From NCBI GenBank assembly GCA_036403295.1, contig DASWRG010000058.1:27815-91814 (forward strand): a DNA stretch of 64,000 nucleotides. The letters run 5' to 3'. Of the stretch, positions 1 to 64,000 are shown one piece after another. How positions within the stretch are numbered: position 1 is the first letter of the stretch; every line of letters starts with the position of its first letter. Under the pieces are notes generated by a model. It made no database searches. It had not been told where the DNA came from and saw only the letters and a list, made by a program, of their open reading frames with translations. The position numbers and the translations under genes are program-made. The stretch comes from Pyrinomonadaceae bacterium (GTDB lineage: Bacteria; Acidobacteriota; Blastocatellia; Pyrinomonadales; Pyrinomonadaceae).

Positions 1-574
1 ACTTGATGTTGATGAAATTTCTAATGCCGAGCCGCCCGAGATAACCGTCGGAGAGACACTTGAATGGACGAAGAGCCTCTCAGATTATCCGGCTTTGACG
101 TGGTCGCTCAGCTATTACTTTCGCGGAGCAGGCAAGGGCTTCAACACGACTGCTGCGGCAGAGGGCGACGACTTTCACGTGACGGTGGATAAAAGCGTGA
201 CGGCGGAAATGTCCGTTGGTGCCTATTCCTGGGAAGCATGGGTCTCGGATGGAAGCTCCGAGTTCATGATCGCGCGCGGAGAGACGAAAGTCATTCAGAA
301 TTTGAAAACGATGGCCGTCACTTCGACCTTCGACAATCGCTCGCAGGCGAAAAAGATTCTCGACGCGATAGATACGCTCATTGCAGGGCGCGTTCCCAGG
401 GACGTGCAGCTGTACGTGATCGGCAATCGCCAGCTTCAGCGCATCCCGGTCGAGCAGTTAATCAAGCTGCGCGAGACCTACTCGAAACTCTATGCGGCAG
501 AGCTACGCCGCGCGCGCGTACGCAAAGGCAAGACTCTCTTCAAAACTATAGATGTGAGGTTTGATAGACCGTAA
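1..574 (+). CDS. Phage protein with a gpW-like head-tail joining C-terminus, probably 5-prime truncated by the window edge
   Basis: The frame is open from nt 2. The only in-frame start in the window is TTG at 95, which falls inside what reads as a beta-sandwich domain. The C-terminal ~70 aa (ILDAIDTLIAGRV...RQLQRIPVEQLIKLRETYSKLYAAELRRARVRKG) parallels lambda gpW. It sits directly upstream of the portal, with a TAATG stop/start overlap. Confidence 0.5.
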   Translation, partial: LDVDEISNAEPPEITVGETLEWTKSLSDYPALTWSLSYYFRGAGKGFNTTAAAEGDDFHVTVDKSVTAEMSVGAYSWEAWVSDGSSEFMIARGETKVIQNLKTMAVTSTFDNRSQAKKILDAIDTLIAGRVPRDVQLYVIGNRQLQRIPVEQLIKLRETYSKLYAAELRRARVRKGKTLFKTIDVRFDRP

Positions 575-2154
575 TGGACTTTTTATCACTGAATCTGGAG
601 TTGCCGACATTCGCGCAGCTTCGCCACGAACAGGCAGCAGCTCGCGCCAAACTTGAGCGCCGCGAGAAACGACGTGCCCTCAGGCGCTCCTATGACGCCG
701 CGCGCGTCGACCGATTGAGTCGCGACTTCACAGTCGTCAACACCTCGAATAATTTCGAGCTGCGCCGCTCGCTCAGGTTTCTCCGCGCCCGCTCGCGCGA
801 CCTGGCGCGCAATAATGACTACGTCAAAAAGTTTCTCTCGATGGTCAGAAACAACGTGGCTGGCCCGACGGGCATGAAGTTACAGGTGAGAGCGCGCGAT
901 AAAAATGGTGAGCTTGATCAGGTCTTGAATCGCACGATTGAAACTGCGTGGAAGCAGTGGTGCCACAAGGAGAACGCCTCCCTGAACGGGAAGCTTTCGT
1001 GGACGGCGATTCAGCGCAAGCATATCAATGCGATCGCGCGCGACGGTGAAAGCCTCTTACGTATCTGCGACGCCGATAATCCTTTTGGCTTCTCTCTGAA
1101 GTTTTACAGTGCCGACTGGCTCGACGAGACTTTCAACGAAAGACTCCCGAACGGCAACCGCGTGATCATGTCGGTTGAACTAGACGAGAACGACAGGCCG
1201 GTCGCTTATCATTTGACCCCGCCTCCGTCCGATTACCTCTTTCTCGATAGAGACGCGAAGGCCAACTGGCGCACGCGCGTGCCCGCTGAAGAGATCATTC
1301 ACAGTTTTCTGATGGATGATGAGAACTCCGACGATGACACGCAGGTGAGGGGCGTGCCCTGGATACACACGGCCATCAAGCGGCTGAAGATCTTGGGCGC
1401 ATACGAAGAGGCGGAGTTGGTCGCGGCGCGCGTCGGTGCCTGCAAGATGGGATTTTTCAAGCAAGAAACGCCCGAAGAGGAAGAATATACGGGCGAAGAG
1501 GATGATGAAGAGGACAGGTCTAATCCGAATCTGCCGCATAATGCCGAGGCCGGACAGTTCGACCTCATCCCAGCGGGATATACTTTCGAATCATACGATC
1601 CAACGCACCCGAACACGAGCTATCCGTCTTTTATCAAGGGCGTTTTGCGCGGCATCGCCGCCGGCATGGACGTAACCTATTTCTCGTTGGCCGAAGACCT
1701 CGAAGGCGTCAATTATTCTTCGGCGCGGATCGGCCTGCTTTCAGAGCGCGACACTTGGCGCGGTCTCCAGCATTTTCAGATCGAGGAACTGCAAAGGCGC
1801 GTCTTTCTCGCCTGGCTCCGCTCGGCCATGATGACCGGCGCGGTAAATATCCGTGTGGCCGATTACAAACGGCTCCAGGAACCTCATTTCCAACCGCGCG
1901 GCTGGCGCTGGATTGACCCCTACAAGGAGATTCAGGCGGCCAAGATGGCAGTCGAGGAGGGCTTTGATGCCCGCACTGATGTGATCGGTGAGCAGGGCGG
2001 CGATTTCGAAGAGAAAATGACCACTCTGGCACACGAGCAAAAGGTCATCAAAGAGAAGGGCGTTGTGCTCGGCGCGAAGGATTCAAAAGCCTCTGCGCCA
2101 CCCGCGGCTGTTGAATCCTCCCCGCCTTCTAAGAAAGCGGCGGGGATTCCTTAG
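574..2154 (+). CDS. Phage portal protein, lambda (gpB) family
   Basis: 526 aa. It carries the motif RSLRFLRARSRDLARNNDYVKKFLSMVRNNVAGPTGMKLQ typical of lambda-family portals and has an acidic internal patch. It lies upstream of the protease/capsid gene. Confidence 0.85.
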   Translation: MDFLSLNLELPTFAQLRHEQAAARAKLERREKRRALRRSYDAARVDRLSRDFTVVNTSNNFELRRSLRFLRARSRDLARNNDYVKKFLSMVRNNVAGPTGMKLQVRARDKNGELDQVLNRTIETAWKQWCHKENASLNGKLSWTAIQRKHINAIARDGESLLRICDADNPFGFSLKFYSADWLDETFNERLPNGNRVIMSVELDENDRPVAYHLTPPPSDYLFLDRDAKANWRTRVPAEEIIHSFLMDDENSDDDTQVRGVPWIHTAIKRLKILGAYEEAELVAARVGACKMGFFKQETPEEEEYTGEEDDEEDRSNPNLPHNAEAGQFDLIPAGYTFESYDPTHPNTSYPSFIKGVLRGIAAGMDVTYFSLAEDLEGVNYSSARIGLLSERDTWRGLQHFQIEELQRRVFLAWLRSAMMTGAVNIRVADYKRLQEPHFQPRGWRWIDPYKEIQAAKMAVEEGFDARTDVIGEQGGDFEEKMTTLAHEQKVIKEKGVVLGAKDSKASAPPAAVESSPPSKKAAGIP

Positions 2155-2182
2155 AAGGCGGTCGGGAGTTGGATTTGAAAAC

Positions 2183-2614
2183 TTACGGTTCGACGCTTGG
2201 GAGTTCGGTCATTTCCGCCCGTTGTTCTTCAACGTATTTCTTGACCTTATCCAACGTCGTGCCGCCTACGGTGCTTGAAAACTTAGACGGAGACCAGAGA
2301 TGCCCGCCCCACAAACGGCGACGGAGTGACGGGAACTCTCGAAAGATTCTATAGGCACTGCCGCCTTTGAATCTGTGAAGCACACTTGAAACTGTGTGCG
2401 TTGGCTTTAACCTGCAAAGGACATGGACGTGGTCGGTATCACACTCGACGGCAATTATTTCAACGTCAATCGCTACCGCGATTTCGTGCAGGACTGCTTT
2501 AACCCTGTCACCAATCTCGCGGGTCAAGAGCGTGTGGCGATACTTGACGCACCAGCACAGGTGATAGTTCAGAACGTGCTTGCCGTGTGCGCTACTCGCG
2601 TGCTTCTGTCTCAC
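2183..2614 (-). CDS. tnpA: IS200/IS605-family Y1 (HUH) transposase TnpA
   Basis: 143 aa. It has the HUH motif DHVHVL and a C-terminal catalytic-Tyr helix KVKKYVEEQ. Size and sequence are typical of IS200 TnpA. Confidence 0.85.
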   Translation of the reverse strand: MRQKHASSAHGKHVLNYHLCWCVKYRHTLLTREIGDRVKAVLHEIAVAIDVEIIAVECDTDHVHVLCRLKPTHTVSSVLHRFKGGSAYRIFREFPSLRRRLWGGHLWSPSKFSSTVGGTTLDKVKKYVEEQRAEMTELPSVEP

Positions 2615-2621
2615 GTTACTT

Positions 2622-2831
2622 CTACCCTTTCTTTGCAGGCCGTCCGGCCTTTGGACGCTCGCGCATTTTCTCTAAATCTTTCCGCCGAATCGCCCAACCG
2701 GAAAGACCTTTTACGATTTCGCCCACAGGTTGAGCCGGAAGTTTTCCCGACTCAACCATTTTTTGCACCGAACTTTTTGTTAATCCAAGTTCGAGTGCGG
2801 CGGCTTGCACGCTCAGAAGTTCGTCTTTCAC
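2622..2831 (-). CDS. Excisionase/MerR-type helix-turn-helix DNA-binding protein
   Basis: 69 aa. LSVQAAALELGLTKSSVQKMVESGKLPA matches the excisionase-family HTH pattern and the tail is basic. There is a 4-nt ATGA overlap with the upstream ORF, and the gene ends 8 nt before the tnpA start. Confidence 0.6.
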   Translation of the reverse strand: MKDELLSVQAAALELGLTKSSVQKMVESGKLPAQPVGEIVKGLSGWAIRRKDLEKMRERPKAGRPAKKG

Positions 2832-3085
2832 TGTTCGCCCTCCATGTGCGATTCGATAATTTCACGTACAACGCGAAGCGTCTCAGCCCTCGCATCAGAA
2901 GGCAGCAGTTCGCGCATACTCTCAATCGCGCCTTGCTCGCCAAAGCCGCTCGTCATTGTTTGAGTGATTGTGTCGCCGTTTTCTCGTTCCCAAGCGAGTT
3001 CGTATGTCCGCGCTCCCACCCAGCCCTCAGGAGTTTCAACTGTGCCGTTTTCAATGTCGTTAAAGAATTTGTCAAGGTCTGTCAT
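2828..3085 (-). CDS. Hypothetical acidic 85-aa protein, first gene of the antisense cassette
   Basis: The ORF has a consensus sigma70-like promoter upstream and is translationally coupled to the HTH gene. I recognise no family. Confidence 0.45.
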   Translation of the reverse strand: MTDLDKFFNDIENGTVETPEGWVGARTYELAWERENGDTITQTMTSGFGEQGAIESMRELLPSDARAETLRVVREIIESHMEGEQ

Positions 3086-3125
3086 CGTCTTTATCTCCTT
3101 CTCAAATTCGTTATTTCTAACGTAA

Positions 3126-3186
3126 GAGAATATTACGCGACTAAAGAATATTTGTCAACACTTATTTTCTCTAATCAGAGAATATT
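3126..3186 (-). promoter_or_regulatory. Three copies of AGAATATT (palindromic AATATT core) overlapping and flanking the promoter; candidate operators
   Basis: Copies lie at 3127-3134, 3145-3152 and 3179-3186. The first overlaps the -10 and the second abuts the -35. Confidence 0.4.
3130..3158 (-). promoter_or_regulatory. Sigma70-like promoter for the antisense cassette (TTGACA, 17 nt, TAATAT)
   Basis: The reverse complement of 3130-3158 reads TTGACAaatattctttagtcgcgTAATAT. The ATG of the 85-aa ORF at 3085 lies about 45 nt downstream. Confidence 0.5.
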
Positions 3187-3234
3187 TCACACACTATTTC
3201 GTGTATTCAAACTAGAAAGGATTGGAGGCTTGAG

Positions 3235-3279
3235 GCGAACATTTGAAAGCATGTTCGCAGAGGACACAATTCCTCTGCG
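3235..3279. repeat. Two adjacent/overlapping stem-loops (GCGAACAT/ATGTTCGC and CGCAGAGGA/TCCTCTGCG) upstream of the cassette promoter; possible IS200/IS605-type subterminal hairpins
   Basis: An 8-bp stem at 3235-3242/3251-3258 and a 9-bp stem at 3256-3264/3271-3279, both read directly from the sequence. Confidence 0.35.
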
Positions 3280-3418
3280 ACATAAATGCTCGCAGTCTCC
3301 TTGTGAGTTCTGATGAAAAAGAGGCCGACGGGCAGAAACCCTCCCGGAAATAAAATTTTCAACTCGTGCATATTCACGTCTGTTGCGAAGGATGCTCCTT
3401 TTAGCGACGGACGTGAAT

Positions 3419-5467
3419 ATGAAGAAAAAGCTTCTCCAGCGAAACGACAAACGCGTCATCGGCAAAAAGCTGAAGCGCGCCTTTGCGCTTGTCCGAGAAA
3501 GCCTTCAGATTGACGAGAAGGCACGTACAGTCGAGCCAATCGCTTTCTCATCCGACACGCCCGTCGAGCACTGGTTCGGCAGGCTCATTCTCGATCATTC
3601 CCCTAGTTCAGTTCGCCTCGACCGCCTCCGGCAGAACGGCCCCTTCCTGACAGACCACGACCGCACAAAGCAAATCGGCGTTCACGAAAACGTGAGCAAC
3701 GACGGCCATATCTGTCGCGCGAAGATACGGTTCTCGAAACGATCTTCAGCCGAAGAAGAATTTCAGGACGTGATTGACGGCATCCGCACCGGCATCTCTT
3801 CCGGCTTCATCGTGCATGAACTGCATTTGGAGCGCGAAGACGACGACGGGCCTATCTATCGCTCGACCGACTGGGAGCCGGTGGAAAACTCTCTGGTTTC
3901 CATTCCTGCCGATTTAACCGTTGGCGTCGGGCGCTCGATGGACGATGCCGAAGATGTCTGCGAAGCCTGCGAAGGCGAGGGCTGTGAAGAGTGTCAAGAG
4001 GAAGAGCGCGCCGGCGATAAAGAGGATTACGACCCGGAAGAGGAAGAAGACCCGGACGCAGCGGCTGAAGAGGACGAGGAACGAAACAAACAAGGCGGCG
4101 CGCGCGCCGCGCATAAACCAACTACCGAAGCGAGGAAAGTAATGGAAAGAGATGAAGAGCTTTTAGCGCTGGGCGAGATGCTCGGCGAGGTTGAACTGGC
4201 GCGCGAATTCATCGCCGACGAGACAATGACGGTCGCGGATTTCCGCAAGGAAGTGCGCGAGAAGCACAGGGCCGCGAAGGCGAAGACGCCGACGGAAGAT
4301 CCGGCGACGGTCGCCGCGCGCTCCGGCGGACACGTCCAACTGACCACGCGCGCTATCGGCGGCTTGAAAGCCTTCCGCGGCGAAGGCGCAGCGGAAAAGG
4401 CATATCGCTTCGGCATGTTCCTGCTCGCTGGCCCTATGGCGCGAGTTTGCAACGAGCAGTTGCTGTCGCGTGCGCAGACTTTTTGCCGTGAGAACGGCAT
4501 CGTCATTAAGCGCGCACACAGCGAAAGTGACAACGAGAGTGGTGGCGTGCTCGTGCCGACCGAGTTCGAAGCGGTGATGATTGACCTGCGCGAGCAGTTC
4601 GGCGTCTTCCGCCGCTTCGCTAACGTCGTGCCAATGAGCACCGACTCCAAGCAGCGCCCGCGTCGCAAGGGCGGCCTCACGGCCTACCCGATTGGCGCGA
4701 AAGGTTCCAGCCGTCGCATTACCGAGTCGAAGAAGAAGTGGGATTTGGTCGAACTGTTCGCGCGCAAGTGGGGCGTCCTGGCCAAGTACGAGGACGAGCT
4801 GTCGGAAGACTCTGTGATCTCGATGGCCGACGACCTGGCGTATGAGATCGCCTATGCCATGACCATCGCGGAAGACGATTGCGGCTTCCTCGGCGACGGC
4901 ACGGGCGACTTTCACGGCATCACGGGCGTCATCAACAAGATCAAGGGCCTCTCCGGCACCGTCGCGAATGTCGCCGGCCTCGTGCAGGCTTCAGGTAATA
5001 CCTGGGATTCCATCACGCGCGGCGACCTGCTCAAGCTCGTCGGGCGTCTTCCCCAGTACGCCGACACCCCGAACGCCCGTTTCTTCTGTCACAAGACCTT
5101 CTGGAGCGAAGTGCTCGTGCGCCTCATCCTCGAAGCAGGCGGCACAACCGCAGCCGAGGTCGAGGGCGCGCGCGTGAAGATGTTCAATGGCTATCAGGTC
5201 GAGATCGCGCAGGTCTTGCCGAAGAGCACGGCGGCGAGCACGATTCCGCTCCTGTTCGGCGACCTGGCGAAGGGCACGATGTTCGGCGACCGTCGCGGCG
5301 TCACGATCAAGCTCACCGACTCCAACGACACGGATTTCGAAGAGGATCTGTGGACGATCAAGGGCACGGAGCGCTTCGACATCAACGTGCACGACGTGGG
5401 CAATGCCGATGCCACGCCCGCGAAGCGCGAAGCCGGTCCGATTGTCGCTTTGATCACCGCTCCCTAA
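3419..5467 (+). CDS. Prohead protease (HK97/S78-type) fused in frame to an HK97-fold major capsid protein
   Basis: - The N-terminal ~230 aa carry protease-like motifs (LTDHDRTKQIG, GISSGF).
- An acidic Cys-containing linker follows (CEACEGEGCEECQEEE...).
- The C-terminal ~440 aa are typical of a phage major capsid protein (VLAKYEDELSEDSVISMADDLAYEIAYAM...DGTGDFHGITG).
- The longest ORF starts at TTG 3383; ATG 3419 is preferred.
- There is an in-frame internal GAGGA-N5-ATG at 4142. Confidence 0.8.
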   Translation: MKKKLLQRNDKRVIGKKLKRAFALVRESLQIDEKARTVEPIAFSSDTPVEHWFGRLILDHSPSSVRLDRLRQNGPFLTDHDRTKQIGVHENVSNDGHICRAKIRFSKRSSAEEEFQDVIDGIRTGISSGFIVHELHLEREDDDGPIYRSTDWEPVENSLVSIPADLTVGVGRSMDDAEDVCEACEGEGCEECQEEERAGDKEDYDPEEEEDPDAAAEEDEERNKQGGARAAHKPTTEARKVMERDEELLALGEMLGEVELAREFIADETMTVADFRKEVREKHRAAKAKTPTEDPATVAARSGGHVQLTTRAIGGLKAFRGEGAAEKAYRFGMFLLAGPMARVCNEQLLSRAQTFCRENGIVIKRAHSESDNESGGVLVPTEFEAVMIDLREQFGVFRRFANVVPMSTDSKQRPRRKGGLTAYPIGAKGSSRRITESKKKWDLVELFARKWGVLAKYEDELSEDSVISMADDLAYEIAYAMTIAEDDCGFLGDGTGDFHGITGVINKIKGLSGTVANVAGLVQASGNTWDSITRGDLLKLVGRLPQYADTPNARFFCHKTFWSEVLVRLILEAGGTTAAEVEGARVKMFNGYQVEIAQVLPKSTAASTIPLLFGDLAKGTMFGDRRGVTIKLTDSNDTDFEEDLWTIKGTERFDINVHDVGNADATPAKREAGPIVALITAP

Positions 5468-5569
5468 TTGAGAAGTGATGAGTTATCAGGGCGGGTGCTC
5501 CGGCGCTCGCCCTCTCCCTTAACAGTTTTTTGATTCTTGCTTGGAAGATTTTTCTGACGGAGAGAAGAA

Positions 5570-6010
5570 ATGATCAACAGTCTCGCACAGAAAGTTGTGG
5601 CCGTGACGAATCCCGCTGCGATCGTCGATAACGCCGCGTTCCCGACCACTACGATTGACACGCTCGGCTTTCGCTACGTGACGATCATCATCCTGCTCGG
5701 CGCGCTCGACATCGCGCTCGCCGCGCTCAAGCTTCAGGAGTCGGATGCCTCGAACATGGCGGGCGCGACCGACGTGCCCGGCGCGGATTTCAGCGTTGCG
5801 CCGGCGACGCTTCCGGCAGCGACCGACGACAACAAGCTTTACGCCATTCACGTCAACCTGAATGGCCGCAAGCGTTACCTCGACCTCTCGATGACGGGCG
5901 GAGACGGCACCGCGGGCAGCTATGCGGTAGCAGTCGCTGTTCTCTCGCGCGCAGCGGAAACCCCGAGCGATGCGACCGGACGAGGTTACGCGCAAGAGCT
6001 GATTGCCTAA
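5570..6010 (+). CDS. Phage head-associated protein of unknown function (occupies the lambda FI / decoration slot)
   Basis: 146-aa ORF between the capsid gene and the FII-like gene, with a 1-nt stop/start overlap with the next gene. I recognise no family. Confidence 0.45.
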   Translation: MINSLAQKVVAVTNPAAIVDNAAFPTTTIDTLGFRYVTIIILLGALDIALAALKLQESDASNMAGATDVPGADFSVAPATLPAATDDNKLYAIHVNLNGRKRYLDLSMTGGDGTAGSYAVAVAVLSRAAETPSDATGRGYAQELIA

Positions 6011-6306
6011 TGGCGTTCACTGAAGATTTAACTCTGTTCTTTGACCCGGACGGCTTCGCTATAGAAGCCGTCTTCAATCTCAGCCCGACGCCGCGCACAG
6101 CGTCTGTGATCTTCAACACACCGTCACAGGCGGTTGACATCTATGACGCGCAGGTCGAGGCCGACGCGCCGAATCTGCTCGCAAAGACTTCTGATCTCTC
6201 CGGAGTAAAGCGCGGCACGACAGTCACCGTGAACAGCGTGGCTTACAAGGTCGAGCGCATCGCTGATGACGGCACTGGAGTCTCGACCGTTTACCTGAGC
6301 AAGTGA
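6010..6306 (+). CDS. Head-tail joining protein, lambda gpFII-like
   Basis: 98 aa. The C-terminal half (VKRGTTVTVNSVAYKVERIADDGTGVSTVYL) parallels gpFII (LRRGDTLTIGEENFWVDRVSPDDGGSCHLWL). Confidence 0.65.
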   Translation: MAFTEDLTLFFDPDGFAIEAVFNLSPTPRTASVIFNTPSQAVDIYDAQVEADAPNLLAKTSDLSGVKRGTTVTVNSVAYKVERIADDGTGVSTVYLSK

Positions 6307-6307
6307 G

Positions 6308-6751
6308 ATGGCAGACACGCTTCGTCAAAAGCTGGTCGATAAGGTCGTCGCGCGCATGCGGACGATTCTGATCTCTAACGGCTATCAGACCGATCTCGGC
6401 GGGAAGGTCGAAGAGTGGCTGACGCACTGCGATGAGGGCGAAGGGGCGCAGCTCGGCGTCTGCGATCTGAACAACGATCCGGAGCTGAGCGAGAAATACG
6501 CGCTCGATCAGACCAACAAGCTGAAGATTCAGCTGAGGGTCATGGGCGCGCAGAATCCGGCCGAGCTGAGAAAGATGATCGGCGACTGCCAGACAGCGGT
6601 GAAGAAAGACCCGCGCTGGGACGGCATGGCTCTTCAGACCATACCGGGACAGGACGGCTTCATGATCCCGAGCGAGTCATTTCAGGTGGCGGGAGCCGCC
6701 ATTGAATTTACGATTGAATATTTGTCGAACACGTTCGATGCATACGAGTGA
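6308..6751 (+). CDS. Tail terminator, lambda gpU-like
   Basis: 147 aa, directly upstream of the major tail gene. The N-terminal helix LRQKLVDKVVARM and the C-terminal AAIEFTIEY resemble the gpU ends. Confidence 0.5.
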   Translation: MADTLRQKLVDKVVARMRTILISNGYQTDLGGKVEEWLTHCDEGEGAQLGVCDLNNDPELSEKYALDQTNKLKIQLRVMGAQNPAELRKMIGDCQTAVKKDPRWDGMALQTIPGQDGFMIPSESFQVAGAAIEFTIEYLSNTFDAYE

Positions 6752-6763
6752 GGAGAGTGAGTA

Positions 6764-7528
6764 ATGTCTAAGCGCGCATATTTTATCGGTCGAGGTTCCA
6801 TTCTGGTTGCCTCGCGCAACGCGGACGGCAGCCCCGGAACGCTGCGTGATGTGGGCGAAGCGCCGACGATCGAGGTTAATGTCCAGGTAGACTTTGCGGA
6901 GAACTTCGACACGAGCGAGGCCATCTCGACGCAGGACCTGCACGTCGCGATCAAGCAGACGGGCAAGCTTCGCCTCGTCCTGAAGGAAGCCACCGCAGAA
7001 AATCTCGCGCTCGCTCTCTTCGGCAAGTCCGTAGACGAGACTACCGGCACCTTCACTGCTGTCGCTTTCCCGACGGGCATCATCGCCGGCGAGACTTATC
7101 AGATTCCGGGCGCGCGCGCCAAGGTCTCCAGCATAGTGATCGTTGACAGCGCGGTAACACCTGCGACCGTGACATCCACCAAGTATGAAGTCGACGCCGA
7201 TTTCGGCACGGTGAAATTCCTCGATGTGTCCAGCTACACGCAGCCCTTCAAGATTTCCGGCACGGAAGCCGCAGGGAAGAAGAGCATTGCTCTTCTGACC
7301 AAGCGCTCGCAGGAACTCTTCATCATGGCGAAGCTCACCAACGTCGCCAACGATGACAAGAAAGAGCTGTGGGAGTTCTACCGCGTCGCACTCAGCCCGG
7401 CCACGAAGATAGACGGCAAGGGTGATGAGGTCGTGATGTACGAGATGGAAGGCAATCTCTTGAAAGATCGCGAGAAGGGCAGCGACCCGACGTTCGGATA
7501 TTTCGGTCGCAGACGCCTGCTCGAATAG
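6764..7528 (+). CDS. Major tail (tube) protein, gpV-like by position and size
   Basis: 254 aa, immediately upstream of the chaperone/frameshift/tape-measure triad and followed by an intrinsic terminator. Confidence 0.6.
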   Translation: MSKRAYFIGRGSILVASRNADGSPGTLRDVGEAPTIEVNVQVDFAENFDTSEAISTQDLHVAIKQTGKLRLVLKEATAENLALALFGKSVDETTGTFTAVAFPTGIIAGETYQIPGARAKVSSIVIVDSAVTPATVTSTKYEVDADFGTVKFLDVSSYTQPFKISGTEAAGKKSIALLTKRSQELFIMAKLTNVANDDKKELWEFYRVALSPATKIDGKGDEVVMYEMEGNLLKDREKGSDPTFGYFGRRRLLE

Positions 7529-7572
7529 GCAAGCGCGTGTCGCAGAGCGGCGGCGCACGTCAATCCACAACT

Positions 7573-7606
7573 GCCGCAGGCTCTAGTCCAAGAGCCTGCG
7601 GCTTTT
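7573..7606 (+). terminator. Intrinsic terminator/attenuator after the major tail gene
   Basis: GCCGCAGGCTC - 8-nt loop - GAGCCTGCGGC followed by TTTT. Confidence 0.6.
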
Positions 7607-7627
7607 ACATAGGAGCAACAGAAAGTA

Positions 7628-8026
7628 ATGAGACACATCAGTAAATTCGCCAACGCGACGCGCACCTGCGTAGCAAAGCTAACCTTTGAGGAAGGCGGCG
7701 TGCGTCAAACCGAAGACCACCGCGTCGTTTATCACTCCTTCTCTCCTAAAGTCGAAAAGGAGATAGCTGAAATCGTTGCGGAGGGAAATAAAGCAAAGGA
7801 AGCAGGTGAGGAAGTCTCGACGCTCGCGCTGGCCCGGCAACTCGCGACGATCGTCAGCGACTTGCCGGACATGTGCGAAGGCACGCCTGAGTCGCCGCAG
7901 CCGGTCAAAATCACGGTTGAGCTATTGGCGGTCTTCAGCGGAGACAACCTGGCATCTATTTTCGAGGCGATTCAGGAAGACATTAACCCGTCAAAAAAGT
8001 CCTCTACGGAACAGCCCGTTTCCTAG
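7628..8026 (+). CDS. Tail assembly chaperone (gpG equivalent)
   Basis: 132-aa acidic ORF between the major tail and tape measure genes, with a slippery heptamer near its 3-prime end. Confidence 0.75.
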   Translation: MRHISKFANATRTCVAKLTFEEGGVRQTEDHRVVYHSFSPKVEKEIAEIVAEGNKAKEAGEEVSTLALARQLATIVSDLPDMCEGTPESPQPVKITVELLAVFSGDNLASIFEAIQEDINPSKKSSTEQPVS

Positions 8027-8196
8027 GTTGCGGCGAAGGCAAGCCGATCGAGGATCTTCCCATTCTCCAGCTCGCGCTTGCCCTCGGCATCAATCCGCAG
8101 GAGATCGCAGAAGAGTGGTCGGCCTATTACGTGAACAGGATGCTGCTGCTGCTTGAGGCAAATGCTCTCTCGCATAAGTTTCGAACAACGGACTAA
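7628..8196 (+). CDS. Frameshifted chaperone fusion (gpGT equivalent); -1 shift at 7993-7999
   Basis: The -1 frame reads KKVLYGTARFLGCGEGKPIEDLPILQLALALGINPQEIAEEWSAYYVNRMLLLLEANALSHKFRTTD* and ends 6 nt before the tape measure ATG. Confidence 0.6.
7993..7999 (+). promoter_or_regulatory. Programmed -1 ribosomal frameshift slippery heptamer A_AAA_AAG
   Basis: The zero-frame codons are tca aaa aag. The -1 frame is open from here to TAA at 8194-8196. Confidence 0.65.
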
Positions 8197-8201
8197 CAGC
8201 C

Positions 8202-11200
8202 ATGCGCAACGTCGAATCTTTCAAGCTGGGCATTGTGATTGCCGCCGACGGCAAACAGGCGAAGTCTGAGCTAAAGGCCGTAGACGATGCGACGACGAAA
8301 ACCACGTCATCTTTCCAGAAGCTAAATTCAGAGATGAAGAAGGGCGGAGGACTCACCGCCGGCTTCTCTGCCGGCTTCAAATCTGCCGCGAAGGATTTCA
8401 ATAAACAGTTAGAGGGCTTTTCCAAATCCTCGCGCCTGAATGCTATCGGCAACATCGCCGGGCAGACCGTCGGCAACGCGATGCAGGACGGCATCGGCAG
8501 CGTGCTCTCAAGTCTCGGCTCGACCGTCGGCTCTTTGATCGGCACGGCCATCGCGCCCGGCATCGGCACGGCAGTCGGCTCGACGATCGGTGGCGCGGTC
8601 GATGCTGCCATGGCGAAAGTCGCGGGCATCATTGGCCCGAAGATAGCGCAAGGGCTAGAATTAAATAAACAGATCGAGCGCGCGACGGTTCACTTCACTT
8701 CGTTCAGCGGCTCGATTGAAGAAGCCAACCAGCACATCACAGACCTCAAAACTCTTTCGCTCGATTCGGGTCTAGATTTGCCGTTTCTGCTCCAGTCCTC
8801 GCAACGGTTAGAAGAGTTCAATTCCGATCTCAAATTAACCTCGCTTGAGCTGCGCGCCGCGGCGGATCAGTCTGCCGCGTTCGGCGGCGGAGCAGAGACC
8901 TTCAGCTCGCTGGCCAACGCTCTCGGCCTCGTCGCGGAAAAGGGAGAGCTGAGCGGCAAAACTCTCACGAAGCTTTACAAGCTCGGCGTGGACGCGCCGA
9001 AGCTGCTCTCCGAAGCGACCGGTCTCTCTGTCAAAGAGATCAAGGGGATGATCAAGCGCAACGAGATCGACGGCGATATAGCCGCGCGCCTGATCGCCGA
9101 AGGCATCGAGCGCCACAAAGGGGGCTTCGCCAAAAAGATCTCGGAAACCACTCTCTACGGCAGAGAGGAGCGATACAACCAGTCGCAGGCATTACTGGCC
9201 CAGCAGGGCACAGAGAACCTCGCGAAAGGATTGTCGGATTACTACGCGACCGCTAACCGGATACTGGAGAGTCCGGAGGCGAAGAAGATCGTCCAGTTCA
9301 TCAACGACACTGCCGGACAATTCATCGGCGTGATCGAGAAGGGCGTGTCCGTCGGCGCAGGAGTCGCGCAGGGAGCGGTGCAAGGAATCCAGAGCGGCGA
9401 AGCAGTCAATAGTCTCAAGTCTGCGATCTCAACCCTGGGCGGCGTCGGCGTGGAAGCGCTCAAAACTGCGTGGCAGATCAATTCGCCTTCAAAAGTTTTT
9501 GCTGACATTGCCGGTGGCGCCGTTGAAGGACTCGCTGACGGTTACGGCGGGCAAGGCGGCTTTAGAAGCGAGGGAAGTAAAGCATATCTGAAAGGCGCGA
9601 TAGCCGAACTGCTCACAGGCGCAGATGGCCAGGTTAGAACATGGGCTAATAGTAAGGGCGGGCAATCCTTATCAGCTCCAGACCTGCGCAAGCGATACGA
9701 AGATGCGCTCCAAAATCCCGCAGTCCGCGCGCTACTGGAAGCCATCAGACGCGCCGAGGGCGGGCAGCCTGATGTGATGGCTGGCGGCCGCCATGTCACC
9801 GATATGAGCCAGCATCCGGGCTACATCGTGCCGCAGAGTCAGTGGTTTAAAGGTCCCAAGGGCCGATCGAGCGCTGGTGGCAACTGGCAGGTGACGCTCA
9901 CTAACTGGAAGCGTATCTTGCCGATGCTCGGCATGGATCCGCGCACAACTCCTTTCACAGTTGGCAATCAAGCGATGGTTACGCTCAGACTCCTCGACGA
10001 GTCGGGCGGCCTCGCTCCTCTTCTGCGCGGCGATTTAATGGGCGGACTCAGAGGGACGCAGCCCTGGGCGTCTTCGCCTTTCTCCAGCTTGCCCGGACGC
10101 AAGCAAAATCTGACCGGCATCTTCAATTCGATTCTGAGCGGCGGCGGAGCCTCAGCCATTCCCGTCACGATCGTGGGCAACAGTGCGCCTGCGCTCACGA
10201 ACCAGCAGAGATTTTTCAACAAGTCTATCGCCGAGCTGAAGTCGAACATGCCGAATGGCACTCGACCCTGGTATGCCACGACGGACATCCTCGGCGGGGC
10301 CGGTGACGGCCCCGCTGCCGCACCTCTTCGTCTCGCGCAAGAGATTCCGCCCGCGTTTGCGAAGCTCAATACCAATCTCGCTGAGGTCAATCTCACTTTT
10401 CCAGCGACTGAAGATTTCTTTAAGCGAATGAACCAGGAGGGCGTGCTCGCCGTGCAGATGTTCGGCGATATGGGCATCGGCGTGCCGCCGGTCATGAAAG
10501 CCTTCGAGGGTTTGAAGGACGCGACGGTGCAGTTAACGGCAGCCGAGCAGAAGAAGACCCTGGCAGAAATAAGGGCGCGGCAGAAACTGGCACGTGAGAA
10601 GGAGGGCGAAGAGGGCGTCTTTAACCATCAGACATTCGCGACGAGAGACGAAGACGGCAAAAAGATTGGCGGCGTCAAACAGGCCGTCGCCGGTCTCAAG
10701 TCGGCTTACAAAGAGATCAAAGCCCTGGGTAAAGGCGCATTCGACCAGTTTGCTCAAGGCATCGGCTCGACGGTCGAGAACTTCGTGCTGCTCGGCCAGA
10801 CAGGCCCCGACGCGCTCCGCAAGCTCGCCGCGCAGGCCGTCGCGTCTCTGGCCGCACAGGCTACCGTCAACGCCGTGTTCTGGACCGCGCAGGGCATCGT
10901 CGATCTCTTCTTCAATCCTGCCCGTGCTGCGGCAGACTTCGCCGGTGCTGCCCTTTTCGCGAGCATTGCAGGCGTCAGCATCCTCGGCGGCAGAGCGCTG
11001 GCTGGAAACCGCTTCCGGGACAACAACCAGCAGCAGGCTGACCCGAACGCGCAGTTCGGCGAATCGACCTATGCCGGAAACAACTTCACCCGGCGCGCGA
11101 CGGGCGCCCCTGTCTATCGCGGACGCTCATACATTGTCGGCGACGGTGGCCGCTCTGAAGTCTTCGAGGCGAAAGAAGACGGTTACATACACCCGAGCAT

Positions 11201-11435
11201 TTCGGCGTACGCCCGCTCGCAAGGTGGCGGCGGCAGCGGCAGCCACCATGCTGAATCCGCAGCCATGCTTGCGCAGGTCAAAGACATTCTTGACCGCATC
11301 GAGCCGGTTTCTGCTGAACAGTTTTTCCGCTGGGGCGCGAAGAAAGCTCCGGATGCCGTGGGCGCAGCAAACGTCACGGCGCTCAGAAAGAATCCGGACC
11401 TGGTCCAACAGCACGCGAGGGCATTAAACCTGTAA
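8202..11435 (+). CDS. Tape measure protein with an internal lambda-R-like (GH104-type) lytic transglycosylase domain
   Basis: 1077 aa, with Gly/Ala-rich and coiled segments and the expected position. Residues encoded at ~9700-10090 align by eye to lambda R (see the tape-measure finding). Confidence 0.9.
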   Translation: MRNVESFKLGIVIAADGKQAKSELKAVDDATTKTTSSFQKLNSEMKKGGGLTAGFSAGFKSAAKDFNKQLEGFSKSSRLNAIGNIAGQTVGNAMQDGIGSVLSSLGSTVGSLIGTAIAPGIGTAVGSTIGGAVDAAMAKVAGIIGPKIAQGLELNKQIERATVHFTSFSGSIEEANQHITDLKTLSLDSGLDLPFLLQSSQRLEEFNSDLKLTSLELRAAADQSAAFGGGAETFSSLANALGLVAEKGELSGKTLTKLYKLGVDAPKLLSEATGLSVKEIKGMIKRNEIDGDIAARLIAEGIERHKGGFAKKISETTLYGREERYNQSQALLAQQGTENLAKGLSDYYATANRILESPEAKKIVQFINDTAGQFIGVIEKGVSVGAGVAQGAVQGIQSGEAVNSLKSAISTLGGVGVEALKTAWQINSPSKVFADIAGGAVEGLADGYGGQGGFRSEGSKAYLKGAIAELLTGADGQVRTWANSKGGQSLSAPDLRKRYEDALQNPAVRALLEAIRRAEGGQPDVMAGGRHVTDMSQHPGYIVPQSQWFKGPKGRSSAGGNWQVTLTNWKRILPMLGMDPRTTPFTVGNQAMVTLRLLDESGGLAPLLRGDLMGGLRGTQPWASSPFSSLPGRKQNLTGIFNSILSGGGASAIPVTIVGNSAPALTNQQRFFNKSIAELKSNMPNGTRPWYATTDILGGAGDGPAAAPLRLAQEIPPAFAKLNTNLAEVNLTFPATEDFFKRMNQEGVLAVQMFGDMGIGVPPVMKAFEGLKDATVQLTAAEQKKTLAEIRARQKLAREKEGEEGVFNHQTFATRDEDGKKIGGVKQAVAGLKSAYKEIKALGKGAFDQFAQGIGSTVENFVLLGQTGPDALRKLAAQAVASLAAQATVNAVFWTAQGIVDLFFNPARAAADFAGAALFASIAGVSILGGRALAGNRFRDNNQQQADPNAQFGESTYAGNNFTRRATGAPVYRGRSYIVGDGGRSEVFEAKEDGYIHPSISAYARSQGGGGSGSHHAESAAMLAQVKDILDRIEPVSAEQFFRWGAKKAPDAVGAANVTALRKNPDLVQQHARALNL

Positions 11436-11878
11436 TGGATTACGAGCTTTTAGACACGACCGGCTTTCACTTCGCGGAGATGAGCGTCTCCGTGGCCGTG
11501 CTGACCGCCAACTATGGTGACGGCTACGGCGACGGCGCGCTCGTCGGCTCTCCGGAGGGGCTGCACAAGTGGTCGATCGAAATCTCGCTCCTGCCCGATC
11601 TTGAGGAATACAGCATTTATTCATTCGACCCGTCGGGCGAGACGAGAGCCCGTTATCTGTACAACCTGTTCCTGCGCTCGAAGGCTGCCGGAAATCGCCC
11701 CTTTCGCTTCGTCGAGCCGGGCACGGGCAAAGAGTATTTCGCCGAGTTCGTCGAGCACACGCTGACCTGGAGCCAGTTCACGGCCAAAGCCTTCTCCGCC
11801 CAGCTGGAGATCCGTCAAAGGCGCGTGCGTGACTATGAATCGCCCACGGACACGACTGGCAACCCGGACACGATCTGA
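11435..11878 (+). CDS. Minor tail protein, lambda gpM-like
   Basis: ANYGDGYGDGALVG...HKWSIEISL...FRFVEPGTGK...FSAQLEIRQ parallels gpM VRFGDGYSQRAPAG...TYSVTLSV...FLWTPP...FSAEFEQV. There is a 1-nt overlap with the tape measure stop. Confidence 0.7.
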   Translation: MDYELLDTTGFHFAEMSVSVAVLTANYGDGYGDGALVGSPEGLHKWSIEISLLPDLEEYSIYSFDPSGETRARYLYNLFLRSKAAGNRPFRFVEPGTGKEYFAEFVEHTLTWSQFTAKAFSAQLEIRQRRVRDYESPTDTTGNPDTI

Positions 11879-14406
11879 TGATCACACTGGACGCGACAAC
11901 ACAGGCCAAGCTCGATGCTTTCGCCGCGCTGCCAAATAAGCAGGTGGCGGAAGTGGTTGCCGTCTTCTGGCCCGCTCCGACCGGCGTCAGGTACTACGCC
12001 GTCACGCAGCTCGATCTGATCACGCCCGGCATCCCTGTCTCGCCGATCGAGGCGCGAATAATCCCTGAAGACCTCCAAAGCGCGGCACTGTTTCAAACAA
12101 TCACGTCTGATTCTGCGCTCAGTGATGAAGAGATCGAGCTGAACTTCTTTGACGCCGACGGGCAGATCGCGGACCTCGCATATCTGCATGGTGAAGGCGT
12201 GCGGGTCGAAGTCTTTTACTGGTTTCCGCAAGTGGAATTATTGATGTCTAACTGGTGGGGCCATCTCCGCACTCCTGACAACGCCGACAGCGAGACGTTT
12301 CGCTGTAAGGCTGCCATCGGGTTTCGCTCGCCGCTCTTGCCGATGCCGCGTCGCGCCTTCTTCGATACTTGCCTAGCCATCTACGGCGGCCTGCTGACGA
12401 CGCTCGCAGCGATCGCGGATAACGATTGCCCTGTCAACATTCACCTGCCCGGCGGAACCATCGGCGTCCTCGTCGGAGGTCTGCCCCAGCTGACGTGCTC
12501 GCGTAAAAGTCGCGCTGTCTGCACCGCGCACGTCGGAGACGACCTTTCATATCTCGGCATGGAGACGCCCACGCAGACCGTCCAGATCGGGCAGTCCGGA
12601 GGAGGCGCGACCAGCTATTCAAGCCGCGGCAACGCGAGCAATCTGAAGCGTCCTTTGCGCGTCGTCTTCGGCCGCCGCGTCGTGCGCGATATGGACCTCC
12701 TCGCTTTCATCCCGACGCCTAACACGAGCCATCCAGACCAGGGCTTTGTGCAGGTCCTCTTTGCTGCCTGCGAAGGCCGCATCAAGAGCATGACGTTTTG
12801 CGCAGTCAATAACCTCACGATCGCAGCCGAGCACTTGAACACCCGTCTCGGCGCACGCCGACAGTCGCGCACATCTTTCGGCTCAAGTCCGAACCCGACT
12901 GGCCAGGCCGCGAACTATTCAGGCACAGCGCTCTTCTATGCCAACTATGGCCAAGTCAACGCCGGCGCGTACGGGCCGCAGAACCTCGCCGGGCAGGCGA
13001 TCATCGAAGGCTTAGACGAGATTCGCGTGTATACGACTCCGGAATCATATACCAGGAAATATACGACGAACCGGGCCTGGTGCCTGCTGGAGATGTATCG
13101 CAACCGTCGCTGGGGACACGGCCTCGACGATTCGCGATTCGTCATTCAGGACTGGATCGATCTGGCCGCCTGGTGCGATGACAACTGGAGCTACACGGAC
13201 CCTTCGGGGACGGTCTACTCGGGCACGCGCTCGACGCTCAATGTTGACCTTCAGGACCGCACGACGCAGCAGGTCATCAATGACACCTGCCTCTTCGGTC
13301 GCTTCTCGAAGCCCTTCTACTGGCAGGGGAAGATCCGGATCGTGCCCCTCAAGAAAGAATCTCTTGACGGCGTTAAAGAGTTTACTGACGAGGGGAATGC
13401 ACGAAACATCTGCGTTGACGATAACGGCAAAGCGCTGCTGACGCGCTCGCAGATAGATGACATAGATCTGCCGAACCAGCTCTCGATCACCTTCGAAGAC
13501 GCGGCGCACCAGAATATCGAGCGGCCTCTGTCGTTCGACGATAAGCCGGCGCAGCTCAAAGCGGGGCGCGCGCTCGGCGACGAGTCTATCCGCATCGTCG
13601 AGAAGAAATATTCGGCCTTCGGCGTCACTGCCTACAATGAATCAGTGCGCCTTGGCAATCTGCTGTTAGATTTGGGAGAGTTCGATTCGGGCGGTCTGAA
13701 GAACAATCTCCGCGTCACTTTCACAACCTTCTATGCGGAGACCCTTGACCTTCATCCCTACAAAGTGATTCGCGTCCTCTCACGTCAGCTCACGCGCTAC
13801 GGCTTTGAATATTTCCGCATCATGTCGCTGAAGCGCAAACCGGATCTGAAGGTCGAGATCGTCGCGCAGGCTTATCCCAGGGATTACTACGACGGCATCG
13901 AGACTGTGCTGCCGCCCGCCTCGGATGAGTACGAAGCGGAAGACCCGGGCAACACGAGAACAGGTGCGGCAGTCGTCGCGCTCGATGCTCAGTGCAGCGG
14001 CGGCGCGAAAGTCGTCGGGATAGGCCACGGCTCAATCCTTCGCTTCAATGGCATCACGGTGGCGACGAGCAGGCCATTTGAAGTGACGGTCGTTTACAAG
14101 TCAACGAGCGACCTGACGGCTTATGTCAATCTCAATACGCGCGCCGCCGAGCCGGTGCTGTTCCCCGATAGCGGCGGCGCGATTGCTTCGCTGGTCATTC
14201 TGGTCGGCACACTCCAAGTCGGCCAGACCTATACGCTCACTTTTGCGAATCCGGATGCGGCCTGTCCCGAGCTGGACAAGATCACGCTCGCGCCGCACGT
14301 CATCGACCCGCACGATCCGCCGGGCGGCGGCGTGTGCCGCGCGCAAATTGGAGAAATAACCTACGAGAACGGGCAGCTCAGAATTCCGGTGCTGCCGTGT
14401 GAATAG
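11878..14406 (+). CDS. Tail tip/hub protein: a gpL-like N-terminus (four-Cys cluster) fused to a gpJ-like body and a C-terminal carbohydrate-binding-like domain
   Basis: - 842 aa.
- Four Cys lie within ~55 aa (FFDTC...DNDC...QLTC...RAVC), as in the Fe-S-binding gpL.
- The central segment RAWCLLEMYRNRRWGHGLDD resembles the gpJ/Phage-tail_3 family.
- The last ~160 aa look like a CBM6/35-type beta-sandwich. Confidence 0.6.
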   Translation: MITLDATTQAKLDAFAALPNKQVAEVVAVFWPAPTGVRYYAVTQLDLITPGIPVSPIEARIIPEDLQSAALFQTITSDSALSDEEIELNFFDADGQIADLAYLHGEGVRVEVFYWFPQVELLMSNWWGHLRTPDNADSETFRCKAAIGFRSPLLPMPRRAFFDTCLAIYGGLLTTLAAIADNDCPVNIHLPGGTIGVLVGGLPQLTCSRKSRAVCTAHVGDDLSYLGMETPTQTVQIGQSGGGATSYSSRGNASNLKRPLRVVFGRRVVRDMDLLAFIPTPNTSHPDQGFVQVLFAACEGRIKSMTFCAVNNLTIAAEHLNTRLGARRQSRTSFGSSPNPTGQAANYSGTALFYANYGQVNAGAYGPQNLAGQAIIEGLDEIRVYTTPESYTRKYTTNRAWCLLEMYRNRRWGHGLDDSRFVIQDWIDLAAWCDDNWSYTDPSGTVYSGTRSTLNVDLQDRTTQQVINDTCLFGRFSKPFYWQGKIRIVPLKKESLDGVKEFTDEGNARNICVDDNGKALLTRSQIDDIDLPNQLSITFEDAAHQNIERPLSFDDKPAQLKAGRALGDESIRIVEKKYSAFGVTAYNESVRLGNLLLDLGEFDSGGLKNNLRVTFTTFYAETLDLHPYKVIRVLSRQLTRYGFEYFRIMSLKRKPDLKVEIVAQAYPRDYYDGIETVLPPASDEYEAEDPGNTRTGAAVVALDAQCSGGAKVVGIGHGSILRFNGITVATSRPFEVTVVYKSTSDLTAYVNLNTRAAEPVLFPDSGGAIASLVILVGTLQVGQTYTLTFANPDAACPELDKITLAPHVIDPHDPPGGGVCRAQIGEITYENGQLRIPVLPCE

Positions 14407-14409
14407 CTT

Positions 14410-14655
14410 ATGGCAAGTAACTTTCAACAATTCGATTTGAGCTATCGAGGCAGCGCCGGCGCGCTGACCCCGCTGGCGAACACGACGGTCAAGGTCTTCG
14501 ATGCGACGAACCTCGCTGACCTGGATGATGTGACGAGCAACGACGAAGGCGTCGTCGAAGGCGGCACGCTGCCGGTGGACGCAGGCATAGTCGTGCGCTT
14601 CCGGGTCGAGAACTATCTTGGCCTCGCCATGTCTCTTGAACAGGTGACTACCTGA
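14410..14655 (+). CDS. Small phage tail-associated protein, unknown function
   Basis: 81-aa ORF, tightly packed between the hub gene and the next gene. Confidence 0.4.
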   Translation: MASNFQQFDLSYRGSAGALTPLANTTVKVFDATNLADLDDVTSNDEGVVEGGTLPVDAGIVVRFRVENYLGLAMSLEQVTT

Positions 14656-14670
14656 TAAGTGACAAGCTAA

Positions 14671-15357
14671 ATGGCTGACGCTCTCATACTCGAATCCATT
14701 CGCGGCGTGCATCTCGTGCTGGGCGCTGCGCCTCAGCGTGAGGTCACGCAGGAGCCTGCGCTGGCAGAGGTATGGGTGGGCGGCGGAGGGGCTTCTGACC
14801 TGTACGGCACAGGTCAGAAGCTCGGCCTGTCCCAAATCGGCCAAACCTTCGCGGCGCAATATCCGCTTGAGCTGGATCGAGACCTGAGAGTCTATCTCCG
14901 CTCACTCGGCGCGGACGGCGCGGCGGACTGCTCGCAGCTCCGCGATGCCGTCTCCAAGCTCGTCCCGATCCAGCGCGAGACTGAAGCTCCCGTCATCGGG
15001 CAGGCGACCAACGCGCAGAATCTGCTCGTCGAAGTCGGCGTGGACGGCTTCACGCGCTTTGCTCGTTTCCGGAAAGTGGAGATAGCTGATAACGCCGGGA
15101 TGACAACTAACCTGCGCACGACGATCTATGACAGCGCGGATTTTGTGAACAAGGAACTGCCGCGCTTCATCAACGTCACGCGCGCGAGTGGCAGCTCTGC
15201 CTTGACGCAATACGTGCGCGTTTCCCATTCCAGCGGCGGAGCTTATGGCGCTCCATCAGACGTGCTGGCAATCACCTTTGCCGATGCGGGCGGCGCAGGC
15301 GGCTCATCAGGCGGCTTTGACCCTGTGCCGCACGGCCATCAACCCATTGAACCTTGA
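14671..15357 (+). CDS. Phage tail/baseplate-associated protein, unknown function
   Basis: 228-aa ORF with a Gly-rich C-terminus. It ends about 15 nt upstream of the preferred tailspike ATG (15372) and overlaps only the alternative TTG start at 15354. Confidence 0.45.
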   Translation: MADALILESIRGVHLVLGAAPQREVTQEPALAEVWVGGGGASDLYGTGQKLGLSQIGQTFAAQYPLELDRDLRVYLRSLGADGAADCSQLRDAVSKLVPIQRETEAPVIGQATNAQNLLVEVGVDGFTRFARFRKVEIADNAGMTTNLRTTIYDSADFVNKELPRFINVTRASGSSALTQYVRVSHSSGGAYGAPSDVLAITFADAGGAGGSSGGFDPVPHGHQPIEP

Positions 15358-15371
15358 ACGGAGTAATTACT

Positions 15372-18300
15372 ATGACTCGAACAATCAAAAATCTTTTTCA
15401 CGCGCTGGTCATCATCGCGTGTCTCTTTGTCGCGGCAGGCTCGGCGCGCGCGACCGCGCCGACCGCCACAACTTTCACGGCTAACGTCTCGACGGTGGGC
15501 GCGACCTTGATCCAGCTGCAAGGCAACGACCCTGATGGCACGGCGCTGGTCTTCGCTTTCCAGTCCTCGCCACTGCACGGCACGATCACGGCTTTTAACT
15601 CAGCGACCGGGTATTTTGTCTACACGCCCAATAGCGGCTACACCGGCACTGACGGCGTGTTCTTCGCAGTGACGAGCGGCGGGCAGACCAGCAGCTCGGC
15701 GACGTGTTCGATCGTGGTGACGAACGCGAAGACGCGAATCATTGACACGCTGGTAGACGCGAGCGGCAACGCGCGGCAGGGAAGCGTCACTTTTATTCTG
15801 ACGATGCCGGTGACCTCACCGGCGGGCGTGATGCCGACCGGCTCGACCGTCTCATCTGCGTTGAATAGCTCCGGGCAGTTCGATGTCTCGGTCTATCCGT
15901 CGCGCGCTCTTTCCCCGCAGAGCTTTTACCAAGTTTGGTACGCAGACAGCGCGAGCCTCAAGCGTGAGCTGATCGGCGTCTATGACATTCCGGCGAGCGT
16001 AACGAGCATCACTCTCGCCGGTCGCAGAGTCATCGATACCAATCTTGCCAAGCAATACGTTTTCGTCAGTGTCGCCGAGTTGGAAGCTCACACGTCTGCC
16101 GTAGCCACACGCACGCTCTCAGAGCTGCTCGGGCCGAACCTAACCATCGGCGGCACGATGACAGCTCAAAAGTTTGAAGGCAATTGTGGTGACTGTACTG
16201 GCATCACTGGTCAGGTGGGCGGAAACTCTGCTCTCAATACATTAACCCAGGGCGGTGACACAGACGCTGACGGCACCGGCAAAGTCGCGTTTCAAACTCG
16301 AAACATAGATCGCCTCGTCATCAACAACGATGGCGGGATTGACCTCAAGGGAGGCTTTCCGACTTCGACGCTCGCGGGGCTGCCTGCGGTTGGTAATGTC
16401 GGGCGTATCTACAGACTGACTGACGGCAATAAAGGTCTCGTGATAGATACGGGCGTGACGTGGAAGTCTTTGAACGGAGGCGATTACAACATTGATGATT
16501 GGGGCGCGAAGCCGAACGACGCAACCTTTGACAGCCAGCCTGCTATCCAGGCAGCCGTTGATGCAGTCGAGGCGTTGGCTACAGCGTCAGGGCGCACGAA
16601 GAGCGCGCGTGTGTATGTGCCCATCGGCACTTATTATCTGAGTAAGCCAGTGCGCTTCAAGATAGATGGCACTATCTTCACCGGTGCAGGAAAGTCGCTC
16701 TCAATTCTTAAAGCGAAGTCTGGTCTTGGCGGTGGTAATTTGCTGGTCGTTGGCCCAGGCACGAATGCGAATCCCAGCCTCTCTTATGACGACGTGCCGA
16801 CGACGACAGCTCTCGCCACTGGCACCGGCGCGGCCTACTCGATGCCTGCCGGCAACAGTATTTATTTCAACTTCAGAGACTCTGCTGCGTGGGATATTGA
16901 CGGGCGCACGGCGATGTCGCTGGAGTTTATCTTCAAGCCGACTGTGCTCGATGGCACTTACCGCACGATCCTCGTCGGAGGCGGAAACGAATCACCGAAC
17001 CAGGCCGGGAACAATTACACGCTGGTTGTGGCCGTCACAACGAACAACGCGCTTGAGACTTCGATTCGATTGGGAGACACGCTCTACACGCTGACCTCCG
17101 CGAACAACTCTCTCGTTGCCGGCTCCAGTTATGTTGTGCAATTCAATTTCAGCCCTAACGCTGATCCGACCAAAGCGGATGTGCGCCAGTTTCTCAACGG
17201 CACGCTCACGGCTTCCACGACGACCGCGACCGGAAAATACGCAGTCACCCAGCATGAATATGAAGACGTGATCTTAGGACAATATTTTCAGACGTGGCCG
17301 GAATATAATGCTGTCCTCAACTCGATAAGCTGCGTGGTGGATTCGATCAGGCTCTCTTCGGTTGCGCGCAACACTGCCGGCTACAGTGCTCCCCTGACGA
17401 AGCTTGTCTCAGACGGCAACACGCTCTGGCTGACGAACTGGCTGATTGACGGCATGCAGATGGTTGCGACAAGCTCCTATGGCACGGAGTATCTGCCACT
17501 TCGTCGGCCGACGTTTATCAATCTCGCAAACTATGTCGAGATCAGCAACATGCGCCTTGAGCCGGATGGAGGCTCTGGTCGCGTCGGTGGCATCTATGCC
17601 TATCTCTCCCCGCGCGCAAACTTCCACGATCTCTATATTGATTTCAGCCGCGTTGGAATCCGGTTCTTTGACAACTCATTTCTTTCGAGTGTGAGAGATG
17701 TGGAGATTTACGGCGACACCAATTCGCGCGGCAACATTTTCAATCTCAGCTCATCGGGCGTCAATTATTTCGACAACCTGCAACTGTTCGGGCCTAACTA
17801 CAATATCGTTGGCATCAATGGCGGTGGGCAAATCAATCACTCATTCCTGCATGGCGGAGTTCGCTATAACCTCGTGCTCGGCAATGCTGATTCGACTTCG
17901 ACCGGCACCTGGACGCTCAACGATGTGAGCGTCTCTGATGAGGATGCTTCATTTTCTCCTGAAGCGCACTACCAAGGGCCGGCGATGCTCTTTAACATGC
18001 GAGGCTTCCAGATGCTCGGCGGAACCTTGGAGTCTGTCTACTATACGAGCAAGTATCCGCGGATCTCAGGCGGCGACAAATACACCTTCGTCGGCACCGT
18101 CTTCAATACCAACTCCGCCAATGACAGGCAGATCGATTTCCCGGAAGCGGGCAATCTTCCTTTGTCTCCTGTCATGCTCGTCAACGCCAAGAACTGCGGG
18201 GCGACGTATCCGCCGACGAGCTGCACAGAGATTCCGTGGACGACCAGCGCGCGCGCGGCGAACGTGGTTGTCGTTGGAGCCAGCATAGCGATTAACCCGA

Positions 18301-19061
18301 CGAACGGCATAGTGCCTTATCGGTCAACAGCACTAGCATTTCTTGACTCGCCAATAGCAGTGTCCGTGCCTGGTTCGATGGTCAACAAGCTCACCGTGAC
18401 TGGCGGAGCCACAGGCACTAATCCTGAAATCGCCGCGACCGGCAGCGACTCTACTCTTGATGCTGTGATTAAGGGTACGGGCGACAGTACGGGAATTATT
18501 GTTAAGAGTGGCTCCGGCATAAATCCCAGCATTCACTTTGGTAGCACTAGCGGCGGGATTGTTCTCGGCTCGACCGATGGTCAGAGTGTTTACATAGGAG
18601 GAGCCAACGGCCCGATCATGGGCGTGGGAACGGCCACCGTCGGCATCAAGGCTTCTTCAGTTTTTGGCTTCACGCAGGGACAGTTCTACGAGGCGATAGA
18701 TACTGGCTTAGCGAGAAACGCTGCCGGACGATGGGAAGCCAACAATGGCACGCCAGGAGTGTTCAGGGACTTCAAGCTTCGCCAGCTCTATTTAGACCCG
18801 ACAATGACGACTGCCGGCACGACCGGCGCGCAGACCATTAACAAAGCGGCTGGGAGTGTGAACTTTGCTGCTGCTGCAACGTCGCTTGTGGTGACTGATA
18901 GTTTGGTGACTGCGGCCAGCATCGTCGTCTGCACAGTGCAGACCAACGACTCGACTTTGAAGAGCGTGCAGTGTGTGCCTACTTCGGGAAGCTTTACGAT
19001 CTATGCGAACGCTGCGGCCACAGCTGAGACGAAGATCGCATTTGTTGTGATCAATCAATAG
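15372..19061 (+). CDS. Tailspike/tail fibre-like protein: Sec-type signal peptide, cadherin/Ig-like domain, pectate-lyase-superfamily beta-helix with an inserted LamG-like domain
   Basis: - The N-terminus MTRTIKNLFHALVIIACLFVAAGSARA-TAP reads as a signal peptide.
- LQGNDPDGTALVFAF...GYTGTDGVFFAV is cadherin-like.
- YNIDDWGAKPNDATFDSQPAIQAAVDA...VYVPIGTYYL is Pectate_lyase_3-like.
- A LamG-like block sits at ~16850-17390, after which beta-helix-like repeats resume.
- ATG 15372 with GGAG upstream is preferred over TTG 15354. Confidence 0.7.
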   Translation: MTRTIKNLFHALVIIACLFVAAGSARATAPTATTFTANVSTVGATLIQLQGNDPDGTALVFAFQSSPLHGTITAFNSATGYFVYTPNSGYTGTDGVFFAVTSGGQTSSSATCSIVVTNAKTRIIDTLVDASGNARQGSVTFILTMPVTSPAGVMPTGSTVSSALNSSGQFDVSVYPSRALSPQSFYQVWYADSASLKRELIGVYDIPASVTSITLAGRRVIDTNLAKQYVFVSVAELEAHTSAVATRTLSELLGPNLTIGGTMTAQKFEGNCGDCTGITGQVGGNSALNTLTQGGDTDADGTGKVAFQTRNIDRLVINNDGGIDLKGGFPTSTLAGLPAVGNVGRIYRLTDGNKGLVIDTGVTWKSLNGGDYNIDDWGAKPNDATFDSQPAIQAAVDAVEALATASGRTKSARVYVPIGTYYLSKPVRFKIDGTIFTGAGKSLSILKAKSGLGGGNLLVVGPGTNANPSLSYDDVPTTTALATGTGAAYSMPAGNSIYFNFRDSAAWDIDGRTAMSLEFIFKPTVLDGTYRTILVGGGNESPNQAGNNYTLVVAVTTNNALETSIRLGDTLYTLTSANNSLVAGSSYVVQFNFSPNADPTKADVRQFLNGTLTASTTTATGKYAVTQHEYEDVILGQYFQTWPEYNAVLNSISCVVDSIRLSSVARNTAGYSAPLTKLVSDGNTLWLTNWLIDGMQMVATSSYGTEYLPLRRPTFINLANYVEISNMRLEPDGGSGRVGGIYAYLSPRANFHDLYIDFSRVGIRFFDNSFLSSVRDVEIYGDTNSRGNIFNLSSSGVNYFDNLQLFGPNYNIVGINGGGQINHSFLHGGVRYNLVLGNADSTSTGTWTLNDVSVSDEDASFSPEAHYQGPAMLFNMRGFQMLGGTLESVYYTSKYPRISGGDKYTFVGTVFNTNSANDRQIDFPEAGNLPLSPVMLVNAKNCGATYPPTSCTEIPWTTSARAANVVVVGASIAINPTNGIVPYRSTALAFLDSPIAVSVPGSMVNKLTVTGGATGTNPEIAATGSDSTLDAVIKGTGDSTGIIVKSGSGINPSIHFGSTSGGIVLGSTDGQSVYIGGANGPIMGVGTATVGIKASSVFGFTQGQFYEAIDTGLARNAAGRWEANNGTPGVFRDFKLRQLYLDPTMTTAGTTGAQTINKAAGSVNFAAAATSLVVTDSLVTAASIVVCTVQTNDSTLKSVQCVPTSGSFTIYANAAATAETKIAFVVINQ

Positions 19062-19344
19062 TTGCGAAATGCGCTGCTGCCGACGCATACGCTTGGAGGA
19101 CTATTTACTAATGCGGCTGTAAGCTGGAAATTGGGTCTTTATAATGCGCTCCTCCCCGCACTTTATACAACGCTCCACGTATTCGTGCGGGGAGAGGCGA
19201 ATCGAAGTCTTCTGAAAGGTGTGGTCACAAAAAAACGACTTGAGGGCGGCGAGCCATTTCATGTTGAAAGATTAGCACAAAGTTTGACACAGTCAAAACA
19301 GAATTCCGATTCACTTTTATCGTGTCCACTTTTTGTCCATTTAT

Positions 19345-19384
19345 AGTGCACTTGAGTGCTCAAAAGTGCGCGGAAGTGCACTTC
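19345..19384 (+). repeat. Four tandem 10-bp repeats AGTGCNCNNN (AGTGCACTTG AGTGCTCAAA AGTGCGCGGA AGTGCACTTC)
   Basis: Read directly. The spacing is exactly 10 bp (one helical turn), in the non-coding border after the tailspike gene. Confidence 0.7.
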
Positions 19385-19678
19385 TCGCTTCTCTCGAAAC
19401 TAAGCTTAAAAGGCCGAATTTATTGAATCATTGATTTAAAATAGCTGTGCCAGCTCAAATGGAGCGCACAGGGGGGGCCTGTTTGGCGTTCGAGCTGGCA
19501 CGGGCGGGTACTATCGAAGTTCGGGCTTTGGATGACTGTCTTGCGACCGGCTGGCCTTTTAGACGACCAACCCTCATCCTCAACGCAAGGGATTATACAC
19601 CTCTTGTCGAAACTGTCAACGCTTTTTTGTGACTAATTCGACAAAACTCAAACCGGCTGAAATCGGCCTCTTTCGCAT

Positions 19679-19708
19679 TTGACACTCCACCGCAACTCTC
19701 CTTATACT
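19679..19708 (+). promoter_or_regulatory. Candidate promoter of tRNA-Phe (TTGACA, 18 nt, TATACT)
   Basis: TTGACA at 19679-19684 and TATACT at 19703-19708, about 35 nt upstream of the tRNA 5-prime end. Confidence 0.5.
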
Positions 19709-19741
19709 GCCCCTCTTTCCGCCGAAGTCTTCAGGAAAATC

Positions 19742-19817
19742 GGCCAGGTAGCTCAGTCGGTAGAGCGCGGCCCTGAAAAGGCCGGCGTCGGCGGTTCGAT
19801 TCCGTCCCTGGCCACCA
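19742..19817 (+). tRNA. tRNA-Phe (anticodon GAA), CCA encoded
   Basis: The cloverleaf was folded by hand:
- acceptor GGCCAGG/CCTGGCC;
- D arm GCTC-AGTCGGTA-GAGC;
- anticodon stem CGGCC/GGCCG with loop CTGAAAA;
- T arm GGCGG-TTCGATT-CCGTC;
- discriminator A followed by CCA. Confidence 0.9.
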
Positions 19818-19820
19818 GGT

Positions 19821-19906
19821 AAGGTTCAAGGTTCAAAGTTCAAAGTTCAAGGTTGAAAGGCACGGCTTTTCTGTCCTTGAACCTTAAACTTTGAACCTTG
19901 AACCTT
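19821..19906. repeat. Tandem-unit hairpin element, GTTCAAR family
   Basis: The left arm is aaggttcaaggttcaaagttcaaagttcaaggttgaaagg, the loop is 14 nt, and the right arm is ccttgaaccttaaactttgaaccttgaacctt. It lies between the tRNA 3-prime end and the stop of the convergent gene at 19907. Confidence 0.85.
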
Positions 19907-20362
19907 TTATCTTTGCCAGTAATTTTTGATCTTCTGTGCGAGCAATGGAAAGGGGACGTATTCGGCATTGCGTCCGGCGCGGCGCAGCTCTTCGACCATC
20001 CGCATCGCGCCGTCCGCGTTGCGCGTGTGGACGAGGATGGTCGAGGCGCGTTGAATCTCAGGCGAGGTGGCGAGCCAGAGGGCGATGGCGTAACCCGTGC
20101 GCGCGTCGTCCGTCGTCTGCGAGTGATAATGCTCCGGCAGTAGGTCGTGATCGAGAAAGATCGCGTCGTAATAATTTTGAGTTAAAAGCTCGCGCGCCTG
20201 CGTGACCGTTTCGGCGATGTCCAAATAGTCGCCTTGAAAGCGACGCGCGAACCAATCATGCCGCCGCGTGTCGTCGTCCAGCAGAAAGACACTAATCGGA
20301 TGACGCTCGGCGGAAACATTCTCTAAGCCCAGCTTGCGCATCAGTCCACGCCAAATACTCAT
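19907..20362 (-). CDS. Stand-alone receiver-like protein resembling the cyclic-phosphate-processing receiver (cREC) domain
   Basis: ISVFLLDDD...YDAIFLDHDL...TGYAIALWL...ILVHTRNADGAMRM follows the pattern I associate with cREC/REC-like domains. ATG 20362 is preferred; the longest ORF starts at GTG 20398. Confidence 0.55.
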   Translation of the reverse strand: MSIWRGLMRKLGLENVSAERHPISVFLLDDDTRRHDWFARRFQGDYLDIAETVTQARELLTQNYYDAIFLDHDLLPEHYHSQTTDDARTGYAIALWLATSPEIQRASTILVHTRNADGAMRMVEELRRAGRNAEYVPFPLLAQKIKNYWQR

Positions 20363-20587
20363 CTGTTTATAAATTAGCTCCCGACGTGCGGCTCGCACTT
20401 TTTTTTAAGATGTAAGATAGAGCGATTGAAGCTTCAACTATATCACACACGTCGGCGGGCTGATATTCGAGCGCATGTCAGACGCATAAAGCGTCATCAC
20501 TTCATGCCTGACTTTTGCCCTTTGCCTTCGCGGTGTGCTAAAAACTTTATTCATTAAATCGCATCAGACAGTTTAAAATTTTCACAG

Positions 20588-22747
20588 ATGAAGCAAATTT
20601 TACAGAATCTTAAAACGGGACAACTGAACGTGGCCGAAGTCCCGCCGCCGGTCGCAGGGCGCGGGCGCGTGCTGGTGCGCACAGCCGCCTCTTTAATCAG
20701 CGCGGGCACAGAGCGCATGACTGTGGACATGGCGAAGAAGAGTCTTCTCGGCAAAGCGCGCGAGCGTCCAGACCTCGTCAAGCAGGTGATTCAGAAAGCT
20801 AAAAACGAGGGCTTGTTGAATACCTTCAATGCCGTGCGTTCAAAGCTCGGCTCTTCGACTGCGCTCGGCTACAGCGCGGCGGGAATCGTCGCGGGCGTCG
20901 GCGAAGACGTGACCGAGTTTCGCGTGGGCGACAGAGTCTCTTGCGCCGGCGCGGGCTACGCTTCGCACGCAGAGGTGCTGTCCGTGCCGAAGAATCTGTG
21001 CGTGCGTTTGCCTGAGAAGGCGACGTTTGAAGCCGGAGCTTTCGGGACGCTCGGAGCCATCGCGCTTCAGGGCGTGCGTCTCGCAGAGCCTACGCTCGGC
21101 GAAGCGGTGGTCGTCATCGGCCTCGGACTTTTGGGTCAACTCACCGTGCAGCTTTTGAAAGCCAACGGATGCCGCGTCTTCGGTCTCGATATTGATCCGA
21201 AAAAAATTGAGCTGGCGCAACAGCTCGGCGCGGAAGGCGGCGCATTGAGTGATGCTGATGCGAAGAGCGCTGTCATGCAGTGGTCGCGCGGACGCGGCGC
21301 GGACGCGGTGTTGATTACGGCTGCGACTTCATCGAATCAGCCGGTCGAGCTGGCGGGCGAGATTTCGCGTATGAAGGGGCGCGTCGTGGCCGTCGGTCTT
21401 GTGGGTCTGGACGTGCCGCGTCATCTCTATTACAACCGCGAGCTGACGTTGAAGATTTCGATGTCTTACGGCCCCGGTCGTTACGATCCCGAATACGAAG
21501 AGCGCGGGCACGATTATCCCTTCGCTTATGTGCGTTGGACTGAGGGGCGCAACATCGAAGCTTTTCTTGATCTGGTCGCGGAGGGGCGCGTCAACGTCGA
21601 GCGGCTTATCACGCATCGCTTCTCGATTGACGAAGGCGAGCGCGCGTATCAGCTCATCTCAGGCGAAGTCAAAGAGCCTTATCTGGGCGTGCTGCTCAAT
21701 TACGACACAGAGCGCGAACTGCCAAAGAGGATTGAGACGGGCAAAGCTTCGGCGCGTCAACAAGCTTCGACGCAACAGAGCGTGCGGCTCGGAATGATCG
21801 GCGCGGGCGGTTACGCGAAGTCTATGCTGCTGCCGAACTTCAAAACTTGGGGCGCGGATTTCAGGGCGATTGCGACTGCTTCGGGCGTCTCCGCGCGCGA
21901 CATCGGCGAGCGTTACGGCTTCGCTTACTGCGCGTCCGGCGCGGACGAGATTATCAATGATGATGAAGTGACGCTGATCGTCATCGCCACGCGGCATGAC
22001 ACACACGCGCCTCTCGCGCGCCGCGCGCTCGAACGCGGTCGCCACGTTTTTGTCGAAAAGCCTCTGGCGATGAATGACGAAGAGCTTGAGGGCGTGCTTC
22101 ACGCCGCCGAAGCTTCTGAAGGAAAGCTAATGGTCGGCTTCAATCGCCGCTTCTCGCCGCACGCGCGGGCGGCGCGAGATTTTTTCGCGGGCAGGCAGTC
22201 GCCGCTCTCCATCAGTTATCGCGTGAACGCGGGGCGCATTCCGCGCGAGAGCTGGATACAGGACGCGCGCGAAGGCGGCGGGCGTATCATCGGCGAAGTC
22301 TGCCACTTCATAGACCTCATGCAATTTCTGACCGGAGCAGTCACGACGCGCGTCTACGCCGAATCAATCACGAGCCGCAATCAGCAGAGCGTGGATGAGG
22401 ATTCCGTTTTCATCACACTGAAATTTTCCGACGGCTCGAACGGCTCTATCGCTTATCTCTCAGAAGGCGACAAGGCTTTGCCGAAAGAGCGCGTCGAAAT
22501 TTACGGCGAAGGCAAGACTTTCGTGTTAGACGATTTTCGCAGTGTGACGATGTACAGAGGCGGGCGCGAGGAAACGGGCAGACTTCGCAATCAGGACAAA
22601 GGGCAAGCGGATGAAGTGCGCGCCGTGTGCGCGGTCGTACGCGAAGGCGCGGACGCGCCCATCACGCTCGATGATCTGGCCGCGACGACGCGCGCCACGT
22701 TCCGCATACGCGAATCGCTCAGGACGGGACAGCCGGTTGAAGTTTAG
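20588..22747 (+). CDS. Bi-domain oxidoreductase (N-terminal Zn-type alcohol dehydrogenase/MDR fold plus C-terminal Gfo/Idh/MocA fold)
   Basis: 719 aa. The N-terminus MKQILQNLKTGQLNVAEVP...SLISAGTERM and the GLGLLGQ Rossmann motif mark the MDR part. The second half carries VRLGMIGAGGYA...EKPLA, typical of Gfo/Idh/MocA. Confidence 0.8.
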   Translation: MKQILQNLKTGQLNVAEVPPPVAGRGRVLVRTAASLISAGTERMTVDMAKKSLLGKARERPDLVKQVIQKAKNEGLLNTFNAVRSKLGSSTALGYSAAGIVAGVGEDVTEFRVGDRVSCAGAGYASHAEVLSVPKNLCVRLPEKATFEAGAFGTLGAIALQGVRLAEPTLGEAVVVIGLGLLGQLTVQLLKANGCRVFGLDIDPKKIELAQQLGAEGGALSDADAKSAVMQWSRGRGADAVLITAATSSNQPVELAGEISRMKGRVVAVGLVGLDVPRHLYYNRELTLKISMSYGPGRYDPEYEERGHDYPFAYVRWTEGRNIEAFLDLVAEGRVNVERLITHRFSIDEGERAYQLISGEVKEPYLGVLLNYDTERELPKRIETGKASARQQASTQQSVRLGMIGAGGYAKSMLLPNFKTWGADFRAIATASGVSARDIGERYGFAYCASGADEIINDDEVTLIVIATRHDTHAPLARRALERGRHVFVEKPLAMNDEELEGVLHAAEASEGKLMVGFNRRFSPHARAARDFFAGRQSPLSISYRVNAGRIPRESWIQDAREGGGRIIGEVCHFIDLMQFLTGAVTTRVYAESITSRNQQSVDEDSVFITLKFSDGSNGSIAYLSEGDKALPKERVEIYGEGKTFVLDDFRSVTMYRGGREETGRLRNQDKGQADEVRAVCAVVREGADAPITLDDLAATTRATFRIRESLRTGQPVEV

Positions 22748-22770
22748 ATTAGAAGCAAAGTCTGAATCTT

Positions 22771-22867
22771 TTCTTTGCGTACTTTGCGTGTCCCTTCTTT
22801 GCGGTTAAGTTATTTTTTAACGCAAAGAGCGCAAAGGTTGAAGACGCAAAGAAACGCAAAGAGGGAA
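22771..22867. repeat. Tandem-unit hairpin element, CTTTGCG family
   Basis: The left arm is ttctttgcgtactttgcgtgtcccttctttgcggttaa and the right arm is ttaacgcaaagagcgcaaaggttgaagacgcaaagaaacgcaaagaggga. Confidence 0.8.
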
Positions 22868-22958
22868 GATGAGATTTCTGCTTGTCTTATTTTTGTGCTA
22901 TGACATCTGAATTTTTAAGAGAAATTCGAGCTTCTTAGTGAGTCTTGACGAAACGCTC

Positions 22959-22986
22959 TTGCAATCTGTGAAGCGAGTGCTATAAT
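22959..22986 (+). promoter_or_regulatory. Candidate promoter (TTGCAA, 16 nt, extended TGcTATAAT) for the DnaC-like gene
   Basis: TTGCAA at 22959-22964 and TATAAT at 22981-22986. Confidence 0.45.
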
Positions 22987-23116
22987 CCGCCCGCCTCTAA
23001 AAGTGATTCGTGAGGAAGTGCAAGGGGTCATAGCAGATTTCGCAAAACCGGCGCGATTCACATCCAGCGCATCTCTGATTTAATCGAAGTTCCCTAGAAA
23101 AAGCGTCTCGCATTCG

Positions 23117-23923
23117 ATGGCATCTGACAACGCCAAAATTTTTTCGCTCTTCCCCGTGCCGGACGCCGCGCCCGACGATTCCACAGAGCGAGACAATTTA
23201 GCTCCGGCTCATCAGCCGGACGTGTGCCCGGCCTGTTACGGCACAGGGATGGAAGTCGTGGCGGGCAGGGGGGCGCGTCCCTGTCATTGCCGCAAGCAGG
23301 AGCAGCGCGCCAAGTGGCTCGAATCGGCGCGCATCCCGCGACGCTACGAGAAATGCTCGTTTCAAAATTTCTATCCGACGCAAGGCAAGTTCTACACAAT
23401 CCAGCTCAACGCCTTTAAGTATGCCTTCACGCTCGCGCGCGAATATCCGGCGGTGGATCGCGGCCTGCTCTTTATGGGGCCGGTCGGAGTGGGCAAGACT
23501 CATCTCTCCGTCGCCATCCTGCGCGAGCTGATTGAGAAGAAAGGCATGACCTGTCTCTTCTACGAATTCGGCTCGCTCCTCAAAGAGATACAGAACTCCT
23601 GGAATCCTGTCTCGCAGACTTCGGAACTGAAAGTCTTAGAGCCTGTCTTTCAAGCAGAGGTCTTGGTCTTGGATGAGCTTGGCGCATCAAAGCCGACCGA
23701 TTGGGTCAGAGACACGATGATGCAGATCATCAACACGCGTTACAACGACCGGAAGCTGACCATCTTCACGACTAACTATTTGGACACGCGCCGCGCCGAG
23801 AAAGAAGAAACTCTAGAAGACCGCATCGGCGTGCGCCTGCGCTCGCGTATCTTCGAGATGTGCAAGACCGTGCAGATCGAGGGCGAAGACTACCGCAAGA
23901 AATTCGACGGGCAGCAAGCTTAA
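23117..23923 (+). CDS. DnaC/DnaI/IstB-like AAA+ ATPase with an N-terminal Cys4 zinc ribbon
   Basis: It has Walker [11 protein letters not shown], Walker B LVLDELG, and CPACYGTG...RPCHC. No IstA-type transposase is adjacent. Confidence 0.7.
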
Positions 23924-24001
23924 ATGTTGACCGGGCTTCTCCTCACGCTGACGTAAATCATCCATCCATCACAAGAAAACCTGCTCCGGCTCAGCCCTAT
24001 T

Positions 24002-24217
24002 AGCCCCGCCAGGGGCGGCATAGATTTATGCTAATCAAAAGTAGAGCGTGATTAAACGGAAAAGCTTTATCTTTGCGCTCTTTGCGTCTTCCTTCTTTGC
24101 GGTCTTTGCGTTTAAGTTGAAGCTTAAACGCAAAGCACGCAAAGGAAATCTCGCAAAGTACGCAAAGTTATTTTCTACTCTTGTTTCGCATAGATTTATG
24201 TCGCCCCTGACGAGGCT
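24002..24217. repeat. ~216-bp imperfect palindrome: a CTTTGCG-family hairpin (core 24071-24168) enclosed by ~30-bp outer inverted repeats
   Basis: The outer arm 24002-24031 matches the reverse complement of 24188-24217 at 25/30 positions by hand alignment. The inner arms are ctttgcgctctttgcgtcttccttctttgcggtctttgcgtttaag / cttaaacgcaaagcacgcaaaggaaatctcgcaaagtacgcaaag. Confidence 0.7.
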
Positions 24218-24313
24218 GGAACTCATTCTGGCTTATGTCGAATTCACGTTAAATTAGATAGCTCGCCCGTGATATTTATGATATAAAAGGCCGCAAGTAA
24301 GGAGCTAACTCAT

Positions 24314-24946
24314 ATGCGATTCTTCATCCGTCTCCTAGCTTCGCTGTTGACTTTCGCTGTCGGTCTCACTACCGTCGCCGTCTGGTCTGTCTTTCAACCA
24401 TCGTCGCAGCCTGCTCAGACCAGCGAAGCTGTGTCGGTTGCTATCACGGGCATGAACTTTTTCGGCTGGCGTGGTGAAACGCCGTCGGGCTTGGAATTGG
24501 AATCGTCGAAATTTTCTTCCGCCGTGCCAACATACTACCGTTTGGAGTCATGGCATGCTGCCGACCCATCACAGCCGGGGATGATAGACGTGGTTTTCCA
24601 TCTCGAAAATCATGGAAGCCAGCCTGTCAGCCTTATGGTAATAGCCATCGGCAAGCTAAACAGCATTCCTCATCAGGCGGAAGGAACATCGGAAGCCGGG
24701 CGTATCCCTTTGCTCACCGAACAGCAGAATATCGGTCAGCGAGTCATACGCGATCTTGCGCCCGGCGAGTCGAGAGAGATTACATTCGCCGGCATCGACT
24801 TGAAGGAGATGGCGAACAAATATCTGCGAAAAGAGTTTGGTCGCCTGCGTCCCTTCGAGTTGATGGTGAAGATAGATGTGAGCACGCTCGACAATAAGCA
24901 AGTGGCGGAGTTGCAAAGCATATTGCCACTGTCCTTCGAGCGTTGA
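24314..24946 (+). CDS. Hypothetical membrane-anchored/secreted protein
   Basis: 210 aa with an N-terminal hydrophobic helix, and an AAGGAG RBS 8 nt upstream of the ATG. Confidence 0.5.
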   Translation: MRFFIRLLASLLTFAVGLTTVAVWSVFQPSSQPAQTSEAVSVAITGMNFFGWRGETPSGLELESSKFSSAVPTYYRLESWHAADPSQPGMIDVVFHLENHGSQPVSLMVIAIGKLNSIPHQAEGTSEAGRIPLLTEQQNIGQRVIRDLAPGESREITFAGIDLKEMANKYLRKEFGRLRPFELMVKIDVSTLDNKQVAELQSILPLSFER

Positions 24947-24984
24947 GCAACTCAACTCTGCGCGACATCGCTCCCTCCATCCAA

Positions 24985-26817
24985 TCAAGGAACGTAAGCG
25001 GACGGCACGGGCACATCACCGCTCGCGCCGAAAGCTTGCGCGCTCAAAGTGTTGTTATAACTGCTCAAGACGTACCAACTGCCGCTCGACGGGCGAAAGA
25101 CCGCGAGGTCAAACTTGAAGTCGCCGTCGTAATCTCCGGGCACTGGCTTGTCCGTGTTGAGGCCGAAAGCCTGCGCGCGGAGTGTGCCGCTCTGACTGTT
25201 CAAGAGATACCAGTAGCCGTTCGAGGGGCGAAAGACGGCGAGGTCAGCTTTGCTATCTCCGTCATAATCTCCCGCGACGGGCGCGTCGCCGCTCGCGCCA
25301 AAAGCTTGCGCGCGGAGCGTGCTGTTTGAGCTTTGCCGGATATACCATGTGCCGCTCGCCGCTCTGAAGACGGCGATGTCGGTCTGGCCGTCGCCGTCGT
25401 AGTCTGCGGGCGCGGGCGCATCCGTGCCGAGACCGAAAGAGTTCACGCGCAGAGCATTATCAGAGCTTCGCCGTATGTACCAGATGCCCTGACGAAAGAC
25501 CGCCAAATCCGTCTTGCCGTCGCCGTCGAAATCGGAAGCGACGGGCGCGTCGCCGCTCGTGCCGAACATCTCGGCGCGGAACGCTCCATCGGAACTCTGT
25601 AGAATAAACCATGCGCCGTCACGAAAGACTGCGGTGTCCGTGAGGCCATCGCCGTCGTAGTCACCGGGCGCGAGCTTGTCCGTCGAGATGCCGAACTGCC
25701 GCGAGACGATTGCGCCGTTTGAGCTTGATTGTGTGAACCAGTTGCTGCTCGCGGGGCGAAAGACCGAGAGGTCAGTCTTGCCGTCGCCGTCAAAATCGCT
25801 CTGCGGCATCAACAGGTGCGACGGCGCTTGCACGACCTCGAAGTCAGACCCTTTGAGCGCGCCGAGTGTGTGCAACTCGTCATCGCTCCAACGCGTATCG
25901 GGCGAGCCGGAGACGTACCAGTTCGAGCCGTTGTCCGCGAGAATCATCCCGTATTTTTTCATCGCAGTGAGCACAACCTGCATCGCCGGCGAAAAGCCAG
26001 AGACGTTGAAAGAAGCTTTGAGCCGCACGCGCGTGCCCATCGGCGGCAGGCTCGAACTCGTGTCGCTGCTGGCATAGTGCCGAGCCGGATAAATGTATGC
26101 TCTGCGAGTTGACGAGGCGGTGAAACGCAAGGCGTGCTTAATCTCATGCTGCTCGAAGACTTCGTCGTAACGCACGAGGCCGGGAAAGATCGGCAGCCCG
26201 GCGGCGTCCGCCGAAGTCCATCCGGCAGGGCGCAAAGCGTTTGAGTTTAGATCGAAGATCGCGCCGCTGTCCGCGTCCCAGCTTGCGCCCGCGTTGACGG
26301 GCACGGACGTGTACATCTCATAAAGCTTCCATGCGTCGCGGTCAATCACCAGCACGTGCCGGTCGCCGGTTGAATTCGGCCCGCCCTCAATCGGCGCGTC
26401 CGGCGGCACAGGATAAGGGCCAGGGTCGCTCTGGTCGCCGTAGGCCATAAAATTGATGGGGACGCGCGGCTGCGCGCCCGCGACGACGACGTAAGGAATG
26501 CCGTTCGGCGCGCCCGCGTAAACCGTGCCGAAGTCAGGATGCAAACTCACATTCGCGCCCATGCTGCCTATGAGAGTCGCGGAGTTCGGGTCAATCGTCG
26601 CACGCGAGATGTCTTGATTCCAAGCGTTGTTGGCGGGAAAGAGCCTCTTGCCGTGTAGGCTCGCGCCGATGCCGAGGTCTGGAACAGCATTGCTATTATC
26701 ATTTCCTGACGCGCTAATCGGATGACGCGCGCTCGAAAAGATGAGCGCACATCCGAGGAGCGCGAGCGATGACGCGAAGAGGCGTCGCCTGAAAGAGTTT
26801 TTGGAAGCTTTCCTCAT
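24985..26817 (-). CDS. Secreted protein: unknown N-terminal ~330-aa domain plus seven FG-GAP/VCBS-type repeats
   Basis: It has a signal-like N-terminus (MRKASKNSFRRRLFASSLALLGCALIFSSA) and seven repeats of D(F/Y)DGDGKTDLAVFRP..G.WY. ATG 26817 is preferred over the longest ORF start at 26871. Confidence 0.75.
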   Translation of the reverse strand: MRKASKNSFRRRLFASSLALLGCALIFSSARHPISASGNDNSNAVPDLGIGASLHGKRLFPANNAWNQDISRATIDPNSATLIGSMGANVSLHPDFGTVYAGAPNGIPYVVVAGAQPRVPINFMAYGDQSDPGPYPVPPDAPIEGGPNSTGDRHVLVIDRDAWKLYEMYTSVPVNAGASWDADSGAIFDLNSNALRPAGWTSADAAGLPIFPGLVRYDEVFEQHEIKHALRFTASSTRRAYIYPARHYASSDTSSSLPPMGTRVRLKASFNVSGFSPAMQVVLTAMKKYGMILADNGSNWYVSGSPDTRWSDDELHTLGALKGSDFEVVQAPSHLLMPQSDFDGDGKTDLSVFRPASSNWFTQSSSNGAIVSRQFGISTDKLAPGDYDGDGLTDTAVFRDGAWFILQSSDGAFRAEMFGTSGDAPVASDFDGDGKTDLAVFRQGIWYIRRSSDNALRVNSFGLGTDAPAPADYDGDGQTDIAVFRAASGTWYIRQSSNSTLRAQAFGASGDAPVAGDYDGDSKADLAVFRPSNGYWYLLNSQSGTLRAQAFGLNTDKPVPGDYDGDFKFDLAVFRPSSGSWYVLSSYNNTLSAQAFGASGDVPVPSAYVP

Positions 26818-26932
26818 GATGATGACCCACAATGGTTTTGAAGGTGAATTGCCCGTGAGATTGTGGGACAAGAAGGGAACTGACGCTTCTTACCTTAAAA
26901 TTATTTACAGAGTTAAGTCAACAGGAAATTAA

Positions 26933-27023
26933 CCACAGAGGGCACAGAGGAATTTCAAATTCATAAATATCAAATTTGAGATTTCAGATTTGAAATCATT
27001 TAAACCTCTGTGTTCCTCTGTGG
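26933..27023. repeat. Composite hairpin: CACAGAGG-unit outer arms with an AAATCTS-type element in the loop
   Basis: ccacagagggcacagaggaa ... cctctgtgttcctctgtgg. The loop contains aatttgagatttcagatttgaaatc. Confidence 0.8.
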
Positions 27024-27046
27024 TGAAATGTTTTTTAACTCGCGCC

Positions 27047-27997
27047 TTATTTCTTCGCGCGGTGTCGCTTGGTCTCGATGATAAAGTTTTCAAACTGAGG
27101 CTTGAGGCCGGGGTCTAGGCTGAAGCCCGTGGCGAAGTCCTGATCCGCTTCGGCTTCGCGGCCTTCGAGCAGGCGGATGACGCCGCGATTGACATAGCCT
27201 TGCGCCATCTTCGGGTCGAGCGTCAGGGCTTTGGTGTAATCGGCCTCGGCTTCTTTGAACCGCTTCATCTTTTGATAAGCAGTGGCGCGGCTGTAGTACA
27301 TCACCGCATCATCCTTGCCCAGCTCGACCGCTTTGTCGTAATCGTCCAGAGATTTCTGCACGTCGCCTTTGGCCTGCCACACGTTGGCGCGATTGAGATA
27401 GGCTGAAGCGGAAGCTGGTTGACGCTCAATCGCTTTGGTCAGGTCGGCCAGCGCGCCGTCCATGTCGCCCTTCTCCATGAGCACCGTGCCACGGTCGTAA
27501 TAGCCTTCAAAAGCAATCGGTTGGGTCTCGATGGCCTTCGTGTAATCGGCGAGCGCGCCTTCGATGTCGCCTTTGGCGCGGCGCGCATTGCCGCGATTGA
27601 GATAGCCGTTCGTCAGTTGCGGGACGAGTTCGACGGCGGTCGTGAAATCCGTAATCGCCGCGTCGTAATCGCCCCTGGTCAAATAAGCCACGCCGCGATT
27701 GTAGTAGACCATCCGGTCGCGCGGGCTAAGCTCGATGACTTTGCTGTAATCAGCAATCGCGCCGACCGCGTCGCCCTGAGCGAGCCGCGCGTTGCCGCGA
27801 TTGTTGTAGGCTTCGACCATCTTCGGCTTGAGCGAGATCGCGGTGTCGTAGTCGGCAATCGCGCCCGCCAGATCGCCATTCTCCTGCCGCTCCAGCCCGC
27901 GATTTTGATAAGCCTCCGCGTTCGGCAGTTTTTGCGCCTGAGCGGCCAGCACGCCGAACGCGAATGTCATGAGGAGCAGTGAGAAAAAACGAAACAT
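27047..27997 (-). CDS. Tetratricopeptide (TPR) repeat protein with a signal peptide
   Basis: About 8 tandem 34-aa TPR units (..AY.NRG.A....GD...AI.DY..AI.L.P). ATG 27997 (MFRFFSLLLMTFAFGVLAAQA) has GGAG upstream. Confidence 0.8.
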   Translation of the reverse strand: MFRFFSLLLMTFAFGVLAAQAQKLPNAEAYQNRGLERQENGDLAGAIADYDTAISLKPKMVEAYNNRGNARLAQGDAVGAIADYSKVIELSPRDRMVYYNRGVAYLTRGDYDAAITDFTTAVELVPQLTNGYLNRGNARRAKGDIEGALADYTKAIETQPIAFEGYYDRGTVLMEKGDMDGALADLTKAIERQPASASAYLNRANVWQAKGDVQKSLDDYDKAVELGKDDAVMYYSRATAYQKMKRFKEAEADYTKALTLDPKMAQGYVNRGVIRLLEGREAEADQDFATGFSLDPGLKPQFENFIIETKRHRAKK

Positions 27998-28373
27998 AAA
28001 AAAATCTCCGAATAAAATCTTGTGAGCAGCAAGGCGCGCGAGGCGTTTATGCGCGAAGAAACGCAAGCTTTCTCAATTCTAATGTCCTGAGTCGAAATCC
28101 TAAAACCGTTGAGTCAGTGCTGGAAACAAGTGGAATCGTGGATGACCTGTCGCGGGCGCGTGCTTCCCTCTAATGGTTATGTATAATGCCATGTCTGACG
28201 ACTGTCAACAAAGCCAGAATAGATGAAAGAAAATTGATTCGGGATGCCCGAACACAGGAGACGCAAGAAAAATTCTGATTAGCGACACTAATTTCAAACG
28301 CGCGGATTCGTCTCCGGCTCTTTTGATGAATGACGCGCTCGTGTCGTAAACTTTCATAAGAGGAGAGAGGTTG

Positions 28374-28571
28374 ATGATTACAGAAGAACCGGCGGCGGAA
28401 ATTAATCGGGGGCTAACTTTAGCCGAGCGTCGCGCCCACATGAAGTTACCTCTGGCCGAACGCCGCAGGCAATTAGCCGAGCAAGCCGAGCGCATGATTG
28501 AGCATTACGAATCAGAGCCGGAAGCGATGGAACGCGAGTCGTGGCAGGGAGGAGATATTGTCGAATCTTAA
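28374..28571 (+). CDS. Putative antitoxin partner of MazF
   Basis: Small ORF with an acidic C-terminus that overlaps the toxin gene start. It has a strong RBS (AGAGGAGAGAGG). I recognise no fold. Confidence 0.45.
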   Translation: MITEEPAAEINRGLTLAERRAHMKLPLAERRRQLAEQAERMIEHYESEPEAMERESWQGGDIVES

Positions 28572-28923
28572 TCCTCTTGCGCCGAAGCGCGGTGAGATTT
28601 GGCTGGTCAATTTCGACCCGACGGTGGGAGCTGAGATCAGAAAGACTCGTCCTGCCGTAGTTGTTAGCTCGGATGCGGTCGGGCGTTTGCCCATCAAAGT
28701 GGTTGCTCCGGTGACGGACTGGAAAAATCATTACGCTCCAAATATCTGGCACATTCGAATTGATCCCGATTCAATTAATCATCTCGCTAAGACTTCAGCC
28801 ATAGACGTGTTGCAACTGCGAGGCATGGATCAGCAGCGATTCATTCGCCTGCTTGGAAAAGTCTCAGCTGAAACGCTGGAAGAAATTGTGCTCGCTATCG
28901 CAGCTATCATCGAATATCAGTAG
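28498..28923 (+). CDS. mazF: MazF/PemK-family type II toxin endoribonuclease
   Basis: PKRGEIWLVNFDPTVGAEIRKTRPAVVVS...VAPVT is the canonical PemK/MazF signature. The start is uncertain: ATG 28498, or TTG 28558, which would overlap the antitoxin stop. Confidence 0.85.
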   Translation: MSITNQSRKRWNASRGREEILSNLNPLAPKRGEIWLVNFDPTVGAEIRKTRPAVVVSSDAVGRLPIKVVAPVTDWKNHYAPNIWHIRIDPDSINHLAKTSAIDVLQLRGMDQQRFIRLLGKVSAETLEEIVLAIAAIIEYQ

Positions 28924-32139
<3,216 letters not shown>

Positions 32140-32142
32140 AAG

Positions 32143-32259
32143 TCACCGCAGAGACGCGGAGACGCAGAGGAAAAATAAGAGTAGGCAGTTAGCAGTGCGC
32201 AGTTGGTAGTAATACTTGACTTTTATCTTTCTTGTATCGTCTCTGCGTCTCTGCGGTGA
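32143..32259. repeat. Tandem-unit hairpin element, CGCAGAGA family, with a ~67-nt loop containing GCAGTT tandem units
   Basis: tcaccgcagagacgcggagacgcagagg ... cgtctctgcgtctctgcggtga. The loop contains aggcagttagcagtgcgcagttgg. Confidence 0.8.
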
Positions 32260-32282
32260 GCAATTATTTTCAAGGGAAACAA

Positions 32283-32690
32283 ATGGAAATCAACAGCCGC
32301 GAAACCATCAAACAAATCTTGGACGAGTGCCGCGTCATCGCCGTCGTCGGCCTTTCATCAAGCCCCATGCGCGCCTCGCACGGCGTCGCCGGATACATGC
32401 GCAAGCAGGGCTACAAAATTATTCCGGTGAACCCGAACGAATCGCAGGTCTTCGGCGAACAAGCTTATCCGTCTTTGGACGAAGTTCCCGAAAAAATAGA
32501 CCTCGTGGATGTCTTTCGTCGCTCCGACGAGGCGGGCGAAGTCGTTGACCAGGCGATCAAACTCGGCGCGAAAGCCGTCTGGCTGCAAGAAGGCGTGATA
32601 GACCGCGACGCCGCCCAACGCGCCCTCGACGCAGGCTTGCTCGTCGTGATGGATCGCTGCTGGCTCAAAGAACATATCATGCATAAATAG
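32283..32690 (+). CDS. CoA-binding domain protein (YccU/YneT-like)
   Basis: IAVVGLSSSPMRASHGVAGYMRKQGYKIIPVNP...VDVFR...AVWLQEG. ATG 32283 is preferred because the longer ORF N-terminus merely translates the hairpin arm. Confidence 0.8.
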   Translation: MEINSRETIKQILDECRVIAVVGLSSSPMRASHGVAGYMRKQGYKIIPVNPNESQVFGEQAYPSLDEVPEKIDLVDVFRRSDEAGEVVDQAIKLGAKAVWLQEGVIDRDAAQRALDAGLLVVMDRCWLKEHIMHK

Positions 32691-32710
32691 TCTGCCGTAT
32701 CCGCGTTCCA

Positions 32711-32953
32711 TTACCATTCTTCAGGAGGCAAAGAAGCTGCTTGCATTGCTTGAAGGCTAACGTCCAACTCGGACGACTGAGTTGCATAAACGTCATCCAG
32801 TTGTTTTGTGATGTCACTCCCATTTTGCTCGCGTTGCGAAACGGCTTCTTTGATGACAAATGCAATATAATCTTCAAGCGGGATGCCGCTCTGGCTGGCC
32901 TGTTTGCGGGCATAAGTCTCAATCTCTGGTTTTAATTCGATTGTAATTGTCAT
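32711..32953 (-). CDS. Small antitoxin-like protein (orphan); function uncertain
   Basis: 80 aa from ATG 32953 (MTITIELKPEIETYARKQASQSGIPLEDYIAFVIKEAV...). It reads as a ribbon-helix-helix-like N-terminus, and no partner gene lies downstream. Confidence 0.35.
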   Translation of the reverse strand: MTITIELKPEIETYARKQASQSGIPLEDYIAFVIKEAVSQREQNGSDITKQLDDVYATQSSELDVSLQAMQAASLPPEEW

Positions 32954-33008
32954 GTCCGGGATTTTAGCACAAAGTGAATTGAGCCAATGATAGAGTTGAA
33001 GAATAAAG

Positions 33009-33506
33009 ATGAAGAAAGTGGAAATTCGTGCGGTTGTCATTACCGTTAGCGACCGCTCGGCGCGTGGCGAGCAGGAGGACGTGTCGGGCGAGATGTTGGT
33101 CAAGCTCTTGAAAGAGAGCGGGGCGCAGCTCGTTGCGACTGAAATCGTGTCGGATGACCTTGCTCCTCTGGCTGAGAAGCTGTGCTTTTATGCAGACCGC
33201 TCGGATGTGAACCTGATCGTGACGACGGGCGGGACTGGTTTTAGCCCGCGCGACAATACGCCGGAGGCGACACGCGCCGTGATTCAAAAGGAGGCTTCGG
33301 GACTCAGCGAAGCCATGCGTTTGAAGACGCTCGGCAAGACGCCTCTGGCGATGCTCTCGCGCGGCGTGTGCGGCATACGCTCTGAGGCTCTGATTATCAA
33401 CCTGCCCGGTTCGCCAAAGGGCGTGCGCGAAAGCTTCGCCGTCATCAAGCCTGTCCTTCATCATGCCGTCGCTCTGCTGGCTGGCAAACCGCATGATGAA
33501 GCTTGA
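33009..33506 (+). CDS. mogA: Molybdenum cofactor biosynthesis protein MogA/MoaB family
   Basis: VITVSDR...VNLIVTTGGTGFSPRDNTPEAT...INLPGSPKG is the MoCF_biosynth signature. Confidence 0.85.
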   Translation: MKKVEIRAVVITVSDRSARGEQEDVSGEMLVKLLKESGAQLVATEIVSDDLAPLAEKLCFYADRSDVNLIVTTGGTGFSPRDNTPEATRAVIQKEASGLSEAMRLKTLGKTPLAMLSRGVCGIRSEALIINLPGSPKGVRESFAVIKPVLHHAVALLAGKPHDEA

Positions 33507-33532
33507 GGCTTTACGGCTTCACAAAAGAAAAT

Positions 33533-33561
33533 TTGACAAGCCTCTGAACGATGCATAGACT
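33533..33561 (+). promoter_or_regulatory. Candidate nuoA promoter (TTGACA, 17 nt, TAGACT)
   Basis: TTGACA at 33533-33538 and TAGACT at 33556-33561. Confidence 0.45.
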
Positions 33562-33615
33562 CAGGTTTAAGTCAGGCGATAAATTTTCAGCGACGCGTTG
33601 AGGAGAGACTTGGGA

Positions 33616-34035
33616 ATGCTCGGTGCGATACTTCTGCAAACAACTGCGGCACATCAGGTGGGCAGTCCGATCACGGCTTACTGGCCGGTGATGATCTTCT
33701 TCGTCTTTGCTCTCATCTTCCCGGTGCTGCCGATTGTGTTAGGACGCTTCGTGCGTCCGATGATTTACAACAAGGCGAAGATGCGGCCTTATGAGTGCGG
33801 CATAGACCCGACGACGGAGGCGCACGACCGCTTCACGGTTCGTTACTACATCGTCGCCATGCTCTTTCTGATCTTCGATGTCGAGACGATTTTTCTGTTG
33901 CCGTGGGCGATTATCTTCATGGGCGACGATTTCACTTTCACCAAATTCGCCTTGATAGAGATGTTCGTCTTCATCGGCATCCTGATCGTCGGCTACTACT
34001 ACGCTTGGCGCAAAGGCGCGCTGGAATGGGCTTAA
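33616..34035 (+). CDS. nuoA: NADH-quinone oxidoreductase subunit A
   Basis: The YECG..P motif (PYECGIDP), three TM helices, and a GAGGAGAG RBS upstream of ATG 33616. Confidence 0.9.
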   Translation: MLGAILLQTTAAHQVGSPITAYWPVMIFFVFALIFPVLPIVLGRFVRPMIYNKAKMRPYECGIDPTTEAHDRFTVRYYIVAMLFLIFDVETIFLLPWAIIFMGDDFTFTKFALIEMFVFIGILIVGYYYAWRKGALEWA

Positions 34036-34037
34036 CG

Positions 34038-34098
34038 CAGTTTTCAGTTTTTAGTTTTCAGCACGAACTAAAAACTAAAAACTGAAAACTGAAAACTG
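34038..34098. repeat. Tandem-unit hairpin element, AGTTTTY family (copy 1 of 4)
   Basis: cagttttcagtttttagttttcag - cacgaa - ctaaaaactaaaaactgaaaactgaaaactg. It starts 2 nt after the nuoA stop and ends 3 nt before the nuoB ATG. Confidence 0.9.
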
Positions 34099-34101
34099 AT
34101 T

Positions 34102-34743
34102 ATGGCTGAACACGAAGAAGGATTTGTCTTAACGACGGTTGATTCGATCATCAACTCTGTGCGGCGCAGTTTGGGCGCGAAGGCGATGGATGTGGGCGCG
34201 CCTGTGGTCAACTGGGCGCGCAAGTCCGCGCTGTGGCCGATGACGTTCGGCCTCGCCTGTTGCGCGATTGAGATGATTGCGACCGGCGCGGGACGCTTTG
34301 ACATAGACCGTTTCGGCGCGGGAGTCTTTCGCCCGTCGCCCCGACAGAGCGACCTGATTATCATCGCGGGCACTGTGACCTTGAAGATGGGGCCGGTCGT
34401 CCGCAGAGTTTACGAGCAGATGCCCGAGCCGAAATGGGCGATAGCGATGGGCGCGTGCGCTTCGACCGGCGGGCCGTTCGATTCTTATTCCACCATGCAA
34501 GGCGTTGATCGCTGCATCCCGGTGGACGTTTACATCCCCGGCTGCCCGCCGCGTCCCGAAGCCCTGCTCTATGGCCTGATGCGCCTCCAAGACATCATCA
34601 TGCGCGAACATCCGTCGGCCTATATCTTTGAATCGGACGGCACGGTCCATCGCCGCCGCCAGCTCGAAGGCGATGACGAGCTGCAAGAGCTTTCGCCTCT
34701 CGACCGTGAAGCCGAAGAGGCTGTGACGGCTATCATGAAATAG
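34102..34743 (+). CDS. nuoB: NADH-quinone oxidoreductase subunit B
   Basis: GLACCAIEM...[10 protein letters not shown]...[10 protein letters not shown] (N2 cluster ligands). Confidence 0.95.
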
Positions 34744-34929
34744 CCGTCGCGCCATGTCAGCTGCATCGGCGCATAAAAGCGGCGCGTTCTTGCCCGCTCA
34801 AAATAGTTGTTGAGTTTCCAACCTTATCAGAGTAAGCTCTCGGCGCTTATTTAGCAGGCTTTCTTTCCCGCGATTCGCTCAACCGCCGTCTCTTAGTCAG
34901 GCAACAAACTACAACCGGAGGACAACCTC

Positions 34930-36300
34930 ATGAATCTCCAATCGTTAATCACATGGGTGCAGGCACATCCTAGCGGCGCTATCTTCTTAGGCATCATGCT
35001 GTTCTTCGTTCTGATGGGAGTAGCCCAGAAGATAGGCTGGCATATCTGGTATTTCGTCGTGCCCCTGCTGGCTTTATTCGGAGCGCGGGCGATAGGCGAT
35101 CTGCTCTACTTCTATGCCTTCGTGTTGGGCATGCTGACCGCTTTCGCCGAAATCATCAGCAAGTTTAATGATGAGCCCATCAAGTCGCTCAAGACGCCGC
35201 ATGCGGTGATCTATCACACGTTGAATGGGTTGATTGCGGCCTTCGCGCTGTACGTGCTCTACATCTTCGGAGTTGCCAGCAACACCCCGGCAGACCAGTT
35301 GAAGCTGGTGCTGGCTGCCGGGCTCGGTTCAATGTTGGTGATGCGCTCCAAGCTGTTCAATATCAAATCCGGCGAAGAAGACATCTCATTCGGCCCCGAA
35401 CAAATCATCAAGATTTACTTTCGCTTTATGGAAGCCGCGATTGATCGCGTCCGGGCGCGCTCAAGAATCTCATTCATCAAAACAAAGATGGGTAATATTC
35501 ATTTCGAGAAGGTCTATGAACATAGCTTAACCATGCTTCGGGCGCCGCAGGCGTGGGATCCTAAAGCCAAAACTTTATGTCAGGCTGAGATAATGAAGCT
35601 CAAGGAAGAGGTGGCGGACGTGCAGCTCAAATCCTACCAGTTGGGCTTTGTCCTCATGAACGCGATGGGCGAAGATTTTGTCTCTGAACTCTTCGACAAT
35701 GCTTCGGATGACTGGAAAATCGACCCGTCAAAGGAAAAGGATGGCAAGAAGAAAAATCTCTTCTCGGTGGAGGAATCGAATCCGCTCTCCGCGCTCCCGT
35801 TCATCGGCACCAAAAATCAGAGCTATTTCGCCTACGGCTCGAATATGTCCGAGCAGAAGTTGCTCACACGGCTGGGCTGGGAGGTTGAGGAGACCCAATT
35901 CCCGGCCTTGACGAAGCCCCAAAAATGCGTCCTCGAAAACTACCGCCTCGCTTTTAACAAGCCGGATCGTGAGGGACCGAATGCGGAAGGGATGCCCAAC
36001 ATCGTGGAAACACCCGGCGGAAAGGTCGAAGGAATCTTATATCAACTCCCGAAGGATGCAATGGAGATTATTGACTACTCCGAAGTCGGTTACAAACGAA
36101 AGCCGGATGTAGAGGTGAAGGTCGGTAACAAAAAGATGAAAGCGCACGTCTATGTCGCGGAATCAACCTCCGAAGGACTCAAACCGAATACAGAATCCTT
36201 ATCCCTGGTGCTGGACGCGGCGAGGACGCAGCAGCTAGACCCGGAATATATCAAGGAGCTTGAAGCCTGGAAAAATGAGCCGGTCAGCCGCCGCGTTTAA
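34930..36300 (+). CDS. Multi-pass membrane protein fused to a C-terminal gamma-glutamylcyclotransferase (GGCT/AIG2-like) domain
   Basis: There are four or more N-terminal TM helices. The C-terminal YFAYGSNMSEQKLLTRLG...ENYRLAFNKP...GKVEGILYQL...AHVYVA fits the GGCT/AIG2 pattern. A GGAGGA RBS is present. Confidence 0.6.
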   Translation: MNLQSLITWVQAHPSGAIFLGIMLFFVLMGVAQKIGWHIWYFVVPLLALFGARAIGDLLYFYAFVLGMLTAFAEIISKFNDEPIKSLKTPHAVIYHTLNGLIAAFALYVLYIFGVASNTPADQLKLVLAAGLGSMLVMRSKLFNIKSGEEDISFGPEQIIKIYFRFMEAAIDRVRARSRISFIKTKMGNIHFEKVYEHSLTMLRAPQAWDPKAKTLCQAEIMKLKEEVADVQLKSYQLGFVLMNAMGEDFVSELFDNASDDWKIDPSKEKDGKKKNLFSVEESNPLSALPFIGTKNQSYFAYGSNMSEQKLLTRLGWEVEETQFPALTKPQKCVLENYRLAFNKPDREGPNAEGMPNIVETPGGKVEGILYQLPKDAMEIIDYSEVGYKRKPDVEVKVGNKKMKAHVYVAESTSEGLKPNTESLSLVLDAARTQQLDPEYIKELEAWKNEPVSRRV

Positions 36301-36379
36301 GAAGCCGCTGCCCGCGCGATGAGTTGACACATCTTTCGATCATCGAGAGCGCGAGCTGCGCGATTCGTCGTTGAATACG

Positions 36380-37012
36380 CTACAGGCCGGAGAGGTGGCG
36401 CGTGTCGTTGATGGCGAGCACGCGGACAAAGCCGTCTGTGCGCAGGTCAATTCGTGAGATGCCGCAGTTGGCCGTGCTAATCCAGACTGGTTTCAACTCC
36501 GGCGCGTCGAGTGCGCCCATCAGATGCAGTGTGAGAATGCAGATCGTGCCGGTGTGCGTGAAGATGGCGACGCGCCCGCCTTTGTGCGCGGCGATGATCC
36601 GGTCTAGCTCGCGTGAGGCGCGGTCGAGCATCTGGCGATAGCTCTCGCCGCCTAAAATTACGTGCTCGAAATCTCTCCTAAGCAACGCCGCATATTGTTC
36701 AGGATGCTGTGCGGCGGCCTCTTCAAAAGACAAGCCTTCCATCACGCCGACGCTGCGTTCACGAAAAGCCTCTGTCGATAAGACCTCAAGCCCTGTGAGC
36801 TGCGCGAGCGGCGTCGCCGTCGCCACTGCGCGCGGCAAGTCTGACGAATAAATCGCGTTGAACTTTTCCGGCGCGAGCGCACGCGCCGTCGCGTCCGCTT
36901 CACGCCGCCCGCGCTCCGAGAGCGGCGTCGCCGTGTGTCCGCCAAAACGCCCCTCCGCGTTGCCCTCGGATTGACCATGACGGATTAGAAGCAATCTTGT
37001 CGTTTCAGACAT
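36380..37012 (-). CDS. Histidine phosphatase family protein (phosphoglycerate mutase-like)
   Basis: LLLIRHGQSEGN (RHG motif) and a later H in IFTHTG. ATG 37012 is preferred because the longer ORF start lies inside the hairpin arm. Confidence 0.8.
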   Translation of the reverse strand: MSETTRLLLIRHGQSEGNAEGRFGGHTATPLSERGRREADATARALAPEKFNAIYSSDLPRAVATATPLAQLTGLEVLSTEAFRERSVGVMEGLSFEEAAAQHPEQYAALLRRDFEHVILGGESYRQMLDRASRELDRIIAAHKGGRVAIFTHTGTICILTLHLMGALDAPELKPVWISTANCGISRIDLRTDGFVRVLAINDTRHLSGL

Positions 37013-37020
37013 AGTAAAAA

Positions 37021-37099
37021 AGTGATGGGTCATGAGTGATGAGTGATGAGAGACAAGCTGTTGTCTTTAACTCATTACTCGTCACTCATCACTCGTCAC
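37021..37099. repeat. Tandem-unit hairpin element, GTGATGA family
   Basis: gtgatgggtcatgagtgatgagtgatgagagacaagct ... ctcattactcgtcactcatcactcgtcact. Confidence 0.8.
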
Positions 37100-37104
37100 T
37101 GCTT

Positions 37105-38181
37105 TTACGCCGCGACTGCTTCGGCCTTCAGCTTTTCTGCCTGGTAATGTGTCGTGAGGGCGTTGATGATTTCGTCGAGCGCACCTTCCATGACGAGGTT
37201 TAGTTGATGAATGGTCAGGCCGATGCGATGGTCTGAGACGCGGTTATCTTTAAAGTTGTAAGTGCGAATCTTTTCCGAGCGGTCGCCTGAGCCGACCATC
37301 GAGCGGCGTTCGGAGGCGAGGGCTTCGTGCTGCTTCTGCTCTTCCAATTCCTGAAGGCGCGCACGCAGGACTCTCATCGCCTTCTCACGATTCTTGATCT
37401 GCGATTTCTCGTCCTGCATCGAGACGACCGTGTTGGTCGGAAGATGCGTGATGCGAACCGCCGAGTAGGTCGTGTTCACAGACTGGCCGCCCGGCCCCGA
37501 AGAGCAGAAGGTGTCTATGCGTAAATCCTTCTGGTCAATCTTCACGTCAACCTCTTCGGCTTCGGGCAGCACCGCGACGGTGACGGCGGAGGTGTGTATG
37601 CGCCCGCTCGTCTCAGTCTGCGGAACGCGCTGGACGCGATGAACGCCGGATTCGTGTTTGAGCTTCGAGTAAACCTTGTCGCCTTCGATCAAAGCGATGG
37701 CTTCCTTGACGCCGCCGATGCCGGATTCCGAAGCGTCCATAATCTCCATGCGCCACCCCTGCCGCTCGGCGTAACGCGCGTACATCCTGAGCATCTCGGC
37801 TGCAAAGAGCGATGCCTCGTCGCCGCCCGTTCCCGCGCGAATCTCCAGGATGACGTTCTTCTCATCATTCGGGTCTGACGGAATCAGAAGCAGCTTCAAG
37901 TCCGCGTCGCACTGCTCAAGCCGCGCCTGCAAAGTGTCAATCTCAACGCGAGCCAGCTCGCGCATCTCTTCGTCGTCGGCTGTGTCGAGCAGTTCGCGCG
38001 CGCCCGTCAACTGGTCATTTAAAGCTTTCCACTCGCGGTATTTTTCCACGACTTCGCCGAGACTCCGATGCTGCTTCGCGGCCTTCGTGTAAGCAGCTTG
38101 ATCCGGGAATGAATCCCTCGAAGAGAGCTGTTCGGTCAGCTCTTCATAGTGTGTGACAATTTGTTCTAATCTATCGAGCAT
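37105..38181 (-). CDS. prfA: Peptide chain release factor 1
   Basis: It has the GGQ motif ([11 protein letters not shown]) and the RF1-type P-x-T motif ([14 protein letters not shown]). Confidence 0.95.
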
Positions 38182-38202
38182 AATTTATATTTTGATTTTG
38201 AT

Positions 38203-38766
38203 TTACTTGTTTCTGGCAGCAAACAGTTTGGCAATGCTGTATCGAAAGCCGGGCACTACGTCCTGTCCATCGAGCGCATCGGTTTCTGTCAGCGTGACCG
38301 CTTCAATTCCTGCGCGATGAACGGTGACAGTGCGACGCTTCGGATAGACCATCCAGACCATGCGAACGCCTGCCGCGAAGTACTCTCTGATTTTCTCTTC
38401 CATCTCGCGGCGACTATTGCCGGGCGAGATTACTTCAACCGCCAGGTCAGGGCCGCCCGGCCAATACGCAACGGGAATGCCTGTCTCAGGAATTCGCTCA
38501 TTGCTGATGAACGCGAAGTCAGGCGCAAGCACGGTGTCAGGGTTGCTCGCCAGCTTGAAGCCCGTCTCTGCGCCAAAGGTCACACCAAGATCATGTGCCT
38601 CGACGTGACTTCCAAGTGCGATGGTCAATCTGGCGACGAGCATGCCGTGCTCGCTTCCCGGCGGTGACATCTTTCTTAATTCTCCCTTCACGAGTTCATA
38701 GAGAAAGCCGTCCTCCGGCATCACGAAAAGCTCGTCAGCCGTCATCGTTTGAACTGTCGTGCTCAT
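38203..38766 (-). CDS. Uma2-family (DUF820) putative restriction-endonuclease-fold protein
   Basis: YELVKGEL..MSP....H......L...L.........ETGF...........PD.AF......P.....PDLAVEV.SP.. is the characteristic Uma2 pattern. Confidence 0.8.
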   Translation of the reverse strand: MSTTVQTMTADELFVMPEDGFLYELVKGELRKMSPPGSEHGMLVARLTIALGSHVEAHDLGVTFGAETGFKLASNPDTVLAPDFAFISNERIPETGIPVAYWPGGPDLAVEVISPGNSRREMEEKIREYFAAGVRMVWMVYPKRRTVTVHRAGIEAVTLTETDALDGQDVVPGFRYSIAKLFAARNK

Positions 38767-38792
38767 GGCATGCCTCCCTTCAATCAGGTCAA

Positions 38793-40004
38793 TCAGGCGA
38801 GCGGAGTGGCCGCCGCTTCTTCGGGTTGTGGCTCAAGCTTGAGCGATTCTTTCAAAGCCTCTATCGCAACTTCCAACTGCTGATCGTCAGGCTCTTTGGT
38901 CGTGATGTTTTGCAGCCAGACGCCCGGCAGCGTAATCAGTTTGAAAATAAAGCCGCCCTCTTTTTTCGCGGAGAGGCGAATGATCTCATACGAGACTCCG
39001 GCGACGAGCGGAATCAGAGCGATTCGCACGAGCATATTGTAGATGAGCGAATCGAACTTGATGATCGAAAAGAGCACGATTGAAACCAGCATCACGACCA
39101 TCAGAAAACTCGTCCCGCAACGCGGATGCTGGCGCGGCTGCGGGCGCGCGTTCTCGACCGTCAAAGGCAAGCCCGCTTCCCAGGTGAAGACGGTCTTGTG
39201 CTCCGCGCCGTGATATTCAAAGACGCGCCGGATGTCCTTCAAAAGCGAGAAGCTGAAGATCATAATCAGAAAGAACGACATGCGTATCAAGCCGTCAATC
39301 AGATTAAAAGAGACTGACGGACGCACGGGGCGCAAATAAGTGCGGACGCTTTTCCATGTGCGCGCGTACCAGGCTTCATCAACCGCCGGAACATTCTTGA
39401 CAGCATTGCTTTCATCCGTCGCTGTTGCGGCGCGCGACCCTGTTTGCTGTTGCGCGCTCGCGGCCTCAGTCGGCGTGTTGGCCCACCCTGCGGCGATGAA
39501 GATCGCGTTCGTCAAGAGGAGCGGCGCGACGATGAAGAGCAGCACGTTGAAAAAGAGCGCGAAGACGATAGAGCCTGCGGCGGCTGACGTGCCGCCCTTT
39601 TTCATCTCGTCTCTGGCGCGTCTTTCGGTCGGAATCGGAATCAGGCCGGGCACGGCTCCGGTGATGCCCGCGAAGTCTCCTTCGCCTTCGATGACGGCGG
39701 GCGTCAAAGCGACTTGAACCTCTTTCTCTGTGGCCTGCTCCGTGTCGGCGAAGGCTTCGTTGGCCGAAAAGTTCAGAGCCTTGATGCCGAGTCCCATTGA
39801 TTGCACGAGCACAGCACCGCCGCGCAAGATCGGCAGCTTCAAAAGCGGATGCTTGTCGCTCCATTTCGGCAGCGCGGCGGCGGTGTTGACAATCGTGCCA
39901 TCGGCTTTGCGCACGGCGATGGCGTAAGCGTTCGGCGTTCGCATCATCACGCCCTCGATGACGGCTTGCCCGCCGACGATCAAATCTCTTTCATTAGTGC
40001 TCAC
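38793..40004 (-). CDS. DUF1385 (YqhQ-like) membrane protein
   Basis: The N-terminal [15 protein letters not shown] and C-terminal YHGAEHK motifs are present. It lies between rpmE and prfA, as in many bacteria. Confidence 0.8.
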
Positions 40005-40197
40005 GGTTTTGAATTCCTTTACATGAAAGTGCTGCTTGAATAGAGCAACGCCGACCTCTGTGTCGGTCGCCCCCTCGTTTAATCATACACGAAGAGCGAC
40101 CGGACGTGAGCGTCGGCGTTCAGGTTTGGTTGATGCTAATGTTGCGGCGCGTTCAAATACATTTGCGTTGTATTGCGCTCGTTCGATTTCGCTAACT

Positions 40198-40443
40198 TTA
40201 CTGCGCGGGCGCAGCTTCCGTCGCAGGCTCGGCTTCGGCCTGTTTCTTGGCGTAGCGTTTGTTGAAACGGTCGACGCGTCCAGCCGTGTCTACGAGCTTT
40301 TGCTTGCCCGTAAAGAACGGGTGGCACGCCGAGCAGATTTCCACATGCAGCTCGTCTTTACGCGTCGAGCGCGTCGTAAAAGTCTCGCCGCAGGCGCACT
40401 GCACTTTGATTTCGTGATATTCGGGATGGATTCCTTGCTTCAT
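40198..40443 (-). CDS. rpmE: 50S ribosomal protein L31 (Zn-ribbon type)
   Basis: [27 protein letters not shown]...[16 protein letters not shown] 40443 is preferred over the longer ORF. Confidence 0.95.
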
Positions 40444-40732
40444 GATTCCTTTTGCTTCCTTCTGGTCTATAGACGACAATCTGCGTCTCACTTGAAACAA
40501 TCTATGATACGTTTTCAAGCGTCGCAGAGTCAAGTTTGATGCGCCTTTGAAGCCTGACGCTGCTACATTTTTGAAGTTGTTGACAAGCGCGCAAAACGCA
40601 TGTTACAACGCACGTGGCCGTCCTTTCGTACTTTTGCATTTAGACAAACAGGGAAACTTCTCTGCGCGGTGGCGGTCTGTCAAAACCGCGCGCGCAGGGT
40701 TTCGGGCAGGGTGTAAGCGCAAAGACCTTTAG

Positions 40733-41869
40733 ATGGCAGACGAAACCAAAGAGCCGCAGTCGCCTCCTCCTTCGACTGACGAGAGCGCGAGCGATGAGCC
40801 GCGCGCTCCCGCACGCCCACGCACAGACGACAAAAGCCCCAGCCCCGGCTTTGAGAGCAAAGACGCGGGCGACCTTCCCGCACCGACGACAGACGCTCCG
40901 CCGCCGACTTCCGAAAGTCAGGCTGCTCTGACGGGCAAAGCTCCTTCGGGCAGCTCCGCGAGCGGCACGACCGTTCCGGCTTCGTCCGGCGACCCGTCAA
41001 AAAATCAGACTCCAACGGTTGAAAGTACAGCAGCGCAGCCGCCCGGCGGCGCGTCGCCTGCGGTTGGCGACCCGCTCAAGCAGCCTTCACAGTCCGACGC
41101 AGAGAAGGCCGCGAAGATTGCCGAAGCAAAGGCGCGCGCCGCAGCCGCCAAGCAGGCCGCAGGCGACAAGCTCGCTCCCGCGCAACCCACAGCAGCCGCG
41201 CCGAAAGCTCCCGTCAAGAAAAAAGACGAAGGACCGAAGCCGACTGATGCCGCGACGCATCCACTCGTCGAAAAGCTGCGCCAGCATTTCGCGGAGGCGA
41301 TCATCGAAGCGTCAGAGTTCATCGGTCAGCTTTCAGTTCGCGTCGCGCCGTCGAGCATCGTCGCCGTCTGCAACTTTTTACGACGTGACGCCAAGACGCC
41401 CTTCAATTATCTGGCGGACGTGACCTGCGTGCATTTCCCCGACCGCGCCGACGCGCCCTTCGAGATGATCTACAATCTTTATTCAATCAGCGCGAACGAG
41501 CGCGTACGTTTGAAGGCGGCGGTCAGTGAAGACGAAGGCATCGAGAGCGTGACGGGCGTGTGGCCTGCCGCAAACTGGATGGAGCGCGAGGTTTACGATC
41601 TCTTCGGCGTCACGTTTCACAATCACCCGGACTTGCGCCGCATCCTTTTGCCGCCCGACTGGGAAGGCCATCCGCTTCGCAAAGAATATCCGCTCGAATT
41701 CATGGAGAACAACTGGACGACCACGCACTTGCCGGAGTTCACCGAAGTCCAACGCGAGCAGCTTGAGCAACGCCGCGCTTATGGTTTAGAGGTTCTCTCC
41801 ATGCCCGAAGAGCGAAAAGTGCGCGAGATTTTCCGCGCAGGCAAAGAAGTGATGCCGAAGGATAAATGA
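40733..41869 (+). CDS. nuoC: NADH-quinone oxidoreductase subunit C with a ~175-aa Pro/Ala/Ser-rich N-terminal extension
   Basis: The C-terminal ~200 aa are a typical NuoC (ANWMEREVYDLFGVTFHNHPDLRRIL). The N-terminal part is low complexity, and no alternative in-frame ATG/GTG/TTG lies near the domain start. Confidence 0.85.
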   Translation: MADETKEPQSPPPSTDESASDEPRAPARPRTDDKSPSPGFESKDAGDLPAPTTDAPPPTSESQAALTGKAPSGSSASGTTVPASSGDPSKNQTPTVESTAAQPPGGASPAVGDPLKQPSQSDAEKAAKIAEAKARAAAAKQAAGDKLAPAQPTAAAPKAPVKKKDEGPKPTDAATHPLVEKLRQHFAEAIIEASEFIGQLSVRVAPSSIVAVCNFLRRDAKTPFNYLADVTCVHFPDRADAPFEMIYNLYSISANERVRLKAAVSEDEGIESVTGVWPAANWMEREVYDLFGVTFHNHPDLRRILLPPDWEGHPLRKEYPLEFMENNWTTTHLPEFTEVQREQLEQRRAYGLEVLSMPEERKVREIFRAGKEVMPKDK

Positions 41870-41870
41870 A

Positions 41871-41952
41871 GGAGTCAGAACACAGGACTCAGGAGTCAGA
41901 ATAAAAACAGCTTGCCTTTCATTCTGAGTCCTGAATCCTGAGTCCTGAATTC
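41871..41952. repeat. Tandem-unit hairpin element, GAGTCCT/CAGGACT family
   Basis: ggagtcagaacacaggactcaggagtcagaat ... attctgagtcctgaatcctgagtcctgaattc. Confidence 0.8.
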
Positions 41953-41958
41953 TATTTT

Positions 41959-42216
41959 ATGACTCCGAAAGAGTTGGCAACACATTACGGAGCGAAAGTT
42001 TTCGAGACGAACGAGGCGGCTGCGGCTGCGGGCTTCGTCGTGACGGAAACGATGACCCCGCGCAATATTTGGAACAAGGCGAGCGCGGCGCAGGCCATCA
42101 TCTATAAGTTGCTGGCGAAGAAGAGAAGCGGCGAAGCGCAGGAGATCGGTTTCGTGCTCGGAAATCACGACATCTCCGGTTGCTATCTTCCAACATCAGC
42201 CGAAGCTGAGACATGA
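41959..42216 (+). CDS. Hypothetical 85-aa protein inserted between nuoC and nuoD
   Basis: The ORF has a third-position G/C bias like neighbouring genes and is bracketed by two hairpin elements. I recognise no family. Confidence 0.45.
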   Translation: MTPKELATHYGAKVFETNEAAAAAGFVVTETMTPRNIWNKASAAQAIIYKLLAKKRSGEAQEIGFVLGNHDISGCYLPTSAEAET

Positions 42217-42248
42217 AATCTGAGATTTCAAATCTCAAATCTGAAATC
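42215..42248. repeat. Tandem-unit hairpin element, AAATCTS family
   Basis: gaaatctgagatttcaaatctcaaatctgaaatc contains nested GAAATC/GATTTC and GATTTCA/TGAAATC stems. Confidence 0.7.
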
Positions 42249-42253
42249 CGTTT

Positions 42254-43387
42254 ATGCATCAAGTAGAAATCGCCACCACGCGTGAGACGCTGCTCGACAG
42301 CCCCGAAATGGTCTTGAACATGGGGCCGCAGCACCCCTCAACACATGGAGTGTTGCGCGTCATCCTGCGCCTCGACGGCGAGACGGTGATTGATCTGGAT
42401 TGCGACATCGGCTTTCTGCATCGAGGGATGGAGAAGATTGCGGAGAGTCGCCAGTATCCGATGATCGCGCCTTACTGGGACAGGCTCGATTACATCGCGG
42501 CGGTCTCGAACGGCCTCGTCTGGGTCGAGACGGTCGAGCAGATGATGGGCCTGGACGTTCCGCCGCGCGCTCATTACCTCCGCACGATCTTGACGGAGCT
42601 GAATCGCATCGCCTCGCACCTGCTCTGGCTCGCCACGCACGGCCTCGACATAGGCTCTTTCACAGTCTTGTTGTGGGCCTTGAGAGAGCGCGAGGAGATT
42701 CTGAAAATTTTCGAGCGACAGTTCGGCGCGCGCCTCACTTGTCACGCGTGGCGCATCGGCGGAATGCCGAACGACGCTTACGACGGCTTTCAAAAAGACG
42801 TGCAGCAGTTCGTCAACAATTTTCCGAAACGGATAGACGAGTACGAGACTCTGCTTTCGGAGAATCGCATCTGGCTCGGACGCACGGTTGGAGTCGGCGT
42901 CATCTCCGCCGAAGACGCGATTGCCATCGGGCTTTCCGGCCCGGCCTTGCGCGGCTCTGGCGTCGCGTGGGACATACGCAAGACGCGTCCGTATGCCGCC
43001 TATGCCGATATGGATTTCGACATTCCGGTCGGTGAGAACGGCGACACCTATGATCGTTACCTCGTGCGCCTCGAAGAGATGAAGCAGTCGCGTCGCATTA
43101 TTCAGCAGGGGATTGATAAGCTGCCGGACGGCCCCGTCAACGCCAAAGTCCCGAAGATTATCAAGCCGCCCGCAGGCGATTATTATCATTCCATCGAAGG
43201 ACCGAAGGGCGAAATCGGTTGTTACCTGGTCTCGGACGGCACGGCCAGCCCCGCGCGCGTCCGCGTGAGGCCGCCATGCTTCATCAACTTGCAGGCTCTG
43301 AGGCAGATGTGCCTCGGCCACCTGGTCGCGGATGTCGTGGCGATTATCGGAACGCTCGACATCGTGCTTGGTGAAATTGATAGATAG
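42254..43387 (+). CDS. nuoD: NADH-quinone oxidoreductase subunit D
   Basis: [14 protein letters not shown]...[12 protein letters not shown]...[10 protein letters not shown]. Confidence 0.95.
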
Positions 43388-43473
43388 TTTTCAGTTTTCA
43401 GTTTTTAGTTTTTAGTTCTTAGTTCGCGGCTCGATAGTTCTTTCTGAAAACTGGAAACTAAAAACTGAAAACT
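43386..43473. repeat. Tandem-unit hairpin element, AGTTTTY family (copy 2 of 4)
   Basis: agttttcagttttcagtttttagtttttagttcttagttcg ... ctgaaaactggaaactaaaaactgaaaact. It overlaps the nuoD stop and abuts the next ATG. Confidence 0.9.
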
Positions 43474-43932
43474 ATGAAAGTCGTTCATCTCAAAATCCAG
43501 CCGATGACGCGCGAGGCGTTTGCGCCGTATGGAATTTTGATTGACAGTCGCGGTTCGGTGGAGATTGATTTAGGGAAGGGCGCTCCGAGCTTGACGGGCG
43601 CGACCTCAGAGCGCAGGCCGTTCGGCTTTGAGTTTATGGCGCGGCACAGGCTAACGATGCAGGTCTTTTCGCCGCTCGCTTCGTCGGAATCAATCATCGC
43701 CGTCGCTCCGCCGAACGAGTTGGACGCGCCTGAGATTGAACGGATCGCGGCGTTTCATGTGAGCGGGCGACTTCCTTACGCGTATCACAAGGGGACTTGG
43801 CACACGCCGCCGTTTCCGGTTCAAGATTGGTCTTCGTATCTGGTGGTGGACAGGAGCGGGACGCTCGACGACGATTGGGAATTGGTTGACCTCAGGGTCA
43901 CGCATCAGACCGTGTTCGAGATCGATTTTTAA
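43474..43932 (+). CDS. Ureidoglycolate lyase (AllA)-like cupin protein embedded in the nuo operon
   Basis: Hand alignment to E. coli AllA pairs IQPMTREAFAPYGILID with LPLSQEAFSAYGDVIE, ARHRLTMQVFSPL with ERHPLGTQAFIPM, YHKGTWHTPPF with YHRNVWHHPLF, and VVDRSG with TIDRGG. Confidence 0.7.
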   Translation: MKVVHLKIQPMTREAFAPYGILIDSRGSVEIDLGKGAPSLTGATSERRPFGFEFMARHRLTMQVFSPLASSESIIAVAPPNELDAPEIERIAAFHVSGRLPYAYHKGTWHTPPFPVQDWSSYLVVDRSGTLDDDWELVDLRVTHQTVFEIDF

Positions 43933-43948
43933 GCAGAGATAAAAAAGG

Positions 43949-45322
43949 ATGCTCGCACTCTTTGCGCCAAATTTTATAGACAGCCTCTTGCTGAAGTGGT
44001 TCAGTCAGGAGACGATCAACTACTTCATCTGGCCTTTCATACAGATCGGCGCGGTCGTCACCGGAGTCGCGTTCTGGGCTTTGTATGCGACCTATGCCGA
44101 GCGGAAGATTTCCGCTTTCATGCAGGCTCGTCTGGGTCCGATGCGTGTCGGCAAGTGGGGCTTGTTGCAGCCGATTGCGGACGCCATCAAGCTCTTGACG
44201 AAAGAGGACGTGCTGCCGGATAAAGCAGACCCGTATATCTTCAAGTTTGCGCCGTACATCTCTGTCGCCGCCGCCTTCATCGTCTTCGCCGTGATTCCGT
44301 TTGCGCCGAGTTGGGGCGTGATTACGGACGTGAATATCGGCCTGCTGTTAGTGCTCTCGATTTCGAGCATCGGTGTGCTCGCGTTGATTCTGGCGGGCTG
44401 GTCATCGAACTCGAAATATTCACTGATGGGCGGCCTGCGTTCTTCGGCGCAGATGGTTTCGTATGAAGTGGCGATGGGCTTGTCGCTCATCGGCGCGCTG
44501 ATGTTCGCGCGGACGCTAAGCTTGTCAGGCATCGTCAACGCACAGGCGGTTGACGGACCTCTGCCTTATATCTTTTATCAACCGCTCGCCTTTATCACTT
44601 TTTTGATTAGCGGTATCGCGGAGAACAATCGCGCGCCGTTCGATTTGCCGGAAGCGGAGTCGGAATTGGTCGCGGGCTTTCACACTGAATATTCGGGGAT
44701 GCGTTGGTCGCTCTTCTTCATGGCTGAGTACGCGGCGATGGTCGTCGTCGCGGCGGTGGCGACGGCTGTGTTTTTGGGCGGGTGGTACGTGCCGTTCATT
44801 TATCGTTGGACGGAAGCTTACCATCAGGCGGCTCTGATGAACGGAAATCCCGACGGAGCGCAACTCTATCACGGCCTTTACGTCATCATCTGCCTCATCG
44901 CTTTTCTGGTGAAGATGGCGGTATTGCTGTACGTCTATTTCTGGCTGCGTTGGACGTTTCCGCGTTATCGTTACGATCAGTTGATGGATTTGGGGTGGAA
45001 GTGGCTGATTCCGGCTGCGCTGACGAATATCGTGTGGACTGCCCTCTCGATTTTCACAGTGCAGGCGCTCGACGGTTGGCGCGGGATGAAGACTATCGAA
45101 TCGGTCTCGCAGGGATTAAACTTAACGCCGAGCGGGAAAGCCATCATGGTCGCCTTCGGTTTTCTCGGATTGCTCGTCACAGCCGGAGTGCTCTCGACGA
45201 TTAACTGGCGTTCGCGCGATTTCAATTTGAAAGGGCAGCGTCGAAACATTCGCCTTGTAAAAGACGTGCCCAAAGGCAAGCCTGCGGTCGCGCCCGCGAG
45301 CACGGCCACGCAGGAATCATAA
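43949..45322 (+). CDS. nuoH: NADH-quinone oxidoreductase subunit H (long form, ~100 extra C-terminal residues)
   Basis: AERKISAFMQARLGPMRVG..GLLQPIADAIKL and AENNRAPFDLPEAESELVAGFHTEYSG. Confidence 0.95.
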   Translation: MLALFAPNFIDSLLLKWFSQETINYFIWPFIQIGAVVTGVAFWALYATYAERKISAFMQARLGPMRVGKWGLLQPIADAIKLLTKEDVLPDKADPYIFKFAPYISVAAAFIVFAVIPFAPSWGVITDVNIGLLLVLSISSIGVLALILAGWSSNSKYSLMGGLRSSAQMVSYEVAMGLSLIGALMFARTLSLSGIVNAQAVDGPLPYIFYQPLAFITFLISGIAENNRAPFDLPEAESELVAGFHTEYSGMRWSLFFMAEYAAMVVVAAVATAVFLGGWYVPFIYRWTEAYHQAALMNGNPDGAQLYHGLYVIICLIAFLVKMAVLLYVYFWLRWTFPRYRYDQLMDLGWKWLIPAALTNIVWTALSIFTVQALDGWRGMKTIESVSQGLNLTPSGKAIMVAFGFLGLLVTAGVLSTINWRSRDFNLKGQRRNIRLVKDVPKGKPAVAPASTATQES

Positions 45323-45326
45323 AATC

Positions 45327-45346
45327 AATTTGAGATTTCAGATTTG
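45327..45346. repeat. Solo AAATCTS-type arm; a 20-mer identical to 26973-26992
   Basis: AATTTGAGATTTCAGATTTG occurs at both loci. Confidence 0.7.
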
Positions 45347-45371
45347 GGATTGAAAAGCAGTAGGAGAGTTT

Positions 45372-45905
45372 ATGCCAGCAGTAAATATTCCGCAGCCGAC
45401 GTTTATGGAGAAGGTCAAACGCTTTTTTATGTTTGACTTGTTGAAGGGCCTGGGGTTGACGTTGAAGTACAACATCGGCGCGATTACGGACAAGGATGCG
45501 GTCGCGGGGCGCGGCATCTATACGGAGCAGTATCCGAAGGTGCGACCCGAAGTCGCGCCGCGCTTTCACGGCGCGCCGCGTCTCAACATGGACCCTGAGA
45601 CTCACGATACTCTCTGCATCGCTTGCAACCTCTGCGCGCTCGCCTGTCCAGAAGACTGCATTGATGTCATCCCGATGGACATCGAGATTATGGTCGCGGG
45701 CAAGGCGCGCAAGAAAAAAGTTTTGGACGAGTTTATCTTTGATACCTCTCGCTGCATGTTCTGCGCTCTGTGTCAGGAAGCCTGCCCGACGAACTGTCTG
45801 GAGCTGACGCAGGACTTCGAGCTGGCGACCTACTCGCGCGCGGGCTTTGTCTGGGATCGCGTGATGCTTGAGCAGGGACGCGAGACGGTGAAGTACGAAG
45901 CATAA
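45372..45905 (+). CDS. nuoI: NADH-quinone oxidoreductase subunit I
   Basis: Two 4Fe-4S motifs, CIACNLCALACP and CMFCALCQEACP, with an AGGAGAG RBS. Confidence 0.95.
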   Translation: MPAVNIPQPTFMEKVKRFFMFDLLKGLGLTLKYNIGAITDKDAVAGRGIYTEQYPKVRPEVAPRFHGAPRLNMDPETHDTLCIACNLCALACPEDCIDVIPMDIEIMVAGKARKKKVLDEFIFDTSRCMFCALCQEACPTNCLELTQDFELATYSRAGFVWDRVMLEQGRETVKYEA

Positions 45906-45908
45906 GAG

Positions 45909-45996
45909 CAGTTTTTAGTTTTCAGTTTTTAGTTTTCAGTCGTTCATCTGCGCTGAAACTTTATGGCTGAAAACTAAAAACCGAAAACTGAAAACT
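45909..45996. repeat. Tandem-unit hairpin element, AGTTTTY family (copy 3 of 4)
   Basis: cagtttttagttttcagtttttagttttcag ... gctgaaaactaaaaaccgaaaactgaaaact. It abuts the nuoJ ATG. Confidence 0.9.
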
Positions 45997-46644
45997 ATGG
46001 TTCTGACCGGTTGGGAAGCCGTCTTTTTCTGGATATTTGCGATAGCCGCGTTGGTGGCGGGGTTGTTGACTGTGCTGGCGCGCAACGCCGTGCATAGCGC
46101 GCTGTTTCTGATCTCATCGCTGGTGTCTGTGGCCGCGCTCTTCGTGCTGCTCGGCGCGGAATTCATCGCGGGCGTGCAGGTCTTGGTTTACGTCGGCGGC
46201 GTGATGGTCTTGTTCCTGTTCGTCATCATGCTGGTCAACGTCGGCGCGGAAGAGCGCGGGCGCGAGGAAATCTTCAATCGCACGCCGCAGGTCGTGACGA
46301 GCATCGTTTTCTCGCTGCTGTTGGCGTTGGGTCTGGTCTTTGCCATCAATCAAGGCTTAACCGGACTGCGCAAACGCGATGATGCCTCCATCAGTCAGGC
46401 GGAAAAACTTCGCGCCGCGCAACAGCAGAGCTTGCAGACTTCGGCCACCGGCTCGACGAAGATTACCAGGGACACGGAAAACGTCGGCTCAAGCCTCTAT
46501 CGTTACGGCAGCCTCGCGTTTGAGATCGCCAGCCTCTTGCTGCTCGTCGCCATCATAGGCTCTGTCATGCTCGCGCGCACAGTCAAGCAGGAGGCCGCAG
46601 CAAATGATATTGACCCGGAAAGCTTAGTGATAAGTGATGAGTGA
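45997..46644 (+). CDS. nuoJ: NADH-quinone oxidoreductase subunit J
   Basis: It has the typical NuoJ TM pattern (NAVHSALFLI...GAEFIAGVQVLVYVGGVMVLFLFVIML). The last codons (VISDE*) lie inside a hairpin arm. Confidence 0.9.
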   Translation: MVLTGWEAVFFWIFAIAALVAGLLTVLARNAVHSALFLISSLVSVAALFVLLGAEFIAGVQVLVYVGGVMVLFLFVIMLVNVGAEERGREEIFNRTPQVVTSIVFSLLLALGLVFAINQGLTGLRKRDDASISQAEKLRAAQQQSLQTSATGSTKITRDTENVGSSLYRYGSLAFEIASLLLLVAIIGSVMLARTVKQEAAANDIDPESLVISDE

Positions 46645-46698
46645 TAAATGATAAGAGACAAGCTATTCGGATTTTCTTATCACTCATCACCTGTCACT
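46626..46698. repeat. Tandem-unit hairpin element, GTGATGA family
   Basis: agtgataagtgatgagtgataaatgataagagacaagct ... cttatcactcatcacctgtcact. It shares AGAGACAAGCT with the element at 37021. Confidence 0.8.
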
Positions 46699-46709
46699 AA
46701 AAAAAACTT

Positions 46710-47108
46710 ATGAATGCAATTTATCCCGGTATGATTTTGTGGTGGCAGGAAGCGGGCAAGTGGGCGCAGGTGTGGGATAACATGAAGCAGCCGGACTTGT
46801 CGAAGTTTCTGGTCATCGGCGCGCTGCTTTTTATCATCGGCGTGGCGGGCGTGCTCACCAGGCGCAACATCATCGTCATCTTCATGTCCATCGAGCTGAT
46901 CTTGAACGCAGCTAACTTGAACTTCATCGCCTTCTCTCGTTACTTGCAGGACACGGGCAAGATGAACGCCATCGCCGGCCAGGTCTTTACGATCTTTATC
47001 ATCGTCGTCGCCGCCGCCGAAGCCGCCATCGGCCTCGGCATCGTCATCGCGCTCTATCGCAATCGGGAAACGATCTGGGTTGATGAGATTGATCTACTGA
47101 AATGGTAA
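46710..47108 (+). CDS. nuoK: NADH-quinone oxidoreductase subunit K
   Basis: [33 protein letters not shown]. The alternative start ATG 46782 (MKQPDLS...) would give the usual ~108 aa. Confidence 0.9.
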
Positions 47109-47111
47109 AGA

Positions 47112-47186
47112 CAGTTTTCAGTTTTTAGTTTTCAGTTTTAAGAAATCTGCTTGCACTGAAAACTAAAAACTGAAAACTGAAAACTG
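47112..47186. repeat. Tandem-unit hairpin element, AGTTTTY family (copy 4 of 4)
   Basis: cagttttcagtttttagttttcagttttaag ... ctgaaaactaaaaactgaaaactgaaaactg. It starts 3 nt after the nuoK stop and ends 3 nt before the nuoL ATG. Confidence 0.9.
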
Positions 47187-47189
47187 CTT

Positions 47190-49778
47190 ATGTACAGATA
47201 CATCTGGCTCGTTCCGCTTCTGCCGCTTGCGGGGGCAGCCATCAATGGGCTGCTCGGGCGGCGGTTTCGCTTCTCGGAAAAGCTGATCGGCTCAATCGCG
47301 GTCGGCTCGGTCGCGCTCGCGTTTGTGATTAGCCTGCTCGCCGTCTATTCATACGGCTTCGGCGGCAACGCGAAGTGGCCGAAGCCGTATGTGACGAGCG
47401 AGGACGGCGCGTTCAAGTACACTTGGATTTCGGGCGGAGCGGTGGAGATTACGCAGGGCGCGCCCGAACGCGCGCGCGCCAGAAGCGGCGGCGAGCGGGC
47501 GACTGAGTTTGGGAGAGGCACACCGACTCTCAGCGGCGAAAGAGTGGCGAGTGAAGCCGCCAGCGTCACCACTCCTGAGAGCGACCCTCCGGGCTTAGGG
47601 CTGCGCGCAGAACGGGACAATCAGCCGAACGAGTTGACGGGGCGCGGCGCGACGCTCAACATCGAATGGAGCTATCAGCTCGACCCGCTCTCCGGCGTTT
47701 TCATGCTCATTGTGACGGGCGTGGGCCTTTGCATCTTCGTCTTTGCGACGGGCTACATGCATGGCGACGCGGGCTTTTATCGCTTCTTCGCGTATCTCGG
47801 CCTCTTCATGTTCATGATGCTGATCCTCGTCATGGGATCAAACTTCCTGATGATGTTCGTCGGGTGGGAGGGCGTCGGTCTCTGCTCATATCTTTTAATC
47901 GGTTACTACTTTGATCGCAAAGAAGCGGGCGACGCTTCGCGCAAAGCTTTTATCACGAATCGCATCGGGGACTTCGGCTTCGCGCTCGCAGTCTTTGGCG
48001 TCATCGCCACGTTCGGCACGACGCAGTATGCGAACGTGATGGCGCAGGCGAGCGGTTATCCAATCGAAGCTTTGGGGCACTGGGGCATTATGAGCTGGCT
48101 TGCGCTCGGCCTCTTCGTCGGCGCGTGCGGCAAGAGCGCGCAGATACCGCTTTACGTCTGGCTGCCGGATGCGATGGCCGGGCCGACTCCTGTCTCCGCT
48201 CTGATTCACGCGGCGACGATGGTCACAGCCGGACTCTACATGCTGACGCGGACGAACGTTATTTTTCAGCACTCGCAGACGATGCTTCTGGTCGTCGCTA
48301 TCGTCGGAGCGGCGACGGCCATCTTCGCCGCGACCATCGGCATTACGCAGAACGATATTAAAAAAGTTCTGGCTTATTCGACCGTCTCGCAGCTTGGCTT
48401 TATGTTCATGGCTTGCGGCGTCGGAGCGTTCGCCATCGGCATCTTTCACGTGATGACGCACGCGTTCTTCAAAGCCCTGATGTTTCTCGGCGCGGGCAGC
48501 GTGATACACGGCATGCATCACGAGCAGGACATGCGGCGCATGGGCGGCTTGAAGAAGTACATGCCCAAAACTTACTGGACTTTTCTGGCGGGCTGGCTCG
48601 CCATCTGCGGCATCATTCCGTTTAGCGGCTTCTGGTCGAAGGACGAGATTCTGTGGAACGCGGCCTCGACGACTTACATTCCATACGGCTGGATTATCTG
48701 GCTCGTCGGGACAATCGCCGCGACCTGCACCGCTTTTTACATGACGCGCCTCGTGGCGATGACCTTCTGGGGTAAGGAGAGATTTTTAGAAGTCTCGGCG
48801 GGAGACGAAGCCGACGAAGCGCACGCGCATGGCGTGGATGAGTTCGGCAAGCCGCACGACGCACAGACTTTTTCGGCTGGCGACCGTCCGCATCACGAGC
48901 CGGGCGAACACGTCGGTATCGCTCATGACATGCATGCTTCACACACTGGCGTGCATGTGCATGACGCGCATGAGCACGGCTCTCATGTTCCGCATGAGTC
49001 TCCGCCTTCGATGTGGATTCCGCTCGCAGTGCTGGCGGTGCTCGCAGTCATCGGCGGCTTCGTCGGCATCACCACAGCGTTCACAGGCGGGAAGCACGTC
49101 GGCGGGCGCATGAACATCGTCACGTGGCTGAGTCCGGTCATCTGGAATCCACAGACGAAGGAGTTCAATCAGCCGGAAGGTGAAACGGCGGGCGAGGCTG
49201 CGCGCAGTGAAGCGGGAGAGGGCGGCGCGGTCGCTGCTTACGGCGACACGGGATTTAATCTGGCTCGCACGGTGGAGCATTCTCTCGGCGAAAAGGGCAC
49301 AGAGTTTCTATTCATCGGCATCTCGCTTTTGGCGGCAGGACTTGGCATGTTTCTCGGTTGGCTCTTCTATGTCAAAGACACGCGCCTGCCGGACATCTGG
49401 GCGAAGAGGCTCGCGCCGCTCTATCGCGCGAGCTACCACAAGTATTGGGTGGATGAATTATACGGCGCGGTCTTTACGCGGCGGACGATGGATGCCGCGC
49501 GCGGCGTGTATGAAGTGGACTCGGACATCGTGGACGGCGCGGTCAACGGCGTGGCCTCTTTGACGCGCGGCGCGAGCCGCTTGACGGGCGGGATAGACAA
49601 GTACGTGGTGGACGGACTCGTCAATACGATTGCGGGATTTATCAAGAGCCTGATGTCGCCTTTGATTCGCGCGGCGCAGACGGGCTTGACGGCGAACTAC
49701 GCTCTCGTGATGGTGCTGGGCCTCGTCATCGCCGTCGCCGTCTTTTTCGCCAAAGACATCTGGGCGACGATCTTTTAA
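47190..49778 (+). CDS. nuoL: NADH-quinone oxidoreductase subunit L (862 aa, with two lineage-specific insertions)
   Basis: It has the antiporter-like core (GWEGVGLCSYLLIGYY, AGPTPVSALIHAATMVTAG). There is a ~90-aa insert encoded at ~47380-47650 and a His-rich segment at ~48790-49010. Confidence 0.95.
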   Translation: MYRYIWLVPLLPLAGAAINGLLGRRFRFSEKLIGSIAVGSVALAFVISLLAVYSYGFGGNAKWPKPYVTSEDGAFKYTWISGGAVEITQGAPERARARSGGERATEFGRGTPTLSGERVASEAASVTTPESDPPGLGLRAERDNQPNELTGRGATLNIEWSYQLDPLSGVFMLIVTGVGLCIFVFATGYMHGDAGFYRFFAYLGLFMFMMLILVMGSNFLMMFVGWEGVGLCSYLLIGYYFDRKEAGDASRKAFITNRIGDFGFALAVFGVIATFGTTQYANVMAQASGYPIEALGHWGIMSWLALGLFVGACGKSAQIPLYVWLPDAMAGPTPVSALIHAATMVTAGLYMLTRTNVIFQHSQTMLLVVAIVGAATAIFAATIGITQNDIKKVLAYSTVSQLGFMFMACGVGAFAIGIFHVMTHAFFKALMFLGAGSVIHGMHHEQDMRRMGGLKKYMPKTYWTFLAGWLAICGIIPFSGFWSKDEILWNAASTTYIPYGWIIWLVGTIAATCTAFYMTRLVAMTFWGKERFLEVSAGDEADEAHAHGVDEFGKPHDAQTFSAGDRPHHEPGEHVGIAHDMHASHTGVHVHDAHEHGSHVPHESPPSMWIPLAVLAVLAVIGGFVGITTAFTGGKHVGGRMNIVTWLSPVIWNPQTKEFNQPEGETAGEAARSEAGEGGAVAAYGDTGFNLARTVEHSLGEKGTEFLFIGISLLAAGLGMFLGWLFYVKDTRLPDIWAKRLAPLYRASYHKYWVDELYGAVFTRRTMDAARGVYEVDSDIVDGAVNGVASLTRGASRLTGGIDKYVVDGLVNTIAGFIKSLMSPLIRAAQTGLTANYALVMVLGLVIAVAVFFAKDIWATIF

Positions 49779-49779
49779 A

Positions 49780-49901
49780 GCTGTGCTTTGGAATTTGTTC
49801 TTTGTGCTTTGCACGCGGCTCAACATTAAGCTCATCGCTCAAGCTTGAGCATTACGAACAAAGAACAAAAGACAAAGAACAAAGTACAAAAGACAAAAAT
49901 C
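49780..49901. repeat. Tandem-unit hairpin element, CTTTGTR family, with an inner palindrome GCTCAAGCTTGAGC
   Basis: gctgtgctttggaatttgttctttgtgctttgcacg ... cgaacaaagaacaaaagacaaagaacaaagtacaaaagacaaaaatc. Confidence 0.7.
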
Positions 49902-51599
49902 ATGAAACTTCCTTATCTTCTTTCCATCATCACATGGCTGCCCGCGCTGGGCGCGATGTTCATTCTCGCGGTCTTTAAGAAAGAGCAGTCCAAGCTCATC
50001 AAGCAGTTTACGACCGCTTGGTTCGCGTTGACGTTTTTAGGCTCGCTGTTGCTGCTGAATTACGACCGCGCGCGTGGCGGGATGCAGTTTCTCGAAGATA
50101 AGTCGTGGATTCCGATTATCGGCGCACGCTACCAGATGGGCGCGGACGGCGTGGCGGTGCTGCTCATTGTGCTGACGACGCTGCTCGGCGTCATCGCCTG
50201 CCTCTCCTCCTGGAAATATATCGAGAAGCGCGAGAAGGAATATTACGTTCTGCTCCTGCTCTTGCAGACCGCAGTGGTCGGCGTCTTCGCTTCGATGGAC
50301 TTGTTTCTCTTCTATCTCTTCTTTGAAGTCTCGCTCGTGCCGATGTATTTCCTGATCGGCATCTGGGGCGGCGAGAGAAGATTGTACGCGGCGATAAAAT
50401 TTTTCCTCTACACTTTGGTCGGCTCGGTCGTGATGCTGCTCGGCGTGTTGAAGATGTACTTCCTGACGCAGGACGCGACGATGGCGGGTCAGATAAGCGA
50501 AGCGACGCTCAAGACTATCGCTCCCAACGGGGAGGCGCGCGTGCTCCTCGATGCTGCGGTGGCGGCGGCCAAAAGCGGCGCGGGCACATTCAATATCATG
50601 TACATGCAGTCGTTAGGCTCTGTGATGCCGATGGGCACGATGCAGGTACTGCTTTTCTTCGCCTTCGCGCTCGGCTTTGCGATCAAAGTCCCGATGTTTC
50701 CGTTTCACACCTGGCTGCCGGACGCGCACGTCGAAGCTCCGACCGCAGGCTCTGTCATTCTCGCGGGCATTTTGCTCAAGCTCGGAACTTACGGCTTCTT
50801 CCGTTTCAACCTGCCGATGTTTCCCAAAGCCTCGATTGATGAAACGAGTTGGCAGACGGGCTTCGGGACGTTCGGCGTGAGGAGCGTGATGGTCTTCCTC
50901 GCGCTCGTCGGCATCATCTACGGCGCGCTGGCGGCGATGTACTTCGTCGTCAAAAAGGACGGTGACGTGAAGAAGCTGGTCGCGTATTCGTCCGTCTCTT
51001 CGATGGGCGTCGTGATGCTCGGCCTCTTCTCTTTGAATCCGAACGGAGTCAACGGCGCGGTCTTGCACATGGTCAATCACGGTATCTATTCCGCCGCGCT
51101 CTTCCTGCTCGTCGGCATCATTTACGAGCGACGGCACACGCGCAACATAGCCGAGTTCGGCGGCCTCTCGCACGTCATGCCGGGATACGCGGCGGTCTTT
51201 CTGGCGATGGCGATGACGGCCATCGGATTGCCGCTCCTGTGCGTCTTCATCTCAGAATTTTTAGCCATGCGCGGAGCTTTTGAAGCCAAGCCTTTGTGGG
51301 CTTCGTGGGCTGCGCTCGGAATCATCCTGAACGCGGGTTACATGCTCTGGCTCTATCAACGCATGTTCTTCGGCAACATCGAGAATCCGAAGAACGAAAA
51401 GCTGATAGACATGAGCGGGCGCGAGTGGGCATACATGCTGCCGCTCGTCGTGCTCTCGATCTGGATCGGCGTCTACCCGACGTTTTTCACGGACTACATC
51501 CAGCAGCCCGTCAACGCGGTGGTGAGACAGGTGCGCCCGAGCTATCCGATACCGGGCGGGCCGCCCGTACAGCAAGTGCCGGAGACGGCGGCGAAGTAA
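49902..51599 (+). CDS. nuoM: NADH-quinone oxidoreductase subunit M
   Basis: It has the antiporter-like core (FPFHTWLPDAHVEAPTAGSVILAG). ATG 49902 is preferred; the longer ORF N-terminus (KEQKTKNKVQKTK) just translates the repeat arm. Confidence 0.95.
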   Translation: MKLPYLLSIITWLPALGAMFILAVFKKEQSKLIKQFTTAWFALTFLGSLLLLNYDRARGGMQFLEDKSWIPIIGARYQMGADGVAVLLIVLTTLLGVIACLSSWKYIEKREKEYYVLLLLLQTAVVGVFASMDLFLFYLFFEVSLVPMYFLIGIWGGERRLYAAIKFFLYTLVGSVVMLLGVLKMYFLTQDATMAGQISEATLKTIAPNGEARVLLDAAVAAAKSGAGTFNIMYMQSLGSVMPMGTMQVLLFFAFALGFAIKVPMFPFHTWLPDAHVEAPTAGSVILAGILLKLGTYGFFRFNLPMFPKASIDETSWQTGFGTFGVRSVMVFLALVGIIYGALAAMYFVVKKDGDVKKLVAYSSVSSMGVVMLGLFSLNPNGVNGAVLHMVNHGIYSAALFLLVGIIYERRHTRNIAEFGGLSHVMPGYAAVFLAMAMTAIGLPLLCVFISEFLAMRGAFEAKPLWASWAALGIILNAGYMLWLYQRMFFGNIENPKNEKLIDMSGREWAYMLPLVVLSIWIGVYPTFFTDYIQQPVNAVVRQVRPSYPIPGGPPVQQVPETAAK

Positions 51600-51600
51600 A

Positions 51601-51702
51601 TTTTGCTCTTTGTACTTTGTGCTTTGCTTGTGAGTTTCAAACTTGAGAAATAGGCTCAATGCTGAGCCACTTGCAAAGCGCAAAGCACAAAGTACAAAAA
51701 TC
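51601..51702. repeat. Tandem-unit hairpin element, CTTTGTR family
   Basis: ttttgctctttgtactttgtgctttgcttgtgag ... cttgcaaagcgcaaagcacaaagtacaaaaatc. There are 19 nt of perfect complementarity (TTTGTACTTTGTGCTTTGC). Confidence 0.8.
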
Positions 51703-51708
51703 TAAAAT

Positions 51709-53274
51709 ATGTTTCTTCTTCAAGCTAACACGACCAGTCTTTTCAATCCGAGCGACCTGCAATTGATCGCGCCGGAATTGATTCTGACCATCTGCGCGTG
51801 CATCGCGCTCGTGATGGAAGTCATCCTGCCGTACAAGAAGACCAAGCTTACGGCGCAGCTCGCGCTCGGCGGCATCGCGCTCGCTTTTATCTCGCTTTAC
51901 ATCCAGCTCGCGCAGATGGGCGGGACGTATAAAGTTTGGAGCATCGCCGCCCTGACGCCGCTCGAAGGCTTTTACGGCATGGTGCGGATTGACGGCTTTG
52001 CGATTCTCTTCAAAGCGATTTTCCTCGTCGCCGCCGCGCTCGCCGTCGCCATCTCGACGCGCTATCTGGACATAGAGGGCGAGCAGCACGGCGAGTATTA
52101 CGCGCTCATTCTATTTGCGACCATCGGGATGCTGTTTCTCGCGTGCGGCTACGACCTGATCGTGCTTTACATCAGCCTCGAACTGATGGCGCTCACGTTC
52201 TACGTCCTCGTCGCTTTCACCAAACGCGAGAAACGCTCGAACGAAGCCGCGATGAAATATTTTCTGCTCGGCGCGTTCTCTTCGGGGATTTTGCTGTACG
52301 GCATGTCACTGCTCTACGGCATCACAGGCTCGACCAACCTCGGCGAGATCGGCCAGAGCATCGGCCAGATTATCAACACCGCGCCGGATGAGACCGGAGC
52401 GGCGGTCGCTTCCGTGCGGCCATTGCTGTTGCTCGGCATGATTAGCCTTGCCGCCGGACTCTTTTTCAAAATCAGCGCAGTCCCTTTTCACATGTGGGCA
52501 CCGGATGCTTACGAAGGCGCGCCAACCTCCGTCACAGCATTCCTCTCAACCGGCTCAAAGGCCGCGAGCTTCGCTCTTTACGCGCGCATCTTTCTCGAAG
52601 CACTGGGCGGGATGCGTGTTGATTGGGCGCCGGTCTTGGGCATCGTCGCGGCGATTACGATTCTGGTCGGCAACTGGGGCGCGGTCACGCAGGATAACTC
52701 GAAACGCCTGCTCGCCTATTCTTCGATCTCGAACGCGGGCTACTTGCTGCTCGGCCTGATAGCCGCCAACGAGTGGGGCTACAAGGGAATCATTATTTAT
52801 CTCTTCGTCTACACGCTGATGAACATGGGCGCGTTCGGCATCATCATCAGCCTGCGTCGGCGCGGCATCATCGGCGACAACGTCGAAGACATGGCCGGAC
52901 TCTCGCAGAAAGCTCCGGGCATGGCCTTTATGATGGCTGTCTTCATGCTAAGCTTGGGCGGCCTGCCCGCGACGGGCGGCTTTATGGGCAAGTGGTTTCT
53001 GATTGGCGGCCTCCTGCAACGCGGCAAGCTCGACGGCAAGAACTGGTACTACTGGCTCGCGGGCTGGGCGATTATCAACACGGTCGTCTCCTTCTATTAC
53101 TACGTGCGCTTCATCCGCGTGATGTACATCGGCGAGCGAGTCGCTGACGACCGCCCGCTCGCGCTCTCGCCCGCGCTCAAAACCGCCCTCGTCGTCGCGC
53201 TCATCGGCATCATCCTCGTCGGCATCTTCCCGCAGCCGTTCATCAATCTCGCGCAACATCTGATGAAACAATAG
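51709..53274 (+). CDS. nuoN: NADH-quinone oxidoreductase subunit N
   Basis: It has the antiporter-like core (PFHMWAPDAYEGAPTSVTAFLS). Confidence 0.95.
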   Translation: MFLLQANTTSLFNPSDLQLIAPELILTICACIALVMEVILPYKKTKLTAQLALGGIALAFISLYIQLAQMGGTYKVWSIAALTPLEGFYGMVRIDGFAILFKAIFLVAAALAVAISTRYLDIEGEQHGEYYALILFATIGMLFLACGYDLIVLYISLELMALTFYVLVAFTKREKRSNEAAMKYFLLGAFSSGILLYGMSLLYGITGSTNLGEIGQSIGQIINTAPDETGAAVASVRPLLLLGMISLAAGLFFKISAVPFHMWAPDAYEGAPTSVTAFLSTGSKAASFALYARIFLEALGGMRVDWAPVLGIVAAITILVGNWGAVTQDNSKRLLAYSSISNAGYLLLGLIAANEWGYKGIIIYLFVYTLMNMGAFGIIISLRRRGIIGDNVEDMAGLSQKAPGMAFMMAVFMLSLGGLPATGGFMGKWFLIGGLLQRGKLDGKNWYYWLAGWAIINTVVSFYYYVRFIRVMYIGERVADDRPLALSPALKTALVVALIGIILVGIFPQPFINLAQHLMKQ

Positions 53275-53327
53275 GGTGTAGTAAAAAGCGGGTCAGTTCC
53301 AAACGTGGAGAAGAAAAAGACGGTTTC

Positions 53328-53407
53328 CCGCAAAGGCGCAAAGAAAAGCACGCAAGGAACAAGCAGCATTCAGCGTCTTTGCGTTCTTCCTTTGCGCCTT
53401 TGCGCGA
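53328..53407. repeat. Tandem-unit hairpin element, CTTTGCG/CGCAAAG family
   Basis: cccgcaaaggcgcaaagaaaagcacgcaaggaac ... gtctttgcgttcttcctttgcgcctttgcgcg. It shares a 28-mer and an 18-mer with the element at 61213. Confidence 0.85.
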
Positions 53408-53422
53408 GATTCTTTGATTTCC

Positions 53423-54661
53423 ATGTGGGTCTTTTACTTCTTCGCGGTCATCGTTATCTGGCAGGGCTTGATGTCGCTCGCGAGCGGCGTGCGGTTTCTC
53501 GCGTATGTGCGGCGCGAGATGGAGAAGCCGCCGAATAATTTCACGCCCTTCGTTTCTCTCATCGCGCCGTGTCGCGGCCTCGATCAAGGTTTGAGAGAGA
53601 ATCTCGCCGCGCTCTTCCGGCAAAGCTTTCCGGCCTACGAAATTATTTTTGTGACTGACAGAGCCGATGATCCGGCCATCGCCGTCATCGAAGAAGCGCG
53701 CCGTGAATTTGAGAAGCAAGCTCACATTACTTCTCGTCTCGTCATCGCGGGCGAGGCGACCGGGAGCGGGCAGAAGGTTCACAACCTGCTCGCGGCTGTC
53801 GCTGAAGCCGATGTGAAAAGCTTCGCCTTCATCTTCGCGGATACGGACGCGCGCCCCTCGGCTGATTGGCTGCGCTGGCTCATCTCGCCTCTGAATTGTC
53901 AAAATGTCGGAGCGGCGACAGGCTATCGCTGGTTCATTCCAGAGCGCGGCGGCTTTAGCTCGCACCTGCGCGCGGTGTGGAACGCTTCGATTGCTTCGGC
54001 CCTGGGCGAGCGCGGCGACAGGAATTTTTGCTGGGGAGGCGCGACCGCCATTCGCCGCGAGACGTTTGAAAAACTTGTGATGAGAGACGTGTGGCGCGGC
54101 ACGCTCTCGGACGATTTCGCTCTGATGCGCGCCCTCAGACGCGCGAAGCTCGACATCTATTTCGTGCCCGCGTGCCTCACGGCGTCGGTTGAAGATTGCG
54201 GCTTGCTTGAGCTCTTGGAGTTTACTACGCGGCAACTAAAGATCACGCGCGTCTACGCGCCGCATTTCTGGAAAGCAGTCCTCGCGGGCAGCCTGCTCTT
54301 CGTCTCCGTCTTCTTCGGCGGCCTCGCGCTGGTCATCACGCGCGCCGCGCTCGGCCTCTCGTACTGGCTGCCGCTCATGCTCCTGAGCCTGATTTTCATA
54401 CTCGGAGCAGCCAAAGCCGCCCTGCGCCTGCGCGCCGTCCGTCTGCCGTTAAAAGCTTATGATGCGGAGCTTACTAAAGGCGCGCTCGCGCATCTGACGC
54501 TCTGGCCGCTCGCGTCCGCGCTCTATCTGTACAACGCCGTCTGCGCGCTCTTCTCGCGTCGCATCAACTGGCGCGGCATCACCTACGAATTGAAATCACC
54601 GACGGAAACTGTCATCATGGAAAAGCAGGTTCAAAGTTCAAGGTTCAAAGTTCAAGGTTAA
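53423..54661 (+). CDS. Membrane glycosyltransferase, GT2/GT21 (ceramide-glucosyltransferase/HpnI-like)
   Basis: LIAPCRGLD...EIIFV.D..DDPA...GQKVHNL...FADTDARP...SDDFAL, with N- and C-terminal TM helices. The last 11 codons lie in a hairpin arm. Confidence 0.7.
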   Translation: MWVFYFFAVIVIWQGLMSLASGVRFLAYVRREMEKPPNNFTPFVSLIAPCRGLDQGLRENLAALFRQSFPAYEIIFVTDRADDPAIAVIEEARREFEKQAHITSRLVIAGEATGSGQKVHNLLAAVAEADVKSFAFIFADTDARPSADWLRWLISPLNCQNVGAATGYRWFIPERGGFSSHLRAVWNASIASALGERGDRNFCWGGATAIRRETFEKLVMRDVWRGTLSDDFALMRALRRAKLDIYFVPACLTASVEDCGLLELLEFTTRQLKITRVYAPHFWKAVLAGSLLFVSVFFGGLALVITRAALGLSYWLPLMLLSLIFILGAAKAALRLRAVRLPLKAYDAELTKGALAHLTLWPLASALYLYNAVCALFSRRINWRGITYELKSPTETVIMEKQVQSSRFKVQG

Positions 54662-54706
54662 GACATGGAGTCTGTCTTTTAACCTTGAACTTTGAACCTT
54701 GAACCC
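54627..54706. repeat. Tandem-unit hairpin element, GTTCAAR family
   Basis: aggttcaaagttcaaggttcaaagttcaaggttaagaca ... tgtcttttaaccttgaactttgaaccttgaaccct. Confidence 0.9.
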
Positions 54707-55838
54707 TCTTAAAAGCGTGTTAGCTAAAGCCACACAACTTGTCCAACTTCTGCGTTCGACGAAACGCGAAAAGCGTCTCGGCACGGTGATTCTATTTGTC
54801 ACGTCGCGCTGCAATGCGTTCTGCAAGACCTGCTTTTATCATGAAGAGCTGAACCAGCCGGGCGACCTGTCCCTTGAACAGCTTGAGAAGATTTCAAACA
54901 CGATGCCGCCCATCACAGACCTCTGGCTGTCTGGCGGCGAGCCGATGCTGCGGCGAGACCTGACGCAGGTGATTGACACTTTTATTCTCAACAACGGCGT
55001 CAAGCGCATCATCATCCCGACCAACGGCCTCGTCAAAGCGCGCACGTTTGAAGTCGTCAATCACGCCCTCGAAAATCATCCCGCGATTGATCTCTATCTG
55101 AACATCGCGCTCGACGGTTACGGCCAGACTCACGACGAAATTAGAGGCGTGCCGGGCAACTGGGAAAAGACTCTGGACTGCATCTCTTCGCTCTATCCCT
55201 TGAAAGAGAAGTGCGCGTCTCGCTTTCGCCTCAACGTCAACACGGTCGTCTGCGCCGAGAATTACACAGAGATTGAGAAGCTCTCCGAGTTTTTGTGGAA
55301 GAACTTTCGACTCGACGGGCAATACTTCAACATCGTGCGCGGCGAAACCAAAGTCGGAGACGAGATCAAACAAGTCCCGCCGGAAATCTTGCCTGAGATG
55401 TACGCGCGCGTCTCTGCTTTAACCAAACGCTACGGCGACCGGATGTTTGCCGCAGATGACGCGAGCAAACGTTTCGTCAAAAACGTGGCCTACGTCGGCG
55501 CAATCGCGACGCACTATCGCACGCAACACGCCAACTTTAAGGGCGCGAGCGATTGGCCTTTCCCCTGCACGGCTGGCGAGACGACCGCCGTCATTGATTA
55601 CAACGGTGATGTGAGAGCCTGCGAGCTGAGGGAAAAGTTTGCGACGCTCGCCGATTACGATTTCGATTTCGGCAAGCTCTGGGCTGAGCAAGAACGGCAG
55701 ACCGAACTGCGCGCGATTGACGGCGGCAAGGCGTGCTGGTGCACGCACGTCTGCTTCATACACGACTCCATGCGCCACTCGCGCCGCGCGCTGCTTTATG
55801 AGCTGCCGAAAAATTATTTGACGCGCAATTCATGGTAG
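54699..55838 (+). CDS. Radical SAM enzyme with a SPASM/twitch-like C-terminal Cys motif
   Basis: It has CNAFCKTC (CX3CX2C), then C-X12-G-X4-C (CTAGETTAVIDYNGDVRAC) and CWCTHVC. The start is uncertain: TTG 54699 or GTG 54717. Confidence 0.75.
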   Translation: MNPLKSVLAKATQLVQLLRSTKREKRLGTVILFVTSRCNAFCKTCFYHEELNQPGDLSLEQLEKISNTMPPITDLWLSGGEPMLRRDLTQVIDTFILNNGVKRIIIPTNGLVKARTFEVVNHALENHPAIDLYLNIALDGYGQTHDEIRGVPGNWEKTLDCISSLYPLKEKCASRFRLNVNTVVCAENYTEIEKLSEFLWKNFRLDGQYFNIVRGETKVGDEIKQVPPEILPEMYARVSALTKRYGDRMFAADDASKRFVKNVAYVGAIATHYRTQHANFKGASDWPFPCTAGETTAVIDYNGDVRACELREKFATLADYDFDFGKLWAEQERQTELRAIDGGKACWCTHVCFIHDSMRHSRRALLYELPKNYLTRNSW

Positions 55839-55913
55839 TTCAAAGTTCAAGGTTTAAGGTTCAAAGTTAATATCATCCTGCGAACCTTGAACCTTAAACT
55901 TTGAACCTTGAAC
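55838..55913. repeat. Tandem-unit hairpin element, GTTCAAR family
   Basis: gttcaaagttcaaggtttaaggttcaaagttaa ... cgaaccttgaaccttaaactttgaaccttgaac. Confidence 0.9.
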
Positions 55914-55919
55914 ATCTTT

Positions 55920-56135
55920 ATGTCTAATCGTGACGAGCAGGAAGTGAATCGCAAGAGCGCGATTGTGTATGGCGCGGTCTTCTCGATACTGGTTTCGATT
56001 GTGAGCTTTCTGATTGTGGGTTGGGCTTTGGACAGGTGGCTCAAGACGGGGCCGTGGCTGCTGGTCGGCGGCATCGTATTGGGGACGATTATCGGCTTCA
56101 TCCAGTTCATCAGGCTCATCTCACGAGTCTCGTGA
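55920..56135 (+). CDS. AtpZ/ATPase_gene1-like small membrane protein preceding the F0 genes
   Basis: Two TM helices with G.ALDRWL.TGPW....G...G, the pattern typical of the putative F0F1-ATPase-associated subunit. Confidence 0.6.
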   Translation: MSNRDEQEVNRKSAIVYGAVFSILVSIVSFLIVGWALDRWLKTGPWLLVGGIVLGTIIGFIQFIRLISRVS

Positions 56136-56232
56136 AAAATCGTTCAAAGTGAACTCGACAGCCCGTGCGGTCGTCGTGTAAAATCTTCCGTTCAGTCATG
56201 AGCGGAATTGGTTGACTGTGTGAGGAGAGCGC

Positions 56233-56631
56233 GTGTTGACAGCCCGCGATGATCCGGCGGCGATGGAGCGGCGCATCTTTTACGGGATGTGCGTGGCGGT
56301 GGCTGTGGCCGTTTTGACAAGCATGCTGTTCTGGCCGTGGCGCGTGACGACGGGCTTGCTGCTCGGCGGCATGCTCTCGCTCTTGAATCATCACTGGCTG
56401 CGCACGTCAATCGCGGCTGCGTTGGGGAACGGCGCGGGCGTCCCGCGACTCGGAATCGCGCGTTTCGTCTTGCGCTATTTCGTAGTCACTTCAATCGTCA
56501 TCGCGGCTTACATGCTGGATGCGGTCTCGCTCGTCGCCACGCTCGCAGGCTTGTGCTCATTCGTGGTCGCCGCGCTCCTCGAAGCTTTCATGCAGATTTT
56601 TTATATCATCGTTCATCGAGAGGGACATTAG
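56233..56631 (+). CDS. atpI: ATP synthase protein I
   Basis: 132-aa four-TM protein directly upstream of atpB, with a GTG start and a GAGGAGAG RBS. Confidence 0.6.
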   Translation: MLTARDDPAAMERRIFYGMCVAVAVAVLTSMLFWPWRVTTGLLLGGMLSLLNHHWLRTSIAAALGNGAGVPRLGIARFVLRYFVVTSIVIAAYMLDAVSLVATLAGLCSFVVAALLEAFMQIFYIIVHREGH

Positions 56632-56634
56632 GCA

Positions 56635-57540
56635 ATGTTTTTGCTCTTCGCAGAGGAACATACTCCCGCGATAGTCGAGGCGGTCAATCAATATCTAGGC
56701 GAGTACGCTTACCGTTTCGAGATCGCTTACACGAAGCCGAGATGGGATTGGCTGTTCGCCAAATTCGGGACGAGCGCCGAGGCGGTCTTCGGGCCGTACA
56801 CGCCTGAGAATGCGATTCCGTGGTACACGATCATGTTCATCATCGCGTGCCTGATTACGGTGTTGATCGTCTGGGTCTTGAAGGGCAGGCTTTCGGAAGA
56901 CGAGCCGGGCGGCGGTCAGCAGACTCTCGAAGTCTCAGTCCTGGCGATACGCGGTCTCTTGCAGGACGTGGTCGGGCCGCACGGCTTGAAATATTTTCCG
57001 GTCGTGGCGACCTTTGCGATTCTGATTCTCGTCTCGAACCTGATGGGCTTGATTCCGTTCCTGTTGCCGCCGACGACTTCGACCTCCGTCACGTTCGCGC
57101 TCGGCATCTCGTCGTTCGTCTATTACAACTACATCGGCGTCAAAGAGAACGGCATCCTCGGACACTTAGGCCACTTCGCGGGCGTGCATTACTTTAGCGG
57201 AGTCATCCTGTTTGTGATGGGGCCTGCGATGTTCATCATCGAGCTTATCAGCAACGCCGTGCGTCCTTTATCGCTCGGCCTGCGTCTCTTCGGCAACCTG
57301 TTCGGGGACGAGCAGGTCGGCTCGAACATCGCGGGCTTGTATCCGCCTCTGACGTATATCGCCATCCCTGCGTTCCTGATGATCTTGAGCGTCTTCGCGG
57401 CTGTGATGCAGACTTTTATTTTCGTCCTGCTCTCGATGATTTACATCGGCGAGGTGTCGCACGCGCCGCACGAAGATCACGGCGAGGGCACCGGGCACGA
57501 GATTGACGGCGACGAGATTATCGCGCCCGTGTTGACTTGA
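56635..57540 (+). CDS. atpB: F0F1 ATP synthase subunit a
   Basis: LSLGLRLFGNLFGDE (essential Arg) and the TM pattern. Confidence 0.9.
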   Translation: MFLLFAEEHTPAIVEAVNQYLGEYAYRFEIAYTKPRWDWLFAKFGTSAEAVFGPYTPENAIPWYTIMFIIACLITVLIVWVLKGRLSEDEPGGGQQTLEVSVLAIRGLLQDVVGPHGLKYFPVVATFAILILVSNLMGLIPFLLPPTTSTSVTFALGISSFVYYNYIGVKENGILGHLGHFAGVHYFSGVILFVMGPAMFIIELISNAVRPLSLGLRLFGNLFGDEQVGSNIAGLYPPLTYIAIPAFLMILSVFAAVMQTFIFVLLSMIYIGEVSHAPHEDHGEGTGHEIDGDEIIAPVLT

Positions 57541-57844
57541 GAAAAATTTTTGAGGCCGCGCTTTCGAGCGGTATGAGCAAGCGCGCTCATGCACGTTGAA
57601 GCGCAAAGGTTTGAGAGAGATGCTTTTTGAATTATTCGGACGGTAAAAGTAAGCGAACGCGCGAGACGTTTGAATAAAAGCTTTCGGTAGTTTGAAAGCG
57701 AAAGAGAGTGAGGCCGTGCCGTCGCAGGCGCGCCGTTGTAAGAGGGGCGGCGAATACCGGACGCGGGCGAAATTATAAACACGTTGCGTCGCGTTGCGCG
57801 TTTGACGAATCTTTCGAGAAGCTTCTTCATACGAGGAGACAAAC

Positions 57845-58177
57845 ATGAGCAAACTCAGAATGGCTTTCTTCACAGTCGTCGGCATCCTGATGCTGGCCGC
57901 GCCGGCACTGGCTCAGGGCGCGGGCGATGTGGCTGCGGATAACGCGAACACGGTCGCCAAGTGGGCGAAGATGGCTGCGGGCATCGGCTTCGCCATCGCC
58001 GCCGGACTCGGCGCGCTCGGTCAATCGCGCGTCGCGGCGGCGGCGGCGGAAGGCGCGGCGCGCAACCCGGGCGCGAGCGGTCGTATTCAGATTCTGGCGA
58101 TCATCGGTCTGGCATTTATCGAAACGCTCGTCATCTTCACGCTGGTGATTATGTTCGCCATCGTCAAGGTGAGCTAA
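57845..58177 (+). CDS. atpE: F0F1 ATP synthase subunit c
   Basis: AARNPGA...LAFIETLVIF hairpin c-subunit signature (carboxylate E in IETL), with a GAGGAGA RBS. Confidence 0.9.
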   Translation: MSKLRMAFFTVVGILMLAAPALAQGAGDVAADNANTVAKWAKMAAGIGFAIAAGLGALGQSRVAAAAAEGAARNPGASGRIQILAIIGLAFIETLVIFTLVIMFAIVKVS

Positions 58178-58200
58178 GGCTCGAAGCCGGAAAAGTCGAA

Positions 58201-58240
58201 AAGGCTTGTCGAAGCTTTAAAGCTTCGACAAGCCTTTTTT
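58201..58240 (+). terminator. Strong intrinsic terminator after atpE
   Basis: AAGGCTTGTCGAAGCTTT/AAAGCTTCGACAAGCCTT is a perfect 18-bp palindrome followed by TTTTTT. Confidence 0.85.
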
Positions 58241-58270
58241 CTGTGCGTTTTCAACGTCACGCGCTTTCCG

Positions 58271-58310
58271 CCTTCCTTTTGCTTTTTACCTTTTACCTTT
58301 TTACTTTTTA
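58271..58310. repeat. Single-arm pyrimidine-rich tandem units (CCTTTTA-type)
   Basis: ccttccttttgctttttaccttttacctttttacttttta. There is only a weak purine partner (ggaaaagtcgaaaagg at ~58189-58204) on the other side of the terminator. Confidence 0.5.
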
Positions 58311-58369
58311 TATGATACGCTCACGCATACTCTCCTATAAACTTGCGCGAGCGAGGCGGAACTTGGCCG

Positions 58370-60079
58370 ATGAAGAAATGTCCTCAGTGTGGCAGGGAAT
58401 ATCAAGACACGACCACTTTGTGCCCGTCCGATGGCGCGGTGCTCAAAAAAGAATCAGACCTCATCGGAAAAACGCTCGCAGACAAATATCGGATTGACGA
58501 ATTTTTGAGCGAAGGCGGCATGGGCACTGTCTATCGCGCCACGCACATTTTGATGGACAAGACCGTCGCCATCAAAGTCCTGCATCCGGCTCTCGCCGCA
58601 GACGACACCATCGTCGCGCGCTTTTCGAGAGAAGCAAGAGCGGCTTCGCGCATCTCGCATCCGCACGCCTTGAACGTCACGGACTTTGGCGAAGCCGAGG
58701 ACGGCGTCGTCTTTCTCGTGATGGAATTTTTGAATGGCCGGACGCTCAAAGAGATCGTCAGAAGCGAAGGCCCCATGCCTTTGCCGCGCGTGGTGGAGAT
58801 TATGCGGCAGGTGTGCGGCGCGCTTGAAGCCGCGCACGCGGAGAACGTCGTTCATCGTGACTTGAAGAGCGATAACATCATGCTCATTGATGTCGGCGGC
58901 GGAGACTGGGTGAAGGTCTTGGACTTCGGCATCGCCAAGATTCAAGAGCCTGCCGGTCAAGACCCCGAACTGACTGCGCCCAATCTCATCATCGGCACGC
59001 CGCAGTACATGTCGCCCGAACAATGCTCGCAGGCGTCCGAGATAGATTCGCGCTCGGACATCTACTCGCTCGGCGTGATTTTGTACGAGATGCTCGCGGG
59101 ACACGTCCCCTTCACGGGCGAATCGCCGACGGCCATCATGATGAAGCATCTACAGGACGAGCCGCCGAATATTCTGGACGAGCGGAGCGATCTGCCGGCA
59201 GAGGTCGGGCAAGTCGTCGCGCACGCCCTGGCGAAACGTCCCGAAGACCGCTTTCAAAAGGTAGGGGAACTGTCTGAGAGCCTGACGCTCGCGGCTGAAA
59301 AAGAGGTGGCTTCCGAAACCAACGTGGGCGAAGCGACTGAGAGGATTGAGCGCGACACGCACCGCATCATCGTCCCGACCGGCAGCAACGAAGCGCCGCG
59401 CACAACCGTCGAGGATGATTACGACGAGTCGACCGTCGTGCGTCCGAGTCCGGCTGTCGTCACGGCGCGTGAGGAATATGAAAGCGTCGCTCCTCCGCCT
59501 CCTCCGGCTAACTCTAATTCATGGAAGATGGCGGTCATCGCTCTGGCCGGAGTGCTGGTCATCGCGGGCGTGCTTTACGCTCTGACGAGTCGCAGGCAAA
59601 GCTCAACCCAACAGCAGACGCCGCCTCTGACAGTAGACCCGAACGGCCAGCCTGTGCAGCCAGCCCCGCCGCCGAACGGACGCAACGAGCAGGGCATCGC
59701 GCCGAATACGCCTGTGACTTCCGGCAACTCGAACGCCAACACGAACACGTCGAGCACGACGAATCAGAATCAGAATTCCGAGTTGCCGCCCGTGCCTGAT
59801 AACACAAATACCGGCGGCAACGATAACGCGCAGCAGAATAATAATTCTTCGGGAGACAATCATCCGCCGCCTTTGGGCAACGCGAACGGCAACAAGAACA
59901 GCAATCAGGGAAGCGAGCCGCCACCGCCGCCGCCCCGCGCGACTCCGACAAAGTCCGAGGGGGATGAGATGCCGCCGCCGCCGCCCTTGCCTTCGCCGAC
60001 GAAGAAGCCCACGCCCAAGCCTACAACTCAAGGCAACGGCGGGACAGCTTCGCAATCGCCTTCGAGCGATAGTCCTTAG
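58370..60079 (+). CDS. Ser/Thr protein kinase with an N-terminal zinc ribbon, one TM helix and an Asn/Pro-rich C-terminal tail
   Basis: MKKCPQCG...CPSDG, then HRDLKSDNIML, DFGIAK and GTPQYMSPEQ, then the TM helix MAVIALAGVLVIAGVLYAL and a low-complexity N/P/T tail. Confidence 0.9.
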   Translation: MKKCPQCGREYQDTTTLCPSDGAVLKKESDLIGKTLADKYRIDEFLSEGGMGTVYRATHILMDKTVAIKVLHPALAADDTIVARFSREARAASRISHPHALNVTDFGEAEDGVVFLVMEFLNGRTLKEIVRSEGPMPLPRVVEIMRQVCGALEAAHAENVVHRDLKSDNIMLIDVGGGDWVKVLDFGIAKIQEPAGQDPELTAPNLIIGTPQYMSPEQCSQASEIDSRSDIYSLGVILYEMLAGHVPFTGESPTAIMMKHLQDEPPNILDERSDLPAEVGQVVAHALAKRPEDRFQKVGELSESLTLAAEKEVASETNVGEATERIERDTHRIIVPTGSNEAPRTTVEDDYDESTVVRPSPAVVTAREEYESVAPPPPPANSNSWKMAVIALAGVLVIAGVLYALTSRRQSSTQQQTPPLTVDPNGQPVQPAPPPNGRNEQGIAPNTPVTSGNSNANTNTSSTTNQNQNSELPPVPDNTNTGGNDNAQQNNNSSGDNHPPPLGNANGNKNSNQGSEPPPPPPRATPTKSEGDEMPPPPPLPSPTKKPTPKPTTQGNGGTASQSPSSDSP

Positions 60080-60096
60080 ATATAGACATCAATAAT

Positions 60097-61197
60097 TCAA
60101 TTACTTCTTCCTCGAATTACTCGATTGACCAGCTCAATCATTTTCGGCTCATCATCAAAGCTGACCTCAATCTCATTCACATAACACGGCAGCTCGAACC
60201 GCAGGCCGCAGAGCTTGACCGCGTCCTTCGCCGTCGTTATCAGAGATTGCGCGCCGCGCTCAATTGCTTCACGGGTCAACGCGTCAACGTCGCTCTGTGT
60301 GTAATCATGATGATCGCGGAAGCTCCTGGTGTGGGCGAGCGTGTGTCCATCTTCGATGAGGTGCGCGAAGAAGGTTTGCGGATTGCCGAGAGCGCAGAAG
60401 GCCGCGACGGGCTGTGGCAGAGAGGCGGCGAAAACAGCCTCTTTATCATTCTTCAGAGTTTTATTTTCAAGAGCCGCCTCGTTATCCAATAATTCACCTG
60501 CGAGCCGTCGCACGCGCGTCGTGCGTGTGCGCGAGACGAGGAGAGGTCGCCCGCCGCTCGTGTGTTCGGCTTCGGCGCGAATGGAGTCGATGTCTGAGAC
60601 TAGATTCGCGCGCGTGAGGACGAGAGCGTCTGCGCGTTTGAGTCCGTCGAGAGGTTCACGCAGGCGACCGCGCGGCAAAAGTCGCCCGCCGCCCCAGGGA
60701 TTCGACGCATCTATGGCGACCAGATTCAAGTCGCGCGCGATGGCTAAATGCTGAAACCCGTCGTCGAGGATGAAAAGACTGCTCTTCAAATTTTCCAACG
60801 CCCATCGCGCCCCGGCCACGCGGTCTGCGTTGCTGATGACAGCCGCAAATCCCAACAGCATCTCCGCCAGCAGACGCGGCTCGTCGCCGCCTTCCCTCGC
60901 TTCCGCGAGCAGCCGCGCGCCGTCCGAGACTAACACTTGCTTCGACTCGTCCGCGCGCCCGTAACCGCGCGTGAGAACGCAGACTTTCTCTCCCAGCTCA
61001 GCCGCGCGACGCGCGAGCCATGCGACGAGCGGCGTCTTGCCCGTCCCGCCCGCAGTGATGTTGCCGACGCTGATGACGGGAGCCGCAATCTTTTCCGTGT
61101 GCAGCGCGCCCGCGCGATAGAGCATCAGTCGCGCACGCGTCGCCGCGCCGTAGAGCGCGCTCAAAGGAGAGAACAGCATGTTTGAAGGGATGGGCAT
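60097..61197 (-). CDS. lpxK: Tetraacyldisaccharide 4-prime-kinase
   Basis: The P-loop VISVGNITAGGTGKTP and the length are typical of LpxK. Confidence 0.9.
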   Translation of the reverse strand: MPIPSNMLFSPLSALYGAATRARLMLYRAGALHTEKIAAPVISVGNITAGGTGKTPLVAWLARRAAELGEKVCVLTRGYGRADESKQVLVSDGARLLAEAREGGDEPRLLAEMLLGFAAVISNADRVAGARWALENLKSSLFILDDGFQHLAIARDLNLVAIDASNPWGGGRLLPRGRLREPLDGLKRADALVLTRANLVSDIDSIRAEAEHTSGGRPLLVSRTRTTRVRRLAGELLDNEAALENKTLKNDKEAVFAASLPQPVAAFCALGNPQTFFAHLIEDGHTLAHTRSFRDHHDYTQSDVDALTREAIERGAQSLITTAKDAVKLCGLRFELPCYVNEIEVSFDDEPKMIELVNRVIRGRSN

Positions 61198-61212
61198 GTA
61201 CGAGAAAGAATC

Positions 61213-61311
61213 TCACGCAAAGGCGCAAAGGCGCAAAGAAAAGCACGCAAGCTTCAAGTGGCACTCAACCTCTTAGCGTTCTTCCTTTGCGCCACCAGCG
61301 CCTTTGCGTGA
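61213..61311. repeat. Tandem-unit hairpin element, CTTTGCG/CGCAAAG family
   Basis: tcacgcaaaggcgcaaaggcgcaaagaaaagcacgcaagc ... cttagcgttcttcctttgcgccaccagcgcctttgcgtga. Confidence 0.85.
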
Positions 61312-61329
61312 AAATTATTCTGATACAGC

Positions 61330-62640
61330 TTACTTCTCATCCATCAACACGCCGAGCATCTCAACCGTCCTTTCAGTCGCGCCGCGATTCTGCTTCATGA
61401 TTGAGAGCGCGCGGGCGGCAAGCTCCTGCCGACGCTCTTTGTCTGCGAGCAATTCCGAAAAGACTGTGGAGAGAGCGGCGACTGCTTCGTCGTCCGTCAC
61501 GGGCGGAAGCTCTACGAGCGCGTTGGCTTTGGTGAAGACGCGCATGATGGCTGCGAAGTTGAACGTGTGCGCGCCAGTGACGATACACTTTCCAGCCGCC
61601 GCAGGCTCAAGCACATTATGCCCGCCAACGGGAGCGATGCTGCCGCCGACGAAAACCATCTCCGCGAGAGGATAGACTGCGCGAAGCTCTCCGATGCTGT
61701 CGAGCAGGATCGCGTCACACTCTTTATCACTTGCCGTTGTAACAGCAGAGCGGCGTGACCATGTGAGGCCGGAATTGTTTAAGAGGGAAGCTGTCTCTGC
61801 GAATCGTTCGGGATGGCGCGGGGCGATGAGCAGTCTCGGAGCGTGTGCGGCGGAAGCTTTACTCGCTTCCTTGAACGCTTCGATGACGATTCGTTCTTCG
61901 GGCGCGTGCGTGCTGGCGGCGACGATGAGCGGCCTCTCATTTCCGAGAGCAAAACGCGCGCGAAGCTCTGCGGTCAAACCCTGTTCGCTCGCGTCCACGC
62001 TGGCGTCAAACTTGATATTGCCTGTGACCTGGACGCGCTCAGGCGCGAGGCCGAGCGCACGGATTCGCGCGGCGTCCGCTTCGGCCTGCATGAGCGCGAG
62101 GTCGAGGTCGCAGACGACTCTTGAGATGAAACTGCGAAGCAGGCGATAGCGGCGGAATGAGCGTTCCGAGAGCCGACCGTTGACCATCGCCGTTCTGATT
62201 TTGCGCCGCCGGCACTCGCGCAGGAATCCCGGCCACAACTCCGTCTCCATAATCAGGACGACCGCCGGATTGATCGCGCGCAGAGTCCGGCGCACAGTCC
62301 AACGCCAATCGAAAGGGAAGTAGAAGACGAGCGCGGCTTCATTGCGAAAGACTTCGCGTGCGACTCTCTGGCCTGTCAGCGTGATGGTCGAGACGACGAG
62401 CTTGTAATTCGGAAAGCGTTGGCGAAGCTCCTGAACGAGAGGCCGCGCGGCCTGCGTCTCTCCGACCGAAACCGAATGCAGCCAGACGACCGGACGCCCG
62501 TCCCGTTCGAGCGCGGGGACTTTGCCCAACCGCTCGCCGAGTCCCGCCACATATTTGCCGTGACGCAGGGCGTCAAGCAGAAAACGCGGCAGCAGCACGA
62601 CGACGCCGAGCGTGAGCAGGATGCTGTAGAGAAGATACAC
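61330..62640 (-). CDS. waaA: 3-deoxy-D-manno-octulosonic acid (Kdo) transferase
   Basis: VWLHSVSVGETQAARPL and the GT30 layout. The GTG start lies immediately after a hairpin arm. Confidence 0.9.
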   Translation of the reverse strand: MYLLYSILLTLGVVVLLPRFLLDALRHGKYVAGLGERLGKVPALERDGRPVVWLHSVSVGETQAARPLVQELRQRFPNYKLVVSTITLTGQRVAREVFRNEAALVFYFPFDWRWTVRRTLRAINPAVVLIMETELWPGFLRECRRRKIRTAMVNGRLSERSFRRYRLLRSFISRVVCDLDLALMQAEADAARIRALGLAPERVQVTGNIKFDASVDASEQGLTAELRARFALGNERPLIVAASTHAPEERIVIEAFKEASKASAAHAPRLLIAPRHPERFAETASLLNNSGLTWSRRSAVTTASDKECDAILLDSIGELRAVYPLAEMVFVGGSIAPVGGHNVLEPAAAGKCIVTGAHTFNFAAIMRVFTKANALVELPPVTDDEAVAALSTVFSELLADKERRQELAARALSIMKQNRGATERTVEMLGVLMDEK

Positions 62641-62721
62641 AGTTCAGGGTTCAAGGTTCAAAGTTCAAGGTTCAAAGTGGATGAGCGTTAAACCTTGAAC
62701 TTTGAATCTTGAGCCTTGAAC
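62641..62721. repeat. Tandem-unit hairpin element, GTTCAAR family
   Basis: agttcagggttcaaggttcaaagttcaaggttcaaag ... ttaaaccttgaactttgaatcttgagccttgaac. It exactly fills the efp-stop to waaA-start gap. Confidence 0.9.
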
Positions 62722-63285
62722 TTATTTCGCGCGTTCGATGTAACGTCCTTCGGAAGGAGAGACGCGGATGCGGTCGCCTTCGTTGACGAAGGGCGGAACC
62801 TGTATCGTGACGCCGTTCTCAAGCGTCGCGGGCTTGTTGACGTTCGAGACGGTCGCGCCCTTCATCGTCGGCTCGGTGCTCACGACGGTCAACTCCATCG
62901 AAGCGGGCAATTCGACGCCGAGGGGCGTGCCCTCGTAAAACTCGACCTGAATCTTGAGGCCGGGCGTGAGCCACTGCGTCGCGTCGCCGAGGTCTTCTTC
63001 GCTGAGGCCGATCTGCTCGTAGTTCTCCGTGTTCATGAAGTGATGCTGCGAGCCGTCCGAGTAAAGATATTCCATGTCATGCTGTTCGAGCGAGGCGCGC
63101 TCGATGGTATCCGCCGAGCGAAAGCGATGCTCGAAGGATGAGCCTGTGCGAATGTCTCTGAGCTTGGTCTGCACCATCGCGCGCAGGTTGCCGGGCGTGT
63201 GGTGGCGAAACTCCACGACCTTACAAAGTTTTCCTTCAAACAGGATGACCATGCCGCGCCGTAGCTGTGTTGCGGGTATTGCCAT
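62722..63285 (-). CDS. efp: Translation elongation factor P
   Basis: Full-length hand alignment to E. coli EF-P. The C-terminus reads [34 protein letters not shown]. Confidence 0.95.
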
Positions 63286-63463
63286 AAAAGTGTACGTGAT
63301 TCTCCGTTATCAAATAAAAGTTACGCTCTGCGGAAGTTTCATCTGCGCGCTGATAGAGCGCGAGCTGACCGCTTCCACAAACCGCGTAGTCTAGCGGGCA
63401 GGGGCGCAATTTGTCCAGCCGCGCAAGAGAGCTTGTCTTTCGTTATCTCGCAGGCCGCCGCTT

Positions 63464-63922
63464 TCACAACGTGTTGGAAGCCGTGCTGAAGACTACGCGA
63501 AGTATCAGCACCGAGTTGGCTAACAAGATGGTCAGCCATGTTCGCCGGTGACGCACGTCCTCAGCCAGAAAGAAAATTCGCCCGGTGAGATACATCAGCA
63601 GCGCGAAGACGGTCAGAGGAATAAACCTGTCTACAAATTTCCCTTCGTGGAAACCGGGAAAAGTCATCGCGCCCCAGACTAATAATATCTGGCAGAAGAT
63701 CATGTTCAGAAAAATGCAGGCGTCGCCAAGCGCCTCGGAGTGCGGGTCGCGGAGAAACCTGGATTTGGGCTTTCGCTTCGGCGGGGAAAAGTAGCGGAAC
63801 ACGATCACCGTCTGAAAAATGTTGTAAGGGATTCCCACCAGAAGAAACGCGCCGCTCAAGTCGGAGTCGGGAAAAAGGTCTAACAGGGTCAGGCTGACGG
63901 CGAGGGTGATGAACAGATTCAC
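63464..63922 (-). CDS. Hypothetical multi-pass membrane protein
   Basis: 152-aa ORF with 4-5 hydrophobic helices and a GTG start. I recognise no family. Confidence 0.4.
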   Translation of the reverse strand: MNLFITLAVSLTLLDLFPDSDLSGAFLLVGIPYNIFQTVIVFRYFSPPKRKPKSRFLRDPHSEALGDACIFLNMIFCQILLVWGAMTFPGFHEGKFVDRFIPLTVFALLMYLTGRIFFLAEDVRHRRTWLTILLANSVLILRVVFSTASNTL

Positions 63923-64000
63923 TGCCAGGTAAGCGAAAGGGAGAAAGATACAACCGAGCGGCAGCCAGTTCGCGTCGTTTTTCTCTGCCCCCTGCTTTTT

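Follow-up and report, generated by a model that had tools for sequence, protein, structure and literature searches.

Hairpins with arms of tandem heptamers in the operon spacers of a Pyrinomonadaceae bacterium and their likeness to cyanobacterial STRRs

Hairpin elements in the chromosomal spacers of the window

The stretch analysed here (the window) comprises 64,000 nt of DNA from a Pyrinomonadaceae bacterium (Acidobacteriota). It contains a 19 kb prophage and a chromosomal part that includes a nuo cluster, and short inverted-repeat elements fill about half of the intergenic spacers of the chromosomal part (Table 1). A preliminary description had reported some 20 inverted repeats, intergenic and with arms built of tandem 7–9-nt units in many sequence families, together with two single arms, a density of roughly one element per 2 kb and stems able to pair in several registers. 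An inverted-repeat finder and TRF were run on the window, and the repeat units were also tallied across 80 related nuo loci, the relatives of the window being Pyrinomonadaceae MAGs; the window and these 80 loci form the comparative set. All of these features were recovered. Inverted repeats lie at the listed sites, often in several registers; both arms are tandem arrays of period 7, many of them with exact 14-nt repetition, except for periods of 8 at 32147 and 61216 and of 9–10 at 22820–24111; the two single arms are unpaired arrays; and the 20 elements, spread over about 43 kb, amount to one per about 2.2 kb.

Each element was folded as RNA and compared with 200 dinucleotide shuffles. For 19 of the 20 listed hairpins, dG ranges from -26.8 to -59.5 kcal/mol and z from -4.4 to -10.6, and none of the 200 shuffles folds as well; the remaining one is the array preceding nuoD. 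A strand-symmetric inverted-repeat scan at a score of at least 14 gave 18 hits in the window and none in each of 20 dinucleotide shuffles of it. All 18 hits are located at or beyond 19.8 kb, and the prophage contains no elements, which is consistent with slow accumulation and equally with a function in host operons.

Table 1 Hairpin elements and single-arm arrays in the window (dG in kcal/mol; z against 200 dinucleotide shuffles).
Position	Unit family and form	Context	dG	z
19821..19906	GTTCAAR hairpin; arms 32 nt, loop 22 nt	tRNA-Phe ends 3 nt upstream; adjoins stop of convergent gene	-48.9	-9.8
22771..22867	CTTTGCG (+2-3 nt) hairpin, period 9-10		-38.2	-5.2
24071..24168	CTTTGCG hairpin, kin of 22771 element		-52.6	-10.6
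26933..27023	nested; CACAGAGG outer arms around AAATCTS / GATTTSA inner array pair		-38.9	-8.7
32143..32259	CGCAGAGA hairpin, period 8, loop 73 nt	3 nt past carB stop	-59.5	-8.7
34038..34098	CAGTTTT hairpin	fills nuoA-nuoB spacer; 2 nt from stop, 3 nt to start	-26.8	-8.7
37021..37099	GTGATGA hairpin	between prfA and next gene, both - strand	-35.2 (sense strand)	-6.1
41871..41952	CAGGACT/CAGGAGT hairpin	between nuoC and conserved 85-aa ORF	-33.5	-5.1
42215..42248	AAATCTS array, weakly self-complementary; no significant hairpin	right before nuoD		-1.0
43386..43473	CAGTTTT hairpin	fills spacer between nuoD and ureidoglycolate-lyase-like gene	-33.5	-6.8
45327..45346	GATTTSA single-arm array	past nuoH stop; nuoI AGGAG Shine-Dalgarno free downstream
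45909..45996	CAGTTTT/TAGTTTT hairpin, period 14; identical in L087	fills nuoI-nuoJ spacer; 3' arm adjoins ATG	-39.6	-9.6
46626..46698	GTGATAA/GTGATGA hairpin; identical in L087	nuoJ / nuoK; 5' arm covers final 19 nt of nuoJ including stop codon	-29.8	-6.0
47112..47186	CAGTTTT hairpin	fills nuoK-nuoL spacer	-35.3	-8.3
49780..49901	CTTTGTR hairpin	fills nuoL-nuoM spacer	-38.0	-4.4
51601..51702	CTTTGTR hairpin	fills nuoM-nuoN spacer	-44.0	-7.4
53328..53407	CGCAAAGG hairpin	past nuoN	-40.9	-6.0
54627..54706	GTTCAAR hairpin	5' arm covers final 35 nt of upstream gene including stop codon	-44.0	-9.4
55838..55913	GTTCAAR hairpin	immediately past radical-SAM gene stop	-34.3	-9.2
58271..58310	T-rich single-arm array, CTTTTTA / CCTTTTA; class membership uncertain
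61213..61311	CGCAAAGG hairpin	between lpxK-like and waaA-like genes, - strand	-56.4	-6.6
62641..62721	GTTCAAR hairpin	fills spacer between efp and waaA-like gene, - strand, 0 nt each side	-39.9	-8.9

The hairpins are not assembly artefacts, a possibility that the preliminary description had raised. They recur base for base in contigs of two further metagenome samples, one 99.985% identical to the window (L001) and the other 99.865% identical, with four SNPs, none of them in a hairpin (L087). Elements of the same class are also found in the closed 'chromosome' MAGs of five relatives (L005, L021, L028, L032 and L054), which are presumably long-read assemblies, to judge from their MFD names. Nor are the elements CRISPR arrays, as had been stated at the outset: their units of 7–9 nt are contiguous and inverted, whereas CRISPR arrays consist of direct repeats of 23–50 nt with unique spacers about as long.

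Anatomy and polarity

The elements are 60–120 bp long (median about 80 bp) and follow one order of parts: four to five tandem 7-nt units, a short inner stem that is first A-rich and then T-rich, a variable apical loop, and four to five reverse-complement units. Across the comparative set, 790 arrays have a period of 7, and periods of 6 and 8 account for 89 and 100 arrays, respectively. Copy number per arm peaks at 4–5 (397 of 782 arrays), and arms reach a maximum of about 34 nt. The units are diverse, with about nine families in the window and 187 distinct canonical heptamers in the whole comparative set. An inverted partner lies no more than 130 nt away for 69% of the heptamer arrays, and the other 31% are unpaired. 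The mirror order of unit variants between arms scores 24.0, compared with 21.3 in unit-permuted arms, a comparison with little power at about four units per arm.

The units of the 5' arm are usually G/T-rich and C-poor. This polarity, with a G-rich and C-poor 5' arm, holds on either strand (214 versus 15), is seen again as G>C in independent metagenome contigs (38 versus 3) and is unchanged in convergent contexts (12 versus 1). The 3' arm contains six ATG/GTG triplets and no Shine-Dalgarno (SD)-like 4-mers; the corresponding numbers for the 5' arm are 262 and 118. Two candidate causes of the polarity found no support: a 5' arm rich in stop codons, as the arms do not clearly differ in stop codons, and G-poor native upstream DNA, as hairpin-free upstream regions contain 24% G.

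Position relative to genes

The preliminary description had named a genome-wide scan without intergenic enrichment as a result that would speak against it. In the comparative set, the enrichment is strong: 237 of its 247 periodic hairpins are located between called genes, eight lie inside an ORF and two at a locus edge. The elements survive almost exclusively where the DNA is transcribed and has no promoter, in the spacers of co-directional genes or behind convergent ones, with 220 hairpins in co-directional, 14 in convergent and three in divergent contexts, compared with 828, 84 and 106 background intergenic regions, respectively (divergent depletion, Fisher p = 2.7e-7). The median distance from the stop codon to the element is 3 nt, and the next start follows about 10 nt after the element; where a Shine-Dalgarno sequence is present, it is left free of the stem.

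Nine to ten of the window elements occupy spacers inside the nuo cluster, and the same nuo spacers are filled in most species although the families turn over. In genomes without elements, the corresponding spacers are 4–50 nt long. An SD-like motif precedes 18% of the nuo starts with a hairpin and 19% of those without one.

Copying, nesting and turnover

Element families are defined by the arms together with the loop, and whole elements, arms and loop, have been copied to several sites within one genome. Between different spacers of one genome, loops are similar in 20% of same-family pairs, compared with 0.5% for different families. In the GTGGTCA family, a variant unit (GTGGTCG) and the loop are common to several species. 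In the window, the elements at 53328 and 61213 are copies of one element, because a non-periodic inner sequence is common to both. Similar loops in L011 and L036 had suggested that the loop may be kept while the arms are swapped; this idea was rejected, as loops of different families in the same spacer are similar at the background rate of 0.5%.

Elements also insert into or beside one another. In the nuoH-nuoI spacer of L003, a CAGAAGT hairpin lies inside the loop of a GTGATAA hairpin, and the window element at 26933 is nested in a like manner. Loss and replacement occur on a time-scale of about 5% gene divergence: the nuoD genes of L035 and L054 are 94.9% identical, and none of six comparable spacers contains the same family in both, five having different families and one being empty in L035. 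At the 0.13% divergence between L087 and the window, the elements are unchanged. Three elements show no change in length between strains from different samples. A metagenome scan with exact flanks, aimed at length variants of the nuoI-nuoJ element, returned no hits.

The class extends beyond the family. Hairpins with CAGTTTT arms are present in metagenome contigs spanning 29–70% GC, and phage contigs with a GC content of 67% have elements located between structural genes. The unit looks like the neighbouring sequence at certain junctions, for example GACACCC in L004/L012 and, where nuoJ stops, GGATGA in L045/L020, which would fit a local origin better than insertion.

Marks of mobility were looked for as well. 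Aligned copies and pairs of empty and filled sites showed neither a target-site duplication nor a conserved terminal motif, and a tblastn search of the window and the 80 loci with two Nostoc TnpA queries revealed no element-linked RAYT or Y1 transposase, the only match being an IS200-type gene. This sole Y1 transposase of the window (2183-2614; NF033573, E 2e-38) lies inside the prophage without flanking elements and scores below the cut-off of the REP_Tyr_transpos model. That the search yielded no mobilising enzyme, target-site duplication or terminal motif counts against a propagation reading.

Origin and maintenance of the elements

We interpret the elements as non-coding palindromic repeats of the STRR type that are REP-like in their genomic behaviour, propagate themselves and are tolerated in operon spacers, a reading whose chances we put at slightly better than even. 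Propagation would act on the DNA palindrome by a putative mechanism that is either specific to hairpins or based on recombination or template switching. The periodicity and complementarity of the arms may be maintained by replication slippage and by template switches from one arm to the other, and selection would mainly filter the sites at which elements persist and the content they are permitted. In mRNA, each element should be bound to fold into a stem of 25–35 bp, and the fold-back structure would hold the stop and the next start close together. Since such a stem would be obligatory, 3'-end protection, RNase III cleavage and effects on translational coupling are likely by-products; they may have been co-opted in places and would not be what maintains the elements.

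Alternatively, the elements might be functional RNAs that punctuate operons, with stems of 25–35 bp that protect the upstream cistron or are cut by RNase III, and/or bridge stop and start for coupled translation; selection would then keep a hairpin in each spacer despite its changing sequence family. We consider this rather unlikely, though it accounts for much of what is observed: confinement to transcribed spacers and near absence from divergent promoter regions, the stop-stem-start geometry with the Shine-Dalgarno sequence free where present, a stem length tightly set at 4–5 units, a 3' arm nearly devoid of ATG/GTG and SD-like 4-mers, and occupation of the same nuo spacers in most species despite family turnover. 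There are also precedents, as transcript stability or translational coupling has been proposed for cyanobacterial STRR hairpins (PMC2670836), and PMC4423207 and PMC8219983 describe SRPS stem-loops by which operons that encode complexes have their stoichiometry set. However, no signature of selection on the mRNA strand emerged from the folding test of sense against antisense (dG -41.9 versus -42.2; sense better in 110 cases and worse in 107) or from the mismatch-type test, in which G:T (G:U) mismatches on the sense strand numbered 108 and A:C mismatches 89 (p = 0.2), with no wobble excess. Moreover, related genomes do without the hairpin, in spacers of 4–50 nt, the polarity does not change in convergent contexts, which lack a downstream start, and SD-like motifs are equally frequent with and without a hairpin.

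That the size has a sharp optimum, that the arms are polar and that hairpins fill nearly all nuo spacers of many species could equally well result from functional selection and, in that respect, weighs against the propagation reading.

An immobile, local origin de novo, which we regard as improbable, would start with slippage that creates a heptamer array, followed by fold-back or a template switch that adds the inverted copy, the arms being matched by quasipalindrome correction. Heptamers are reported to be the commonest long simple-sequence repeats of prokaryotes, ascribed to polymerase slippage (Mrazek 2007, as cited in PMC4679880). The single-arm arrays at 45327 and 58271, the unpaired 31% of arrays, the resemblance of units to local sequence at the L004/L012 and L045/L020 junctions and the strand symmetry of mismatch types are also in agreement. 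This origin is at odds with the loops and unit-variant order common to copies at different sites, with a copy number sharply peaked at 4–5 and not broad, with the constant length of three elements between strains from different samples, and with the occurrence of the same families in many spacers and species.

A bolder variant of the functional view, to which we give equally little credence, is a domesticated, family-wide operon punctuation, in which the stem would bridge the stop to a start about 90 nt further on and ribosomes would re-initiate, as in ribosome shunting. The G-poor 3' arm without starts or SD-like motifs would then be design, as would the constant length of about 30 bp, and a dedicated putative machinery, shared or phage-exchanged among Acidobacteriota, cyanobacteria and other soil bacteria, would write heptamers in a fixed G>C polarity.

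Finally, it is very improbable that the elements are unconventional terminators or attenuators lacking a U-tract: the stems are stable, come after stop codons and in some cases lie between convergent genes or past a tRNA gene (19821), but nine to ten of them separate consecutive genes of the presumably co-transcribed nuo cluster, many are A/U-rich and not G/C-rich, and a terminator scan of the 40–60 kb stretch found no whole-hairpin stem with a T-tail, in line with the preliminary description, the loose stem and T-tail pattern being matched by a small inner stem at 53391.

Cyanobacterial heptamer STRRs have been on record for decades, since about 1990, without an explanation of where they come from or what they do. 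Here, the same kind of repeat is encountered in another phylum and in a very regular form, as a hairpin of fixed polarity whose arms have 4–5 units each, and dozens of related genomes make its turnover traceable spacer by spacer. The CAGTTTT-arm hairpins in contigs of widely different GC content and in phage contigs hint at a widespread and largely undescribed class of bacterial repeats. Should the elements act on mRNA stability or translational coupling, the expression of most operons would be influenced in a group of bacteria that is abundant in soil; should they be purely selfish, they offer a clean system for the spread of palindromic repeats and its constraint by translation.

Comparison with known repeat families

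A search of the whole window against Rfam 15 at the gathering threshold matched tRNA-Phe alone and none of the elements, and a literature search found no account of such elements in Acidobacteriota.

Correia elements and other bacterial MITEs resemble the elements described here in their length (about 100 bp), in ending in inverted repeats able to fold into long hairpins and in being co-transcribed with genes in many cases; RNase III cuts the transcripts of Correia elements. MITEs differ in that their terminal inverted repeats have no internal period, their unique core is longer and they have target-site duplications (TA, for example). The REP, BIME and REPIN sequences of proteobacteria are likewise short extragenic palindromes in many copies that lie in transcribed spacers or after genes, are kept from promoters, are copied within genomes and turn over fast between relatives. 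A REP is an imperfect palindrome of 20–40 nt with a GTAG/CGTC head and no internal period, tied to a RAYT transposase; REPs reportedly stabilise mRNA 3' ends and, near stop codons, affect translation. In contrast, the arms here are periodic and there is no common head, the ends varying by family (CAGT..., AGTG..., GGAT...).

Comparable intercistronic stems are the RNase III sites between the early genes of phage T7. SRPS stem-loops (PMC4423207) similarly place a stable stem between the cistrons of an operon for a multisubunit complex. Both are individual, conserved and non-repetitive stems with a demonstrated function at the RNA level, whereas the present elements form repeat families without a sense-strand signature.

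TAACTGA direct repeats occur in Beggiatoaceae, cyanobacteria and Bacteroidetes (MacGregor 2015, PMC4679880). Like the elements here, they are heptamer arrays (2–6 copies) a few nucleotides upstream of starts, in spacers mostly without canonical ribosome-binding sites, and TAACTGA differs by a single base from AAACTGA, which forms the 3' arm in the most frequent family of our set. Unlike the elements here, they have a single unit sequence and are almost all direct (one inverted set in 170), and they have been proposed as single-stranded protein-binding sites (PMC4679880), whereas the present arrays are paired into stems.

Cyanobacterial STRRs have in common with the present elements tandem heptamers, many unit families per genome, an intergenic location, often within operons, and possible hairpins between co-transcribed genes. 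The window's own units do not appear to match the classical STRR1-3 units. A hairpin-forming heptamer STRR between the co-transcribed hupS and hupL genes has been described in Anabaena, Nostoc and Lyngbya, with its function given as unknown (PMC2670836). Three Nostoc 7120 units, ccactga, ctactga and ttgtcag (PMC2408588), correspond to GTGGTCA, GTAGTCA and GTTGTCA, which form 34, 12 and five arrays, respectively, in the Pyrinomonadaceae loci; the window's own units have no match in the same list. The 150 kb plasmid alpha of Nostoc PCC 7120 contains 13 period-7 arrays (seven of at least 2.8 copies) with one distant inverted pair, and is a poor proxy for the chromosome because its heptamer arrays are few.

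The remark in the preliminary description that the combination is not a family it could name goes too far: hairpin-forming STRRs were already known in cyanobacteria (PMC2670836), and Nostoc heptamers recur in relatives of the window. STRRs are described from heterocystous cyanobacteria, and what looks new, going by the searchable literature, is their counterpart in the Acidobacteriota, with the inverted hairpin as the dominant form (69% paired), a density of about one per 2 kb, regular arms of 4–5 units and a G>C polarity.

Genomic setting of the hairpins

A prophage that encodes portal, capsid/protease and tape-measure proteins makes up the first 19 kb of the window; it adjoins tRNA-Phe and contains no heptamer hairpins. 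The remainder is chromosome, with carB, prfA, efp and a nuo cluster, and the genomes closest to the window are Pyrinomonadaceae MAGs (Acidobacteriota, class Blastocatellia). The nuo genes run in the order nuoA-B, nuoC, an 85-aa ORF, nuoD, a ureidoglycolate-lyase-like gene and nuoH-N. The make-up of the cluster is unusual, in the window and in 80 related Pyrinomonadaceae loci (L002–L081), with nuoE/F/G missing between nuoD and nuoH; the cupin gene is found in many, not all, of these loci. The long ORF on the chromosomal side contains a 135-nt tandem repeat, a stretch of coding sequence that has nothing to do with the hairpins. It corresponds to the repeated ~45-residue ...DYDGDGKTDLAVFR... modules of the protein, which we read as probably FG-GAP/VCBS-like.

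Features of the window other than the hairpins
Feature	Position	Strand	Remarks
Prophage-like region	1-19350		Lambda-type portal, capsid/prohead-protease fusion, tape-measure protein, pectate-lyase-like tail fibre
IS200/IS605-type Y1 transposase	2183-2614	-	Pfam Y1_Tnp, E 6e-38; NCBIfam transpos_IS200; small ORFs up to about 3090; in the prophage between portal and capsid genes, in the window's lowest-GC stretch
tRNA-Phe	19742-19817
Long ORF	24985-26871	-
135-nt tandem repeat	25006-25322		2.3 copies, inside the long ORF
Uma2-family (DUF820) gene	38203-38766	-	Putative endonuclease
nuo cluster	40733-53274
85-aa ORF	41959-42216		Conserved; between nuoC and nuoD
Ureidoglycolate-lyase-like (cupin) gene	43474-43932		Between nuoD and nuoH

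Validation and anatomy of the hairpins

The preliminary description listed 20 intergenic inverted repeats whose arms are tandem arrays of short units. A repeat search recovered an inverted repeat at nearly every listed coordinate, in many cases with more than one possible register, and Tandem Repeats Finder returned a period of 7 in both arms, often as an exact period of 14; other periods were 8 (at 32147 and 61216) and 9-10 (at 22820-24111). Nineteen of the 20 elements folded as RNA at -26.8 to -59.5 kcal/mol (z -4.4 to -10.6), with none of 200 dinucleotide shuffles as good. The twentieth, 42215-42248, is not a significant hairpin (z -1.0); it is a short array with partial self-complementarity. 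A strand-symmetric inverted-repeat scan gave 18 matches in the window, all beyond 19.8 kb, whereas 20 dinucleotide shuffles gave no match at all. An assembly artefact is excluded: two further metagenome samples yielded contigs that match the window at 99.985% and 99.865% identity and carry identical hairpins, and closed 'chromosome' MAGs of relatives also contain elements of the same class. Closed MAGs of Pyrinomonadaceae are available as OY970389, OY970256, OY969701, OY969475 and OY969111. The observation of the hairpin class is confirmed.

The 80 related nuo loci together span about 1.2 Mb. Arrays of period 7 dominate there (790, vs 89 with period 6 and 100 with period 8), and 187 distinct heptamers occur. 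An inverted partner lies within 130 nt of 69% of the heptamer arrays. The number of copies per arm peaks sharply at 4-5, arms are 27 nt long at the median and about 34 nt at most, and elements have a median size of 80 bp.

Position and polarity of the elements

The hairpins had been described as intergenic, and this holds in the window and the 80 related loci, where 237 of 247 periodic hairpins occupy gaps between genes: 220 co-directional, 14 convergent and 3 divergent. Available intergenic regions number 828, 84 and 106, respectively, so that divergent gaps are depleted (p = 2.7e-7). In the related loci, the 5' arm starts a median of 3 nt past the stop codon and the 3' arm ends a median of 10 nt ahead of the start. 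Twelve of the 20 elements in the window fill the spacer almost wholly, starting at most 3 nt from the stop codon or overlapping it and leaving no more than 11 nt to the following start. In the nuo cluster, an element occupies nine or ten of the twelve junctions. The 5' arms at 46626 and 54627 reach 19 and 35 nt, respectively, into the 3' end of the gene upstream and cover its stop codon. Where there is a Shine-Dalgarno sequence (nuoI), it is left free, downstream of the element.

Because a palindrome is the same on both strands, the order of the arms genuinely characterises an element. In 214 elements the 5' arm has more G than C, and in 15 it has less; its composition is T 35, G 29, A 26, C 10%. 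Among 205 co-directional elements, ATG/GTG occurs 262 times in 5' arms and 6 times in 3' arms, and GGAG/GAGG/AGGA 118 times and never, respectively. The polarity is the same in convergent gene pairs (12 vs 1) and in independent metagenome contigs (38 vs 3). Neither of two candidate causes is supported: upstream regions of hairpin-free spacers are not G-poor, and arms showed no clear difference with respect to stop-codon content.

Turnover and copying

At one orthologous spacer the unit family varies by species (CAGTTTT, GGGATGA, GGATTTT, GTGGTCA, GTGATAA, GCGGATT and others), and in hairpin-free genomes the spacers measure 4-50 nt. Relatives poor in hairpins include L081, L039, L033 and L056. 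Two related loci with 94.9% identical nuoD (L035 and L054) have no family in common at six comparable spacers, five of which carry different families and one of which is empty in L035; L054 and a further locus, L067, have two families in common. Three elements are unaltered at 0.13% divergence, which sets the class apart from hypervariable contingency loci. When elements at different spacers of a single genome are compared, the loop is similar in 20% of same-family pairs and in 0.5% of pairs from different families. The GTGGTCA family keeps its variant unit and loop constant across species, and nested elements occur in the nuoH-nuoI spacer of one related locus (L003) and at 26933 in the window. 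Taken together, these observations indicate copying and insertion of whole elements. No target-site duplication was found in aligned copies or in comparisons of empty and filled sites.

The Y1 transposase gene of the prophage is neither flanked by nor linked to heptamer hairpins, and no other was found in the window and the 80 loci. A Uma2-family gene lies in the window, and two members of this family are annotated on the 150 kb of plasmid alpha from Nostoc. Cyanobacteria, themselves known for heptamer repeats, have a greatly expanded set of Uma2 genes.

DNA-level or RNA-level elements

Every element necessarily folds in the transcript, and putative effects on decay, RNase III cleavage or coupling are therefore expected. 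A function at the RNA level nevertheless appears unlikely. Selection for an mRNA hairpin should produce an excess of wobble-compatible mismatches and of sense-strand stability, and neither strand-symmetry test supports it: G:T and A:C mismatches on the sense strand number 108 and 89 (p = 0.2), and the mean folding energy is -41.9 for the sense and -42.2 for the antisense strand, with the sense strand better in 110 cases and worse in 107. The lack of both signals favours a DNA-level, self-propagating palindrome. Selection would then act as a filter on the position and content of such palindromes.

Distribution and comparison with known repeats

The CAGTTTT-hairpin pattern also matches phage contigs with a GC content of about 67%, in which the elements separate head and tail genes, and at least 120 metagenome contigs of 29-70% GC, many of which contain further paired heptamer arrays of other units; the class is thus not confined to Pyrinomonadaceae. 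Three IMG/VR contigs (L082, L083 and L085; GC 66-68%, far above that of the window) encode head-tail connector, head-completion and tail-completion proteins and carry CAGTTTT/CAGTGTT and GGCTGTC heptamer hairpins between structural genes. In one metagenome contig (L150, 241-365; GC 40%), a long direct array of GATTTTC x 17.6 stands beside a CAGTTTT hairpin; it far exceeds the arms of the Pyrinomonadaceae loci in length and comes nearer to the long arrays described from cyanobacteria and Bacteroidetes.

Pyrinomonadaceae lineages without heptamer hairpins have other periodic palindromes in the same spacers (L033, L038, L039, L056, L066 and L078, in the nuoI-nuoJ and nuoK-nuoL spacers; L022, L038, L052, L062 and L075). 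These are either tandem self-complementary 9-10-mers (TAGGTCCTATAGGACCTA...) or hairpins of 10-11-nt units (GGCACAAAAAG ... CTTTTTGTGCC), the latter with a polarity opposite to that of the heptamer hairpins, the A/C-rich arm coming first.

The elements lack the defining features of CRISPR, as had been noted, and a scan of 40-60 kb found no whole hairpin with the stem and T-tail form of an intrinsic terminator. They have no match in Rfam, and the literature searched contained no description of such elements from Acidobacteriota. Of the likenesses proposed earlier, the elements differ from REP/BIME in having no conserved GTAG or CGTC head and from Correia-type MITEs in having no target-site duplication. 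Cyanobacterial STRR sequences are the closest known kind; in Anabaena, Nostoc and Lyngbya they form hairpins between hupS and hupL, with transcript stability or translational coupling as suggested roles (PMC2670836). The earlier view that no family could be named goes too far, given STRR and the recurrence in Pyrinomonadaceae loci of three heptamers known from Nostoc 7120 (PMC2408588). Plasmid alpha of Nostoc, a poor proxy for the chromosome, has only 13 heptamer arrays in 150 kb and, by inverted-repeat scan, no hairpins. A single base separates the commonest 3'-arm unit of the present elements from TAACTGA, the unit of repeats that lie immediately ahead of start codons in Beggiatoaceae, cyanobacteria and Bacteroidetes and are nearly always direct, seldom inverted (PMC4679880). 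The most likely reading of the present elements is that they are REP-like palindromic repeats of STRR type that copy themselves. The kind of repeat is known, its phylum is new, and its hairpin form is unusually regular and dominant.

Follow-up and report, generated by a model that had tools for sequence, protein, structure and literature searches.

Tandem-heptamer hairpins packed between stop and start codons in the nuo and atp operons of a Pyrinomonadaceae bacterium

The window analysed here is a 64,000-nucleotide stretch of the genome of a Pyrinomonadaceae bacterium, a soil acidobacterium, and the gaps between genes of its complex I (nuo) and ATP synthase (atp) operons are packed with hairpins made of heptamers. 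Gene identities in the window were upheld by Pfam, and the downstream starts of orf85, nuoD, the cupin gene, nuoJ, nuoL, nuoM (ATG 49902), nuoN and atpZ are supported by homology that begins at the first residue in 29-80 relatives. A preliminary description had placed a hairpin between stop and start codon at 11 junctions. Its stop and start coordinates were correct, and when the MFE of each junction was compared with 200 shuffles, ten of the 11 hairpins held up (MFE −27 to −44.7 kcal/mol, z −4.65 to −9.26), with none of the 200 shuffles equally stable at any of the ten. The orf85-nuoD junction is not a hairpin: 42214-42256 folds at −5.6 kcal/mol (z −0.84; 40/200 shuffles), and what lies there (42217-42248, plus strand), ahead of the nuoD ATG at 42254, is a run of direct repeats, (AAATCTN)n, C-rich like a 3' arm. 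The arms of every hairpin are tandem heptamers arranged as a palindrome, which had gone unnoticed, as had three further hairpins (46624-46700, 54636-54704 and 19821-19906).

On the plus strand, the nuoA-nuoB hairpin, with (CAGTTTT)n and (AAAACTG)n arms, spans 34038-34098 (MFE −27, z −7.3) between the stop codon at 34033-34035 and the nuoB ATG at 34102; its MFE stem covers 34038-34091, and another register extends to 34098. The CAGTTTT family is also found at nuoD-cupin (43385-43474; MFE −34.7, z −6.6), where the UAG stop (43385-43387) pairs with a CUA that shares its A with the cupin ATG (43474), at nuoI-nuoJ (45910-45996; MFE −40.1, z −8.3), where the stop codon lies at 45903-45905 and the last pair is followed immediately by the nuoJ ATG at 45997, and at nuoK-nuoL (47112-47186; MFE −35.3, z −7.4), between a stop codon at 47106-47108 and the nuoL ATG at 47190, with the MFE stem ending at 47179. 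At nuoC-orf85 (41870-41953; MFE −36.1, z −5.15) the arms are of the (GGAGTCA)n and (TGACTCC) types, flanked by a stop codon at 41867-41869 and the orf85 ATG at 41959. The AGTGATG-family hairpin at nuoJ-nuoK (46624-46700; MFE −33, z −7.0) overlaps the end of nuoJ: its left arm codes for the final amino acids and includes the stop codon (46642-46644), and the nuoK ATG follows at 46710. The TGTGCTT/TGTTCTT-family hairpin at nuoL-nuoM (49782-49895; MFE −38, z −4.65) has a long structured loop and lies between a stop codon at 49776-49778 and the nuoM ATG, before which ~13 nt are unpaired in the MFE fold, and a TTTGTGC/TTTGTAC-family hairpin (51600-51708, core 51609-51698; MFE −44.7, z −7.9) runs from the nuoM stop codon at 51597-51599 up to the nuoN ATG at 51709.

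Members of the GTTCAAG family are found between a GT2 (HpnI-like) gene and a radical SAM gene (54636-54704, plus strand; MFE −44, z −9.3), where the left arm lies within the GT2 3' end (stop 54659-54661) and the radical SAM start is likely GTG 54717, and at radical SAM-atpZ (55838-55913, plus strand; MFE −35.8, z −8.4), between a stop codon at 55836-55838 and the atpZ ATG at 55920. The same family is present in the minus-strand transcript at efp-waaA (62641-62722; MFE −41.4, z −9.3), flanked by the efp stop at 62724-62722 and the waaA GTG at 62640, and another member, lacking a downstream cistron, lies at 19821-19906. The minus-strand prfA-histidine phosphatase hairpin (37015-37107; MFE −38.2, z −6.5) belongs to the AGTGATG family; the prfA stop (37107-37105) is paired, and the phosphatase starts at ATG 37012 or at an in-frame ATG, 37033, within the 3' arm. 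The adjacent prophage contained no heptamer hairpins.

The idea that gaps are filled to the nucleotide holds for nuoD-cupin, nuoI-nuoJ and efp-waaA and fails for nuoB, nuoL and nuoM: in the MFE folds, 9-13 nt are unpaired ahead of the nuoB, nuoL, nuoM and nuoK starts, and these are surplus 3'-arm repeat units that had been counted as arm. The nuo/atp junctions of 80 related genomes (81 loci with the window) yielded 243 junction hairpins with 86 distinct heptamer units, counts that are not fully independent because the genomes are related. In this set the first pair follows the stop codon after a median of 1 nt (at most 5 nt in 93%), the stop codon itself is base-paired in 40%, the last pair precedes the start by a median of 5 nt, and the spacer bases outside the hairpin number a median of 12 nt. 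Where there was room to choose, the hairpin lay nearer the stop in 97 cases and nearer the start in 19. Arms have a median length of 26 nt, and the 3' array is longer than the 5' array in 146 cases, with the opposite in 82.

At any one junction different species carry different heptamer units, and a single unit family reappears at different junctions with unrelated loops; the hairpin architecture is conserved among relatives and the sequence is not. A wider census, 452 hairpins in 1.32 Mb from the 81 loci, gave a clear periodicity of 7 within arms, with a mean self-identity of 0.64 at lag 7 versus 0.24-0.29 at lags 5, 6, 8 and 9. Heptamer hairpins occur in 77/81 loci, in divergent and convergent gaps as well, and 25 are separated from the next start by over 60 nt. 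Occupancy in the nuo cluster is 28%, compared with 17% for co-directional junctions elsewhere (odds ratio 2, p = 0.001), and it differs between junctions, reaching ~75% of genomes at nuoK-nuoL and nuoI-nuoJ and almost none at nuoJ-nuoK and cupin-nuoH. Other palindromic element types are also found at the same junctions in relatives. It is well supported that the hairpins, of the form (unit)3-5, loop, (reverse-complement unit)3-5, constitute an STRR-like, genome-wide repeat class of Pyrinomonadaceae, and equally so that this class enters all kinds of intergenic spacer and turns over fast enough for orthologous junctions to bear unrelated units. The STRR-like class is thereby extended to a new phylum, Acidobacteriota. 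The cyanobacterial STRR repeats likewise form 7-bp hairpins and are fast-evolving and genome-wide; in Nostocales such hairpins lie between hupS and hupL (PMC2670836). Heptamer repeats occur near the ends of upstream ORFs in Xanthomonas and Nostoc (PMC4692102), and TAACTGA repeats adjoin starts lacking a Shine-Dalgarno (SD) sequence in Beggiatoaceae (PMC4679880).

SD strength was scored as duplex energy with an anti-SD assumed canonical, as the window holds no 16S gene. On this measure all 11 downstream starts of the preliminary description were SD-less as claimed (−2.2 to +3.7 kcal/mol), and the six SD examples it quoted are all present. Its converse, that genes without a hairpin have an SD, was overstated: at least seven host genes without an abutting hairpin are SD-less too (nuoC, nuoH, prfA, the starts at 20588, 23117 and 28924, and 26871 on the minus strand), and the window tally is an SD at roughly 15/22 starts without an abutting hairpin versus 0/13 hairpin-abutted starts. 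The exclusivity itself is real, with an SD at 0/113 hairpin-abutted starts, but as a rule it is mostly geometric, since an SD and a hairpin compete for one 20-nt stretch; the G-poor 3' arm covers positions −1 to −20. An SD is present at only 15% of 701 junction starts in the 81 genomes (85% lack one), and at 61% both an SD and a start-proximal repeat array are absent. In short gaps without a hairpin, SDs were present at nuoD in 1/14, nuoJ in 0/4, nuoN in 0/8, orf85 in 0/3 and rSAM in 1/10, so the hairpin did not strip these genes of their SD. SD-lessness thus appears to be a property of these genes and of the lineage.

In the SD-using genes (nuoI, nuoM, atpZ, nuoH and nuoK), an SD is present at 0/17 hairpin-abutted starts versus 98/278 others (p = 0.001). 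The nuoI gene retains its SD with the hairpin shifted 9-25 nt upstream (63% of such cases), and at atpZ some relatives have an SD leader and others a repeat leader. At nuoM, GTG with an SD (23/23) alternates with ATG and a repeat leader, and so a repeat or hairpin leader can substitute for an SD leader. The hairpins are nonetheless not a purpose-built substitute for ribosome-binding sites. Hairpin-abutted starts are ATG in 103/104 cases, as counted with start-calling that is biased toward ATG.

The two arms differ in composition. The 5' arm is the G/T-rich one in 257 hairpins versus 31, also far from any start (23 versus 2), and among 22 start-proximal arrays without an inverted partner 15 are C-rich versus 5. 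Right-arm units contain ATG, GTG and AGG in 2, 0 and 0 of 243 cases, left-arm units in 41, 45 and 30 of 243. The 3' arm, A/C-rich and with hardly any ATG, GTG or SD-like triplets, can act as a harmless leader for initiation without an SD. Variant units are arranged in the 3' arm as a mirror image of the 5' arm: 405 mismatches were observed, versus 722 when unit order is shuffled (fewer in 140 hairpins, more in 10). G.U-type and A.C-type mismatches are equally common (145 versus 144), and sense and antisense strands fold alike (−45.1 versus −45.5 kcal/mol), such that neither mismatch types nor folds revealed a strand-specific RNA signature in the stems; the mismatch test is a weak one, because a single mismatch hardly alters a 26-bp stem.

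The reading we prefer, at a probability of about 0.5, is that STRR-like repeats are maintained at the DNA level and packed between codons, and that their stems are probably processed as dsRNA. Arrays would lengthen as replication slips on the 7-nt unit, and the arms would stay mirror copies through events on the DNA, intrastrand template switching for example, and not through selection on each RNA base pair. The distribution of the hairpins suggests growth up to limits set by translation, with the 5' edge halting at the upstream stop codon and the 3' edge at the start codon, or just 5' of the SD in SD-using genes; the stop-hairpin-start geometry would then be the result of packing. Transcripts would bear perfect ~26-bp stems, whose likeliest fate is recognition as dsRNA, with RNase III cleavage, a 3'-exonuclease barrier or both. 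Long nuo/atp transcripts may thereby be split, leaving downstream cistrons with short leaders free of structure, an effect to which a terminating ribosome partly opening the stem base may add. RNase III cleavage is plausible on stem length only (75% of arms are at least 22 nt). Several observations sit awkwardly with packing. Tight stop-codon anchoring is exactly what a coupling device would require, the G/T-rich polarity of the 5' arm is unexplained by packing, and slippage alone does not account for one unit family at several junctions with unrelated loops. The higher nuo occupancy and the differences between junctions could reflect positive selection rather than tolerance.

Judged from sequence, translational coupling and RNase III cleavage are both possible. 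Enforced coupling, in which the hairpin masks the start region until the terminating ribosome opens the stem base and exposes the AUG with its short A/C-rich leader, allowing SD-independent initiation or re-initiation that ties the two cistrons together 1:1, seems unlikely to us. Coupling was suggested for the cyanobacterial STRR hairpins (PMC2670836), and it would fit the closeness of the stems to the stop codons and their frequent pairing with them, the preference for the stop over the start, the near-uniform ATG (subject to the start-calling bias), a 3' arm that is unable to self-pair and free of competing start codons, the loss of SDs in SD-using genes once a hairpin abuts, and products that are subunits of stoichiometric membrane complexes. 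By the published helicase geometry of the ribosome, however, one with a stop codon in its A site would keep only ~5 nt past the stop single-stranded and would open 3-8 of ~26 bp at most; the left arm is almost wholly non-coding. In a random-library screen, structure just 3' of the upstream stop reduced coupling, as reviewed in PMC12548453, which also counts against it. So do the hairpins without a downstream cistron (19821-19906), in divergent gaps or far from the next start, the coexistence of hairpin and normal SD at nuoI, the start-proximal arrays lacking a partner arm, and the absence of a folding advantage on the sense strand. That the hairpins are neutral or selfish passengers, left intact on the mRNA without processing and tolerated because initiating ribosomes and S1 melt the A/U-rich stem base or slipped registers free the last units, we consider quite unlikely. 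Their quick turnover through 86 units, their presence in every intergenic context, the lack of a strand-specific RNA signature, the hairpin-free prophage, the longer 3' arrays that leave 9-13 nt unpaired ahead of nuoB, nuoL and nuoM in the MFE fold, and the other palindromes at the same junctions all suit passengers. Yet unless the stems are unwound or cut, strong inhibition would be expected at starts that lie only 0-6 nt from structures of −30 to −45 kcal/mol, the affected operons are highly expressed and essential, long perfect dsRNA seldom stays uncut in well-studied bacteria, and occupancy of up to ~75% suggests more than tolerance.

There is a slim chance that the palindromes act on DNA. 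They would be extruded or be bound, for example by a nucleoid protein, gyrase or a transposase-like enzyme (as for REP/BIME with RAYT), or would be hotspots that modulate replication or recombination, and where they lie relative to codons would be incidental. The equal share of G.T and A.C mismatches and the mirroring of units between the arms do point to upkeep on DNA, and unit families scattered over many sites with unrelated loops and a polarity independent of neighbouring starts agree with such a role; 86 units speak against a single sequence-specific binding protein, and sharp stop/start positioning and start-codon depletion in the 3' arm point to constraints from translation. It is very improbable that intrinsic terminators or attenuators grade transcript levels along the operon. 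Stable stem-loops immediately after stop codons would suit them, but ten within an operon for an obligate multi-subunit complex are implausible, and the 3' arm leads directly into ...ATTATG or ...CTATG. Identity as intrinsic terminators was rejected: the T-run is absent after every hairpin, a terminator scan detected none of them, and the canonical terminator that does carry a T-run, 3' of atpE at 58199-58238, looks unlike the heptamer hairpins.

The spacers of the window were folded from stop codon to start codon, with 200 dinucleotide shuffles per junction as a control. The preliminary description had placed hairpins at 11 junctions: nuoA-nuoB, nuoC-orf85 (orf85 being an ORF of about 85 codons between nuoC and nuoD), orf85-nuoD, nuoD-cupin, nuoI-nuoJ, nuoK-nuoL, nuoL-nuoM, nuoM-nuoN, rSAM-atpZ (rSAM, a radical SAM gene), efp-waaA and prfA-phosphatase. 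Ten of these fold at -27 to -44.7 kcal/mol (z -4.65 to -9.27), with 0 of 200 shuffles as stable, while orf85-nuoD was found to be a direct repeat array with no significant stem (z -0.84). Stem-loops within the same energy and z ranges, again equalled by 0 of 200 shuffles, are also present at nuoJ-nuoK and at GT2-rSAM, where GT2 is an HpnI-like gene. The stop and start coordinates assigned to the junctions were correct, with homology from residue 1 in most relatives for orf85, nuoD, cupin, nuoJ, nuoL, nuoM (ATG at 49902), nuoN and atpZ. At nuoD-cupin the U of the stop codon UAG is paired with the A of the AUG; at nuoB, nuoL, nuoM and nuoK, 9-13 nt before the AUG are unpaired in the best fold because the 3′ arm has surplus repeat units. 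The feature that had been missed is that each arm is a tandem run of heptamers and the opposite arm is its reverse complement. Unit families in the window are CAGTTTT/TAGTTTT, GTTCAAG/GTTCAAA, TGTGCTT/TGTACTT, AGTGATG and GGAGTCA. An Rfam search returned the tRNA as its only match, with no known RNA family at the hairpins.

Heptamer hairpins are a recurrent class in this lineage. A NuoJ genome scan found 80 syntenic loci, all from Pyrinomonadaceae/Blastocatellia MAGs (Acidobacteriota) and with NuoJ identities of 68-84%, and inverted repeats with a score of at least 14 were then surveyed in the window plus these 20-kb loci (1.32 Mb, 81 genomes). Across the 452 repeats found, arm self-identity was 0.64 at lag 7 as compared to 0.24-0.29 at lags 5, 6, 8 and 9, indicating that the period of 7 is specific; the median lag-7 value for junction hairpins was 0.81. 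Clear heptamer hairpins numbered 302 and occurred in 77 of the 81 loci, with 26 called intragenic. At the 13 junction types of the nuo cluster, 303 of 726 junctions have a stem, 243 of them a heptamer stem, and the junction stems have a median arm of 26 nt and a median loop of about 29 nt. Hairpins were more frequent at nuo-cluster junctions than at other co-directional junctions (28% vs 17%, about 2x, with gene starts outside the cluster taken from crude ORF calls), and all gap contexts are represented.

The repeat sequence itself is far from constant. The 243 junction hairpins contain 86 distinct units, with at least five families in the window alone, and the units found at nuoC-orf85 in different species (GGAGTCA-type, ATAGTTA, AATGGTA, CAGTAGT, CAGTTTT and GAACCGT) are mutually unrelated. 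Even L001, the closest relative at about 90% protein identity, has another unit family at nuoD-cupin, nuoI-nuoJ and nuoM-nuoN. The hairpin architecture is kept while its sequence is replaced fast. A conserved loop core was considered as the sign of a mobile element and was rejected, since the loops of same-family hairpins are unrelated and show only weak 6-mer enrichments (GCTTTT or AAAAGC in 25-30 of 302 loops); the conserved internal sequence that a MITE carries between its terminal inverted repeats is likewise absent from same-family hairpins. Some relatives have other palindromic elements at the same junctions (L010 at nuoL-nuoM, nuoM-nuoN and nuoN-GT2; also L011, L016 and L019), one of them about 150 nt long with ends of the TTAACAGGATGGACAGG type, and further hairpins at relatives' junctions are formed by GGAGTGCGC...GCGCACTCC and GAGGCGGGC...GCCCGCCTC. 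Structured repeats in general seem to find a haven at the nuo-region junctions.

The stop-hairpin-start arrangement proposed for the window is for the most part confirmed and extends to the whole family, where it fits more tightly at the stop than at the start. When the 243 heptamer junctions were folded in full, the median distance from the stop codon to the first pair was 1 nt, and in 93% it was no more than 5 nt, which leaves most of the 5′ arm untranslated; in 40% the stop codon takes part in the pairing. From the last pair to the start codon the median distance is 5 nt. Where space permits, the hairpin is nearer to the stop than to the start (97 vs 19). A median of 12 spacer nt lie outside the hairpin; the hairpin-free gaps, with which this slack was compared as a possible ancestral spacer, have bimodal lengths with a median of 39 nt.

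Shine-Dalgarno (SD) motifs were scored against an assumed canonical anti-SD, as the window holds no 16S gene. As had been claimed, an SD is missing from all 11 downstream starts, and all six SD examples quoted in support are present in the window. The proposed dichotomy is real within the window (about 15 of 22 hairpin-free starts have an SD vs 0 of 13 hairpin-abutted starts), although several hairpin-free genes, nuoC, nuoH and prfA among them, also lack one. Across the family, no SD was found at the 113 starts with a hairpin ending within 8 nt, but starts without a hairpin also have one in only 19%. By duplex energy, an SD precedes 15% of the 701 junction starts, and both an SD and a start-proximal repeat array are missing from 61%. 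SD use in hairpin-free short gaps is specific to the gene: it is the norm for nuoI (7/9) and atpZ (9/9, by energy) and scarce or absent for nuoD (1/14), nuoJ (0/4), nuoN (0/8), orf85 (0/3), nuoK (4/36, by motif) and rSAM (1/10). Most of the listed cistrons are therefore SD-less with or without a hairpin. Where an SD is used, as at nuoI, the hairpin halts short of it: GAGG or AGGAG comes after 63% of the nuoI hairpins that end 9-25 nt upstream. In genes that use an SD, one is present in 0/17 copies with an abutting hairpin as compared to 98/278 of the others (p = 0.001), an exclusivity that arises because both compete for the same 20 nt. The dichotomy is thus mostly a matter of space plus gene-specific SD use.

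Start-proximal arrays, of which there are 173, show the same avoidance, with an SD at 7/173 vs 100/528 other starts (4% vs 19%). They are C-rich far more often than G-rich (148 vs 19), and 77% are the 3′ arms of hairpins. The gene nuoM exists in two states among the 80 loci: an SD (GGGGGA, GAGGA or GGAGG) with a GTG start in 23/23, or no SD with an ATG start in 34/36, in the second case often with an ACTGA-type repeat ahead, with or without a partner arm. Between relatives, one and the same gene may be preceded by an SD, a bare repeat or a hairpin; such natural swaps show that either of the latter two can replace an SD leader in essential genes.

A palindrome is identical on both strands, and only orientation-specific features (mismatch type, position relative to codons and partner-less arrays) therefore inform on whether the arms are maintained at the RNA or the DNA level. 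For the same reason, the G-rich 5′ arm was dropped as a sign of transcription direction. In the sense RNA, 145 mismatches would read as G.U and 144 as A.C; sense and antisense folds are equally stable (-45.1 vs -45.5 kcal/mol; 117 vs 125). These mismatch and strand-fold tests, which are weak for such long stems, gave no positive sign of selection on RNA pairing. Variant units are mirrored between the arms, with 405 mismatches as compared to 722 when unit order was shuffled (140 hairpins better, 10 worse), a difference somewhat inflated by the choice of the best register. This fits arms kept complementary through DNA-level copying.

The hairpins do have a polarity, with a G/T-rich 5′ arm and an A/C-rich 3′ arm in 257 as compared to the reverse in 31. 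The 243 3′-arm units contain ATG twice and neither GTG nor AGG, whereas the 243 5′-arm units contain these triplets 41, 45 and 30 times, a 3′ composition that suits a leader directly ahead of a start codon. Partner-less arrays follow the same rule, being C-rich beside starts (15 vs 5) and G-rich beside stops. Selection near starts was nevertheless rejected as the cause of the polarity, which holds more than 60 nt from starts (23 vs 2) and also in convergent and divergent gaps; it is thus either intrinsic or inherited.

Heptamer hairpins between hupS and hupL, built of 7-bp short tandemly repeated repetitive (STRR) sequences, have been described in Nostocales, where transcript stability or translational coupling was proposed and neither was settled (PMC2670836). 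Like the STRRs of Nostoc, Anabaena and Lyngbya, the repeats described here are 7-nt tandem units in many dispersed, mainly intergenic copies, with inverted arrays between cistrons of one operon. They differ in phylum, being acidobacterial rather than cyanobacterial, in having a palindromic layout as the norm, in the number of units (86) and in filling as many as 10 junctions of one nuo operon. The published units STRR1-3, GGGGATT and GGGAATC have 0 tandem copies in the 1.32 Mb. G-rich heptamers also lie near upstream ORF ends in Xanthomonas and Nostoc (PMC4692102), and TAACTGA direct heptamers occur upstream of starts in marine Beggiatoaceae, some Cyanobacteria and Bacteroidetes (MacGregor 2015, PMC4679880). 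In those TAACTGA regions an SD was found in about 10% as compared to 25% genome-wide, and 169 repeat sets were direct and one indirect (PMC4679880). Both the TAACTGA repeats and those described here end a few nucleotides from the start, in a single orientation, over the expected ribosome-binding site and with SDs rare. The commonest unit here, AAACTGA, is one base off TAACTGA; two consecutive copies of TAACTGA itself are absent from the 1.32 Mb. The main difference is that TAACTGA repeats are nearly all direct, whereas most start-proximal arrays here belong to hairpins. The tetramer CTGA, found in 72/243 3′-arm units and 3/243 5′-arm units, also occurs in the TAACTGA repeats of Beggiatoaceae and is matched, on the other strand, by STRR units that contain CAGT. 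Literature searches yielded no description of such repeats in Acidobacteria. Given this absence and the likeness to published heptamers, the repeats are placed with the known STRR-like kind; what is new is the phylum, the unusual density and the palindromic form.

Other families of intercistronic structure fit less well. REP/BIME elements, Neisseria Correia elements and Yersinia ERIC sequences often lie just past stop codons within operons, and their mRNA stem-loops have been proposed to affect stability; palindromes of this sort stabilise polycistronic mRNAs or are processed within them. REPs conform to one or a few consensus sequences genome-wide, and many of the genomes that carry them encode a cognate RAYT transposase. 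The hairpins here differ in having tandem-repeat arms and unrelated loops, with 86 units in place of one or a few 20-40 bp consensus palindromes, and no Y1 transposase was found among the scanned proteins of the 64-kb window. REPs are dispersed extragenic palindromes (background in PMC3733652). An intrinsic terminator was rejected for the heptamer hairpins, as none is followed by a T-run and none was picked by a terminator scan. After atpE, at 58199-58238, lies a perfect 20-bp palindrome followed by a T-run, unlike the heptamer hairpins; it looks like a canonical intrinsic terminator, possibly a bidirectional one.

On the best-supported reading, STRR-like heptamer palindromes would lengthen by slippage and have their arms homogenised at the DNA level, with translation probably fixing the outer limits of the observed distribution, upstream at the stop codon and downstream at the start codon or SD. 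In the mRNA, stems of about 26 bp are long enough to serve as RNase III substrates or exonuclease barriers: arms are at least 20 nt in 82% and at least 22 nt in 75%, as compared to the roughly two helical turns (20-22 bp or more) that RNase III uses. Cutting by RNase III or a block to exonucleases would most likely be the consequence for the mRNA, judging from stem length. In phage T7 early mRNA, intercistronic stem-loops are cleaved by RNase III to give separate mRNAs with defined ends. Each T7 site is a specific, imperfect stem that has internal loops and a normal SD leader after it, whereas the stems described here are near-perfect, repetitive and abut SD-less starts.

The preliminary description had offered translational coupling as the other option, in which the terminating upstream ribosome opens the stem and frees the downstream start. 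While this would suit the tight anchoring of the hairpins at the stop, the 5′ arm is untranslated, and by published ribosome geometry a ribosome at termination should melt no more than a few base pairs of a stem. In coupling at f1 VII-IX, MS2 coat-lysis and rpmI-rplT, by comparison, the inhibitory structure lies partly inside the upstream coding region and is melted by elongating ribosomes. Coupling also sits poorly with the co-occurrence of hairpin and SD at nuoI, with partner-less arrays at starts, and with hairpins that have no downstream cistron, as at 19821-19906, where the hairpin is flanked by a tRNA and by the stop codon of a convergent gene. An SD-bearing mini-ORF over the nuoC stop (41866-41904), which might have melted the left arm, was rejected; its ATG is a by-product of the conserved ...AAA TGA that closes nuoC, and similar ORFs were found in only 23/61 relatives. 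A bolder reading, and an improbable one, is that the hairpin is a bacterial 'shunt', with 60-120 nt of spacer zipped so that stop and AUG are apposed at the helix base, where the terminating ribosome would open the base and hand over to, or be replaced at, the AUG without an SD. A hairpin is bypassed in a similar manner on cauliflower mosaic virus 35S RNA. If true, this would amount to lineage-wide SD-independent termination-reinitiation at about 10 junctions of an essential operon, with the heptamer as an evolvable zipper.

In many bacteria, tandem heptamers are over-represented more than any other long simple repeats, and to our knowledge no function has been established for them since the first description of STRRs in cyanobacteria. 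This abundant soil lineage has such elements in an extreme form: an essential operon of 14 kb holds up to ten stems of about 26 bp, and hairpins of -30 to -45 kcal/mol have start codons at their foot. The swaps among relatives provide clean, ready-made constructs for this old question, suited to studying SD-independent initiation beside strong structure, possible RNase III processing, and the generation and homogenisation of palindromic arrays.

Heptamer arms also enter coding sequence, with the ends of NuoJ (46624-46644) and GT2 (54636-54661) encoded by repeat units, and the phosphatase (37012-37033) has a second in-frame ATG within the 3′ arm. Arms within coding ends therefore reshape protein termini and obscure start and stop calls, and repeats such as that at the NuoJ C-terminus will mislead gene-start prediction and short-read assembly of these MAGs. 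A second repeat family, CGCAAAG/CTTTGCG, has a period of about 8-9 rather than 7 and also forms long intergenic hairpins, at 22780-22870 (3′ of the gene ending at 22747), 24070-24220 (before the gene at 24314), 53329-53404 (nuoN-GT2) and 61213-61311 (waaA-lpxK). A prophage occupies positions 1-19346 and adjoins a tRNA gene at 19742-19814. No heptamer hairpins were found within it, as compared to about 1 per 3 kb in the adjoining host DNA. Its products include a lambda-type portal, a capsid/prohead protease fusion, a tape measure protein and a large tail-fibre-like protein with a pectate-lyase fold.

The gene names used here agree with Pfam. By these matches, nuoA and nuoB form a block apart from nuoC-orf85-nuoD-cupin-nuoH-I-J-K-L-M-N, the GT2 and radical SAM genes lie between the nuo and atp operons, and atpZ-atpI-atpB-atpE are found together; prfA with the histidine phosphatase, and efp-waaA-lpxK, are on the minus strand. 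The orf85 product (41959-42216) is conserved from residue 1 in 64/80 related loci and has no match in Pfam or NCBIfam; it may be an unrecognised complex I accessory subunit or assembly factor in this family. The cupin/ureidoglycolate-lyase-like gene (43474-43932), in the nuoD-nuoH interval of the operon, is present in 31/80 relatives, with NCBIfam scores under the cut-offs. NuoC (40733-41869) is 378 aa long, with the 30-kDa subunit domain confined to residues 202-322 and a long N-terminal extension alignable in only 24/64 relatives. The GT2 gene (53414-55838 region) resembles HpnI with E = 2.7e-39, under the cut-off, and is followed by the radical SAM/SPASM-like gene, making a hopanoid side-chain gene pair possible at this position.

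Follow-up and report, generated by a model that had tools for sequence, protein, structure and literature searches.

The four AGTTTTY/RAAAACT hairpins in the nuo operon of this Pyrinomonadaceae (Acidobacteriota) soil bacterium, represented by a metagenome-assembled genome, are local representatives of a class of elements found across the clade, the heptamer-array palindromes. Elements of this class consist of two inverted arrays of a tandem 7 nt unit with an unconserved loop, which together fill the space between two genes, usually neighboring cistrons in the same operon. More than 50 unit families were seen, of which AGTTTTY/RAAAACT is one, and it has no tie to nuo. We propose that such palindromes arise by slippage and copying and may couple the translation of the cistrons on either side; to the account as a whole, class, origin and function together, we assign a probability of roughly 45%.

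In the window (the whole 64,000 nt stretch of DNA that was analyzed), each of the four AGTTTTY hairpins fills one nuo gap, from the stop of the upstream gene to the start of the next, and all four lie on the plus strand together with their flanking genes. Hairpin 1 (34038..34098; 5′ arm 34038–34061, 3′ arm 34066–34098) separates nuoA (33598–34035, Oxidored_q4) from nuoB (34102–34743, Oxidored_q6), with a TAA stop codon 2 nt upstream and the ATG at 34102 3 nt downstream; its 24 nt arms are 96% complementary, and its RNA folds at −29.3 kcal/mol (z −7.2). Hairpin 2 (43384..43475; 32 nt arms, 88%, −36.4 kcal/mol) lies between nuoD (42254–43387) and a cupin or ureidoglycolate-lyase-like gene (Ureidogly_lyase family, 43474–43932) that is found in few relatives only, and its stem includes the TAG that ends nuoD and the first two bases (AU) of the cupin start codon. 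Hairpin 3 (45909..45996; 30 nt, 93%, −41.8 kcal/mol) occupies the gap between nuoI (45372–45905) and nuoJ (45997–46644), the last base of its 3′ arm directly preceding the ATG, and hairpin 4 (47112..47186; 25 nt, 100%, −36.1 kcal/mol) the gap between nuoK (46710–47108) and nuoL (47190–49778). Across the four copies, the arms are 24 to 32 nt long and 88 to 100% complementary, the 5′ arm begins 0 to 3 nt after the stop codon and the 3′ arm ends 0 to 4 nt before the next ATG, and the folding z-scores range from −6.7 to −8.3; none of the four has terminator-like character. The arm pattern AGTTTTYAGTTTTYAGTTTTY, searched with up to 2 mismatches, was matched 18 times on the two strands of the window, each time within one of the four sites, and had no match in 100 dinucleotide-preserving shuffles. 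All four hairpins reported by the initial annotation are present where it placed them. Copies 2 and 3 recur unchanged in two further metagenome contigs that are 99.9% identical, and therefore are no assembly artefact.

No Shine–Dalgarno (SD) motif precedes nuoB, the cupin gene, nuoJ or nuoL. SD motifs occur in only 7 to 15% of nuo gaps in the clade, independently of hairpin presence, and their absence here is thus nothing special. All four pre-start contexts contain an exact CTGAAAACT(N0-4)ATG (4 matches vs 0.03 expected); the longer identity that had been claimed for the four genes holds exactly for nuoB and nuoL, both preceded by the 16 nt string CTGAAAACTGAAAACT, but with one substitution each for the cupin gene and nuoJ. 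Lone (GAAAACT)n arrays, without an inverted partner, occur in many bacteria and phage contigs, in sense orientation and 0 to 25 nt ahead of a start codon. When ORFs of 80 aa or more starting within 40 nt were counted, 74 such arrays led into an ORF start (44 viral and 30 genomic) vs 17 (9 and 8) in the AGTTTTC reading; this bias, with the four SD-less genes, bears out in part the significance ascribed earlier to the 5′ context. Mixed arrays of ACTGATA, ACTGACG and GAAAACT also occur in phage contigs.

Period 7 is prominent throughout the window (23 tracts vs 0–1 in shuffles), which holds inverted pairs from several 7 nt unit families. Two inverted arrays form a palindrome in nearly all nuo gaps and in many gaps elsewhere; nuo gaps other than those of hairpins 1 to 4 carry hairpins from families other than AGTTTTY. 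On the plus strand, these are built from AGGACTC/AGGAGTC between nuoC and orf85 (41865..41951), from AGTGATA/G between nuoJ and nuoK (46624..46700, the 5′ arm overlapping the end of nuoJ), from TGTGCTT/CTTTGTT between nuoL and nuoM (49782..49895), and from CTTTGTA/G between nuoM and nuoN (51601..51706; −44 kcal/mol); a plus-strand AAATCTC/GAAATCT array (42214..42250) ends 3 nt before the nuoD ATG. The true start of nuoM is the ATG at 49902. Beyond nuo, an AGTGATG hairpin lies on the minus strand between a histidine phosphatase gene and prfA (37021..37100). Hairpins of the unit GTTCAAR stand directly after a tRNA gene (19742–19814; hairpin 19808..19919, no strand assigned), on the plus strand between glycosyltransferase and radical-SAM genes (54627..54705; 26 nt arms, 100%) and 3′ of the radical-SAM gene (55837..55913), and on the minus strand between efp and a Kdo transferase gene (62641..62722; −49.6 kcal/mol).

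In 80 relatives, 31 of 32 nuoI–nuoJ gaps and 43 of 50 nuoK–nuoL gaps held an inverted repeat classed as strong (16 or more Watson–Crick pairs), and 90 of 135 strong stems had period 7. Non-nuo co-directional gaps at the same loci, a small baseline with cruder gene starts, held a strong stem in 5 of 27 cases. The 5′ arm lay a median of 5 nt beyond the stop codon, and the 3′ arm a median of 12 nt short of the start codon. The unit family varies among relatives and from gap to gap, with over 50 families seen: the nuoD–cupin gap carries AGTCTGG in two ~81% identical genomes and AGTTTTY in the window, and the nuoI–nuoJ unit of the closest nuoJ relative (L122) is GTGGTCA. AGTTTTY occupies the nuoI–nuoJ gap of L123, L126, L162 and L322, as hairpin 3 does here, and hairpin 4 is orthologous to copies in L123 and L322 with the common flanks AGA...GCTT. 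The nuoK–nuoL gap of L136, L174 and L192 contains a GTAG-type REP palindrome instead.

These comparisons bear on the model of the initial annotation, in which a single factor (protein, sRNA or RNase) would recognize AGTTTTY/GAAAACT by sequence and so co-regulate the nuo operon at four points. Identical pre-start strings in four genes favor it, and genes of many taxa and phage contigs are preceded by the same array, so that a trans-acting partner, possibly the ribosome, may exist. The family is, however, confined to nuo gaps only inside the window, and the apparent restriction stems from the small size of the window. AGTTTTY hairpins of relatives lie in sugar-metabolism, microcompartment, and further operons (in phosphorylase–transaldolase, phosphoketolase–GAPDH, and BMC shell–aldehyde dehydrogenase–EutN gaps, among others), and none of 119 AGTTTTY-bearing loci of other genomes encodes nuo proteins. 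In the complete Pyrinomonadaceae genome OY970389, the family occurs in nuo as well as in a microcompartment operon (L097). OY969475 carries it at a non-nuo locus (L114) and shows none in nuoC–N, the part of its nuo operon that the comparison covered. Sharing of one family by several nuo gaps, as in the window, was seen in just 2 of 29 within-locus pairs among relatives. Because the family is not nuo-specific, units at orthologous gaps of close relatives are unrelated, and sharing is rare, a conserved complex I regulon is excluded; a single factor could act here only as a lineage-specific accident, and we regard this model as highly improbable. The initial annotation had itself named a family without operon preference, absent or variable among close relatives, as speaking against its proposal; expression consequences apart, this is for the most part what we find. 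AGTTTTY as a complex I-specific switch was rejected, the hairpins belonging to a large, fast-changing class that is clade-wide and found in other operons too. Deletion or duplication of nuo segments through the 25 nt direct repeats, also suggested earlier, is possible in principle; no such variant was seen.

The two arms of these elements differ in composition and mirror each other in detail. The stop-side arm is G/T-rich, with GT in 40 of 58 distinct 5′-arm units and AC in 7 of 58 (12 of 16 vs 0 of 16 in an independent unit set), and in the paired AGTTTTY form the AGTTTTY array always comes first, the reverse order never being seen. Variant units follow a mirrored order in the two arms, with 1173 matches vs 1111.5 ± 7.4 when unit order was permuted. 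In part from this pattern and in part by inference, the most likely origin is slippage plus arm-to-arm copying: replication slippage would add and remove 7 nt units, copying between arms would keep them mirror images, and one unit family could be swapped for another at a given gap within about 20% nucleotide divergence.

The same processes might suffice without any function, the palindromes being a neutral or selfish by-product of slippage and hairpin-templated copying at tolerated sites, with only generic hairpin effects. Among the long simple-repeat units of prokaryotes, heptamers are the most frequent, for which polymerase slippage is held responsible (as cited in PMC4679880 and PMC4692102). 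Unit families are replaced quickly, between ~81% identical genomes; certain gaps in relatives are short or overlapping (−8 for nuoJ–nuoK and −4 for nuoC–orf in L322); the REP palindromes at nuoK–nuoL in three relatives would fit a site that is simply permissive; and the prophage region (~19 kb) of the window is free of heptamer-array hairpins. Sense-strand stem mismatches are equally of G-U (101) and A-C (104) type, which shows no sign of selection for sense-RNA pairing, although the test is weak, the stems being far over the needed length. High gap occupancy could reflect tolerance and a high formation rate in place of selection. Against this stand the near-universal occupancy of the nuoI–nuoJ and nuoK–nuoL gaps despite sequence replacement, the strict arm polarity, and the strong sense orientation of lone arrays before starts, which would not be expected of a strand-blind DNA process. 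We take a purely neutral origin seriously but consider it somewhat unlikely.

The hairpins could also be protein-operated switches, in which a cold-shock-domain or S1-type protein would coat either the G/U-rich or the A/C-rich arm, one molecule per heptamer, and open or close the hairpin according to growth conditions. A heptanucleotide fits the cold-shock domain, and Bacillus CspB prefers the site GTCTTTG/T (PMC1904285); GT is present in most of the G/T-rich 5′-arm units, one of which is GTCTTTG, and Csp, S1, and CsrA have been suggested to bind TAACTGA repeats (PMC4679880). The argument is, however, by analogy alone, the GT-phased unit consensus departs from the CspB preference at position 3, and the window contains no cold-shock-domain genes; such a switch appears quite improbable.

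Tandem heptamers are familiar from other bacteria. Mazel et al. in 1990 reportedly described cyanobacterial STRR repeats with the units CCCCAGT, TTGGTCA, and CAACAGT, which contain AGT or GGT as do units here. Nostoc has TTTTGAA repeats (bioRxiv 10.1101/2022.06.06.494920), and Geobacter metallireducens has 5x MTYCTGA sites, which come mostly in pairs (PMC2700814). All three are, as here, intergenic and often near start codons or promoters, but belong to other taxa with other units, and neither conserved occupancy of orthologous intercistronic gaps nor unit turnover is known for them. The TAACTGA repeats that precede start codons in Beggiatoaceae, cyanobacteria, and Bacteroidetes (MacGregor 2015, PMC4679880) are, in matching register, one base away from the AAACTGA read here, and share forward orientation a few nucleotides from SD-less starts and a patchy taxonomic distribution; they are almost all direct (169 sets vs one inverted), whereas each array here has an inverted partner and forms a long hairpin. 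The convergent pairs of GGGAATC heptamer arrays of Xanthomonas (70–75 per genome, mostly transcribed, function unknown; Rehm et al. 2015, PMC4692102) resemble the present elements in being closely spaced inverted pairs of intergenic tandem 7 nt arrays, in placing the G-rich array first, and in varying in length and sequence among related genomes while keeping the single or paired type. They differ in having a single G-rich, G-quadruplex-capable unit, against dozens of units here and no G-runs in AGTTTTY, and they are not reported to be tied to stop codons, start codons or operon-internal gaps (PMC4692102).

REP/BIME elements (GTAG or CGTC tag) likewise are short transcribed extragenic palindromes, often within operons, of which several families may coexist in a genome; their stems measure 5 to 13 bp, an unpaired tetranucleotide tag is conserved, and those of the GTAG type have a RAYT transposase dedicated to them (PMC3733652). 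Ours have 24 to 32 bp stems of 7 nt repeats, no tag and no conserved loop, and the window contains no transposase. A REP-like role, as RNase III substrates or 3′-exonuclease barriers that segment or stabilize nuo mRNA, would suit very stable stems of at least 22 bp without a U-tract between cistrons of a long operon, the GTAG-type substitutes in three relatives, and the view of REPs, mostly 3′ of coding regions, as RNA elements (PMC3733652). It leaves the period of 7, the arm polarity, and the lone sense arrays before starts unexplained, a G-U excess is absent, and we judge it unlikely as the main role.

Translational coupling, the function we favor, is suggested by gap geometry. Hairpins that mask a downstream start couple translation, and in the CaMV 35S leader ribosomes are shunted over a stable stem. 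The layout is the same here (stop codon, few nucleotides, long stable stem, few nucleotides, AUG, with the gap ends held together), as a functional analogy only; to our knowledge, ribosome shunting is undescribed in bacteria. The element would be transcribed as part of the nuo mRNA and form a stem of −29 to −42 kcal/mol, its base set 0 to 5 nt past the upstream stop codon and 0 to 4 nt short of an AUG that lacks an SD sequence. Its start-proximal arm, (GAAAACU)n, would be an A/C-rich, G-poor pre-start leader array of the kind also found alone in sense orientation, and the complementary stop-proximal arm would mask it. Unit numbers in the two arms are equal (34 vs 32), and therefore no leader stretch is systematically unpaired, which speaks against coupling. 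With stop and start codons brought side by side by the stem, a ribosome ending the upstream cistron could open the stem base and free the leader and AUG. The long stem, lacking a U-tract, may also protect the mRNA against exonucleases while letting transcription proceed. We infer that the hairpins mask SD-less leaders in the mRNA and couple neighboring cistrons, so that the downstream subunit would be made by translational coupling or re-initiation, not by independent initiation.

The four AGTTTTY/RAAAACT hairpins of the nuo operon were confirmed where the initial annotation had placed them, in the gaps nuoA–nuoB (copy 1, 34038-34098), nuoD–cupin (copy 2, 43384-43475), nuoI–nuoJ (copy 3, 45909-45996) and nuoK–nuoL (copy 4, 47112-47186). 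A search of the window for the 21-mer AGTTTTYAGTTTTYAGTTTTY, allowing up to 2 mismatches, returned 18 matches, all inside these four sites; 100 dinucleotide-preserving shuffles returned none. The arms are 24 to 32 nt long and 88 to 100% complementary, and RNA folding gave energies of -29.3, -36.4, -41.8 and -36.1 kcal/mol for copies 1 to 4, respectively (z-scores -6.7 to -8.3). Each arm is a tandem heptamer array, with at least three head-to-tail copies of a 7 nt unit (TRF period 7, 3.4-5.7 copies per arm). The 5′ arm begins 0 to 3 nt after the upstream stop codon, and the 3′ arm ends 0 to 4 nt before the ATG; the stem of copy 2 takes in the stop codon of nuoD and the first two bases (AU) of the cupin AUG. 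The pattern CTGAAAACT(N0-4)ATG has four matches, against 0.03 expected. The 16 nt string that had been assigned to all four gene starts is exact before nuoB and nuoL only, not before the cupin gene and nuoJ. A Shine–Dalgarno (SD) motif is absent before all four downstream genes. Copies 2 and 3 are unchanged in two independent metagenome contigs 99.9% identical to the window, and the hairpins are therefore not an assembly artefact. No unit-number polymorphism was seen in these two contigs, which differ from the window by coding SNPs only.

Exact protein matches assign the window to a Pyrinomonadaceae (Acidobacteriota) MAG, on a contig of 142 kb (NCBI proteins HEY0545338-HEY0545365). The plus strand carries, by Pfam matches, nuoA, nuoB and a GGACT-like gene, after which comes a minus-strand block (34930-40539; histidine phosphatase, prfA, Uma2 nuclease, DUF1385 and rpmE) that separates them from nuoC, orf85, nuoD, cupin, nuoH, nuoI, nuoJ, nuoK, nuoL, nuoM and nuoN. 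There is no nuoE, nuoF or nuoG among the nuo genes of the window, which makes this nuo the 11-subunit type. In OY970389, a complete Pyrinomonadaceae genome, an ECF sigma factor and FecR lie upstream of the corresponding block in place of nuoAB. The 85-residue ORF (41959-42216) lacks a Pfam match but is kept in relatives, there too between nuoC and nuoD; the ureidoglycolate-lyase-like cupin gene (43474-43932), between nuoD and nuoH, is found in few of them. NuoC (40733-41869) has an N-terminal extension of about 200 residues, its 30-kDa domain spanning residues 202 to 322 of 378; NuoK (46710-47108) has one of about 30 residues, and NuoL (47190-49778) is long, at 862 residues. Longest-ORF calling reads through hairpin arms: nuoM starts at ATG 49902, not at TTG 49845, which is 57 nt too early, and the genes at 53414 and 54699 have probably likewise been given starts too far upstream. 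Hairpins thus mislead gene callers, with ORFs extending into the arms, and could also break assemblies.

Within the 64 kb window AGTTTTY is confined to nuo gaps, as the initial annotation held, but it is one unit family within a larger class of heptamer palindromes, whose other units occupy further nuo gaps and also lie outside nuo. Period-7 tracts number 23 in the window and 0 to 1 in shuffles. Palindromes of the same type are built from AGGACTC in the nuoC–orf85 gap, AGTGATA in nuoJ–nuoK, TGTGCTT in nuoL–nuoM and CTTTGTA in nuoM–nuoN, and an AAATCTC array precedes nuoD. Outside nuo, GTTCAAR hairpins follow the tRNA gene, lie between the glycosyltransferase and radical-SAM genes, follow the radical-SAM gene and separate efp from the Kdo transferase gene, and before prfA there is a hairpin of AGTGATG units. 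A strong inverted repeat occupies 6 of 9 nuo gaps and 6 of 18 non-nuo gaps in the window. At least 16 heptamer hairpins lie in 44 kb of chromosome, and none in the remaining ~19 kb, a prophage or prophage remnant (1-19061) that adjoins a tRNA gene (19742-19814) and has genes for a portal of the lambda family, for capsid and tape-measure proteins and for a 1235-residue pectate-lyase-like tail protein.

Several other repeats were noted in the window. A second palindrome class, with the 8 nt units CGCAAAGR/CTTTGCG (CGCAGAGA), occurs at 22748-23116, 23924-24313, 53325-53410 and 61197-61327, and also at 32143-32259. Two of these palindromes flank an IstB-like (IS21 helper) ORF (23117-23923); another lies directly 3′ of the nuoN stop codon, with its T-rich arm last and in part terminator-like by score. 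At 58178-58310, 5′ of a Ser/Thr kinase gene, there is a bidirectional terminator hairpin of canonical form (AAAAGGCTTGTCGAAGCTT...AAGCTTCGACAAGCCTTTTTT), and after it a single CCTTTTA/ACTTTTT array that has no inverted partner. A 135 nt tandem repeat (2.3 copies, 70% matches; 25006-25322) lies within the minus-strand gene for a 628-residue FG-GAP repeat protein, and the end of a MazF/PemK-family toxin ORF (28498-28923) abuts the start of carB (28924-32139).

Beyond the window, the 21-mer was sought in a genome scan with one genome per species. Among the matches listed, it occurs in many Pyrinomonadaceae, Blastocatellia and other Acidobacteriota, as well as in Planctomycetota, and takes the hairpin form in at least about 25 loci, with the AGTTTTY array first in all of them. 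These non-nuo hairpins are arranged like those of the window, with one arm after the stop codon, an unrelated loop, and the second arm before the start codon. Flanking genes include phosphorylase and transaldolase, phosphoketolase and GAPDH, microcompartment (BMC) shell, aldehyde dehydrogenase and EutN, and shikimate-pathway genes. Nuo proteins are encoded in none of the 119 AGTTTTY-bearing loci among the matches listed. In the complete genome OY970389, a microcompartment operon about 800 kb from nuo carries two AGTTTTY hairpins in addition to those in nuo; OY969475, the second complete genome of a relative, has one outside nuo. The initial annotation had proposed that identical 5′ contexts would allow one factor (protein, sRNA or RNase) to co-regulate four points of the nuo operon. 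With 0 of 119 listed loci in nuo, other operons in use and units swapped in relatives, a nuo-specific regulon is not borne out, and we rank it the least likely of the rival readings. Scatter over other operons and variability among relatives, which the annotation had itself set against its proposal, are for the most part what was found, and the nuo-specific claim is largely refuted. A repeat family limited to one operon in a 64 kb window need not be operon-specific.

In relatives, the gap hairpin of orthologous nuo operons is usually kept, but the AGTTTTY unit is often replaced. The sample comprised 80 metagenomic loci with NuoJ 66 to 85% identical, in which gaps of 40 to 300 nt were scored for a strong inverted repeat (at least 16 Watson–Crick pairs). 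Such a repeat was present in 31 of 32 nuoI–nuoJ gaps, 43 of 50 nuoK–nuoL gaps and 135 of 210 nuo gaps overall, with period 7 in 90 of the 135; non-nuo co-directional gaps at the same loci gave 5 of 27, a small baseline with cruder gene starts. The units vary (GTCCAAA, GTTTCGA, GTCAGTG, GGTGTCA, GTGATGA, GTAATGA, GGTCTTT and others). AGTTTTY itself occupies nuoI–nuoJ in the window and in the loci L123, L126, L162 and L322 of relatives, and nuoK–nuoL in the window, L123 and L322; L122, the closest NuoJ relative (85% amino acid identity), has GTGGTCA at nuoI–nuoJ. OY970389 and OY969475 are each syntenic with the window and about 81% identical to it. The former has AGTTTTY at nuoI–nuoJ and nuoK–nuoL, but AGTCTGG at nuoD–cupin; the nuoC-N genes of the latter have no AGTTTTY, and their gaps carry CTTTGTT, AAGTCYC, AGTCTGG and one 8 nt unit. 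These comparisons show that copies 1 to 4 are members of a class of heptamer-array palindromes that extends through the genome and the clade, and that particular intercistronic gaps keep a hairpin while its unit family turns over. As a general rule a family does not cluster locally, since only 2 of 29 within-locus pairs of nuo gaps in relatives had a family in common (background 8.5%).

Some nuo gaps of relatives have other contents. The nuoI–nuoJ gap is 400 to 500 nt long in about 30 other relatives, and the long nuoI–nuoJ gap of locus L184 contains a DinB-family ORF (L184 9323-9853); accessory inserts inside the nuo operon are flanked by hairpins. At nuoK–nuoL of L136, L174 and L192, a G+C-rich, GTAG-tagged palindrome typical of REP elements (TTGTAGGGGCAGGG...CCCTGCCCCTACAA) replaces the heptamer hairpin.

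Known element types did not account for the four copies. None of them was called in a terminator scan, and the 3′ flank is not T-rich; ordinary G+C-rich terminators occur at other places in the window. Rfam 15 at gathering score found only a tRNA in the window; run in E-value mode, it matched the hairpins only to eukaryotic miRNA-precursor models, sub-threshold, as generic long hairpins do. A MITE was rejected because the loops are unrelated among copies 1 to 4 and 20 copies from other loci, with no duplicated flank. No transposase gene lies close to the nuo copies; the IstB-like ORF, whose flanking palindromes are of the 8 nt type rather than heptameric, is the sole IS-related gene in the window. 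A REP/BIME assignment was likewise rejected: there is no GTAG/CGTC tag, the flanks being CG/GATT, none, GAG/none and AGA/GCTT for copies 1 to 4, and the stems have 24 to 32 bp versus an expected 5 to 13 bp. No RAYT (Y1) transposase was found among the window proteins scanned. As has been suggested for REP elements, the hairpins might direct RNase III processing or stabilise the transcript, a reading that we regard as unlikely. On the sense strand, the mismatches in the 135 stems of relatives comprise 101 G-U and 104 A-C pairs and so reveal no visible selection for pairing in sense RNA specifically.

Two described repeat types come closer. In Xanthomonas, inverted heptamer-array pairs of the GGGAATC type have their G-rich arm first (PMC4692102). 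As here, arrays of the same unit lie close together and convergent on opposite strands, whereas the Xanthomonas type has G-quadruplex-capable G-tracts and AGTTTTY/RAAAACT lacks any GG. In Beggiatoaceae, TAACTGA repeats stand directly before SD-less starts, and a translational role has been proposed (PMC4679880). The likeness is a forward heptamer array a few nucleotides before an SD-less start (3′ arms 0-4 nt from the ATG); the difference is that the TAACTGA arrays are direct, whereas the units here are AAACTGA/AAACTAA and each window copy has an inverted partner. Paired heptamer sites are known in Geobacter metallireducens (PMC2700814), and heptamer repeats near start codons in Nostoc (bioRxiv 10.1101/2022.06.06.494920). 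A literature search with the exact arm strings gave no relevant paper, nor was any description of such heptamer repeats found for Acidobacteria. In cyanobacteria, STRRs have been on record since 1990. What is new here is the presence of several unit families within one genome, the continued occupancy of orthologous gaps as units turn over, the GT/AC polarity of the arms, and the link between the paired form and a lone pre-start form, phage contigs included.

The polarity was evident in 58 distinct 5′-arm units, of which 40 contain GT and 7 AC (p ~1e-6); AGT is found in 25 and ACT in 5. Among 16 distinct units in hairpins of other genomes, which form an independent set, 12 contain GT and none AC. 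As a palindrome is identical on both strands, the arm rich in G/U is the first to be transcribed in either direction, and the G-poor, A/C-rich arm comes to stand beside the downstream start codon. The lone form was found in viral contigs, mostly of 63 to 67% G+C, many of which, among the matches listed, carry (GAAAACT)n without an inverted partner. When the listed viral and genomic matches were searched for a lone array followed within 40 nt by an ORF start (at least 80 codons), at least 74 read GAAAACT and at least 17 AGTTTTC. L257, L209, L236, L281 and other viral contigs have 3 to 7 sense (GAAAACT)n arrays each, 4 to 25 nt before gene starts, and on this ground phages seem to employ this pre-start array as well, but with no arm to mask it. 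Degenerate ACTGATA/ACTGACG units often precede the viral arrays, which links the AGTTTTY family to the TAACTGA repeats.

As to the origin of the arrays, loops are unrelated even in orthologous copies, while arms stay in the same family. Variant units follow mirrored orders in the two arms, with 1173 matches against 1111.5 +/- 7.4 for permuted unit order, the former an upper bound because the register was chosen for maximal pairing; this points to arm-to-arm copying on top of slippage. A neutral or selfish repeat is a rival reading of fairly low probability, against which stand the sustained occupancy of particular gaps and the polarity of the arms.

The most far-reaching reading, to which we assign a probability of about 15%, is that heptamer-array palindromes represent a clade-wide device, not described before, for operon expression in bacteria that seldom rely on SD sequences. 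A sense (ACU-N4)n leader, common to phages and to the heptamer repeats of Beggiatoa and cyanobacteria, would be read by a partner with a 7 nt footprint, either the ribosome or a protein of the cold-shock-domain or S1 type, and its inverted copy would form a hairpin that enforces termination–reinitiation, a 'shunt' over gaps of 60 to 150 nt. The reading that we favour, at somewhat less than even odds, is narrower: in the mRNA, the stop-proximal arm would mask an A/C-rich, SD-independent leader and the AUG, and the stem would keep stop and start codons together, such that the downstream cistron would be translated mainly by a ribosome that has just completed the upstream one. Coupled translation of this kind would fit an equimolar membrane complex. 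SD motifs are present in 7 to 15% of nuo gaps in the clade; their loss is not attributable to the hairpins, because they are rare in all nuo gaps. A longer start-proximal arm, leaving an unpaired 3′ overhang as a free leader, was rejected (unit numbers 34 versus 32). A rival reading invokes a protein with a 7 nt footprint, such as a cold-shock-domain protein (CspB prefers GTCTTTG/T, PMC1904285). The window contains no cold-shock-domain gene; we consider this explanation distinctly improbable.

Among the long simple repeats of prokaryotes, tandem heptamers are the most frequent (cited in PMC4679880, PMC4692102). If true, the operon-expression device would account in functional terms for this long-noted excess of 7 nt repeats, as well as for the strict polarity by which the G/T-rich arm comes first. 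The underlying class of heptamer palindromes merits proper study, and the Pyrinomonadaceae relatives offer a natural experiment, in that the same nuo gaps of an essential, equimolar 11-subunit complex keep the hairpin with the unit swapped. Together with arm polarity and lone pre-start arrays in bacteria and phages, gap occupancy makes a role of heptamers in translation initiation or coupling testable.
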